A stretch of DNA of 64,000 bases, taken from positions 49,972,001-50,036,000 of the forward strand of contig NW_027266264.1 of assembly GCF_022045235.1 (NCBI RefSeq), read 5' to 3'. This DNA is from Haliotis cracherodii. Lineage: Eukaryota. Shown one piece after another: positions 1 to 64,000 of this stretch. A program made the translations under genes and the position numbers. Position 1 is the stretch's first letter. Each line of letters begins with the position of its first letter. The notes under the pieces were generated by a model, which saw nothing but the letters and a program-made list of their open reading frames with translations, did not search any database and had not been told where the DNA came from.

Positions 1-431
1 TTTCTTGTGGTAGTTTTATGAAGTCTGATTTAACTTGCAATATCCCAACGACTGAGGTCTGGTAACGGTAGTTTGTTTCATGCTATGAATCTGTTTCACA
101 ATGAGAAATATGATTCCATATTTAACATCTACATCAAGATAAGATGAAAATATTCCATTCCGTGCCTATTCGTGAGTTGGAGGTGAGTGAGTGTTTTGTT
201 GTTTTACGCCGCAATCAGTTTTATTCCAGTTATATCACGGCGGGTGAGTGAGGGAATGTTACTTGATAACTTTTATCTGCATTCCAGAAATATCATTCCG
301 AGAACAGATATAACAGATTATTCAAATGTCGGGAATCGATGCCTGTCTACCGCATGAGAAAAAGTATGGCCACCACCTGATACTGATTACTTCAACAGAT
401 CGGGGGCTCGGGGGACCCAGTCGCCCAAGGC

Positions 432-612
432 GCCGCAATTCGTTGTGTCCCTTAGGCACGCCAGAAACCTATGATTGTGGGTTCGAATCCCGGTTCTCCC
501 CGATTATGTTTCTAGGTCTGTCAGTACCATACCCGAGACCTGCATCACTTCGGGCTTTCCTCCCACATTAAGCTGCCATGCCGCGATATAACTGGACTCA
601 CTTACTCACTCT
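432..612 (+). mobile_element. SINE family D (V-domain-like core)
   Basis: B-box-like GGTTCGAATCC, core CACTTCGGGCTTTCCTCCCACA and (ACTC)n tail; related copies at 28580-28825 (-), 62790-62970 (+) and, degenerate, 13270-13500. Confidence 0.65.
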
Positions 613-2024
613 GTTCTACAGATCCATACATGCAGCTATGTAGACACTCTTCGCCATGTTCTGTGACCTGGGACGTCGACAGATTCCAAACACGCGTGCA
701 GTTGATTGACGAAGCAGTATAAAACAAAAACTGACTCCACTTAAGTTACCTTCCGAGCATGTAACATTCTGACAGGAAGGGACAAACAATGGTTTTACAC
801 CAACACACTTTTAACCAAGCCTTAAACCGGGACAGTGGAGGGCCTTATAAGCAGTATTATGTGATTCCAGTCGCCGTCTTATAGCTGGAATGGTGAGGCG
901 TTCATACAACAAACAAACAATAGTTACTAAAACATCTGGCGTCCAATCATAACGACCGCGTTTACAAAAACACAAGTACAGAGCACCTAAAGTACTCATG
1001 GAAATGAAAAAGAAACTGTTTTGCTGGATTTAATAATCGACACAAAGCATTACGTAGATGTAAATACGAAATAACAAAACAACTGGAAAAGTATTAGTCC
1101 GGATTTACTAGTTTTATCTCAGTGCTCAATACAAAATGTACTTTACAGGGGGTAATTTGCAGGTAACTTTCAACATTCAAAAATAAAACTAAGTCCAAAT
1201 TGACATGACAGAAACAGGCTATAGGCATTATGCAAATTAGCCTGGAAAAAAGTTATCAAAACAACAATAAAAATAACAGCTATGTTTCTGTACATAATAA
1301 TAATGCCATATAAGTTGTTGTTTGAGAAGGGAATATGTTACTTTGACGTTCTGATATTTTGACGATGATTCACTATCCCACAATGCCACAAATCACTAAC
1401 CACTGACAAATCACATGCACGTGGGTTACAAGCACTTGTTTTCACCTGTCGTCAAGGTGTCATAGGTCATGGACATTCACTTGATCTACTAACACCTGGT
1501 TATGCTCAGTTTCACAATAGTCTGTTTTGTTCATACTTTTACACACTTTTACGTGTAAAAAGACTTTAAAACCTTTGATACGCTGTATTTGTGCCAAGGC
1601 CCAATTAGTACTAATTGAGTTGTTTGAATATTTTTATATTTTGTACATTAACTGCATTTATTTAAAATCTGAGATCGAAAATACATTTTTTTTTCATTTC
1701 CGTGAGTACTTTAGTTACACATGGTGGCTAGGAATGTGTATGCTATATAAAACCTGCAAACAGGTATATATGTAACCTTAAGAGACGTTCAGTTGGATGT
1801 AAGAAAGCACTTCAGCGCGATGAAGACCATATTATGTCTAGCTAAAAGTAATACAAAATACGTATGCACTTCCAAGATACTACTATCCCATTTACTACGC
1901 TTAGTTCTCAAAACCTCATTGATTGTAGCACGATTTCTTACGTCGGTAATTGGATAACCTGGCATAAAATGACTTGTACTTTTGGTTCTTTGGCGACGTA
2001 TTGGTGCAAAATTCAATGTAAAAA

Positions 2025-2191
2025 GGGGTGGTGGTGTAGCCCAATGGTTAAAGCGTTCGCGTGTTAGGCCGAAGACCAGGGTTCGGTTCCCCTTCAAAGG
2101 TACACTATGCAAAGCCCATTTCTGGTGTCCCACGCGGTAACATCGCTGGAATATTACTAAAAGCGGCGTAAAAACATACTCACTCTTTCAC
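2025..2191 (+). mobile_element. tRNA-derived SINE family A
   Basis: tRNA-like head (GTAGCCCAATGGTTAAAGCG...GGTTCGGTTCC), body AAGCCCATTTCTGGTGTCCC, tail GCGGCGTAAAA-(ACTC)n; TSD-like TCAATGTAA at 2013-2021 and 2192-2200. Confidence 0.9.
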
Positions 2192-2495
2192 TCAATGTAA
2201 GACTCTTGGTACAAATGTACATATGAAATATGTTGAATTTGACAATTCTTGACATAGCAACTGACAAAGGATCATGGCACTGCAAATAGCATTATTCAAT
2301 TATATCGTAAATCATATTTTTCAAAGGAATCATCAAATCTAATTGATTTGGTTTTAATTGTTTGATAAATAATTACATTTTCCATTACTTTATTCTGTTA
2401 AATTGCTCACAAATTCACTTTTCGGGCTAGTCAGTATTCCAAAATGTTTAGTCCCCACACAAGGTCCCCAGTACTCCATAAGGTCATCCAATTAC

Positions 2496-2686
2496 AGTTG
2501 ATCTTCAGCATCCCATCCCATCCCATGCATATGCGGGATCGGGTGTCTTGATTAATGTATGTCATCATATCCCAATTGCGTACATCGATGCTCAAGCTGT
2601 CAGCACTTGATTGTCTGGTCCAGACACAATAATTTACAGGATTGCCGTCATAGAGCTGGAATATTGGGTCGCTAAACAAACAAACA
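2496..2686 (+). mobile_element. SINE-like family B, degenerate
   Basis: Matches 52771-53048 (GGGATCGGGT...CCCAATTGCG...GATTGTCTGGTCCAGAC...GCTGGAATATT) with (CAAA)n tail. Confidence 0.75.
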
Positions 2687-3395
2687 TAAGTGTCGTAAAG
2701 GCCCATTTAACTAGGAAGTTGTGGTCACAAAGAGTGCGCACGACCCGATCAAGTGTGGGCAATCGCACGCCAAAAAAGCACTAAAAACTTTACGATCTGC
2801 GTGATTCAGTTTCGATTTAAGTTCATAACTGACATACCGTTTGTAGCTGTGTTAAACGTAACTCACCACTCCTGGCTGTAAAGTGTATTCTCATTGAAGG
2901 AAAATGTAAAGTCTATTACCGTCGGTACTTTGAGTTTTCTCCAAACATTAAACTGGCACGTTGTAACTAAAGCGCCGTTAAACCCGAATTACAGTCTAAA
3001 CCTTTCAGATTTTGCCCATTGAAGAAAATGTAAAAGTGTAAAGTAATTTCTGCCGTCTTTCCATTTTAAGCTGGTACGCCGTAAATTAAGTGAAATACTG
3101 TTCAACTCAGAGTCGTACCCTCTATGTATACACAACGGTTGATAACAGTCGTGATTAATTCTATATTCGTCACACTATAAGTGACGTCGTATGGCAGGAG
3201 TACTGTTGTGCAGTGTTAGGCAATAACAGACACTGACATGTACCTTTTTTATGCAAATCGTGTGAGTGGCGGGAGAGCAGGATATGCTTATTCTCTTCGC
3301 GACCACCTGGTGTCATGATTGATCCATTCACAATTTTGCCTTATTAGCCCGATGGAATATGTTTCGGCTGATAATGATAATTTATAGTTATTTGA

Positions 3396-3565
3396 GTGTG
3401 TGTGTGTGTGAGTATGGTTTTACGCCGCTTTTAGCAATATTCCAGCAATATCACGACGGGGGACACCAGAAATGGGCTTCACACAGTGTACCCATGTCGG
3501 GAATCGAACCCGGATCTTCGGCGTGACGAGCGAACGCTTTAACCACTAGGCTACCCGACCGCCCC
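3396..3565 (-). mobile_element. tRNA-derived SINE family A, full length
   Basis: Reverse complement of the family A consensus; 13-bp TSD TATAGTTATTTGA at 3383-3395 and 3566-3578. Confidence 0.95.
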
Positions 3566-6318
3566 TATAGTTATTTGAACTAGACCGATGTTTCTGTCAG
3601 TCGCAGTAGTCAACAATGCTGAGTCAACCTCAGACGAAATGTTTGGGTCGAGACATTAAAACTGACACCAACACCACATGTACTGATGTCTGGTATACTC
3701 TGCTTGGCAACAAAGTTCCAGATCAACAATGCTTCTTTATGACGTTCGTGAACAAAACATGTTGTGATGCTTTAAGACTCTCTTGCAGTAGTGACAGTTG
3801 ATTAAATCATATCGAATTATGATCTTGAAATTAAAAAGACGAGAATCATGGATCAGTTGTTCACTTTTGGGACTTTCACAATGAACTGAGGAGTTTCATG
3901 ACACGCACATTGTAAAGGATATGACAAATGTACACCAACAATTCCTTCATAGTTTCATTTGACGATAATATAGAACAAATGAAAAGGACAGTACTTCTGG
4001 CATACTGTTTTGAGATAACAAAACTTGCATGTTCCTTTTTGACCAAGGAACATACATATGCACGTCAAATGCAAAAAGGAATGTTCAAAAGCGAAAAAGC
4101 GATAGCACAATGAACGAGATTTCCTAAAGTACTTACAATGAATAATTGCTGTGTTTCGCTGGTATTTATGTTATAACAGATGGAAATAAGAAAGGTAAAA
4201 AAATAAGCACGTCCTCATCATTGAAAATGAATAATGACAGCAAGAGGAGCGATAATTTCTCGAATGGCGTCATCTAGCTGTCAACGGAAAAAATACTTCT
4301 TGTTGAAATCATTATTGCTAGCACTGCGTAGATTATCTCGGCAGTGGAAGAAACACATTTTAAATAAAAAGGTGTATAATACTGCATTATAATAGAACAT
4401 TATCCATGCACTAAGAATCGAATTAGGAAGGAAATAAGCAAATTATCTCTTTTTGTGTTGTTCTGTTTGCTAATAATACGGTTACGTCGTTCCTGTCAAA
4501 TAGAATAATAAGTCACGTCCTTATTCATTCCAAAATAATAAAATAAACGACATTCTTGACATTACCCAGGACGTCTACATCGCATCCTGGATGTTTTACG
4601 TCTCAAAAGCCATTTATAAAGTTCATACCTATTAATCATAGCACAAAATAAATATAAAACGTCAACGCCAGAGAACAACCGGTCTCGATTAAAATAAAAA
4701 CAATCAAGTTATTATCATTAGTGAACAAGATGACCCGTTGCACTATACAAGGGCAACGCAATCAATTCGCTGTGTGGAGTTGCTTCCCTTTGTCCTGTCA
4801 GGATCCTCTATTGAGTTTATCTTTTCAATGACACCTAAAGGATATTTTAGTTAGTGTGGTTAAGTTTGATATAATGAAGGACAGCTGGTTGTAGAAGTTT
4901 ACCACGTTGTTGAGCACGACTATGGGTGCTCCCAAGCCAAGAATCATAGCATGGTGAATTTGGGATTCGAACTATGGGCAGTTGATCATTACACAAATCT
5001 GTTTCGCTAACACTCCGTGGTATAACTTAACTGCTACTCAAAACGGCTTTAAACCAAAAACATATCGCGTCAATGGAAAGAATACAAATGCACGAATGCT
5101 AGTTGATCTAAGTTGTGCTGAATCGTCACAATGCTGGTGACATATCGGAGGAAAATATTGAGATTCCGTAAAAATCACTCCTGAACAATGAAAGATAAAT
5201 AAATAAAATAAGAGATATTTTGAAAGTACTTATCGTCCGCTGAAGGTAGTGCTAGATTTACCTATATGTCAGCTCCATAATTATTATTTAGTTCAATACT
5301 AATTCCACATGGTAAAAACTTCTCGCGGTTCAAACATACCGCAAGCCAATGTGAATGACGTTGCATTGGTTGTTGACAATACGATCCTATTATACTTATA
5401 CTCAGACAATAATGGACATGTTCCTATTTGAATACCCCCTGTTTCCTGGCGAGAAACCTCAGACTTGTTGCCTCAGCAGCAATGTGTGACATAACCTCAG
5501 GCCCTTTCCCCATCATTGAGGTCAGGAATTCGTGAATTAGATTTGAACCGTTTCGCCTTTCATGTTGCCACAGACAAGTTCTTCACCTACTTTGTTGAGA
5601 GTGCGGTGGCATATTGCCTAGTTGTGTACCTCCCAGGAGGCATACATTCTAGCTGAGTGCTAGACCATCGCTGTGTAATGACGGATTGCAAAGAACTATG
5701 ATACTGGCCGCTGCACATTCATCTTGTCCTCAGATAACTGTTGATTGCTTAATATTTCTTGACCGACCTATCTGACTCATCTGACTCTCAATTATCTTGA
5801 TATTATATATACGAAATAATGATTGCTTTAAACATATTTATTTTCGCAAAAATGTGAAAATGGATTGGTAAACACGCTTATTTTGATACCGCTCCATTAC
5901 AATCAAGACATGCTACAAGGATGTTACATCGATGAAGGTTAAATGTAACAAATGAATTGTACATACCAAACTAGATGTGTATCTGTAATACATCTATTTG
6001 CAGATTATATTAAACAATTCATTTTATTGGAAATCTGCCAGTTTGTAATATGGAGTTTTGAAAAGAATCTAATATTTTGATGTGCTCTTGCTTTCTCAAA
6101 TACAATTTTCCGCATAGCACTGTTTGTAAAATATTACCATGTCTGTGAAATTACATTTTCATTTCGAAGAACATAGTAATTTGTACACACAAAAAACAAG
6201 TGTAAAGCATCTTCGGTATGATATCCTCAGGAACAAGTTTTTGTATCCAAGATATATCTATCATACTGATCTGCGTTAAGATCGCTGCAGCCAAGTCTGA
6301 GGCGACTGTGAATAATTA

Positions 6319-6472
6319 GGAGATAAACATACTGTGTTTTCAATGTAGAGCTAGGTTACCTGTAGATTTAACCCCGCTAAATTGAATTTGGAACCGAACG
6401 CGTGTTAAATTTAGCGCGGTTAAATCTCCAGGTAACATAGCTCTACATTGAAAACACAGTATGTTTATCTCC
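6319..6472. mobile_element. Palindromic MITE-like hairpin
   Basis: About 64-bp near-perfect inverted arms GGAGATAAACATACTGTGTTTTCAATGTAGAGCT... / ...AGCTCTACATTGAAAACACAGTATGTTTATCTCC around a short spacer. Confidence 0.8.
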
Positions 6473-7165
6473 ATTCTACCATGACTAAATAAAACGCGAA
6501 CTCTTTGGTGTTAGCAAATATACTGAGTGAAGCGGCATGGGTTGAGTTCAGTGTTTTGAGTGGGTTATCGATCTGAATTACGGAATCACCGAACAAAATA
6601 TGGTGCTGTGTATACTCAAGCAGTTTGTTTACACCGTAATACTTCACTCGAACATATGACAGGCATTGAAAGTATATAATCACGGCAACTTGGTAAGCTA
6701 ACATGAGGTGGGCATCCCTAAAGAAAACAAAGCAAGCTTCGCAAGGCTTTCGCTCTACATCGCAAGTCACCATTATGACGTCACATCGCTCATTGTGACG
6801 CAAAAGATATGACGTCAGAGTCGTATATAGAAAAGCGCCAAAATTCCAAGCTCTCTGTTGTCTCCAAAACGTAAATACATTCCCTTTGTTGATTTCTGTC
6901 GTATTTTTCTGCACGAAATGTATTGCCACACATCCTTTGAATATTGTAGTAACCGCATCTGTGCATTTTGTAACCTGTAATTGTAGATATAATTATTTAA
7001 ATGTGCCTACCGACAATGACTGAAAATAGTACTATTCTATCAATTTTAGCTTCCGCGGTGATGCGGCCGTCAAACCAGCTGTTTCAATCAGAGGGGGTTT
7101 ATTGTGATTTGATAGCCTCTGATTGACCAATCAGAATCGAGTAAATTCCAAATTCATGGTAGAAT
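6473..7165. mobile_element. Non-autonomous DNA-transposon-like element
   Basis: 12-bp terminal inverted repeats ATTCTACCATGA (6473-6484) / TCATGGTAGAAT (7154-7165); non-coding interior with TGACGTCA and CTGATTGACCAATCAG motifs. Confidence 0.55.
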
Positions 7166-7413
7166 TTGCCATAACCTGTTTCCATTATTTAAATCCCAGT
7201 GTCTACCATTTTCTCCCCTTACGTGAAGAAAATTCTTAAATTCTGTAACGGTTTTCCGGTAACACATTCCAAAGTTGTTTTGTAGCTGGTATAAATGAAT
7301 CTGCATAAGCACAAAGATATTCCGGGGAGAAATGGTTATTCATTTTGTAAAACATTACCAGTTTTGACTTGTATCTTCTTTTAATGACTTACGCTTTGTT
7401 TCATTGTGAATCT

Positions 7414-7545
7414 GACTCGTGAAGAATAGCGTGGATCGATGCTCATGATGTCAATCAGTGGATTGTCTGGTACAGACTCGATTATCTTATAGACCGCCGT
7501 CATATAGCTGGAATACTGCAGAGTGCGGCGTATACAACAAACAAA
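7414..7545 (+). mobile_element. SINE-like family B, internally deleted, nested in LINE
   Basis: 12-bp TSD CATTGTGAATCT at 7402-7413 and 7546-7557; family B 3' half with (CAAA)n tail. Confidence 0.88.
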
Positions 7546-8653
7546 CATTGTGAATCTTCTGGTGACTCGTATCCCGGACAGAGCCAAATATGGTTCTAAG
7601 AGCATCTCAGTTTAATTTTTCCAATAAGTTAGTTTGTTTATTAGTACAGTTGTCACAAATATGACAACAATAATAAAAAAATGGTAAAATAAATGATTTG
7701 AACATAGTTTCCAAGGTAGTTTCGGAGGGACGATATTTATAACTTCTTAAACAGTTAACCAAAAGGCAACATTTCCTTGCAATATCATCAATGTGCATTT
7801 TCCATGTATAACTACTTTGGTAAGTAATACCAAGGTGCTTATGACCTTGTACATCTCTGTACCATTCATATGTAAGTTAGGTTTGCGACTAGGGTTTACT
7901 ATACGGGTAAATTAAATAGCTTCATTTTTTTTCGGGACAAGATTTAACTTGCCATCTTGCAGCCCATTCTGAAATTCTGGTCAAGTCATTTTTTAAGATC
8001 ACGAGCAGCTATATCAGGATTCTTCTATGAGCACATACAAGGATGTGTCATCAGCAACAAGTCTTATATTACTATTTATTTCTTCAACAATGTCATTGAT
8101 ACAGATGATAAACAATAATGGTCCCAAGGCCGCGCCCTGTGGCACACCTGTCTAGACAGCTTTTGGATCTGAGCTACCTTTTTTCACTACCTTTTGATAT
8201 CGATTTTCTAAGTAACTATCAAACTATCTCAATATATTTCCACAGATCCCATTATCTTATCAATTATTCCTGTGTGCCAAACTTTATCAAAAGCTTTACT
8301 TACGTCACAACATACAGCTCTAACTTCCTTACCTCCATCTAAAGCCCTTGCAATAAAGTCATATGAATATGTCAACTGATTTGAGGTGGAGTCTCCCTAC
8401 GTGAATCGAGATTGTATGTCAGTGAGCACATTATCATACCTTAAATAATTGTACACATGTTTAAATAAACATTTTTCAAATATCTTTGCTGAACAACTTG
8501 TGAGCGCAACCGGTCTGTAATTAATACATTCATTCACGGTATTCTTTTTATGAGTAGGAATGATAAGAGCTTCTTTCCATAATGATGGGAATATTGCTCG
8601 TTGAAGAGAGAAATTGAATAGTTTAGTAGGAATTGGAGCTAAACTGTAAACTG

Positions 8654-9377
8654 CTAACATACAAAAAATCAAATGTAGAACCCAGACCTATGCTAAATCA
8701 TTTCTTCCGGATACGATTAATCTGTGGAACGCTCTACCCAATGAAGTTACTAATTCTTGCTCATTAAAAGAATTCAAATCCTTAATTAATCGTTCTGATA
8801 CAATTATTAATAATTTTGACCTAAAATACGGTCATAGATCATGCCAATTAATTGTCCACTGTCGCCTTAGGCTCGGCTGCAGTGACCTAAACGCTGGTAA
8901 GTTTAGACGACATGTATCAGACATATCAGACTGCACTTGTGGGTATCACTATGAAGACGCAATTCACTTTTTCTATACCTGTCAAAAATACCATAATATC
9001 AGAAACACTGTGTACTTCTACACACATGCTTATGATTTAAAAACGGTATTACATGGCAATAGTTCAGTTAGCAGTTCTACAAACATGACTATTCTTAAAT
9101 CAGTTCACGATTTCATTGTCAAAAGCAAAAGATTCGAGTAGCTTAATTTTATGCATGTAGTAATGGAAAACTGCTATATCTTATTTCAAAGACACCACTT
9201 GTATTGGATTCATATATATTTCATTTGTGTATTTAGTATGTTTATGTTTAGCACTTTTTTACATATAATCTGATATATAACCAGCTGTTGTAAAGTTATT
9301 ACCTGGAGAGGTATTTACATAAACTTTTGCTTGTTTACCGATCCATATTTCTTTTGAAATAAAAATATGTTTAAACC
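8654..9377 (+). mobile_element. 5'-truncated CR1-like LINE 3' end nested in the opposite-strand LINE
   Basis: KSFLPDTINLWNALP...HCRLRLGCSDLN...CTCGYHYEDAIHFFYTC (C-terminal Cys/His motif) followed by 3' UTR; 12-bp TSD AACTGTAAACTG at 8642-8653 and 9378-9389. Confidence 0.9.
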
Positions 9378-10925
9378 AACTGTAAACTGTGTTGTTAAGT
9401 ACTTTATTTCCAATACAATCAGGGCCAGTTGCCTTTTAGGTGTCCACGGACAGTAGTATATCCCTAACTTCATCTTCCAGCAAAATTATATTTACTAATA
9501 GATTATCAACTTTATCTAATTCTGCGCGTGGAAGGTGCATATCAGGATTACATATGCGAGACTGGTCCACAAAGGAGCTATTGAGAATATTACCTATATC
9601 CATGGAATTATCATACAACCTATCCCCAAACGTAATTGGGGGAAAATTGTGTTTTGCAGTTTGAAGTTTAAGAAATTCCTTTACAACACGCCACCAAGTA
9701 CCTTGAGAACTATTTATTACAGTATCAATTTTAGATGCATATTCTTTCTTTGCTTTACGGACATAGTCGATTACTTTATTTCTTAACAGCCTAAAATTTG
9801 CCCAATCAGCGAGCATTACGTCTTTTAGCTTTCTTATGTTGGCGATTTCGTTTTCTTATTGAGGAATGTATTTTATTATGAATCCACTATGGACCCTTTG
9901 ATCGTATGATAACAATTTTATTAGGAATATGTTTATCACAAACTTTTATAATTCGAGATGTAAGTTTGTCAGTAATTGTGTTAACATCCTTTGATGAGAA
10001 TAATAAAAAAATCATTATCAATATTCAGCAAGTCGTTATTTAAACCATCTAGGTCTGCTTTACACTTTACGTTTAAAGGAAAGACATTTAGGGATTGTTT
10101 CTTTTATGGTCACAAGAAATTGACAGTGGTCACTACAAACTGGATCAAGTACTCCCGAATCCCGTACACTATCAATGTCTGTCACAAAATGTAAACCTAT
10201 CAACGTACTGAAATTTTGGGTGATCCTCGTAGGTTCTCTAATAATTTGTGAAAGTCCATGCACCTTTTGCAAATATTCGATTTTGGGATTATTCTCTCGA
10301 AGTATATCTACATTAAAATCTCCTGCAATTACAGTGTACGATTCATATCAACTGCGCTTCCTATTGATTGATCAATTAGTTCCCAATTGCAAAACGCTTC
10401 ACTCTTATCTGCACGATAAACACGACCAATTAAATAATAATAACCATACTCGTGTATCTGTCATAAATAAATGAATTGATGTCACACTATCATTGGAAGT
10501 GTGAAGTCAAAGAGTCACAGCCGTGTTCAAATTTATGATTTAGGATGAAGCCAGTAATATAAACAACAGGATTATGGCTGAATGGGGTCTTTGATGAGTT
10601 TATGGTGGCTTGGGTTGTCACGGATGAGGTCTGATAGAGCTGATTTAGAGTCATCTTTGGAGACTGAGCATTCAGTAAGAGAGAGTCACAGCCCTCACCA
10701 CCAACCTCAAAGACTTCAAAATCAGGAAGCTACAAGAAGTCATCTACATCAAAAGACTCCAGCCGTCAATCAACCGTGACCAAGGCTATTGCATACCCCC
10801 GGTGTACCATCAACTCACCAAAGACCCCAATCAGCCATAATTCCGTTGTTTATATTACTGGCTTCATCCTTTGTTTCTGTCACTGACTTCACCTATGATT
10901 GTCATCACTACCCTTGTGTATACGT

Positions 10926-11094
10926 GGGGCGGTCGGGTAGCCGAGTGGTTAAAGCGTTCGCTCGTCACGCCGAATACCCGGGTTCGATTCCCGACATGGG
11001 TACAATGTGTGAAGCCCATTTCTGGTGTCCCCCGACTTGATATTGCTGGAATATTGCTAAAAGCGGCGTAAAACAATACTCACTCACTCATTCA
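10926..11094 (+). mobile_element. tRNA-derived SINE family A nested in the Penelope remnant
   Basis: Full consensus; 13-bp TSD CTTGTGTATACGT at 10913-10925 and 11095-11107. Confidence 0.95.
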
Positions 11095-11204
11095 CTTGTG
11101 TATACGTAACAGGCTTCCCTACTCCAGTATAACAATATCTAATCTACTGTATAAACATTGCCTAGTACTTGTATATATACTTGTCAACCACACTCTGTAT
11201 ACCA

Positions 11205-11246
11205 CTTGCTTGATAACGGTGTTAGAACCTACACCGAAACGACGCT
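11205..11246 (+). ncRNA. Minimal hammerhead ribozyme-like motif (PLE type, probably degenerate)
   Basis: TTGATAA-C-GGTGT-loop-ACACC-GAAACGAC; U3-A8 core variant; the cleavage-site U appears changed to A. Confidence 0.55.
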
Positions 11247-13158
11247 CTTAATTGTAATAAAGAAGTTGTTCAACCATAAATTCTTATCCTTACTCGTTTA
11301 ACGCTCTTAAAAATCTGCTGGCCTTATAATTATATGTGGCTTTAGATGAATTGTCACTTATAACGAGTCCCTTTATCACACAATTGACGTTGTGATGCTT
11401 AACATATAATTGTTATGTTATTTGGGACCGTCAATAGGAACAACTACAACCTGTTCATGTAGGGCAAACAGACTTCAGAACTGTAGAACTAACACCTGTG
11501 TGGGACACAATTGGTTTGTTCCAATTCTGTACCCCCTTTTCGGCTTGTGCTTTTACCAATAACAACATCACGCATTGTCTAAACCAACTCAATAAAGATA
11601 CATTCAACAGATTCATCTTCTCTAATGGCCAAAAATTGGCATGCCCTTCGACAGCGTCCATAAGTATTTGAAAGTTGTGATTCCAATTGATAGCAGGTTG
11701 TTCACGATCTTTTGAGCGATATTGGAATAGCTGACGAAGGTCATCAGAGTCAAAATTAGAGAATTACCTGTGACTATTTGACGAACACGTTGGTAGCAGT
11801 ATAAAGAGAAAGTATAAAGCTACAAGTAATGTAATTGATATCAAGAACTTCCAAGACCACGTTTGTTTTTCAGTGCTGTTATTTATATCTCTCAGCGGTC
11901 CCCTTTTCTTATGCCTGTCCGTGGATTTCCCCGTGGACGTAAACGTTCTCGACACGTGTTGCTTAGTTGATAATTTCCTTCAGATGAAATACTGTTAAAA
12001 AGGCGCTTAATCCAACGCTACATCTGACAACAAACATTGAATTCATTGGGAAACTCTCTATGACCTTTAGTTTTGACACCACGGTTAAGCAACTATTCCT
12101 GAAAGCTTTCAAGTATCCTATCAGTGTAAATATAGACATCTTTTAAGGGTTACAATGCTTCCAGAAATAGATATATTTCTATAACCATAGCGCCAAATGA
12201 TGTCTTTTATCTGAATTTAAGGTTCAGAGCGACACAATTGGTATGTCCTGACCGTGACAGGTTCGGTCAACGTCTTCAGGACTTGCGCAAGAAAACGACT
12301 TTTATGTTATATTTATAACACTTATATGTTACTCAAGCACTGTCTATTGTACAGATATCACCCTAGACTGCAAGCGGCGACATAACTGGAGCCATCCAAA
12401 GCCGTATGTAACACAGTGACGTCAGAATGTTAAATCAGTTCATTGTAGGATATGAAAGGTTAAGGGGATTAGTATTACTCTTAGTGTTCTGGATATATCC
12501 ACAGACGGAATTTGTAAATAAAACATGCATGCATCAATATAGTTTCCTCATTGTATGCGTGTGTGCTAATGACAATGTGGTCTGTGGGAGTCATGCCTCG
12601 TGTCTCTAGGGCAAACATGTTGCCGATGTGACATTCCTCAAATGTTTCGTTTGAATGAAAAGAATCGAAGGGCTACCTAGTTTGCATTACGTTAATCCGT
12701 CAGTATTGTTAAAATACTTTAGAATTTGATGTGTCTGTCATAAAACCTGAATATTCTTCCTGTGAGATAGTCAAACATGCTGGTAACACTTTCCGGCAGG
12801 GTATCCTGGCGAATTCATCATAACGCCTTAACAATCCTTCATAATCTATATGCCAAGATGTTTGGAGGGACATTTAATGTTGATGAAAGGTCACCACCAA
12901 ATAAATGTATGCTTATAGGTCAGCTTTGCCTTCTTCGTTGTGTGGCGTTCAAAGAAATCGCATTGCGTAGTGGAGCCACTTTCGGTAGAAGTGTCATTAG
13001 ACCTTCACGGTAGGGACTGTTAGATTGCTTAGTGGTTAAGGCGTTGGCTTTTCACGACGAAGACCGGGTTGAATTCCCTGTATGGGTAACATTATACCCA
13101 CGCTACTGATACTACAGAACAATTCGCCCCTCTACTACATTGTATTACTACTCCTAGT

Positions 13159-13196
13159 CCTCCTCCTCCTCCTCCTCCTCCTCCTCCTACTACTAC
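13159..13196. repeat. (CCT)n/(ACT)n microsatellite
   Basis: Seen directly; flanked by a family A 5' fragment (~13010-13095) and a degenerate family D copy (~13270-13500). Confidence 0.9.
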
Positions 13197-16100
13197 TAGT
13201 GGGAATATAGCAAGTATCACATGTACCATCACTACAGCTACTACTAAAGAGAGTGGTCATAGCTCAGACGCTTCACTATAATGTGCTGAGTTGCGTCCCT
13301 TACGGGTTCCAGGATCCTTTGACCATGAACACGTCCTGGTTATGATCCTTTGTTTGTCAACACCGAGCTCGCGTTCGTTGGTTTCCCAAAAGTGTTAAGC
13401 GACGAAGAACTGCATCACCTCAAGCTTTCCACCCCTTAAGCTGATACAACTGGAACAATGTTCAAGGCGGCGTCAAAACCAATACAACCACTCACCCACC
13501 GCTACTACGACCACTGTGACCTGTGCTCTGTCTTCCTCTATAATTGTCACGAGTTATCTTGTAAGACTATAAATCATTCCATTGTTCTGGGGCTGACAAT
13601 TGAGTAAACACTTGCTCGTGTTGTAACAGTATCAGCAAAATACCAGATCAAAGGGAGATGTGACATGCATTACCCCATCACTTAATTTGTAATGACCCTT
13701 TTAGATTAAATACTAACACTAGATTAAAGTAACAAGCATTTTGAAATCTTTTTAATTTGTTGTCAGCTACTTCAACGTTGCAAACTCCAACACCAATTGT
13801 ACACGACCGTGTAGCGCAAATGGAAGAAGTTTAGACTCCAGTCCTTCATTTCAGTTCATGTCAGACATAAAAAACATGATCTAACAAATCCCCCACACGA
13901 AATCCGTGATCAATAAGGTGGATGAGAGGCTAGGATTCTTCTCGTGGGTGTAAATACTTATCGATTAATATCAAAGTCAAGGTTCTCTCCTGGAGAAGCT
14001 TGCTCACTACAAGAGTTTGTTGGAGCGGATTCTCTGTCGTCAGCGGCAGTTAGAAATATTGAGATTCGAAATCAACAACTGACAGACTGACCTATAGCCA
14101 GATAGCTAGTAATCCATAAAAGAACAGAGATGAACAGGTAAATGGAAATTTTTAAAATGGGTTATCATATCACTGGTTTGATACACGCTGAATCTAATTT
14201 GAAATCAAACACATATTCCTGAGAATGAACAAGTCTAACTAATGAGCATCAAATAACTATAACGTAAACCTGGGCAATACGACACGTTTTTCTTAATGCC
14301 ACTTGAAACGCCCACTCTTCTGGGCGAGCGGAACTTATGAATGATCTTATATTTTGAGTAGACTGACGAACCTCAGTCTTTATCTCCTTTATCTCATGGA
14401 AAGTTGTTTTTTACTTCTGGGAAAGTCTTTTTTATTTTGTTTAAAAAGTAGGTTACAGTTTCATATGTTCGACATGTATTTTAAAGCGTACTTAGTCAGG
14501 ATAAGTACATGTGTATTTGACAGAGGCTGTCAGGCAAAGTTTGTCACTGTATGTCACCATACACGGAAACATTTTAATATGTTTTACTCCCTCGAATGAT
14601 CCATATTTGAGATGAATTACTATCCACAGTTTCAATGCACACAGTGAAACGTATTAAACTTGAATTTCTATAACTCGACATACCGTTTCTCGATGTAACT
14701 TTATGGTCGTGTTGCTCTTTGATAACTCGACATGTATTCGCTAGTCCAAGGGGTTTCGCTTATATCTATCCGTATTGGAGAACATTAATCAATTATAATT
14801 TAGGATGATGTGGATAGCTTGAAGATAGTATATTTCACTCCATTTTTAAAAACATATGAAGGAAAATAATAGTTTCATGTACTTAATTTCATGTACACAT
14901 TAGCAAATTACTCATATAAAGCTCTTTGGAACGTGTAATATCGATGAAATCAAACCATAGACATACCATGGAAAATACAGGGGGAAGTGAATAAAAAGTA
15001 GACCTAGACGCCTGAATGAGGAGCAGCCTGGATATCATGTCTCCAAACATATTAGAAGGGCAGGATACACTTTTCCATGAAAAGAGTTTGCAATTTAGAC
15101 AAATTATACCAGAGGTATGCAGCATGTGTCTTCATTATGAATCTTAAAAGTAGCCAAACTGTCGGCAAATCGAGAGGACATCCACCTTATCGTCGCCATA
15201 GCTATGTCAGATCATGCTAGTTAGTATGTACATACATGTCCATCACACAAGGCCGCGTTTATCTTTATGTGGGTTACATTGCAGATCCTCAAGAGACGAA
15301 GTTTTAACAGACCAAAATACGCAGTGGCCTTATTAGATAATGACGTTTGAATAATAGCGTGCAGTGCATGAAGACAAACAAGTAATATGTTTATTTCCGT
15401 TTATTATAATCGGCTTATGTTCTATTATTATAATATCCGAAATGATACTGTTATTTCGATAATGAAGAGATTGCTTTTATAATTACGCCTGACGCGTAGA
15501 ATATTAGAATAAGTGCACTTGTTTTCACTTGAATAAGTACCATATTTTAATCACTTTGATACAAAAACATCGTTAACATTTTGAGACGTTAGACAAGTGT
15601 TTAAGTACATATAACACAACAATAACAAAATTTGCCGTTTTGTTTGGAAATTGATTGAATTTTAAAATATTGATATTGCTGTTATGCAAACTGTGTATAC
15701 ACTATTAGTGACCGACATATTACTGAATAAACATACTATATAAATACATTATATATATGTGATACAGTGATACATAAATATATCACTTTAAAACATCAGA
15801 CTGCCTCGAAGTCCCATGACAGATATGTTTGCCTTAATATAATTGACCATATATTGTGATAACTCAGCAGCCAGGCGTTCGAACAGTCGCAGCTTTAGTC
15901 TAATCCACGAACAAATATCTACAACATCCTTTCTGAAATAAATTGCAATCCGGAAGACTTGACTTTCACCAGCTCTCCTAAGACCCACGGACCAGTCAGA
16001 GTGGCTCGACAACTTCCGGTGTACGCAATCATACTCAGTAACTTCTTTCAATATCTGTAGTCGCTGGGAATTATGTATAAGCACAAGTTCATGTTCCCAC

Positions 16101-16676
16101 ATCTCGGACTTGGTTCAAAGAATGACCCGAAAGGGTACTGAGGTATCAGATCTACTGATTACAAGATAGGAAGCTTCAGTGATAAGCTTTGCTCGCCTGG
16201 CCCCTCTTGGGATACGATAGATTGAGTGAAATTATTCCATTTGTCAGTGGCTTAAGTATCGAAAGGGCTCTTTGTCAATTGTCGATGGGAATTGATCACT
16301 TAAGGTAATGAATAAGACTTTACATGTAAGTGTCTAACAACACAAGACCTTTCCACATATTTGCTCACATTTCGCACCAAACATGGCCATCTTACGTGCG
16401 TCCTTCCTTCAACACAACATTGGATGTGATTACTAATTATATAAGCAGCTTGATTATTCTAGAAGTCACGAGATTCGTCATGTGATACTGCAGTTGTATT
16501 TTATGAAAGGTTATTTGCATGTATTATCTACTGGCATGATATATGTAGCGGCTTGGGTGTATGTTGGCGTTTTAAAGGTTACCACAACGTACTTTACCAT
16601 TGGCTATGGAACTGAGAGCTGCATGTTCGCGAATGTCACGTGAGGAGGCTCATTTCGGAAGTGAAATAGGAAAATG

Positions 16677-16851
16677 NNNNNNNNNNNNNNNNNNNNNNNN
16701 NNNNNNNNNNNNNNNNNNNNNNNNNNNNNNNNNNNNNNNNNNNNNNNNNNNNNNNNNNNNNNNNNNNNNNNNNNNNNNNNNNNNNNNNNNNNNNNNNNNN
16801 NNNNNNNNNNNNNNNNNNNNNNNNNNNNNNNNNNNNNNNNNNNNNNNNNNN
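16677..16851. other. Assembly gap (N run)
   Basis: 175 N. Confidence 0.99.
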
Positions 16852-18150
16852 AAGCGCACCAGCAATAAATCTTGAAATATTACAAAAACAAGTTGAGCAA
16901 TGACCGATTTTGAATAGAACAGACATAGACGGATTATTAAGAAAGAAGAAAGACGCCAAAGGAAACTGGAATACCACACAGTAATTACAATTACGTCATC
17001 AGTGTAAGGAAGACACATAGGGTTAAAATGAAAAGTCAATATCTGGATGTCCGCCATTGACAGCAACACAGGCCATGCAAAGTCTTCTCATTGATCGAAT
17101 AAGTCTGCGAATAGTGTTCTGGGCCATTCCTCTCTTGACGTAGCGTATCTTCAAGTTCTCTCAGGTTCTGTACTTGCGGACGACGTGAGAGGCGTTGACC
17201 CAGGTAATCCCATAGATGTTCAATTGGCGATAGATCGGGTGACAGGGCTGGCCATGGAAGCAGAGGCACATTATTGTTCGCTAGGTACTGTGTTGAAACA
17301 CGTGCTGTGTGCGCTCTTGCATTATCTTGCTGGAAGGTGTGCATGTCCTGGTGCTGATGAAAGAATGGGATGACGTGATTTGCCAATATGTTATTCCTGT
17401 AGTAAAGGGCATTAACTCTTCCACGACAAACATGGAGCTCTGTTCGATGGTTATGACTGATGTCACCCCCCCCCCCCCCCCCCCCCCCCATGACACTCCC
17501 TCCACTCCACCCCCACCCCATCGATCTGTCTGTACAACGCAGTCATTGTGGTAACGTTCTCCACGTCGACGCCACACTCGCAGTCGACCGTCAGCATTCC
17601 GTAAATGAAAACGGGACTCATCAGAGAACAGCACACCATGTCACTGCCGCAATCTCTAAGTTACGCGACGTTGACCCGGACGTGGTCGATCTCTGGTAGT
17701 TCTTGTCTGCTAGTATCTGCTCAGTAGCCTGAGGACTGTTGAATGATGGTATTGAAACCGTTGTGCAACGACTCTACTTGACGTACCAACTTGAAGCATG
17801 CCCAAGGCACGTTCACGTTCCTCTGCTGTTAATCTTGGCATTTCTTGTGTCAGTACCATTTCGTCTGCAGCAACAAGTGATGTGGCTTTTAAAAGTCTGT
17901 CTTTTATAGCCCTATTCTGCATGCTTCCCGTGAAACAAAACACGTTTTCCATGATATGCACGCAATTTGTTGCGTTTTGGCGATTTCGCACACAAAACAT
18001 TTAGGAATGTGTTTTGACGAGCTGTTCTTCTTCATGCTTCATCCAGAACGTCGTATATTACTCATTCACTTATATATTTTTATATGACTTAAGCCCGGAT
18101 AAAAATACATCCATTTTCATGGTGGTGCGTTTTCAATGCTGTTCAGTATA
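16852..18150 (-). mobile_element. Tc1 (DD34E) transposon, defective
   Basis: HTH MPRLTAEERERALGMLQVG; LFSDESRF; QQDNARAH...SPDLSPIE with 34 residues between D and E; TIR end GGTGCGTTTTCAATGCTGTTCAGTATA matches AAGCGCACC at the gap edge; stop, internal deletion and poly-C frameshift. Confidence 0.93.
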
Positions 18151-19867
18151 TACATATATATAAAGAATTATGTAATTTGGTTAAGGTTTCACTGGCTTTT
18201 ATCCTTGCGAAGATGAATCGTAATGAACTGAAAGTCCACATATAGTTTCAAATCATGATTTCGTGTTCCAATGTTCATATTATAAATACTTAGTTATTAT
18301 CAATATCAAAGTACATGTGAATAACATAACCTTAGTAGATCTAGCATAATACGAAATGGAAGTCATGATATTGGCATTTTGCTTAAGGATGAACTACCTT
18401 GTATCATACTGTGGCATGGTAAACACTCTGCTTTCCATTTTGGGTTATGCGTTTTCTTACGTTATCAAACTACTGCAGGTATTATAATTTAGTGTTCTGA
18501 TTCATTTTCATGACAAATGTACATATATACATGTACGTACACTACTTACACATGAGTTAAATGTACATATGTATGTACACTACTAACACGTGAGTTACCG
18601 AACGCATACATACATCCGATAATGCCTTCACGTACATGTACGTGCACCCTACATTGACATTATGCAAGTATAACTGAGAACAAAAGTTTGTTTTTTTCGG
18701 CAATCTCGTCTTTCCCTTTCATTGAAGCTCAGTTATCTACAAAATTCCAAAATGTTCACCCTTTAATATTCAAGCATTAATAATTATCTCAGAATTGAAC
18801 CATCAAATCCTTAAAATCTTCGGTAGCTTGTAGAATGTACATTATTAATTAACCCACTATCTGTTTCAATTTGTTTTCGTGTCTATCTACGAATACCAAA
18901 CACAAACGTTCATCATGACTACTATCTGAATAGTTGAAATATTTGAAGTTTATACAGAAGTATTGTTCAAAGCGTTGTTAATAAAAAAGATATTTACTCG
19001 CATATTAACTCACTCACACTTACTGATGAAGATGGAGAATAGGATTGTGTTGAGTTTTAAAAGTCGATAAGCAGTGACAGTAACCGAATCAACGACCCGT
19101 ACATATAAGTAAGTTGTTTAATGTCGCTCGAGCCTTTATACGATTTTAGGTGTCATGATAGTCGAGAAAGCAAATTATCTTTGTTTTTTCATTGGTTCCT
19201 TTTCAAACACTACTTACCCCGTTGGCATATGTTTTTCGTGCCATTGAATGTGTCAACGTTATGACATTAACGGGATTTTCGCTCCTAGTAAATATCAGGA
19301 CAATATATGGGTGTGGCACTTAAATATACATTTTACTGATACTGGTTGTATGGATTACAAGAATTATTACTCTTTTGAAAATAGATTCCTATATCGGTAT
19401 GTAGACAACTCCTCCCTGTCGAGGATATAAGACATAGACACTTTAGATTCAAATTCGAAATTCCTTATACATGGGAATGTCACGGTTACTAGTGTATGGT
19501 CTTCCCTTATTAATTTCGCTACCATTCACTGGCCACTGTTTCGCGAATGTAGTAATATCACACGCATCAAACAGAGTCAATGGTGTGAATGGTTCGGCGT
19601 ATACATGACTAGGGATAATACCTGCCCTACTTTCGGCTGATGTTCGTATCAGACGTTATTTCAAAAGAACTGAGATGGTGATTAATTTTGCACTTTTCAG
19701 TTGACAATGAGCTCGATGTATATCTTATATCTAACGCTGTGCCAATTACCTTACTATTCTGTATTACTTTACAATAGTCGCTGACCTATAGTGGTGTTCT
19801 TTTACAGAGAATAAATACAAAATGTTAAAATATCTGAATAATTGTTATTTCGAATTACAATACCTGG

Positions 19868-20374
19868 GTGTTTCCAAGGTGCATACATGAATTCAAATCG
19901 CCTATACGCGAACGTTCATACATACATGAATACCTCACACTCGAATGGTTTGGCGGTTTCCAGGATGCATACATGAATACCTCACATTTGAATGGTTTGG
20001 CGGTTTCCAGGATGCATACATGAATACCTCACACTCGGATGGATGGGTGGTTTCCCGAATGCATACATGAATACCTCACATTCGGATGGATGGGTGGTTT
20101 CCAGGATGCATACGTGAATACCTTACACTCGGATGGATGGGTGGTTTCCCGAATGCATACATGAATACCTTACACTCGGATTGATGGGTGGTTTCCCGAA
20201 TGCATACATGAATACCTCACACTCGGATGGATGGGTGGTTTCCAGGATGCATACATGAATACCCTACACTGAAATGGGTGGGTGGTTTCCAGGATGCATA
20301 CGTGAATACCCTATACTGGAATGGGTGGGTGGTTTCCAGGATGCATACATGAATACCTCACACTCGAATGGGTG
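19868..20374. repeat. 47-bp minisatellite (~10-11 copies)
   Basis: Unit GGATGCATACATGAATACCTCACACTCGGATGGATGGGTGGTTTCCA; period 47 (19961, 20008, 20055). Confidence 0.95.
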
Positions 20375-21062
20375 ACAGATATGGTAACTGAGAACTTGCT
20401 GCACAAATTTCTGAGAAACAATATGTGAAAGAAAATTACCACTTCAGGGAATTGATATGATTTGCGATGATTGATTCATCATTTCTTTATTAATTCTTAT
20501 GCCTGTTTAGTCTAAACAGGGGTAAAGTGCATAGCACAACAGACTCACTGATATGAAATAAATAAACAAACTACAAATAGGTGTATTATTCCATGTTGTC
20601 TTGAATATATATATGTACATATCGGGGCAGGTCAGAATAAGATACGAACTTGCCTGTAGATCTGTAGAATCAATATTGCCCATATGATCGGACATTAATT
20701 GGCCTGAGACCCAGTGTCCATAAGGTACACATGTACAGAAGCTAACTTGTGGAGTGCTCGGGCGTAATTTGCAGACAAACGTTCCTCAATGTGATTTAAT
20801 ACTATCAGATGACCCATCAGAGGTAAGGATAAAGACTTTATAAAAGTGCCTCAATATATTATCCCGCTTATCGTGTTCAGGCTAGCGATATCTGATCAGC
20901 CCCAACAGAACCAGCTGTCTCGTATATGTTTTAGTTATTCATTTGCTCTCAGTTTCGGTATATGGCTTGACCGATTGTGTAGTTTTATAAGCAAATCCAA
21001 AGAAGAGTCTCGGGGTATCCGAAAGGTTATTCATTGCTGATAAAAAATACACTTTCGGCTGA

Positions 21063-21172
21063 AGTGAGTGAGTGAGTGAGTATGGTGTTACGCCGCTTTT
21101 AGCACTATTCCAGCAGTATCACGGCGGGGAACACCAGGAATAGGCTTCACACATTGTACTCATGTTGGGCAT
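21063..21172 (-). mobile_element. SINE family A, 5'-truncated
   Basis: (GAGT)n tail, TTACGCCGCTTTTAGC...GGCTTCACACATTGTAC. Confidence 0.85.
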
Positions 21173-22899
21173 CATCAGCAGTGTTTAGCTATATAAATTC
21201 TCCTTTTCATGTTTCTCCGGTTCACATTTGTACATCGCGTCACATGTTCCTTATTTCTTCATTATTCACTGGTCAGTGGTTTCATTTTTGAAAGCATGTT
21301 CTTTTATTCTAAGGCTATGTGTTGCAGCTATTTAACATTCCAACGAAGACACAGCGTGTCCCACAAATCAGTTTACTCATTATCGGCAACACATTCCCTA
21401 GACAATCTGTATTCATCACAACGAGAAGCGTCAGAACGATTAGATTGATATGACGTCGTAGAAAAGCGTAGCAAGGAAGAGGAACGATTCCGCGTTAAGT
21501 GGCGCTAATGTGCATCATGGACGGTGTAAACAAACCTCAAGGAGTTTATTCTGCCATCACGAACGACCTCTTGAGTGTCTTTCCGTACCAGAAGTGACGT
21601 TAACGATTTATGTGTGGTCGACACCAATACATGTTTGGCTTTGTGTTTTGTTCGCTGGAACATCAGATGAGATTCAATTAACTTTAACTTCTAGCAATCC
21701 GTCCCATTGTTTTTTATTAAGCAACGTCTGACTTCAAGATCACTATGGATTAATCGGTAACATGAGTAAGCCGATTTCAGGTGTGTTGTTTGCTCCTTTC
21801 GATCAGGTATTGGTTGTGACTAGAAACACACAATATGAGGTTCGGAAGGTTTTCATGAACGTTGAAAAGATGGACAGGACACCCACGGAGATTATCAGTG
21901 ATACATGAATGAATGTTGTAGACATTAACGTCGTCTAGAAAACAATAACCCATCATAAATCTCGTATGTTTATTGATGGCAAAAACATTACGATCATGAA
22001 AGACAGTGGCAACGTCAGAGTTCCCCACGTTATCAAAACGTTATCAACCTTTTTCATGCTCTGTTCATCACATAATTCTTATTGACCCTAAAACCACAAC
22101 ATGACCTTTAAAAATACCGGGGGTGAGATGATGGCTCAACAAAAAACAAACATTTTTTGTCTACATGCTAAGCTCATTTTTCAGAGTTTGTGTCAATGTC
22201 AGTGATGAACAGTGTACACAAAAGGCATATATATATATATCCGGATAAACTTTCCCTATGGTCCCTAGTATGAAGTCCCATTTTTGGTTGCTGGTGATCT
22301 GTAGCCCGTTTTTATAATGTAATGTTTTGAATCTGTGATACGTTAGTTGCTTTGCTGTCCACTGTCGACAGGTGTTTATATAGTCTAAATGTATTTAAAA
22401 AAGGACGTAATTTGTCCTTGTCAAGTCATTGCTGAAATATTCCCGCTGTGACTTTGTCTGCTGACTTTGCTTGGATACCTTAGCATTGTTACACCCTCGC
22501 ACAATGGTAAGTCGACATTTGGTGTACAGACACATCATGTTCGGAACACAAAGACGTTTAACGTTCAAATGTCGCAGTCTGTCAATAATACAACTGCAGC
22601 CTACGGCATCAGTTTATACTCTTCCATCATCCATATTGAAATACCGCGGTGGACAGCTTACCTTCATTAAGCTTAAGAAAACCCTAAAAATATACTCTTT
22701 AAAAAAGGTAGGGGATATCTGGATATACCTTAAAATTTCCTAAATAATAAGAGATGTTCGTTTTTAGTTATAATATTTTGATAATAGTGAACGGATTGGG
22801 AACACATTATACCCGGCAGTGACGTAAGACAGTAGATGTTATGACCACCCACGATCTTAAAGGACGAAATGGGTAAGATGGGAAATTTCAAAGTTGAAG

Positions 22900-23910
22900 T
22901 TTTTTGGATCAGTAGTGCGTAATACTGTCACAATTTGTCAAACATTCGTTCACTCGACAAAGGATACTGCGCATGAGTCTCCCAATGGCGATTTGAGGGA
23001 GCCTGTCCCGCCCTTATGTCTGGCCAGGTTCAGCCAACGTGGTCAGCGGCCAATGACGTTGACGCACACGTCTCCCTATACTATCCTAGACGTGTTCTAT
23101 GTTGGAAAGGTCTGGCCTATTGTTGGCCATGGCGTTCTATAGATGCTGTGCTGCTGGAGGTGTGCATTGACACTTCGTACACGGTGAGCACGGGCGTTGT
23201 CGTCCTGAAAGGCATAACATCGACCCACACGCCTTGTAAACGGAACAACGAAGGGTGTCTGTATGTTGTCCCGATATGTTGTCCCGAGTCATAATGATGC
23301 CACCCCACACCATAACCGATCCACCGACGAATCTGTCAGGAGGTCTCAGGTTGACATTGGCTTGACATTCATCTCGAAGTCGCCAGAAACGACCACGCTT
23401 GTCAAGGCAGTGCAAATTGAATCCGGATTTATCTGAAAACATGACACGTGAGAAGCGAAAATTTCCCTAGTTTCGACTTTTGTACACCATTGACGTCTGT
23501 TGGCAATGTTGCGAATTGTAAACGGCGGCACAACAAGTAGCCGTTAAGCATAGAGATGAGCTGCGTGTAGACGATTTCTAATCGTCTGACCGGTAACTCG
23601 TACTCCAGTAGCCTGATGAAAGTTTGAAGCAATATGATTCGCCGTTTGGGCTTGATTTCATAGAGCCTGTTTTCGTATCAATCAATCCTGTTCTCGTGTC
23701 GTTGACCTGGGAAGCCCTGAACGGGGTCGATCGTCAACATTTGGGGTTTGTTGGTGCTTGTTCCATAGTCTGCTAATCACGGACTGTGAAACATTGAACG
23801 TATTGGCCACTCCACGCTGGCTTCTGCCAGTTTCCAGCATGCCATGTACAATAGCCCGAAGATGCTCCGCGCATTGCAGAAGCCGCATCGCAAATTCACA
23901 CACAAACAAT
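22900..23910 (-). mobile_element. Tc1 transposon relic
   Basis: GMLETGRSQRGVANTFNVSQSVISRLW...DRPRSGLPR; FSDKSGF; GGSVMVWGGI; FQDDNARAHR...WP...PDLSNIEHV with frameshifts. Confidence 0.9.
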
Positions 23911-24616
23911 GAATGAAATCAAGTAACACACAACTGTATGATAAGCAGAATCAATAAGATTGACAGAAATATTTGTCCACATATATTAATCGACCTTCCT
24001 GGAAAGTGTCACCATCTGGAATGACCCCCTCCGCACGTGTGGAGCGCAACTACCTGAGGCAAGTGCAAACTATAGGATGTGTTTTGGTGTTAAGTTTTAC
24101 AGACACAAAATTTCTACGTCAACATGTATATTTGTTCTTAAACTTGGTATTGATATCATATTTCATGATCCCTTACTTAAAGGGGAGAAAAGTGTCCTGA
24201 AACACACCACGTTCAAGTGTATTTCTAATGTGTTTGAGAACATAAAATAGAATACTATTATCATGAACTTATCTCAACCTTGATTGAATACATCCTGGTT
24301 TGTTTTCATAGCTAAAGTTTTAAGTTTCCGACTTGATGTCATTACAATATGACTGATTTTTCAAATTTGATGAATGTTCATATCACAGGCCTCCTGTTTT
24401 CTAAACTTGATAAAATCAGACGTGTCTTGCTGCAATGTTAACCTGAGTTTGCGTGAGGTTGCCCATGTATAAAAAGACGTCGCATCCGAGAGTAGTGCAC
24501 GTATATAGCAACGCGCGCGCGTGCGTGCGTGCGTGCGTGCGGCAGGGGGCGGACCCTCTACCACAAGAGGGAGGCGGTCTCGCCTTATGCAACAAGAAGC
24601 CAGTGACATATACAAA

Positions 24617-24794
24617 NNNNNNNNNNNNNNNNNNNNNNNNNNNNNNNNNNNNNNNNNNNNNNNNNNNNNNNNNNNNNNNNNNNNNNNNNNNNNNNNNNNN
24701 NNNNNNNNNNNNNNNNNNNNNNNNNNNNNNNNNNNNNNNNNNNNNNNNNNNNNNNNNNNNNNNNNNNNNNNNNNNNNNNNNNNNNNNNNNNNNN
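24617..24794. other. Assembly gap (N run)
   Basis: 178 N. Confidence 0.99.
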
Positions 24795-25454
24795 GAATGA
24801 CTGGATTCCACTTCTCAGTGACTAAATCAGTCGGTGAGGAATGACCATTCAAGCTATGAATGGAGTGTTTAGTGTCAGAACTGACAGAACAACACCTTTT
24901 CAAATATGTCCTCAGTTGAAGCGTCAACAAGTCCATTAAACATGGGACCTTTCACCATCAACGCACTGAATGTGTTTACTTAGCAGATTACTCATGAGAT
25001 ACTGCAACTTTTATTTCTCAGATATGAGATCTGTGAGGACAATGATCTGTGAGTCTCGCAAGTGAGCGTACAGAGTATAGTGGGGTTTTGTCGAATACAG
25101 TTTACGGTCTTACAATTTGTCATACAATGGACAGTGTTATCGATGCGATAAACCAATCCGGTAAAGTTGGTATCACGATCTCATAAATATGACAATACGA
25201 TCACCTAGCAGGAACTACTTTCAAGCTCCCAACTTCGATGCTCATCTAAGGCTTGCCCACGCTAATAATCTCTATGTACCTTTAAGTGTAGTTAAAAAAA
25301 ACTGTATCCTCACTCGGGTATTCGTTTTCATGTGTGACAAGAAAACGAAACAAATTATATTATTGTTACAGGACGGTAATCATGAGGTACGGTTGATTCG
25401 CTAGTCACACCAAAGACCCGATACCGTTCTCCATATAGTCTTCAGTGAAGCAAA

Positions 25455-25972
25455 GTCTAGTGGTCTAGTTGTAGAGCATCTGCCAGGAGAGCGGAAGTTC
25501 CGGGTTCGATCCCAGGCCGCGTTATACCAAAAAGACGTTACAAGATGGTCCATGTTACCCTGTCTGGTGCTCGGCATTAAAGGACTAAAACATGGACTGG
25601 TCGGTTCAGAGTCAGTATTTCTGTGTCTGAGTTGGGTATTCATGCTAACCTGCGGCATGGTAACTCAGTGTGCTAGCACTATAAATCGGCATCAGTGTGA
25701 GTGAGTATGGTTTTACGCCGCTTTTAGCAATATTCCAGCAATATCACGGCGTGGGACACCAGAAATGGGCTTCACATTGTACCCATGTCGGGAATCGAAC
25801 CCGGGTCTTCGGCGTGACGAGCGAACGCTTTAACCACTAGGCTATCCGACCGCCCCTAAATCGGCATCAGTCCGGACTAGTACAAGCAGCCACACACACA
25901 CGTGAATGCATGTCGCTATATAAGTGCAATAATCTTGGACGCGACGATAAACCCCATTTCACCTCACCTCAC
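25455..25972 (+). mobile_element. tRNA-derived SINE family C (Meta-domain-like) with nested family A SINE
   Basis: GTGGTCTAGTTGTAGAGC...GGTTCGATCCC head; CCAAAAGACGTT...GCTCGGCATTAA; CAGTGTGCTAGCACTATAAA; (CA)n; matches 56605-57015. Confidence 0.88.
25697..25856 (-). mobile_element. SINE family A nested in SINE family C
   Basis: 15-bp TSD TAAATCGGCATCAGT at 25682-25696 and 25857-25871. Confidence 0.95.
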
Positions 25973-26546
25973 CTATGTGAAGCGCATTCTTCGTTTTACC
26001 AATCCTGATATTAGCTAGAATATCGCTTGAAGCTATGTTACACCCTACTAACTCAACCATTCAGTCGAATGACCCCTTGGATTAGAGAACGTTAACTGAA
26101 TCAATCATCATAAAATACATATAGCATAACCCGACTGACATATAAGTACTGACAGGTAGTTCGGGCGTTGTTTAACGTTGCTGCGTTATCTGATTTATTG
26201 AACGGTAGTTGAGAAATCAGAGCGTGATTTGTTTTCACTATTTCTGTCCACATATTATCTTGTTACCATGTGTTCGCTGCCCCTTTGACACTTAAATAAC
26301 AGTACCCAGAATTATACATGTATATAGATTAGGCACTTCAATGAACATTTTACAGATTATATTGGTATTATATCCAGCTATGTGTTTTCTGTCCATCGTG
26401 TCCATCGTGTTGTGACAGCATCATCCCTTTGTTGTCACACCTACCAATGTTATCCCACTCATGTATGCTATTGTTGTTACTGTTAATCCTCTACTGTTAA
26501 TCCTCCACCTACTATATATATTCTGCACTATGTCCCTCATTCAGTC

Positions 26547-26615
26547 CCGTGTGCGAAATACGCATCAGTCGGAAAGCGCACGTTAAATCTCCAAAGTAAG
26601 TAAGTAAGTAAGTAA
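26547..26615 (+). mobile_element. 69-bp retroposed 3' fragment with (AAGT)n tail
   Basis: 11-bp TSD CTCATTCAGTC at 26536-26546 and 26616-26626. Confidence 0.8.
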
Positions 26616-26625
26616 CTCATTCAGT

Positions 26626-26666
26626 CTTGCTTGACAACGGTATAAGGATATATACCGAAACGTCAC
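26626..26666 (+). ncRNA. Minimal hammerhead ribozyme-like motif (PLE type)
   Basis: TTGACAA-C-GGTATA-AGGATA-TATACC-GAAACGTC; palindromic ACGT stem III and GTC triplet intact; stem II covaries with the 11.2-kb copy. Confidence 0.62.
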
Positions 26667-27169
26667 TTTTCACAGTATTAAAGAAGTTGTTATCCATAAA
26701 ATTGTGTCTATCTTGATTATTTTGGTGCGGATTACAAGTACTCTCATGTGAAGGATGACTGGTCGAGCCCGCTTTAAACTGAAATAACATTATATAGACA
26801 GTTCTTCCACGTAGAGCCATCGAATCTGAGATAGAGACACAGACACAATTAATTCGAAACGATGTTATTATTCATAGATCTACAATGTGCAGAATATATT
26901 ACTGTAGTTACTATATGACTAGTACCATGATAGCATTTCCATTCCGGACATGGTATTAGTATCTTTACTTCATAATTTCATATAATATAAGTATCATGGT
27001 ATATGGATTTTTATTTAATACTTTCATATGATATAAGGAGGGACAATCTGTCATCGATTAAAATCACCCATGAATAAGAAATATACAACCGATCATGGAA
27101 GCGATAGCATTACAGTTGGGAAACACCAATCTCACAAACTACATGCAAGTGCTTACTATCTGATATATG

Positions 27170-27661
27170 TGCAAATGAGATCACCAAGCAAGAACTGCTT
27201 TTTATAAACCCATATGGACATAAACCTGTATTATCTAACGTTACGAATACGTTGAAACAGATGAACATGTTGTTCAATGTGTGGATGTTTCTGCAAATGA
27301 GATCACCAAGCAAGAACTGCTTTTTATAAACCCATATGGACATAAACCTGTATTATCTAACGTTACGAATACGTTGAAACAGATGAACATGTTGTTCAAT
27401 GTGTGGATGTTTCTGCAAATGAGATCACCAAGCAAGAACTGCTTTTTATAAACCCATATGGACATAAACCTGTATTATCTAACGTTACGAATACGTTGAA
27501 ACAGATGAACATGTTGTTCAATGTGTGGATGTTTCTGCAAATGAGATCACCAAGCAAGAACTGCTTTTTATAAACCCATATGGACATAAACTTGTATTAT
27601 CTAACGTTACGAACACGTTGAAACAGATGAACATGTTGTTCAATGTGCGGATGTTTCTGCA
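27170..27661. repeat. 122-bp tandem repeat, 4 near-identical copies
   Basis: Unit starts TGCAAATGAGATCACCAAGCAAG; ORF-track starts are 122 bp apart (27343, 27465, 27587). Confidence 0.97.
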
Positions 27662-28579
27662 CACAAACATTGCTTAAAAACATAACGCCGTCTCGAGAAC
27701 ACCTGGCATATTTATAGTGACTCATAAACACGTGTATGATATAAACCTAAATCGTACAATGGACTCTGCTTCAAACTAATTTCTTATAATTATTGAAACG
27801 TTTATCGGTTTTATTCCAAAGTTATAAAAAAAAATATATTATGAATGAAATAACGTCTTACCTGTATTTTAAGAATGGCATAATATGGCACCTGTGTTTC
27901 CGCATCATAAATATCAGGAATGAAAAATACGTACACGAGCCAATCTCACCAGTTCAAGGTATCAGAGAAAGGATTCTAGCTTAACTGAAGAACTGAAAAA
28001 CATCAATAATTGTCTGTTTTTGTCAGATGAGTGTTCACAGCTTTACGCGTTTGTCCTCAAAGTACAAATGTATCTGGCGTGAATGTGTTGGCGTAATAGC
28101 ACATAACGAGATAAATCCTCCTCCACTTTTGTTAAGGAGACATGGTTTTACACGAACTGCAAAAACATTATTAAGTTTTGACTTTTCAGTTGGAAAAGCG
28201 TCATACACAGTTCGAAGGATGTCCAGACATCTACTGTTGCGTCAGCTGCATGTCACACTATGTTTATTACTTCAACATTCGCTTCGTCTTCGGTGTATCA
28301 TAAGATATTTCATTTTACTCTGAATCAAAACACAAGATAAGTAAACTTTTTTTAATGAAAGAGTACCGAATACTTTAATACTGTAATACTTTAAGTAGGT
28401 GTTTCAAAGATGCAAACATGAACATCGTATTATACACGAACCGGGGGGTATATGACTCATACACGAACGAGATGGGTTTCAGGGATGCGTAATTACATAA
28501 AACATATCGACGAACGCGCCGGGTTTCAAGTGTGCATACATGCATACATATGACGTTTAGATGAACACTGCGAATTTCA

Positions 28580-28825
28580 GTGAGTGATTTGGGTTTAACG
28601 CCGCATTGAACAGTATTCCAGTTATTTTGTAGAGTGTCAGCTTGGTGTGGGAGGAAAGCCCAAAGTGATGCAGGTCCTAGACGTTTACGACTTTGATGAA
28701 ACCCATGAGCACGGGTATGGTGCTGACAAACATATAAACATAATCAGGGCGAACCGGGAATCGAAAACACAATCATACCTTTCTGGTATGGCGTGCCCAC
28801 GGGACCCAACTCTGCGAACGGCAAG
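28580..28825 (-). mobile_element. SINE family D
   Basis: Reverse-complement match to 432-612 (TGTGGGAGGAAAGCCCAAAGTGATGCAGG; AACCGGGAATCGAA) plus the shared TTAACGCCGC tail. Confidence 0.75.
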
Positions 28826-28872
28826 TTCCAAGGATGCATATACTAATGCCTAAGTAAAACAAACGGGTTGAG

Positions 28873-29165
28873 GCCGCCTCCGTGGTCTAGTGGTAGAGGG
28901 TGGCGATCGGCATTTAAGGGGATAAAAACAAGGACTGGTAATTATAAGCTTGGAGTCAGTATATGTGTCTGCGTGGTGTATTCATGTTAAACTGAGGCAT
29001 GGTATCTTAGTGGGCTGGCATATACAATCGTCATTAGTCAGGAATAGTACAAGCAGGCACACACACACACACTAACACACACACGTGCATGCACGTCGCT
29101 AGATAATTTATGAGTGCAAAAATCTTGAACATGACGTTAACTCCCCATTGCACCTCACATCACCT
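28873..29165 (+). mobile_element. SINE family C, internally deleted
   Basis: GCCGCCTCCGTGGTCTAGTGGTAGAG head, GGCATGGTATC, (CA)n, CACCTCAC tail. Confidence 0.8.
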
Positions 29166-29613
29166 CAGACATAGCTCACGCTCTCAATAAATCTCACGAT
29201 TTCTTCATCTGCTTATTTGTCGATATCAGAGTACATAACCGCCTCTATATTGAATGCATTATGCGTTTTCTCTTGTGGCAAATATTTCTTAAAGGTTCAT
29301 TATCGGTATTGCACACTCGTATCAAATTGCAATCAATCGCTCATTGAAGATACAAATCACGATTACGTCTCTTCTTAGGGTCCTCCGAACTCGAGTAGAA
29401 AATTACATTACGATTATGTAATGTTAGCCAGCATATTTAAAGACTTCATGTGTGGCTTGGAGCTTTTAGTCATATGCAGAAGAAAGAATTGCATTAGTTC
29501 ACATAATTACATAACTTAACGTTGATAATGTGATGTTCGATGCAGGATTCATTGTGTTTACTTTGTGTGTTTTTTCAGAATCGCTTGAGCTTTGTCTTAG
29601 TCTTTGAAAGAAG

Positions 29614-29867
29614 ATCATACCTTTGCACTGACAATCATAAGTGACACTATGCATATGAAAGGTGAACTTTCTGCATCAATTCCTTATTGTTGAGGACAAG
29701 ATGCGATTCACGTTTCTATCTACTTTCACATGCAAGTTTCATCATACCTTTGCACTGACAATCATAAGTGACGCTATGCATATGAAAGGTGAACTTTCTG
29801 TATCAATTCCTTATTGTTGAGGACAAGATGCGATTCACGTTTCTATCTACTTTCACATGCAAGTTTC
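29614..29867. repeat. 127-bp tandem duplication
   Basis: ATCATACCTTTGCACTG... at 29614 and 29741; about 2 mismatches. Confidence 0.95.
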
Positions 29868-30029
29868 GTACTCAAAACATTGAGAAACATGCAAGGTAAC
29901 CAACATTGTTTGACGTAGACTCAGAAATATCACCGATGTAAACAAGCTACAAATATGTGTATTTCACATAACATCGTGAGCGTATTATAGTCGTATATGT
30001 GGTAACATGACAGCGTGAGATAAAAAAAA

Positions 30030-31860
30030 TGCTGATAGATCTGTAGAATTAATAGTGCCCATGGCGTTGGACTTTAATTGGTCTTGGATCCAGTTTCCAT
30101 GAGGAGCTAAGCAGCAGTGTTCTTAGCGTAATCTGTAGCATGCAAACGTTCCTCAATGTGATTTAATACTGTGAGTTGATGGAACTAAAGCCTCAACAAA
30201 TCCACCTGCTTATAATCACATGCTGTGTCATGCCCAAGTTAACGACATGTTATTCCCCACAGTTTTCTCGTATCTCCACTTGTTCCATCATTTGTTACAC
30301 TCTGATGTTGTGGGGGCATTGTTTACCCATGTATTGTATGAGACTAGATCTGTCAACAGAAGAATATCGAAATGTTTTGTCGTTATGTTTCAGGAAAGGA
30401 ACAACACATTCCACTTAAGGCGGACATCTGTAGCATCCATACGTCATTCGGTGTGTTTTGCTCCTATCATCCGATAGAGCCATCCGAAGTTAGATTTAAT
30501 GAATTTGCTATATGCACGCAGCCGCAATATGCCATCCTGGTGTTTCGTATTGGTTGGTTAGTATGATGTTTTACGCCGCACTCAGTTTGTCTCGTATTGG
30601 TTCTTAGTCCTCTAGTTGTTGCGTTCTTATATTTCGGTGGCATGGGTTGACCAATGGCGTACTTGTTTCACTAACGTTCGAAAGAAGAGCCTCGTAGGGC
30701 GCTTTATTCTAATCTTGGGACTTCAGAAAAAGCACGTTTGGCTGAATACAGGTCAGTGAAATAAATGGACAAATATTTCATATCATTTCTATAGCTTTCC
30801 TCATATTCAGATTGTCAGAAAATACATTTCGGTGACAGTAATACACTTCCTGGAGCAGTGTCAGAGCAGTGAGAAAGATGTGACGTCGTAGACGGGTGTA
30901 ACAAGATCAGAACAAATGTGGCGCTGCATTATAGGCAGCATCAATATTTTCGACCTGCCCCATGTCAGTCCAAGCAGAAACAGCTATTAAGTAGTTCATG
31001 TATTCCTTCATTCTTTAGTATTGTGGGATCATGTCCTGACATACATGGTTTCGTTTCTTTGAGACTGTATAATTTAGTAGAAAAGTATCGATGTCCAAAA
31101 TATGAAGTAAAGTTGACAGAACATTTCTTCAGCTCCATGTACAACGCGTACACAGTTGCTTTTGAGAGAATTGCACTCTTGTACGCATTTAGCTATTAAA
31201 TTAGTTTGATATCATATATCGCAGAAAAGTGGATCATGAGCTTCAATGAGTGTGTGTTGCCTTCAGGTGTTTCCGTACCAGAAGTGACATGATCGTCTGC
31301 AATATAAGTTTCTTTTGGTGTTTTGTACCCTGGAAAATCAGATGAGATTCGATTAACTATTACTTCTTGCAGTCCAACCCACGAGTTTATATTCACCAAG
31401 GTGAGGCTGCTAGATCGACTCTACAAGAATTAATCTGTAATGGAAAATAGCCGATTTCAGGTGTTTGTTCTGTTAATCAAGTATTGGTTGTGACGTGGAA
31501 CATGCAGCTATGGTTTTCATGATCTTTGAACGGATAGACAGGACACCTACGGAGAATATCAGTGATACATGAATCAATGTTGGGGACATTAATATCGTCT
31601 TGAACAGAAAAAAAACCATCACAAGTCTCATACAAGATATTGATGGCACATAAATATGACGATTATGAAAGACAGCAGTCATGTCAATGTCCCTATTCCA
31701 CCACGTTATCAAAACGTCATTAGTCAAATGCATCAACCTTTTTCAAGATCTGTTCATCACACCATTCTTTTGATCCCTTTCAAAATACCGAGGACGAGAT
31801 CATGCCACATGCCTAAAAAGGTATTTTCGTCACCATTTTCAGCTCATTCTTAGATTGTGC
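30030..31860 (+). pseudogene. Decayed multi-Ig-domain gene, copy G2
   Basis: RSVELIVPMALDFNW...NVPQCDLIL; SDEIRLTITSC...FIFTKVRLLD...LICN...NQVLVVT; QPFSRSVHHTILL; 15-nt and 6-nt in-frame indels relative to G1. Confidence 0.55.
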
Positions 31861-32149
31861 GTCAGCCATTGTCAATACTTTTTTAGTAACATAGCGTAAA
31901 CGGGTGACAAAATGCACATATTTACCAATACAGTTGTAACACAGATACGTCACAAGCTGGTTTCACTGAGTGTATGTATTTCAGCGTTAGATCTAACTTT
32001 TTGCCTCCTGCCTATTGCCATACAAAAACATGAACTTTTAACATCGACCGATTTCAATTTGATATACATGGAAAATGTCACATTAGTCCATGGCGCGTTC
32101 CGTGGTTATCAAGGAAACCGATAACGTTTTATTAAGACCCGCACGGTGT

Positions 32150-32400
32150 TGTAAGTTGTAAATGGAGAATCCAATCAAGCCTATGGCGTTCGTTTTTATG
32201 GCACGAGGAATGTATATAGCTACCACGTATCTACCAGAGTTGATTGATATTAGACTTACATTACGAGCGTCTAATGGTATTACCAAAGCGACCGTCGTTG
32301 ATAGAAAACCACGAAAACAGGACCCTTAAGGAAATACATGGTACAGTGAGAATTGGGTTACAAAAAAAGACGAAAAAAACACATTTTTTTCGTATCGTCA
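32150..32400 (+). pseudogene. Ig V-set-like N-terminal fragment
   Basis: TYITSV*WYYQS (WYYQ at 32275-32286); homologous to 34560-34700 and 44690-44800. Confidence 0.45.
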
Positions 32401-32601
32401 TCATGAGAATTCTAACATTCATACACATTTGTGTGAACACTAGTTGTTCGCGAAAAGGTAACCGTATCCTGTCGGTGGCATCCATCTCTTACCATCATTC
32501 AACTTGGCTGGTTTACCGTAATGCGAATCGATAGATGTTCGCCTTATTTCATAGAAAGTATACCTCGCAGAATCGTAAACCTGGTTATGCCTTTGAAAAT
32601 T

Positions 32602-32830
32602 GTGTTTGTTGTTTAACGTCGCACTCAGCAATATTCCAGCTTTATGACGGCGGTCTGTAAATAATCGGGTCTGAACAGGAAAATCCATGACAATCATGAG
32701 CATTGGTCTACGCAGTTGGGCTACGATGACATGCATCAATCTAGTCAGCGAGCCTGACCACCCAATCCCGCCCCTTACAATAAGTATGGGTTGCTAAAAC
32801 CTATGCTGACCCGGAATGTTACGGGATCAT
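32602..32830 (-). mobile_element. SINE-like family B
   Basis: TTTAACGTCGCACTCAGCAATATTCCAGC...GTCAGCGAGCCTGACCACCC. Confidence 0.85.
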
Positions 32831-34539
32831 ATCTTTCAAATATATACTTGCTGCACCACATTGATGCCATCCATCAGTACCTTGCTCTTAATTTTTTAAG
32901 ATTATACTTTGGCACAAAAATTGTAAATGACACCAGGAATACGGATACTCACTGCTACGGGCGTCATTAGTAGCCTTAACGTTAATTTTCACTTAAACAT
33001 TTTGTAACGACATATGGGAGGTGTGATTAATATTTTAATGTTATTTTAATGTAACAGTTAAAGAGTGGAAACATGAACATGTATAATATTTAACGTAGTC
33101 GCACTAACGTAACCTACTCAAACACACTACAAATAAATATATCTCACCTCAAAGATAGAGCCTTCCAAGATAAGGTGTATAAAAGGGTATCTGTTCCCGT
33201 AGTGAAATAGTTTCTTCGTACTTTATTTCCATGGAACAGTTTTACAAGGAAGTTTTTTCAACGACACATTTACTCTGGCAATATTTGTTCCAGATGGAAC
33301 TAATTCCATGTGGAACTGATCATCGTTGACATCTGGACAGTGGTATATGACCTGAATATAATCCCTTGCTTATCATGTTCGTGGTAACGCCATGCAGCCC
33401 TGACAGAAACAGCTGTATTGTGTCTCTAGACAATCCCACATTCGTTCCCCTCCAGTATTATTTTAGACACAACTTGATTAATAGTTTCATGATACCGTAT
33501 TATTCATTTGAAAAGTGTAAACGTGTACAATAAATTGTTATATATAAATATGATATCAGAAAACAGCTATATATAAGTGAATATAGCAATTGTGGTGTTG
33601 TTGGATGTTTTTCCCTATTATCTGGATATCTATGATCATAGTAGCATAGATAGCCAGTATGTGCATCGAAAAGAGGACAGCGTGAAACGTGTCGGTACAG
33701 ATGCTATGTGTTTGTGCAGTAACGACTCAGCACAAATTAACATTGATAACATATACGTTCTTTACATGCAAACTTGAAACAGAGTTTTCATTTATAGTTC
33801 CATAATATATATATCTGAATGTGATTACAGTCTTACGCATGCACCAATGTTACATAGTTTGACCAGGCTGAAAACGTAAGGAACAACTGTTCATATTGAT
33901 TACCAGTAACACGGTATGTGTCTTTGCTGGTTCATAAAACAATGACAAGGAGCTATGATCATTCTCGCAAGCACCAATTTGCCTGCATAAGACTCGGTTA
34001 TGTGCAGGCCGCCGTCAGATGTCTTTCAGATGGGAACACTGATCAACGCGGAGTTACAGTAATACTAGTAATAAATAAGCATGTAGAATTCGTGTACATG
34101 ATTATAGAGAGCTGTTTTGTATTATTTGCCCTTCCTTGATCATAATGATTTTGTCAAAATAAAAAAAAACGATTTTGCAGGTAAACAACAATCAGCAGAT
34201 TCCACCGCTTTATCCGTGGTTGACTTTAAAAGCATATTTTAAGTTAATTTCATCAATTTTTACTCAAAATCCACATTGATATCCCCACCACCCAAACCCT
34301 CACACACATCCGCACACACATCCAAACTTCATGTGCATTTGATTCATCTCCTTTGATGAATATTGCCCAACAGCATAAGTACCTTCAATGGATATCAGTT
34401 TAAATTCCATATACAAGGAAAATGGCAAGATTACATCGCAACAAAATCAATGCAGAACGGAGTGGCTCCATTTGTGCATTTCGTGTGTATCGGGAGAACG
34501 ATTACTTTTGATTAAAGAACATGAGGTGTTACAACATTT

Positions 34540-37270
34540 ACAAGACGCCAAGTCAGCCAAAAGTGTTCGGTTTCATGGCACGAGGTATGCACGTACGACA
34601 ATCTAACCGTACATTACTCAAATGAATTGCTAATTCAAAACATATTTACATTACAATGGTATTACCAGAGCGTCCGGTCGTCGATAAAAAAGATATCAGG
34701 GATTGTTATTCACCATCTGGAGATAAGCATAAGAATTGCATTACCGAGAAAGAACTTAACAAAATCGATTATTGATTTTGCTCGGTCCCCTCATTGAATA
34801 CTCCCCAGTGAAAATTGGTCATTGGTCATTGAAGGTGAGATACTAGTATGAGTGGCACCAGATGAAAAAGATTGTATTTACGTGGGCAGAACAGCGCTAT
34901 TCTGGAAAATGCAAAAACACTTGAACTATCACGCGCGGAAGCCCTGTTTAAATAATCAAATATGTTAAAAAAAAAGTATTATTATGTGCTTGCCGAAATA
35001 ATCTGTGAATGATGCCATGAAAATATGGACTGATCCACAAGTGTGTTCTTATTCAGAGAGGTTATTGAACAACGCATGTCGTTTATTTAAGAAATAAATA
35101 TGGCGCAGACATCTTTAATACACGGAAGGTTTAGTAGCACCCTTGCTAAGGAGAAGCATATTTTATCGCTATTGTCATAATATTATTACTATATAGGTTG
35201 CATATTGCCCTTTACTACAGTCTCACAATATTCAACAAGGGATGGCTTTTGTATTTTAATTCAAATGTTTGATTTTATTGTACATAAGGTACTTGAATAA
35301 ATAATCTGTCTGTCTGATTCAGAGGAATCTTACACCCTCCTAACCCTCCCCAAAGCTACCTCACCGGCCCGACTATATACCTTCAATTTCAAAAAACAAA
35401 TCGGAAGATGTAAATGATTATACAATGAATTATATTTCTTTAAGATACGATTCTATTTTATTTCACTTTGACAACATTCATAAAAACGCATCTTGCACGA
35501 ACCTCTCTGGAAATGCATAAAACGCGAAAACAATCAGTATTACCAGAATTGATGTATTAGACACCTTGTCATCTGGTCTCAAATAAAAGCTGTTGGTTTT
35601 GTAGTTTGATTTTAATCTTGCCACAAACACAACATGCCTCAAAAAACTGGGGATGAGGGTAATAAGTTTTACTAAAGCCAAATGGAGCATGACACAAGCT
35701 GCCAGACACCTTGCTGCAACCACAATGTCTCGAATATCGTTCAGGACTCAAAACTGTGGTAAAACAGTTCGACGTATGTTGCGATCTCGACTATAGATGC
35801 GCCTTCGTTTTAGTCAACGTCGTCGCCGCACCGTCCAGATATGGGTACTCTAAATACGAAATTGGCAGAACAGGCACTGGCGAAGGGTAGTCTTTACAGA
35901 TAAATCGTGTCTGCATTGACTAGGCGACTGTTGTGTTAGAGTTTGAAGACATCAAGGTGAGAGGTTTAGACATTTCTTTGATGAAATACATAGGGAGGTC
36001 CCTCTGTGATTGTTTGAGGAGGATTGGTGTGGGGAGCGTGTTATATAACCCAAATCTCAACCAGACACTCCTAATATGACAACATAATTATCAATCACGA
36101 CTGCATAGTTCGTCGACAATAACGCGACAACGTGGTTGTCGTTCAACAAGTTTGCCTTCTTGATCCAGCAGAGTCGATAATATATTTACTATATATAACA
36201 ATTGTCTTATTGGTTGAGTTACAAATGTAGGCTCCCCATCAAGAATATTATAACCAAGCTACAAATAGGTGCATCTCAACATACTGTTCTGAATATATAT
36301 TAGTACATGTCAGCGCATCCAAAGCAGGATACGACACTTGCTCATTAGAGGTACTAGTGTATAGAATCAATAGTGTTCTATGGCATCATGCATCAAATGG
36401 CATGAGGTCCAGTATCTGTAAGATGGCTAGCAGCTTACTTGGGTCGAGCTCGAACGTAATTGTCATGACACTGTAGCACCAAACGTTCCATGTGACTTCA
36501 TACTTCAGGTGATATAACCATTCGAGGTAATTTATAGGACGCATGGCCTCAATATATTCTCGAGGTCCTTCTATTACGTAAAAGGACTTTGATGCATAGC
36601 CCCTATATAGCCTCGAGCTCCTGCTAAAATGTTCGGACTAATGACTTGTCAGCACGAACAGAAGCAGCTCTCTATTACAATGTATCTGTCCATTCGTTTA
36701 GTGTAATGTGAGGAAATGTACTGTATTGCATACACTTAGTATGCACAGTAATGAAATACATAAGCATACACCGTATGTCCTCCGTATAGCTTTCCTCGTT
36801 TTCAACCAGTCAATAACTAGATTAATTTGGTTGACATTAAAATACGTGTATGTACACACTACCACGAGTACCGTCAGAACTATCAAAATGATGTAATCTC
36901 GTAGCAAGGATGAGAACAAATTCCACACAAAGTGGCGCTAATGTGCATCATGGACGGTGTAAACAAGCCTCAAGGAGTTTATTCTGCCATCACGAACGGC
37001 CTCTTGAGTGTGTTTCCGTACCAGAAGTGACGTTAACGATTTATGTGTGGTCGACTCCATTATGTGTTTGGCTTGGTGTTTTGTACGCTGGAAAATCAGA
37101 TGAGATTCAATTAACTATAACTTCTTACCATCCGTCTCAACAGTTGGTATTAAACATGACCAGGCTTCACGATCCACTCACTATGGAATACTCTGTAACA
37201 GTTAGCTGATTTCAGGAGTAGTGTTTGTTTCGGTCAATCAAGTATTGGTCGTGACGAGGAACATACAAAT
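34540..37270 (+). pseudogene. Decayed multi-Ig-domain gene, copy G3
   Basis: FTLQWYYQ (34645-34668), LHYRERT; DG*QLTW...CDFILQVI*PFEV (~36420-36530); KVALMCIMDG; ORF 36910-37209 LECVS...EIQLTITS; YGILCN...NQVLVVT; interrupted by a Tc1 relic. Confidence 0.58.
35700..36050 (+). mobile_element. Highly decayed Tc1 fragment
   Basis: NWQNRHWRRVVFTDKS...VRV*RHQGERF...GGPSVIV*GG. Confidence 0.65.
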
Positions 37271-37902
37271 ATGATGTTTATATGGTTTACAGGACTGTGA
37301 CAGTCGAGCATGAACAAAATAACCAGCCATAACACTAGCACAGGTTATTATTACACGTGCTTCGTGAATATAGTAAGAGTAGTCTTGATGATGTCCTTTT
37401 TCTGCCACTTACTCTTTCGCAAATTAAAGGATATGAATTAAATATATGACCTCCATTGCAAACTCTGATAAAAACTTTCCCTTTCCTGGATATTTTTGTA
37501 CGAGTCTATGACAATTTATTTCTTCTCTCCTTCCCCTGGTTTGTCAGCCATCTGCAATGCTTAACGGAGGTTTGACGTAAGAAGAAGAGGAATGCGTTAT
37601 ATTAACCGCCAGTAGATACTCTACCAGTGGCAATTGCCATTGAAGCTGTCGGCTGAACCACAACGATGTATATCATTTCGAAATGATTTGGGTTTTACGC
37701 TGATTAAACATACATACTTCGATGTATGTAGGCAATCTTACAGGTAGCAAGTACAATTCTCTTGGGTTTCTCCCTGAAACACAGCAGCCTTTGTGCAAAG
37801 GTCTCCTTGAACCCAGGGTATGTGAAGCTCACTATTCGTCACTTAACATAAATGGTTCTATTCACCTACATTGAGACCATGTTGAAAAAATAAACTTATG
37901 CA

Positions 37903-40900
37903 GTGAGTTAGTGGGTGAGTTGAGTTAAAATTTAAAGTCACATCGCCATTTTGTAACGATAGGTAAGACATATATAATAAGCACATTTCGACTGAAAAAA
38001 CGTGTCATCAAAATGGGTAGTGCAATAACTAGATCATCACAGATTTTGTGGTTCAAAGTAGCTTGAGAACATGAATGAACTATTAATCAACAATACAATG
38101 CAAGAACAGGCTATAATACTATGGACCAAAGAGATTTACGGGCTCTCTGCTACCTCCGCGGATCCCCAGCATGATTTACACTATCCATTCAGCTGCTTGC
38201 GATTTTTTGCCATCAATTTCAATTCACAAATAGTCTACGATTAGAAATGTGGCAGGCCTAAAGTTACAGTGAAGCATATTGAACTCACATATCCTATCAG
38301 GGAAACATTAATTTTACACTAATTTTAATAACAGCAACAAAACCCTTACCATATTCATTAGAAATCTCTGCCAAAAGCAACATCGATTGTACAATTCCGA
38401 CTAATCATGAGCATGGGTATATGGATGACTTTAAAAATTACCCCCTTCAAGGATACAGCTACAAACAAAGTCAGTAAATAATTTCTTCTACCAATTTTGA
38501 ACGGCAATCTATTTTATACAGGACATATTAATCCAAATTTATGATCCAATTCTATTTCTTTAAAAGAAACAACATATAATTAAATGAATGTTAACATTTA
38601 TCAAAGAACCTTTAGAGATGATTTGAAATATTTATCCCTAAATATTTAATCCCTAACTTATTCATGCCTAATTGGGTGTCTCATTTCTTTTGGCGTAGAT
38701 CTCATGTAATCACTGTTTGGGATCAGAAGTAATGTCACAGATTTGGTGAGTGCTGCTTTTGCAGCAGCATCACCCATTGTCTTCTCAATGATTCGAATAT
38801 GGCTGGGTAACCAACAAGAAACGATGTTCAAGTGGCCAGTAGCAAGATTGTTATATAATTCAATAATTCCGATTAAAAGTTGATGTTTAGAAGACTGATT
38901 ATTAATTGCCTGGAGACAAGATAGAATAAAATATATTCTTTTTGGTTTGATTGCATATTCTAGTGCTGTTAATGTGGACCCTCATTCGGCCGTAAAAATG
39001 GAACAGTTATCTGGTAGTCTTGATGATAATGTCCTTGTTCCAACGACAGTGCCGTTGCTGTAAACGTTTTTAAGAGTTGATAATGTATATTATCAGGCCC
39101 AGTAGCAGAACCCTGAGTTTGCCCAAGTTTGATAGTATGGAGCTCATGAATAGAAAATATTAAAAAAATTCATTTATATAATCTTTAGAATTATCTGAAT
39201 TGAAATTTATATTTTTCTTCTCTTGCTGCTGTTTGTATTTTTTAAAATGAGGTACGTAATTTGATAAAAAGGAGTGTGTAGCCAAAGTTTCACCAAGTTT
39301 ATTTGCAAGCTCCGATTGATCAATTAACACTTGATTCCCATTTTTAAGATGGTGTATACTAGATTTAGTACCCTTACCTTTAATTTTCTGAATCATGTAC
39401 GTGACCTAATTTTGCCATGACTGGCGTTTGTTTTGTTTACAGATAAGCCGGGCTTTTGCATTTACAAAGTACTTTGGCGGCGACGGAAAAACTGTTTTGC
39501 CTTTTTGCTTGCCTAACTAGATTGTTTGCAATCATTGTTAACCATGATTTACATATGTGGGGATTTGAAGAGGACTTCGGAACACATTTATCAGCCATTT
39601 TATGAAGTTCATTGGTGAAAGGTTTTAAACGGTCGGGAACATCCATAAAACATCAGGATTTAGCTTGTTACTACAACAAATTGCCTATAAAGCCAAGTTA
39701 GTTTTTTTGGTAAAATTCCATCTTCATGACGCAGGAACATCAGATGGTGTCACAGGAAAATGGTCTCTTCCACAGAGGTCATCGTGGACTGACCGTTCAA
39801 ATTCACCTCGTAAATTAGAATTAGACAAGAGTAAGTTCCAGTTGTAGGATGTAGACATGTGTTAGTAAAAATGCAAAAAATCGTTATTTAAGAAAGGATT
39901 GTGTGGTAATTTCCCTTTGTATTGGTGTGATTACTACCCCAAAGTGGGTTGTGGTCATTCAGATCCCCCATAAATACACAGATGACTGATGACGAGAACA
40001 GGATGATGGTATATGTAAGGAACATAATGTAAAAACTTTATTTCATTTTACACGCACTGCAACAACCCGACGAGGTGTATTTAGAGTGGCTTTAAGAATA
40101 GTTTCTTGTGAACAAAATGCTGATGGTTTGAAATCTTGAATAGCTGAAGATTGAAGTATCATTGAAGTACTGGTTTCGTCGGCATGGATTTTATATAATA
40201 TTGCCTGATCGCTTGGCACCCAGCTAATAGCTGTTTGACATCCATTATCAACTTAGAGAGGTGAAGAGGAGACTGTAGAAGAGTAGGTTCATGAGGAGAG
40301 AGAGAATTGTGGATACGCTTGCAATCAGTTTCTTTATTTCCGTGAAAGATATGTGATAAGTGTATTTAATTTTCGGGACTTAAGTCCTTGTAACAAAACA
40401 AGGGCATGATTTTGAAGAGGACATGTGTTCACCGCTGCAGTTTGCACATCTCATGTCATCCGTGGATTCAGTGCGTTCATGGGTGTGGGGGGGGGGGGGG
40501 GGGTTGACACGAGTTTGATCCATGTCCGAACTGTTGACATTTAACACAAAGGAGTGGATTTGAAATATCCGGCTTTGATCGATTAAGGGGATCTTTGCTA
40601 GTGCAAAAGTAAAAAGGTAGGTGTTTGTTTAAATAATAGTTTCACCCTATTTCCCCGTAAACCGAACTCAGATGTTATATATTGGGGCTTCAGCTCTGCT
40701 GCAATTTCCTCAACTGATATGTCTGAAAGGCACTTGACACGGTCCACTGTCACGTGCAATGTCACTACATGAATTCAATGTTTGTGTGCTGAGACAACAA
40801 TATCAGTATTTGCGATGTTCTTTGAACAGATTTAGAGATTGTTGTCTCCGTACACATTCCACAAGCAAAGAATCGGACCGGAGATGGGTAACAATTTTTA

Positions 40901-41656
40901 ACATTTCCACATTTTTGATCGATGATTTTGACACTACGAAGAGGTTGATTTTGAGTGGCTTTTCATCAACTCCTTCGACAACTAGAAAGCGTGGCCAAAT
41001 GTACAAATTCCTCATATGAAGATATTGCAGTATCTGTATCAATACGTCTTTTTTCGATTTTTAACGTGAACCACGTAACTGTGATAGCCATAATGGTAGC
41101 CATTATGAAAGAAAAGATATTCGACATCCTTGCTTCCTACCCGCCATAAAATGTCAAGAAGGACGATGTTGTAGTGGAATCCGACTACAAACTCTATGGA
41201 GTGCTATACTCTAGCAATAAAGACACAGGTAACTAAAATTGTCAAACAGGGTTAAAGTTCTGCCCTAGACAGTTACCCAAAGACAAATATAATCCGGAGG
41301 TCAATAATGCCAGATTGGCCCACGAGCCACCGCCTTATGGAATACCACTCTAGGCATAATTTCTTACAACATAGTTTTTAAAAGAAGAATATTCCATGTA
41401 AAAACATTGCTTTAATCATTGTTTTGGAATGCAAGTTGTCCATTAAAGGGCATGACGTGATCAACCGATTGTAAGAATCGGGCCCTTTCTACCACCCGTC
41501 TAGGCGAAGTAAGGGTCAAGTAATGTGTTGGGGAAATGGAACACCTGTTCTTGGTTCCAGTGCTAAACAACCGTCCTCTACCGACGCAGAGGTGCAACCC
41601 ACGGCAAACGGGTTGCCCAATTGCAATTTAGTCGCCTTTCACAACTAGCAATGGGG
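37903..41656 (-). mobile_element. I/Nimb-type LINE relic (ORF1 with zinc knuckles, APE, RNase H; RT core deleted)
   Basis: ORF1 WPRFLVVE...CVKCQQFGH...CANCSGEH; APE GDLNDHNPLWGS, DHFPV; ATGPDNIHYQLLK joined to RNase H SIFTAE...CWLPSH...DAAAKAA; probable 3' UTR ending in an (ACTC)-like tail at ~37903 (least certain boundary). Confidence 0.87.
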
Positions 41657-44044
41657 AAACGTGTACAGTATTTATTGAAAAGGAAACTCTGTCGGTCAGT
41701 ACGCCTACCTACAGATATGAAGTCTGGAAACATGTCGTATGATGGAGGTACACTCCCTTAAGTTCCAGACAAGGCAGAGAATTGTTACACTTGAGTGTGC
41801 CCCTAGTTCGTCAGAGTATTGTATGCTAGTCGGCAAATTGATTACATGTTTTGAAAACAATAAAGTGATGATCAATGAGTAAGTTAGGTTAAACGCACAT
41901 TTAGAGAGCAGTCTTTCAATGTCACGTCGTGTTAGCTTTCAGGCGTTTACAACTGCAAGCATGGTAAAACCAAAATCGCAATCAGAGCGAATACTGGAAT
42001 CGAACAAAGTCATACAATTGATAGGATATCTTGAATTCTAAAGTGAATGATTCGTTTATTTGTTTTCAACAACACACAAATGAAACGTTTTAGTACTTGT
42101 ATAAATGTTATTTGCAATACACATAAACAACATTATTTTTTATCAGAATCCAAAGCTAATATCTTGAGTGTCAGAGAAGCTGTAAGATCATGTAAGATCA
42201 TATTAATCACCTAATATAAAAAGGCAAAGTTATTGTAACCTTTATCCATAACACCACTGAGCGTGTTTAAATATAAAGATGAGAGAGAAAATGTTCGTTA
42301 TGACGTCGTCAGCAATATTAAGGCATTTACTGAATCACACAGGCCTGTAAAAACGTGGGTCTAGCCAACACAAATGTATGTATTATGGTGTCATATTTTT
42401 TTTAATCAGTGCCAAGTTAAACAGAAGCTGAACGCAAGCATTATTTTCAAACATGAGTCATACTTGAAACAATTAATGTGTACATGGAGGATACTAGCCT
42501 GGGTCTTTAGCATCCTGTTGGAAATATTCCTAAAGGCGACATTATACCATGATACATCACTTATTTTCCAACTCACCACTAGCTATAGGGATGAAGAATG
42601 GGATTAAGTAAACTGTTTCACCATCAGGATCAATTATATAACTTCCTCCAATCAGCCTACCTTCACCTCGTTAACAAGAACCTCAAAGTAAAACTATTGT
42701 TATATCAATAACGCATCATAACAACCGACAAAAGTCTAACCATGTTGTACGCCCCGTCCTTTGTTGCCCTGCTTGTTTGTTTGTTTGTTTGTTTGGTTGG
42801 TTGGTTGGTTAACATCTGTGTATATATAATCATAGCTTTAGAAAAAAAGTCCTCTCCAGAACACTCTTTTGACAAAGGTACTAGCAACCAAAGTTCGCAA
42901 TGAAACAATTGAGAAGTACGTTTGCACAATTGCACCGAAATCCCCATCAAATCAGCCTTCCATCGTACTGCAGTTTCTAAATGCAACTTAACCACAGAAT
43001 CAGTTATCATTTCATATAGCTAAATTATAATCTGAGACTAACTGAAACATATGACTGAATGATGGTTGTTTTGACGTTGTTTGATGTTGCATCGTGATAT
43101 GATATATTGAATTTCAGTTGAGCAATCAATTTATGGTCTGTTTGTCCTTAAATTTTCGGTCCACACACTATCTTTTTACCATACGTGCTTGCTGTCGGTT
43201 TGCATGGCTTGAAATGAACACAAACCAGTACATGTTTTGGGTAACTTAATGTCCATCTTTACCACTTATATATGTATAGAAAACATGGGCCAGTGCTTGC
43301 ATGAGACAAGATGATTGATCGAAAAGCTTCAATCTGCGTAATTTCGGATTATATTAGTTTTCTTTTGCAATTTTTCCACATAGTTGCCAACTGGCATTTA
43401 GACACAAATGCTTCTATTTAAATTGATACATTACAGATCAACTTAATCTGTCACGTGATTACAATATTTGGCATGCATCTACCGATGCTGTCCGGCCAGA
43501 CAAAGATGAACCTGTCTTATCAGTTGACATGATTCCCTTCACAGGGTTTTGGATTTGCTTTTATTTCTCAGCCGTATTAATGATGACGGATTAACCAGTT
43601 ATAAAAGGATTTTCATCACGCATATGGTTCCAATGAAAAGGATGTACATGTAACATAATACTTGTGGCCACATTCAATCACGAGGTACCAGGGGTGACGA
43701 TATGCGGACGTTTCAGATCGTATGGGCATGGTCCCAAATAATTTGAGGGTCCATTGGAGTTTGCTGAACAGTGGTTTACAAAACAATAAATTATGTTTGA
43801 GGTTGCAGGTTCGAGATAAGATGTATAATAATCGCGACTTTTAACCACTCAAAAATCACCATAAGATGCATATCAAAAGGGTGTGTTGTAACACTGTTTA
43901 TTTAATTTAGGAAGTCGTGGAAATTCTCCCGGAATTTTTTTTTCAGGTTTTCCACAATTGGAAGAACAATAGTATGACATCACTGTATTTTAATTAATGG
44001 GGTTTAACTTCGCGTTCAAATCATTGCATTTATCATAGCGACGC

Positions 44045-44290
44045 AGGTGTGTGTATGCGCGTGTGGCTGCTTGTAAATAGTCCGGATTAATGCCGATTTT
44101 ATAGTGCTAGCCTACTGAGATATCATTTCGCAGTTTAACAAGGATACCCCACCCAGAGATGGTATATATGCTGACTCCGAACCACCATTAATGCTGAACG
44201 ATAGGCAACGTCAATGTTTGTCCCCTTAATGCAATCTATTCCCATCTTGGTATTGCGCTACCGGGGATCTAACCGCTTAGCAATGTCGAT
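44045..44290 (-). mobile_element. SINE family C, degenerate
   Basis: AGTCCGGATTAATGCCGATTTTATAGTGCTAGC...CTGAGATA is the reverse complement of the family C body. Confidence 0.7.
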
Positions 44291-45020
44291 TCCGGGGAAG
44301 CATTCTTTTCACTACATCACATAGACTGTCCAGGAAGATTACAATGAAAATAGACACGCCTGAACATGTACGCATTCAAAATCCCAATGCAACTCTCGTT
44401 GAGCAACTGCAAAAATAATCCTAAATTAACTTTAGTGCTGTATAAATGACTGCATCATTTGGCAGAATATTGCCCTCGCATACAAATAATCCCTCAAATA
44501 AATCAATTTGAGTTCCCTATACATAGAAATGTCAAGGCTGTTTGTCGTGTTATAATAAATATACGGCTCGGTATCATTTTTTTGTGCCGATGTCAATCAT
44601 GTAGGTATAATGAAAACTGATTAATTTTGATTAAAGAACGCACAGTGTGATTAAAATAGAGACGCCACATCAGCCTTTGTCTTTCGTCTTGGTGGCACAA
44701 TGTCTACATTTACCACCGACTAGCCGTACCTTACTCAATTGAAGTGATAATTGCAAATAGATTTACATTACAATGGTCTTACGAGATGGATCAGTCGAAA
44801 ATAGAACAGAAAGCGGGATCTCTTTCACTGAACAGGTAGAGATTAGCGGGACAACTGCATTACCGAGAAAGAACTGGAAAAATGTCGATTTTTGTCTTTG
44901 AATTCTATCAATGTACATGTTGGAAGAAACGCAGATCGTTTCTGGTGTGAATGGGTAGGCGTAATTTCACAGAACAAGATAAAATTGTAGGACATGTGTT
45001 TTTGGACGGAAATGGTGATG

Positions 45021-45179
45021 TGTGAGTTTGGTTTAACGCCGCTTTTAGCAATTCCAGCAATATCACGACGGGAGACACCAGAAATGGTCTTCACATATTG
45101 TACATATGACGGGAATCGGAACCCAGGTCTTCGGCATGACTTGTGAATGCTTTAATCTCTGGGATACCCGACCGCCCCC
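45021..45179 (-). mobile_element. SINE family A
   Basis: 11-bp TSD AAATGGTGATG at 45010-45020 and 45180-45190. Confidence 0.92.
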
Positions 45180-45279
45180 AAATGGTGATGAATTAACTAT
45201 TTTCTATTGTTCATATTTTATGCTCATGTATTAGCAAATTTTCAATATACCCCCTGAGCATTACGTGGCGCAACGATGC

Positions 45280-46862
45280 TTATGGACATAACAAACCACG
45301 AACATGCGTAAGGGAATAACAAACCAGAAACATGCGTGTGGGGCTAACCGACCAGGAGCATGCGTGTGGGTATTACCGACCAGGAACATGTTTGTGGGTA
45401 TTACCGACCAGGAACATGGGTGTGGAGATAACCGACCAGGAACACGGGTGTGGAGATAACCGACCAGGAACATGCGTGTGGGGAAAACCGACCAGGAACA
45501 TGCGTCTGGGGATAACCGACCAGGAACATGCGTGTGGGTATAACAAACCAGGAGCATGCGTGTGGCCATAACCGACCAGGAACATGCGTGTGGGGATAAC
45601 CGACCAGGAACATGTTTGTGGGGATAACCGACCAGGAACATGCGTGTGGGTATAACAAACCAGGAGCATGCGTGTGGGCATAACCGACCAGGAACATGCG
45701 TGTGGGGATAACCGACCAGGAACATGTTTGTGGGGATAACCGACCAGGAACATGCGTGTGGGTATAACAAACCAGGAGCATGCGTGTGGGCATAACCGAC
45801 CAGGAACATGCGTGTGGGGATAACCGACCAGAAACATGGGTGTGGGGATAACCGACCAGGAACATGTTTGTGGGGATAACCGACCAGGAACATGTTTGTG
45901 GGGATAACCGACCAGGAACATGCGTGTGGGTATAACAAACCAGGAGCATGCGTGTGGGCATAACCGACCAGGAACATGCGTGTGGGGATAACCGACCAGG
46001 AACATGTTTGTGGGGATAACCGACCAGGAACATGGGTGTGGGGATAACCGACCAGAAACATGGGTGTGGGGATAACCGACCAGGAACATGCGTGTGGGTA
46101 TAACCGACCAGGAACATGCGTGTGGGTATAACAAACCAGGAACATGGGTGTGGGGATAACCGACCAGGAACATGGGTGTGGGGATAACCGACCAGAAACA
46201 TGGGTGTGGGGATAACCGACCAGGAACATGCGTGTGGGTATAACCAACCAGGAACATGGGTGTGGGTATAACAAACCAGGAACATGGGTGTGGGGGTGGG
46301 GATAACCGACCAGGAACATGGGTGTGGGGATAACCGACCAGAAACATGGGTGTGGGGATAACCGACCAGGAACATGCGTGTGGGTATAACCAACCAGGAA
46401 CATGGGTGTGGGTATAACAAACCAGGAACATGGGTGTGGGGATAACCGACCAGGAACATGCGTGTGGGTATAACCAACCAGGAACATGGGTGTGGGTATA
46501 ACAAACCAGGAACATGGGTGTGGGGATAACCGACCAGGAACATGGGTGTGGGGATAACCGACCAGGAACATGCGTGTGGGTATAACCGACCAGGAACATG
46601 GGTGTGGGGATAACCGACCATAACCATAGATCATGAACATGCAAATAGGGATAACACACCAGGGACATGCATATAGGGATAACAGACCAGGAACATGCGT
46701 GGGGGGGGGGGGATAGATCATGAACATGCGTATACGGATAACAGACCACGAACATGCTTTTAGGGATAACAAACCAGGAACATGCATATAGAGGTAACAG
46801 ACCACAAACATGCATATACGAACAACAGACCAGGAACATGCATATAGGTATATGTGACCGAC
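45280..46862. repeat. 28-bp minisatellite (~56 copies)
   Basis: Unit AGGAACATGCGTGTGGGGATAACCGACC with degenerate ends; accounts for the 408-534 aa repetitive ORFs (28-aa period = 3 units). Confidence 0.97.
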
Positions 46863-47786
46863 CATTTAATATCCTGGGAGTATGGGTACTGGGATTTCAT
46901 CGAATAAAAATAAATTGCGGGGCTCCGTCCGAGCAGCCACGTCACCCTTATCCTTATCCTTGAAGATACCGTCTTCACTAGCTTTTTCAGGTTATATAAT
47001 GAAGAATAGGCATGATACATTGACTGCCGAGTGCGCATTTTTCTATAGCATAGGAAAAGGCCTTTTTTATCATTATCGCTGTCGCACAGTTGTATCAAGT
47101 GTCAATTAGGCACCTCTAGTTTTTAATTAAAGAGTACATCGACTTTCCGTTTAGGAGCCACCAGAGTCAATCAGATAATGAAATCACGACGTGTCCTTTT
47201 AGATTGGTGTCATAAAGGCCCCGACGACTCCGGGACTGACACTGATTAGATGAGTTCTAATAACATTTATCCATGCTGATAACGTAATATTCAACGTCTA
47301 AGTTCAATATCATGTATTGTGAATAGCTTGATATTCATCTTAATCTTTGGAAATGATACCTTAGCACGGACAATCGTAAAATGCACTTTGCAAATGAAAA
47401 CTGTTTAACGCAGTAACGTTTTCAGAGTTGTTTTAAAACCATGCGAAGGTCTGAGTACTCGGGAATATGAACGTACATATATAACGTAACACCTATGTTA
47501 ATGCGCAACAAGAAGAGACACATCAGTCCATGTCGGTGCATACCGGAGTGAGATACAATCTTCAGGTCAATAGTGCCCAAGGCGTTGGACATTACTTGGT
47601 TTGGGATCTAAGTAGCTAAGCAGCTTACAGTTCGACAGAAATTTGTATGACTCCGTAGCATGAAAACGTCCTTGGATGTGATGTGAGCAGTGGATGACAC
47701 CAGTACATAAACATATCACCTGCTTACATGATGTGTCGTCTCCATGTTATGCATGTCATGTCGCCTTACTCCTATTCAGTCAGAAA

Positions 47787-47950
47787 GGGGCGGTAGGGTA
47801 GTCTCGTGATTAAAGCCCTAGCTCGGCACCGCGAAGACCCGGGTCCGTTTCCCCTCATGGGTACAATGTGTGAAGGCAATATCTGGTGTCCCCGCCGTGA
47901 TATTACTGGAATATTGCTAAATGCGGCGTTAAACTCAATCACACACTCAA
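47787..47950 (+). mobile_element. SINE family A
   Basis: GGGGCGGTAGGGTAG...ATGGGTACAATGTGTGAAG...GCGGCGTTAAACTCAATCAC. Confidence 0.88.
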
Positions 47951-50439
47951 TCAGTAATGCACTACTACCAGAATCGTCAGAACGATTACAATCATGTGAC
48001 GTCGTAGAAAAAGCGTAGCAAGGACGAGAACAGATTCTACACAAAGTGGCGCTGATGTGATTCTGCCCCAAGAAGCTTATTCACTTGAGTGTGTTTCCGA
48101 ATCAGAAGTGACATTAGCAAGTTCTGCGTTGTCGAATCCAATAAATGTTTGCCTTGCTGTTTTGTTCGCTGGAACATCAGATGAGATTAAATTAACTATA
48201 AGTTCTTGCAATCCCTCCTGGAGGTTTGTATTAAACAAGATAGGCTGATAGATCGACTCAAAAAGAAGTAATCTGTTACACGAACAAGCTGATTTCAGGT
48301 TAGATGCTTGTTTCTGTCAGTGACGTATAGGTTGTGACGAGGAACAAACATGTACGAGATTGAAAGGAGGGGATCAATGTTGGGGTTACTAGTGTAGTCT
48401 ACAACAGAATAATCCATCACAAATTCCGTACAGGATATTGATGGAACGCAGAACTATACAGAACATTGTGAACGTCCCATTTCGAACACTTGTCATCCTA
48501 TTCCCCTTTGATGGATATTTGCATTGGTCTGTGACACTTACTTTCAGCTTGTGTGTCAGCTATTTTAAAAGAGTCACGGTAGTCTGACGTAAACGGGTTA
48601 AGAATGCAGATTCTATTTACCGATACGTTTGTATCTCAGATACGTCACGAGCTGCTTTACAATGTGTACTTCCTCTTTAGATAAGTCCTTTATCCTGCTT
48701 CATTCTCTTTGATACTTTAGCATTTTTACACTCTTACTCGTTTCTATTCCCGTACTATTTGTCCAAACTCTTTCAAAGTTCATCAGTGCGGGGATCTTTT
48801 AGTGGTGTGTGCTTCAGTTCTGTTTCGGAACGCATTTACACAACCATCAAAGGCCTCTCTCTGTCAATAATAGACTGGCGTACTCAGAAATGCTACGTAA
48901 GTTCATTCTGTAATGTGTTGCAGTCAGAGACATATCCTGCTCTTCCCTCATGTCTGAACGCACCGTGAGATCTTTGCTTTTTGTCTTTGATATTAAAAGA
49001 AATGTCAATTGTAACACAATGGTTGTTTCAGACAGATTATCCTCGTTTAATGTGTGGGCGTCATACTGAACATTTCATCAAAGTTTCTCATACTTCCTGG
49101 ACCTTTGAAATGTGATGTATATTTGTTGGACAATCATTGGGAATAGAAATAAGCTAGATGGTAATTAGATAAAGAGCATTCTACTTCAATGGGTATATTG
49201 ATTCCAACGAGATGCATACATCTAGTTAAGATTACATAATAATATGCCCGCGCGCTAATAGGAAATACCCCTGCGGGTACGAGTAGGCCGATAGTCTAAT
49301 GCTCAGCGATTTGCAGTGGTGAGGGGAACCTATTAGTCGTATAGGATCCGTCGGTCTTGGCTTTGTATCCGAGAAGTCCTTTGATTTGGTATTTTGTTGA
49401 GGCTGACTATTAGTTCAGTCAGTGCTTCAAGAATACCGTGTAATGTCTCTAAGAGGATGAAGCATCTAACACATTACTTATTGTGGATATGGATAAATTT
49501 GTAAAAACTGTGTTTTATTCCAGGATTTTCGGGAACAAATAACATTTGTAACACTTCAAGCTTAATAATTGTTTTCTACATTGTATTTCACGGCGACTTG
49601 CAAATAATCAGCTCTTGATCAGGCAAACAAGCAGCTGAAAAATGAACAGCGAGCTACGGCAGGATAGCACATTAACACAAACATACTCAAGACACACATT
49701 ATACACACCCGGCTCTCATGTTCGTCACTCCTTGTGACTGGGATACTTATTTTAACTATCCTAATAGGAATATGCACATGAATGTCACGTCCGTGGAATG
49801 TAATCAGTTTCTTTTTTTTATGTTTTCATTAAAACATGTAATAGTTTTCTTACATGTATTTTGTATTATTGGGCTCAACGATGCCACTGATTTCGCATTG
49901 TTGTGCACAGTTTTTGTGTACATAGTTAATCAAGCAGTCTATGAAGGTATTATTGTGGACGTGTTTATTTAGAAGAAGTAACTTCAATATCCTTTCGCGC
50001 TTAAGAGTTATAAACGTGAAAACACGTGCGAACACTACCACTGGAAGGAATAATTACAAAGTGTGCAGATCGGTTTCTACGTTAATGCCTCCATAAACGC
50101 AAAGGTATTGATCTGTATTTCAATACACAATTGACATATAAAATCATTACAAATACAACGTAGCATGAATTCAGTGTGAAATATAACATCAATATTTGTT
50201 GATAAATGTATTTTACATAACTTGTATATCTTTCACATCAGGTGATAGCCCTATATTACGATGATATAATTATACACCCCCAAAAAGTATGTAATACTAT
50301 TGATGTACATGGTTATAAAAGTTGTTTGTTATGACGATCCCTTTATAACGTACACTCAAAACGGCCACAGTCATAGTAAGAATGTCTCACATTTTGAATA
50401 TTTAAAACAGGGCGATGGAGTACGTGACCTCGTGGACAA

Positions 50440-50600
50440 ACTATTTGTTTCAGCAATATCCCAGGTATATGGCGACAGTCTGTGGTCTGTACCAGACAAT
50501 CCAGAGGCTTATAATTACAAAGCAACAGAGTGATACGGTGACATGCAATGAACAAGAATCACCTTGTCTGAACATCTGATGTATTTAGTCGCCTCTTGCT
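50440..50600 (-). mobile_element. SINE-like family B, degenerate
   Basis: CAGCAATATCCCAG...ACCAGACAATCCAG...TTAGTCGCCTCTT. Confidence 0.6.
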
Positions 50601-51431
50601 GGTGAGAATTTGGTTTTTACACGGCTTTGGTTTGTCAGGTTATTGTGGGAGGATAAAACTAAAGTCTGTGGCGTTACCCTCAAGTATGATGTCCATGAGG
50701 TAAATGTATGATTCGTATGCACCATCTCAGGACTTTGCGCCATCGGGAAATGTGGCGCCTTAGACGACTGGGTCACCCGTCTCCGAAAAAAATGATATGT
50801 GTTTAGTTGTCACTACACACAGTTATACGCCTGATAGTACATGTTGTAGGGTTAAAACACATTGAAGGTTATAAAGGGGGAAGGACTAATACTCGAAATG
50901 AAAGTGTAGAGAAAGGGATTTCCTTTGCGGCATAACAAATGTGCTTCAGCTGTGTTTCACAATGCCAGCTAGACAGTTGTCTGGTGATGAACACTAAAGT
51001 ATTGTTCATTTCAAGACTGCTCTAAAAACCTTAGCAATGTTCTTTGAAATAAAGTGTTTGGATCAACAGTGTCCCATGTGGAACAGACAACCTACGCGTT
51101 CATTATTATTCATCGACAACTTACACATAAAAGACTAAATTATTCTTAAGTAAGAAGTCAGATGCAAATTCCTTCTTGTAAATCTCAGACGAAATGCTTT
51201 CACATGCAAGATCTGATCTGTTTTTCTGGATACATAAAATCATTTTACGTTGTGATCCCCAAAGAAAGATATCTCGACATGACGTGATTATTATCCAACC
51301 TTTTCCACATTGACATCTAACGGAAGGGAATCGTCTAATGATTTTAATCAGAATATGAAGAAGATAAAGCGTTGATAATAACAAGTAACAGTGCGTGAGT
51401 TGCCACCGTGTCAGCGTGTCAGCCCCACTTG

Positions 51432-51575
51432 AGGGAGTGATAGGGTTTTACGCCGCCCAAAATAATATACCAGGTATACCACTACGGGGAACACAAGAAA
51501 TGGGCCTAACACATTGTAACCATGTGGGAAATCGTAACGAGGGAACGCTTTGACCACAAGGCTGTCACTCCACCC
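51432..51575 (-). mobile_element. SINE family A, old; insertion shared with G6
   Basis: TTTTACGCCGC...ACAAGAAATGGG...GAACGCTTTGACCACAAGGCT; same position as 60786-60940. Confidence 0.8.
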
Positions 51576-52195
51576 GAAAATCCGAGGATCGTAAACACAT
51601 ATAAAAGTTTGGTGAAATCACGAGTGTAATGAGAAGAATGGACACAGTGTGCTCTTTCAGTTGATGTCACAGGAAGTATCAGGTAGTGTGAAGACAGGTC
51701 AACAATTCTGACTCCCTTGCACATGGATCGTTATGCTTCCCTTTTAAGTTTCCACGGCTCGGTCGGTTTTCAACCCAAGTGTTTGAAGCTTTAAACAAAG
51801 CGACCTATCACACTACAGCAGAATCACGGTGATTTCCCCAATGAGGATGAAAGCGCCACTCGCGTATTATATCACATTTCAGTCAATCACACTAACTGAT
51901 CTGTCCAATTGACTTACACGTTAGAGCAAGTATCGCGACAACATAGTGGTCAGTGTTCATTATGCTATGTGTCTGTGATGAGGGATTTTGTTTACAAATA
52001 TATGGATCACTGATAACATGACCAGCTGGGGAGATTGTTGGGACTTAACGCCGCTTTGATCATTGTTTCAGTTAAATGAAGACGTGTCATCTTAATTTTC
52101 AGGAAATGACAGTCGAATACATTCACAACGAGCACGAACAACGCTTGATGACTGAAGGATCATGCATAGGACTGACTAATGGATATTAATTTTCA

Positions 52196-52375
52196 NNNNN
52201 NNNNNNNNNNNNNNNNNNNNNNNNNNNNNNNNNNNNNNNNNNNNNNNNNNNNNNNNNNNNNNNNNNNNNNNNNNNNNNNNNNNNNNNNNNNNNNNNNNNN
52301 NNNNNNNNNNNNNNNNNNNNNNNNNNNNNNNNNNNNNNNNNNNNNNNNNNNNNNNNNNNNNNNNNNNNNNNNNNN
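52196..52375. other. Assembly gap (N run)
   Basis: 180 N. Confidence 0.99.
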
Positions 52376-52399
52376 GTGTTTGATCAACAAAAGCCCGTT

Positions 52400-53900
52400 G
52401 TCACGTGCCTCTCAATGCCAACAAACAACCTGTGACCAATAAACAGTAAGATCACCCGTCAAAATGAGAGTATTTAACAAAACCTGAAACGTCAAATAAT
52501 CGAGAAAAAATTTTGTTTTCCAAAAAACCCACTCTTAGCAGCGTGTATGTGATCCACGTGATGCGATCACAGCCTGGCACTGTCACCCCATGCCCCTAAT
52601 AAGTGTTTGGATGGTTGCAAAAGGCCCACTCTTCAGAAAGAGCATTGCCGGGTTCCTGTAGACATCGGCATCAACGACCCTGGCACGATGAGCTCGTGCG
52701 TTATCGTCCATGAGGGTGAAGTCCGAATGCACCAGTATAGGGCCTCACGCCCTCAAAGTAATCCCTGTAGCGACCCGTGAAGATTTTGGGGTAGAATTAT
52801 AGGTCGCCACCAATCCATGTTTGCCGTAAAAGGCGACTATGCTTGTCGTGAGAGGCGACTAACGGGATCGGGTGATCAGGCTCGCTGACGTGGTTGATAC
52901 ATGTCATCGATCCCAATTGAGTGGGTCAATGCTCATGATATCAATCACCGGGTTGTATGGTCAAGACTCGATTATTTATAGACCGCCGTCAATGTAGCTG
53001 GAATGTTGCTGAGTGCGACGTTAAGCAACAAACAAACCAAACCAAGCCATCCCTGCAGTGCACACCTGTCAGCGTGCCCCGCTGTAGGACTTGGCGATCG
53101 GTTCTTCCAGATCCACCGATCCAAACCCAAGTAATGATTGAACCCCCTCCAAGGCGGTCATGTTTCGGCTACGTTGGAATCCTGAAAGCCACGCTCGGAC
53201 ACACATATGTGAAGTCTAGACAGCATCTCGATTCATCAGTGAAAGGTACTGGAGCTCAGTCCTAATCCGTCCATTTGACCTTCAGCCGAAACCGAAACGT
53301 GCCTGCCTGTGACGGGTCTCTGGGATGCGAATGAATGCCCTCCGTGACTGGAGACCAGCATCACATAGACGATTACACACTGTCTGAATAAAAGCGCTAA
53401 TGCCACTGGCGTTCCGCGGGTCATTTTTGAGTGTGGTGGTAGTCACAGGAAGAATCTTGTCTTCCCTTTGTGTAGAGGAACGCTGTCGACCATATGCATG
53501 CCGCTGCGTAGCTGATCCAAACGTCTGGCATCGACTCCCATGTCCTGCAGATCACACTTTGGTTGACGCCAAAGATGTTTGCAATGTGACGTTATGTTTA
53601 CTCAGTTCAAGCACGCATAATTCGTCGTTCGTCAAACATGTTTGACGCTGAGTGCGCATAAGTGTATTCAGTTGTTGCTGCAATCCTCAGTAGCACCTGC
53701 ATGTGATAAAGATGCGCAACGATTCTCTCACGATGCATCCCAACACGGGTTTTCAAGCACATCGTGCACATCTGGCTGCATGTCTCTGTCCGTTCATCAT
53801 GAAATTGAGGTCCTATATGAGTTATCCAATCATTGTGTTTTATGGATTGGATCAAAACTTGATCCATAGCAAACGTTTGGTATATTACTAAAACGTCATA
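52400..53900 (-). mobile_element. Tc1 transposon relic with nested SINE
   Basis: TVCNRLCDAGLQSRR; FTDESRCCLDF; DRLGGGSII; LMDDNARAHRARVV; absent from paralog G6. Confidence 0.82.
52771..53048 (+). mobile_element. SINE-like family B, full length
   Basis: GACCCGTGAAG...ATGCTTGTCGTGAGAGGCGACTAACGGGATCGGGT...GAGTGCGACGTTAAGCAACAAAC; TSD ATCCCTG(T/C)AG at 52761-52770 and 53049-53058. Confidence 0.9.
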
Positions 53901-56604
53901 AAACAAATTACAGAGTGAGGACGAGAGTTTCAACTAAACTAAATAGGAAAAGATCTATACCTCTCGGTTGATTTAATTAAATGTTTGTGAAGCGATATTA
54001 TGACCCAAAATAGACTCTACTTGCGCTACTCATTTATACACCATACTTTAATATAAAAACTATTAAAAAGAAAATGTTCATAATACACACTACTGATGAA
54101 ATAAAATAACGTGCTTTTTTAAGGTAGGGGACATGTTGTTGCAAATTCATTTCTTACTCCAGTCTTCATTGAACAAATATATTTTTTCAAAAAAATACCA
54201 AGTCACAGATTACGTTTACAAACTGTAGCAGAAATGAGTGATGGTTAAATAGACATTATCAAATTTAACAACACGTCTTTAAATTTTTAATTACCTATAA
54301 CACACACCTGGTATACTTTTTTGCACTCAGTTTGTGTCAGTTCAGTTATATAGTGACAAGATATCGATGTGATACAACTTACGCAACGTCATCAATTATT
54401 CACGACTCTCAACATCAAGAGTGAAAGACAGCAGTGACGGGCTGTCAATGCTAAATTACTTAAACGAGGTGTGTTCGAACAGGATATGCTTTACGCTATA
54501 AAATATCACAGTAAATTCGGAATGAATATGAACCACACACCCATTGATGCATGTTCGGTTGATTATATGTCAAGATGTTACAACCTAAACCGATTAATGT
54601 TTAACCGAAATCAGGATAACGACGTCGTTTAACATAGGTTAAAGGTAACCATCGAGCTATAGCCAAAGGTTTGAGGACCTGAAGTAACACGTGAAATGAA
54701 TACATGACAAAGGAAGCCTTAAGCAGCGTTTGTAATGAACGGTCGATTGTTACCTTCAGTCTAACTTCTTTTACTCAAAAGATCTCTTGTGAATCTGTTT
54801 TATATTTAACTTGACACACATATGAGGCACTGCTGTTATGATAACATGTGATTGATAACTTCTTGACACGATTGAATTGAAACGCTGCGCGACGTATTCA
54901 TAATCAAATCCCCTCTTGAATAGCAGACTTAGTATATAACGTCTTGACCCTGTAATACCTGCACTGTAATATCGGAGAATATACGACAGCTACGCGATTA
55001 ATTGCAAGGAACAATGAAAACGAAACGTAGTTTATTTCACGAAAAAACATCGTTCTATCTCATTTCTTGAGATTCTAACATGCGCTCGCAACCTTAATGA
55101 CGTCGTATATTGGAGGTAAGTGTCTTGTAAGTTGTTCCCCTTAGATGTAGCTTGGCAAGGCAGATAAACACTGTGGCGAACGATCGCATCCAGGGCGGGT
55201 TGGATACGACAATCGGTGTTTGGAGAAGAGGTACAGGTAATCAACGTCAGGATTGTAAGACTATACGGGTGAAATCCCACATATAATGCTTAAATTGGAA
55301 TTGTCCGACATGGCCGAGATAGGATTCTATTGAGGAGTCATAATTATTCCATTACGGGTAAATAGTTGTAAAGGCTGTACATTCTATTAGCATCAGGTTG
55401 TACGTTATGGTGATATCTCAGATAAGAAATAAACGACTCGTGGTCGTTATTTATCGTACAATAAAACACTGCAAGGAGCATTTGTTTGCAGAACACCTTT
55501 ATGTGGAAATTACCGAGAGCGACGTTAAACAACATAATACACTAATGGACGCTTACAAGTTTGGTGGCACCAAAGAGCATGCATGAAAACACCTCTACGA
55601 AACGCCTACGTCTTCAAAATGTTAATTATAACCATAAAAGAACCTGGTAGACTATAAAGGAAGATTCTGAGAGTGTCATCATTTTTCATGTGATTGCATT
55701 GTTAGAATTACTTTCGAACAAGATTGGTAGGATATTTCAAACACGTGTTATCACGAAAACATTTCATTACAACTTTTGCTGATATCGACAAAATGGTTTT
55801 GTTATACTGTAAACATAATCCTAATGATTTCTATTCTTTGCTCCGGTATTTAACTCACCGAATCTGGAGATTTGTAACTGGCAAAGACCATGCTTTTGAT
55901 GCTATTAAAGTAATTCAGTTCCATTAGTTACCCGGCCAGGAACCAACACATCATTCAGACAATTAAAGGGTTCGTCGAGGAGGGGATGATCAATGTAAGC
56001 CTGAAAAACAGCCATATGTTATTCGTGCCTTTTACTGTGTGTTTGTTATAAGAATAAATTGGTAACCGGAAACTAACGGGACTTTGATATAATAAATCAA
56101 AGAAATGTCGACTTCTTTGCCCTTTAGAGATAAAATCAATACCCAGTCCTGTCGTTCGTTCCTGTCATAATTCTGTATGGGATCCCAAGTTATAACTTTC
56201 TATTGGGTGCACGGGTGACCCAGTCGTCGATGGGAACGCGACTCACAAAGCAGATATGCGTTCGTTAGGCTTTGGCGTTCCCGATCGAGGGTTTGAATCA
56301 CATTGCGGAACTCACTGTGCATGAGTCGTCGACTTCAACTGGTCATCGGTTAGATTACAACGTATGGCATCCCCTTGCCAGTGGATTCCACAAGAGTGGT
56401 AACGTCGACTTTCGACTTGTGTATTTATTAGCACCTGACGCGCAGTTATCTAAAGTAGAACACTTTTCAAAGCGGCGTAAAAACCTCAATCAACTCCTAG
56501 GAAACGGTACATAAATATAACGTCAATATTCCTGACTTAGCTCTGTCCATGTTTCAAGTCAACTTAGAAGTGCATTACCACTAAACGTCGTTTCATGATG
56601 AAAC

Positions 56605-56870
56605 GCGGTCATGTGGATCTAGTGGTAGAGCATCTGCCCAGAGAGCGGAAGATCGAGGGTTCGATCCCCTGCCGCGTCATCCCAAAAGACGTTAAAATAT
56701 GGTACTTGTTGTTACCCTGCCTTGCGCTCGGTATTAAGGCGCTAAAACAAGGCCGTGTCGGCTCGAAGTCAGTGTACTGTGTCCGAGATGGGTATTCGTG
56801 TTAAGCTGCGGCATGGTATCTCAGTGTGCTAGCACTATAAATCGGCATCAGTCCGGATTTGTACAAGAAG

Positions 56871-56938
<68 letters not shown>

Positions 56939-57015
56939 ACACACACATGTAAATGCACGTCGCTATATAAATGCAATAATCTTGGACGCGACATTAAACC
57001 CCATTTCACCTCACT
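56605..57015 (+). mobile_element. SINE family C, full length with long (CA)n
   Basis: tRNA-like head, CCAAAAGACGTTAAAATATGGTAC body, (CA)n at 56872-56948, CATTTCACCTCAC end. Confidence 0.9.
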
Positions 57016-59479
57016 TCTCTTTCAGTTAATATATATCTTGGATAGATTAATATGTCTGGACAATATTGTCGCCCTCAGTAGACATGCGATTGGGCTTAGT
57101 CAAGATCGACCCACGCATAAAAACCCTTTTCAGTCGTGGACAGATGCTACAAAACCTTTAATGATGTCAACGCTGAGGTTGACCTTGTATTCCAATATAA
57201 GTACCTAGATCGAAACCTAGTAGCCACCAAAGAGCTGATATACTGACTGTAGTTCATTTCAAAGACAATTTATTACCCCATTCTAATAAGTATATACCAG
57301 GACTCTTTGTGTGAGTCAGTATAGTTTAATATACATGATACCCGTTAGCATCAGATTTGTAATAGATTGTGTTTGACACCGCACTCATCACACTTCTGGA
57401 TGCCAAACATCTTAAGGACGGAGTACTGAACCAGGTACATCGGTGACTGACATTATGAACATCAAGTCTGGTCCATTGGGACAAGCAAATGTTGCTTCGA
57501 ACAGCTGTCCAACGGCAACATTAAAGATTTACAAAAAAAACTATGTATAATTATTGAGGAGGCTCAAATATCTGTGAGTATATAGATAATTCCCCTGAAG
57601 TTCGAAATCATAGTCACAAGAACATTTTCAACACATGAATAAGGCAACACATATATATGAGATGACATACATCAAGTCAAAAGATGGTAAGAGTGTGCCA
57701 TTAAATCACGAGAGAATGAAATAGTAAGGTCACTAATTCTCTAACATGGAATGAGATGACACAGCAACAACGACGACCGCCGGACACAAGACCGTGACCA
57801 GACTAGTTTTACGACCGCCGTAATAATAACATAAAAAACTGAAAGCATGGCTATATTAAAATACGTGTTCGTAAATAGTTCAAATATATTACTCATACAA
57901 AGTTTTATGTATGTTTGGTTAAAAATAATGTGTTAAGAAAAACTATTAACCGTTCAGCCCATCTCATTATTACTTTGTTTCTTCATTATTCTTTTGTACA
58001 GTGGACGACAAGAACTTTCCTTTAAAGGCCAAAATTATATATCAGTTTACGACACGGTGACAGGGTAATTTAGGACAGTCATTTATGGCTTCACTTCTGA
58101 GTGAACTGTGCTGAAATCATGTATACAGAAACTCTCTAGTTAAATAGACAGTGGAAAAAATACGCCTCAGTCACTTAAAACGGGACCGACCCGCAGTACT
58201 CAAAGCGATCACGTTAAACTTTCTTTTTTTTTCTTTTCCATGTGAAGCTGCAAATGTGATGATCACCGCCGAAGGCTCATGCGATTGGCACAGCAACATA
58301 AGGACTATAGTGATTCGTAAGTGATTAACTTTAACAAGGAAAGTGTTACAGAAATATTACAGCATTCCGTTGGCTTCAGTGCAGCTCCATCAGTTGTACA
58401 AATTATTCCTGTACCTTTTGTGAAATTAATGATCGGTTATTAAGCAGTAAGGGAGCGACGTCCAGTTGGTGTTCACAAGACCAGATTCTGGTTGTAAGAA
58501 ATCTGCCCTCGACTGATAAAGCGATTTGGGTTGAGAATCACACAATTCAGAAACACCAACGTTGAAAGGCCTCATGAAACCGTGCTTTTTGTCAGCACCG
58601 AAGGTCATAACCGTGTCCTTCGCGAACCACGGGGAATATGGGTTCAATAAGAGCTACTTTTAGGGAATAAATGACCGTAAATCAGCAAACGCCTGACAGA
58701 ATATCAGACAGGCCTTTAGTGCGATACGTATGAAGAGGGGTGGTTCATGCCAGTAAGGACCAAGAGCTATTAACTTGGGTGGCTCGTAAACATACTTAAT
58801 CCTTCGATCACAAAATCGACCCAACTGACCTACCCTTCCATGATGAGGCTTAACTTCCCTTGTCTTTTCATTTATCGTATCAACCGGACGCGAATAGAAT
58901 TCTCTAAAATAAGTGGTTAATCAGGAAATTAGGCGGTTATATGTCACGGACACTCAGCATATATCAAGATAGAAGGCGATGTCGTAACACTCAAAAAAGG
59001 ATACATCAATAATCTACTTTCAATATAATTGTACTTACTTTTTCAACTTTTTAAAATCTTTTCTGTGAGCCATATTCTTCATATGGGGATACCTGATCAA
59101 AACTGGTCAACATCAACCTATGCTTCTAAGAGAATTAATGGATGGTAATGCTCGTGAAACTAAATAAAAATATTTAAAAATCTATCTATTTGTTTACATC
59201 AGCTCACCTGCCAGTTCAGTGCTGTCGCTGAAGAATTATATTCTACCATGTCATAGAAGAATGATTGGTTCTAATTATTTAAAATAAGCCATTTCACGCC
59301 CGCACGCACGCATACGCACACGCACACACACGCACGCACGCACGCACTCAAGCACGCATGCAAGCACGCACGCACACACGCACGCACGCACACACACACG
59401 AACGTCGCTATAGAGATACAATTGTAATAACCTCGCCTCTCATAATTATTTCTATCCATTAGATCAAGACTTACGACCG

Positions 59480-59638
59480 AGTGAATGATGAGTTTAACCG
59501 CCGTGTAATTGCAGCAATGTTACGGTGAGAGTCACCAAGAACTTGTGTAGGTGTCATATATAACCTATTTTGGATTCGAACCTGAGTCAGTAAGGCGAGG
59601 CGGGGCAACCTTTTAACCACTCGACTAACCCACTGCCC
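59480..59638 (-). mobile_element. SINE family A, degenerate
   Basis: GAGTGAATGA tail, GATTCGAACC, TTTTAACCACTCGACTAACCCACTGCCC. Confidence 0.6.
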
Positions 59639-59680
59639 TGTCAGCATAATGAGTATGTTAGGACATGATTTTGTTTCAAT

Positions 59681-59911
59681 GACCGCCTCCGTGGTCTACC
59701 GGATAGAGCGTTTGCCTGGAGAGCGGAAGGTTTGAAGTTCGATCCCTGACCGCGTCCTAATATCGTTAAATGTGTCGTGTCGCTCGGCATCTCGGGGTAA
59801 AACAAGAACTGTTCGGCTCGAATTGATGTGTCTGAGAGTGGTATGAATGTTAAACTACGGCATGGTATCTCCGAGTGTAGCACTATAAAACAGGTTTTGT
59901 TCCAGATCAGT

Positions 59912-59972
<61 letters not shown>

Positions 59973-59995
59973 TACACACACAAACACACACGTAC
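59681..59995 (+). mobile_element. SINE family C with (GCAC)n/(CA)n tail
   Basis: GACCGCCTCCGTGGTCTA head, GTTCGATCCC, GCATGGTATCTC..GTGTAGCACTATAAA. Confidence 0.85.
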
Positions 59996-60785
59996 AATTA
60001 CCCATCATGTTTTGCAACAAAATTAATAACGGAAGCATGAAATACCACTTTTCCCCATGACAGGAATTTTAAAGGAATGACATGGTGAGATATGTGACAA
60101 TATTGTCTGCTAATTCACCTTGGCATCAGTTCAGGATGTCAGTAATCAACCAAACCACCTTATCAAATGAATCTCAACAAAGATCATAAAAGAATAGCTG
60201 TCGTGGGAATGACAGTTAGATCACTCACACCGTCCCCACAGTAAGACCTCTTTCGCTGTTGTATGCGTATACTCCTAAGTGTATATTGGTTCTCTGACAA
60301 ACACTCTCTATGAGCACCGTCTGTATGATGTTTATTTTCATTGATTCATCTAAACACAACAACGTTCTGATAACCTTGTGCTAAGATTCACGTTCGCTTA
60401 ATATCCGAGTACCGGTTCGTGAAAGATAGTTTTAGTGGCAACATCGGCATAATAAAAGTCCTTTTATAGACCACATTATTCTTTAATACGAAATTAGGAA
60501 GTATTCCTTCTTGTTAATCTCAGAATAAATTAATTTCTTGATTACTTAATAGGAAGGATATCTCGACATGTAGTGATTATTTTTAACCCTTCTCCATCCT
60601 GACATAATTCAACTTGTGATACGAGGCATCGTCTTCCACCAGTCAGGTCTTGCTGTGAATCGTCCGCAGATTCAATGAAAATATGAAGGCATAAGGGAAC
60701 AACTATCGATGAATGAGTTTGGGTAAACCACGTTTTCAACTACAACAGCTATGTAACGGCGATTCAGCATGTCACGTACGCTTAA

Positions 60786-60940
60786 GTGAGTGTGTGAGTT
60801 GGTTTTATGTCGCCTTTAGTCATAGTCCAGGACGGGGACACAAGAAATGGGGTTGACACATTTTAATCATGTGGTAATCGAACGTGGAAGTCTTCGGCGT
60901 GACGAGCGAACGCTTTTACCACAAGGCTATCACACCAACC
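60786..60940 (-). mobile_element. SINE family A, insertion shared with G5
   Basis: GTCTTCGGCGTGACGAGCGAACGCTTTTACCACAAGGCT; flanks match those of 51432-51575. Confidence 0.85.
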
Positions 60941-62029
60941 GGAAGTCCGGGGACCATATAAACATTATACAAGTTTGGTGAAATCACGAGTGTGAAGCGA
61001 AGGAGTGACACAGTGTGTTCTTTCAGTTAATGTCACACAAAGTATCAGGTAGTGTGAAGACAGGTCAACAATTCTGATTCCCTTGCACATGGATCGTTAT
61101 GCTTGTAGTTTCCACGACTCCGTTAATTTTCAGCCCAAGTGAGTGGAGCTTGAATAACAAGACCTATCGCACTACAACAGATTCACAGTGATTTCCCCAA
61201 TTGGGATGAAAGCGCCACTCAATGATTAAATCACTATCGGTCAATCACACTAACTGATCTGTCCAATTGATTTACACGTTAGAGCAAGTATCGCGACAAC
61301 ATAGTGGTCAGTGTTCACCATGCTATGTGTCTGTGATGAGGGATAGTGTTTACAAACATTTGGATCATTGATAATATGACCGGCTGGGGAGATGGGTGGG
61401 ACTTAACGCCGCTTTGATTAAGTTTTTAGTATGAACACATGTCACCTTAATGTTTGGGGAAATGCCAGATTCGAATACATTCACAACGAGAACAAACAAC
61501 ATGGTGGTCGTTAAAGGATCGTACACAGGACACAGCATGACTAAGTGATATGATTTTGCACAACGGGTTACTGCGCCCGAGACGACAACCTGTGTCCCAG
61601 TACTAGCAGAGTTGCAACTATATGTTTGTCACAGTAGTCATATAGTGATAAGACTAGATGTAAACCAAATTAAGCAACGTCATTCAAGTAATCATGACTG
61701 TTAACTTTCAATGCTGAATTACCTTAACGAAGCTTGCACTTACAGGATATGCCTTACGCTATTTCAAAATATCACATATAATTCGGAAATACCATGAACC
61801 AAACACCCATTAATGGATAGTTCGGTTGATTATACGTCAATATATTACAAACCTAAACCGATTAATGTGTAACGACGTCGTTTAACAATGATTAAAGGAA
61901 GCAATCGACAGATGTCCAAAGATTTGAGGACCTAAATTAACACTTGACCTATACATGACAAAGAAACACCATCTTGACACACGACACCTGTGTTTAAACA
62001 CATTGATTAAAGGTATTCCACAATCAAGG

Positions 62030-62216
62030 TGAGAATTGGTTTTAAGCGGCCCATGCTTGTCTTAAGATGATACTAACGGGATCGTGGGGTCAGATTTGCT
62101 GTCTTGGTTGATGCATGTCATTGTATCCCAAATGCGTGATTGGATGCTGTCAACCACTGGATTGTCTGGTCCAGACTTGATTATTTGCAGCCCTCCATGT
62201 TAAACACCAAACAAAC
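62030..62216 (+). mobile_element. SINE-like family B
   Basis: CCCATGCTTGTC...TAACGGGATCG...GGATTGTCTGGTCCAGAC. Confidence 0.8.
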
Positions 62217-62789
62217 AGAATACACAAAAGAACTCTTAGAAAGAACGCTCATACGTATATCTCGATTGAAATCCATCTGAATGTTACATATAATCTACAA
62301 AAAAACTGGTATGATATAAAGGAAGCTTCTGACTACATCACATTATATGAGATTGCTTTCGAACAAGATTGGGGATATTTTTGACACGTGTTATCAAGAA
62401 AACATATTTCATTACAACTATTGCTGATACCCACAATTATTTTGCCATACTGTAAGAACAATCATAAAGTCTCTGTCATTTATCTTATTTGCTTTGGTAT
62501 TAAACTGAGCTAAACTGGAGATGTGTGAATTGGCAAAGACCATTATTTTGATATATTAAATTTATTCAGACCCATTAATAACGAAAAATAAAAGGCTCGT
62601 CGAGGAAGTCTTACCGGGTCTTTGATACATAAATCAAAGAAATGACGACTTTGCCCTTTAGAGATAAGACCAACACCTTTTCGTTGAAAAATGAAAAAAT
62701 ATTTCTTTCCTGTCACAATTCTATATAGGATCTCAGTTATAACTTTCCATAGGGTGCACGGCCGACCCAGTCGTCAGTGCAGGGGTGCA

Positions 62790-62970
62790 TTCCATAGGCG
62801 TTCCAGAAAACTATGATCGAGTGTTTGAACCACAGATTCGCCGCCTGATGTTTCTAGGTCAGTTCCAAAGACATGCATCACTTTGGGCTTTCCTCCCAGT
62901 TCACACTGACACGACTTGGTGTAACTGAAATCCTGGCCACTAGGGTATTAAATAAAACGCTCTCTTTACT
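62790..62970 (+). mobile_element. SINE family D
   Basis: ATGTTTCTAGGTC...TGCATCACTTTGGGCTTTCCTCCCA matches 505-567. Confidence 0.7.
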
Positions 62971-63351
62971 CTGTAGGCATTAAGTACATGTCTTTTATGG
63001 AACGGCAGTGGCCAAGTCATCTTGGCCGCAGTGCATAGAGCCATTACAGGTTGTACGTACCCGAGTCATTTCCTTCAACTGGTCGTCGATGAGGTTACAA
63101 CGTTTGGCGTGCCCTTGCCAGTAGATTTCACAAAAGTGGTCGCGTCGACATTCGACATATGTATGTTGCGCACAGAGACGTTAAAGCCTTAATCAACTCC
63201 TCGGAAACTCTACAAAACTATCGAACATAAATATAACGTCGATTATCCTCACTTAAATCTGTTCATTTTTCAAGTCACCTCAGTGATGTATTTCCACAAA
63301 GCATCGTTTCACGATGAACACAACTTCACACGTTTTATTTATGATGATAAA

Positions 63352-63724
63352 GCTGCCTCCTTGGTATAATGGATAAAGCGTCTGCCACGGGAGCGGAAGG
63401 TTGGTGTTCGATCGTCATACAAAAAGACGTTAAAATATGGTGCTCTGCCTGACGTTCAGGATTAAGGTCAGTTCGGAGTCAGTACACTCTGTCAGAGTAG
63501 GGTATTCATTTTAAATTGCGATATGGTATGTCAGTGGGTTAGCACTATAAAACCGACATTAATATGGATTAGTACAAGCACAAACACACACACACACACA
63601 CACACACACCCACACACACACACACACGCACACGCACACAGACACACACACGCGCGCGCACATGCACGTCCCTATGTAAGTGATACAATCTTGAACGCGA
63701 CGTAAAACTCTACTTAACTTCTCC
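63352..63724 (+). mobile_element. SINE family C
   Basis: GCCTCCTTGGTATAATGG head, AAAAGACGTTAAAATATGG, TAGCACTATAAAA, (CA)n; position equivalent to 56605 in G5. Confidence 0.85.
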
Positions 63725-64000
63725 CGACAATGATAGCTGCACCAACCATGTTAACCTTCCAGCCATGCAAAAAAGGATGTCAGATAGACAATAAATGTTA
63801 ACAAAAAACGTTCCAAGACTACAATACCATTTAGCTTCAGTTGCATCCAGTAAATAAATGTCATGGCACACCTACGCACAATCCTTGTTAAATAGTTACA
63901 TATACTGACGTAGTAAAATAAGTAAACATACTTGTACCTCAACAATTCTGCATAATGTGAATGATCGAGTCCTTGTTTCTTACGTTATGTATGTATGGCT

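Follow-up and report, generated by a model that had tools for sequence, protein, structure and literature searches.

Seven decayed tandem copies of putative immunoglobulin ancestry in an animal genome

A locus in a 1.18-Gb animal genome, whose repeat types suggest a gastropod mollusc, raises the question of what kind of template left behind a series of related DNA blocks, all lying on one strand and none of them intact. The window, i.e. the whole 64,000-nucleotide stretch that was analysed (positions 49,972,001-50,036,000), consists to ~39% of interspersed or tandem repeats. A sequence-only reading had described in it at least six decayed gene copies, each with several immunoglobulin (Ig) domains, and had taken them for the remains of a receptor family. 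Self-comparison and a tile-by-tile profile search recovered colinear, same-strand homologous blocks at all the places described, falling into two groups on the + strand. Group 1 extends over 19.1-48.7 kb; its blocks are homologous as proposed, but they make up five units rather than four plus a fragment. Group 2 comprises two units, E (51.1-56.6 kb) and F (60.5-63.3 kb), so that the whole array amounts to seven decayed tandem copies in a 44-kb stretch (Table 1). Block identities between copies range from 0.47 to 0.88, and homology reaches beyond the motif blocks into the DNA that precedes and separates them. No DNA homology was detected between group 1 and group 2. Part of the homology within group 2 is accounted for by SINE relics common to E and F.

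Table 1 Copies of the array, with their recognisable blocks and interruptions (positions in the window)
Copy	Group	Position	Strand	Contents	Interruptions
A	1	19100..22250	+	upstream block; ATG 19477 with signal-peptide-like codons; two later blocks; first V-like block mostly deleted	47-bp minisatellite 19921-20371; SINE 21060-21174
B	1	26090..32010	+	upstream block; 3′ end of V-like block (27982-28115) within 108-codon open frame 27997-28323; later blocks	several SINE and tandem insertions
B′ (truncated)	1	32010..33420	+	start; V-like block; trace of second block	
C	1	34350..37610	+	ATG 34422; V-like block 34.55-34.87 kb; second block 36.23-36.57 kb; third block 36.85-37.3 kb with 105-codon open frame 36892-37209	
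D	1	42980..48700	+	upstream block; ATG 44529; best-kept V-like block (44.7-44.99 kb); later blocks	SINEs 45004-45192 and 47782-47967; 28-bp minisatellite 45288-46852
E	2	51130..56600	+	end of one Ig-like block running directly into a second (51.58-52.0 kb)	SINE 51430-51563; unreadable N stretch 52196-52375 (one of three in the window); later inserted elements
F	2	60466..63320	+	paralogue of E	SINE 60782-60940, at the place matching the SINE of E

Several features suggest that a coding sequence underlies the array. The context of the start codon forms a pattern that recurs in B′, C and D and aligns in A. By a simple hydropathy score, the start of copy A is signal-peptide-like, ranking within the best 0.5% of the ATGs found in 464 kb, and that of copy D falls in the top 2.1%; the starts of C and B′ showed no such character by the same score. 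Between 21400 and 22110, one + frame contains 7 stops, compared with 14-17 in each of the other five. General coding tests on the copy alignments gave weak results (p 0.04-0.95 on the + strand across six blocks), with one block performing equally well on the minus strand, and no transmembrane segment common to the copies, such as a type I surface receptor of the nectin/CADM/nephrin kind would have, was seen. On this evidence the template was likely a protein-coding gene.

Whether that gene encoded Ig domains was approached through sequence landmarks, database searches and profile scores. All 12 peptide motifs that had been quoted as Ig strand signatures are literally present in + strand frames inside the blocks, yet the strand order ascribed to them is a composite of different copies and frames. 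Judged by the Cys-Trp-Cys landmarks that PMC9546547 lists for V-set domains, both cysteines of the pin are present in E and F of group 2, with the tryptophan in F only. Their distance of 82 codons in E and 79 in F compares with 63-84 in the genome's real domains. The V-like block of group 1 retains the tryptophan and the second cysteine in D, ~57 codons apart (39-71 in the genome's real domains), and the B-strand cysteine is absent. Signal peptide and V-like block, as well as the two group 2 domains, appear contiguous without introns, while most Ig matches in the same genome occupy open frames roughly 100-170 codons long.

The database searches, which used single-frame readings or alignments and had limited power on DNA so decayed, were negative throughout. 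Pfam gave no match in 21 long frames read through stops as X, and no Ig family in 13 domain-sized pieces or in 135 open frames; the PDB gave no match either. Among 5.8 billion proteins, 334, 7420 and 95 candidates were retrieved, none of them scoring, and the single match among 1.84 billion representatives was rejected as a bacterial repeat protein whose score was summed over six weak stretches. The ESM Atlas returned no usable match for two natural open frames, and AlphaFold models (mean pLDDT 35 for both) were uninformative on a beta-sandwich fold. Within the genome itself, tblastn of 58 real Ig exons yielded no sensible match and 20 further Ig loci, including long-frame ones, did not match the array; weak own-genome matches on C56, C6 and C17 were dismissed as chance. 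No published paper on this locus was found in a search of mainly open-access literature. The Ig HMM or IgSF protein match by which the sequence-only reading had proposed to be judged was not obtained with single-frame readings or alignments. Pfam misses are to be expected for decayed, divergent domains and do not rule out an Ig fold, since of 29 first domains in intact Alr genes no more than 6 match Pfam V-set at E<0.01, as reported in PMC9546547.

For profile scoring, Ig models were built from exons of the same genome. In a frameshift-aware scan, a real Ig gene upstream scored 16-22 bits, and no array block appeared among the 14 best + strand matches. When the copy alignments were scored directly, with no consensus built, local scores peaked at 2.8 bits, inside the shuffle range. 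Simulated canonical Ig exons that died at duplication reached 6.9-44.9 bits in all 24 runs, and those that had died earlier scored from -0.3 to 27.6 bits (48 runs). A first whole-domain scoring of the blocks was non-significant. With broader models, whole-domain scores on the + strand were 5.8, 3.3 and 1.6 bits for the three motif blocks, whereas six other blocks ranged from -3.9 down to -15.6; of 80 real control pairs, 2, 6 and 7 respectively scored at least as high as these motif blocks (top 3-9%), the windows and models having been picked after the motifs had been seen. These real-sequence controls showed shuffle-based p values for the whole-domain scores to be too optimistic, and the latter were discarded. 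The second group 1 block scored poorly on the + strand and reached z=4.2 on the minus strand, a z of 4 or more being attained by 6 of the 80 real control pairs. In single-sequence scoring, one model placed the D and E blocks at ranks 116 and 145 among 4416 windows, and the other put neither of them close to the top. A tandem model assigned copy E 7.05 bits, a score attained by 11 background windows out of 2016. The E/F pair received 6.34 bits, exceeded by 3 of 82 controls; here, too, windows and models were picked with the motifs already in view. Neither a C2 model nor a subfamily model of the genome's cysteine-poor V family gave a signal, the former in the blocks and the latter for the motif blocks. 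The proposed Ig identity is plausible from the spacings and weak profile scores, but the databases gave no Ig match, and we regard Ig ancestry of the blocks as somewhat more likely than not.

The same data bear on the chief alternative, namely that the source of the tandem duplicates was non-coding DNA or a dead gene of some non-Ig kind, with the Ig motifs being chance picks across frames and copies. Uniformly negative database searches, homology that covers the flanks too, control pairs of which a few percent score similarly, and weak coding tests that for one block come out as well on the minus strand all speak for such an origin. Against it stand the homologous position of the ATG from which a signal-peptide-like start is read, the one + frame poor in stops, and landmark spacings that fit in both groups despite the lack of detectable DNA homology between them. 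We consider this alternative rather unlikely, while giving it more weight than any of the other rivals below.

Next, we asked how the copies have changed since they arose. Every copy is broken by disabling lesions. A period-3 mismatch pattern was absent in all 15 pairwise copy alignments (p 0.055-0.88), and the indels, several of which had been noted as multiples of three, showed no enrichment for such lengths over these alignments (35 of 161, or 35 of 88 when those shorter than 3 nt are set aside; p=0.12). In the motif frames, E and F have two stops in common, and A and B have one. Copy C is present in 17 DNA runs from four related organisms (organisms A-D), and in four of these runs the other organisms differ by ~4%, with further indels; no RNA run was listed with this copy, which has no bearing on expression. 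For copy A, a codon test between species covering 710 bp of this copy only counted 8 synonymous and 24 non-synonymous differences in the comparison with organisms A-D, in line with an absence of selection (expected synonymous share 0.24). The count is based on 32 of 40 differences, some of the 32 representing organism A alleles; the remaining 8 were dropped as they came from paralogous contigs. The comparison also revealed two new stops, plus one stop not common to all. By their disabling lesions and neutral change, the copies are pseudogenes. No sign of purifying selection during copy divergence emerged from the test for it, and the copies are dead and were likely duplicated largely as dead DNA.

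This record speaks against a true receptor family of six or more once-functional copies that diversified through birth-and-death evolution before all of them were lost. In favour of such a history, motif blocks are better kept than their neighbours (A/B, identity 0.70 vs 0.51-0.56; E/F, 0.88 vs 0.77, p=1e-6), and Ig gene clusters that include pseudogenes or vary in copy number are described in Hydractinia (PMC9546547) and pearl oyster (PMC9646362). Codon periodicity and an excess of in-frame indels are, however, both absent, stops and a SINE are shared between copies, and no living paralogue was found. Moreover, the best-kept E/F block itself carries the shared stops, so its higher identity fits gene conversion; early selection is a possible cause of the better-kept motif blocks. 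The claim of six or more receptor genes under birth-and-death evolution is unsupported, because no codon signal accompanied the divergence of the copies and some stops are common to more than one of them; with no living members found either, we judge it improbable.

Does a parent or a living relative exist elsewhere? No further copies lie within 200 kb on either side of the window, and none was found elsewhere in the genome by DNA, protein or pattern search, these genome-wide searches scoring the best candidates only, such that distant paralogues could escape. The hunt for intact paralogs that had been proposed likewise ended without one among the best candidates, and neither an intact or living paralogue nor a parent gene was found genome-wide. 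A degenerate pattern matched at two places outside the array, and both were put down to chance (control 5). The real Ig gene upstream, which we take to be lachesin-like, was considered as the parent of the array and rejected. B7/butyrophilin, lachesin and Ginger serve here as presumed family labels. A test for an interspersed transposon family found no dispersed copies among the best candidates. This last result weighs against the idea that an intron-poor, Ig-like gene arrived once as cargo of a virus or transposon and was then duplicated locally. The apparently intron-free junctions, unlike most Ig matches in the same genome, would suit such cargo, yet the unique parts of the array matched no viral or transposon family and viral contigs hold no relative of the one open frame searched. 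We regard a cargo origin as highly improbable.

Taken together, we lean, with modest conviction, towards the array being a set of neutrally decaying tandem duplicates of one or two long-dead genes with predicted V-type Ig domains. At the start would have stood one or two genes, probably with few or no introns at the domain junctions, whose predicted product was secreted or displayed at the cell surface and carried V-type domains; these genes presumably died long ago. The locus was duplicated locally in tandem, mostly, it would appear, after gene death. The mosaic identities among copies argue for unequal crossing-over as the copying mechanism, accompanied by a degree of gene conversion. Insertions of SINEs, minisatellites and transposon relics, which are seen in the copies, broke them further. 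The earlier description of a decayed, lineage-restricted duplicate array was in this respect correct, and a present-day protein function of the array is not expected. A bolder and unlikely extension is that the array represents the sole trace of an undescribed, intron-poor, multi-V-domain gastropod receptor family, perhaps of retro- or viral derivation. Its complete loss in this lineage would have preceded the split of at least four related organisms, and it may survive in other molluscs. If the Ig reading is true, the locus records the complete loss of a surface-protein family invisible to annotation and provides probes for living relatives in other molluscs.

Among known systems, the array blocks resemble V-set domains of the B7/butyrophilin/CD2-like type. 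Group 1 shares with them a tryptophan, a Tyr-Arg motif ~29 codons on and a cysteine about 28-32 codons further, albeit without the first cysteine; group 2 shares Gly-x6-Cys, the tryptophan (in F) and the second cysteine. In contrast to these domains, the array gives no HMM or sequence match and all its copies are broken. Arrays of pseudogenes produced by tandem segmental duplication are characterised by head-to-tail copies, shared lesions, mosaic identities, mobile-element insertions and neutral decay, and the array is like them in all of these features, differing from typical cases in that no parent gene was found in the genome. The Hydractinia Alr cluster, as described in PMC9546547, contains divergent, clustered IgSF genes, 12 of its 41 models being pseudogenes; unlike the array, which lacks intact members and a selection signal and whose domains seem contiguous, it has expressed intact members and one domain per exon. 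Finally, the pearl oyster clusters are annotated genes with Pfam Ig matches, often combined with FN3 and transmembrane parts, yet they resemble the array in that Ig-domain genes of a mollusc lie clustered locally and vary in copy number (both points from PMC9646362).

Along the stretch of copy A spanning window positions 21400-22110, the difference from the related organism C amounted to ~2.8%, with no indels listed, whereas copy C differed by ~4.4% and carried many indels (p ~0.02-0.04). Despite this lower divergence, the same stretch of copy A displayed a neutral codon pattern. Within copy D, a minisatellite leaves 409-534 codons open in all three minus-strand frames, and these open frames most likely arise incidentally from the sequence of its repeat unit.

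Features in and around the window (L numbers denote stretches of the same genome outside it, with positions local to each)
Feature	Location	Strand	Remark
Asn/Gln/Gly-rich open frame	L011:799-1683	+	
Secretin-family GPCR open frame	L014:5847-8081	+	
Rhodopsin-family GPCR open frame	L037:5037-6083	-	
912-codon open frame	L029:7845 into L030	+	integrase core and OTU protease domains
Tc1/mariner-type transposase relic	window 17039-17640	-	DDE_3 match
Tc1/mariner-type transposase relic	window 23140-23466	-	
Tc1/mariner-type transposase relic	window 53285-53551	-	HTH_Tnp_Tc3_2 match, weak
LINE ORF1-like decayed sequence	window 39400-41200	-	judged by eye
tRNA-like head of abundant SINE	window 3489-3560, plus many copies	-	Rfam
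28-bp minisatellite, ~55 units	window 45288-46852		within copy D
Intact multi-exon gene, three Ig domains	L026-L027, ~168 to 157 kb upstream of window start	+	
376-codon open frame, two Ig domains and hydrophobic segment	L177:3968-5095 (counted along the minus strand), contig C56 near 60.14 Mb	-	
Clustered V-set exons, intact and without a B-strand cysteine	contig C4, 3.7-4.5 Mb (L054, L055, L062, L063, L067, L071, L076, L077)		

The tRNA-like SINE head, in its many copies, was the sole match returned by Rfam, whereas ARAGORN detected no tRNA. Beyond the Tc1/mariner-type relics, the 912-codon frame resembles a Ginger-type DNA transposon. The window is flanked by the Asn/Gln/Gly-rich frame and both GPCR frames; Pfam gave no match for the Asn/Gln/Gly-rich frame or for the LINE ORF1-like sequence.

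The intact three-Ig-domain gene upstream, presumably lachesin/IgLON-like, served as the positive control. The two-Ig-domain frame on contig C56 shows that long-exon Ig genes are present in this genome; it proved unrelated to the decayed array. On contig C4, the clustered V-set exons constitute an expanded, living Ig family.
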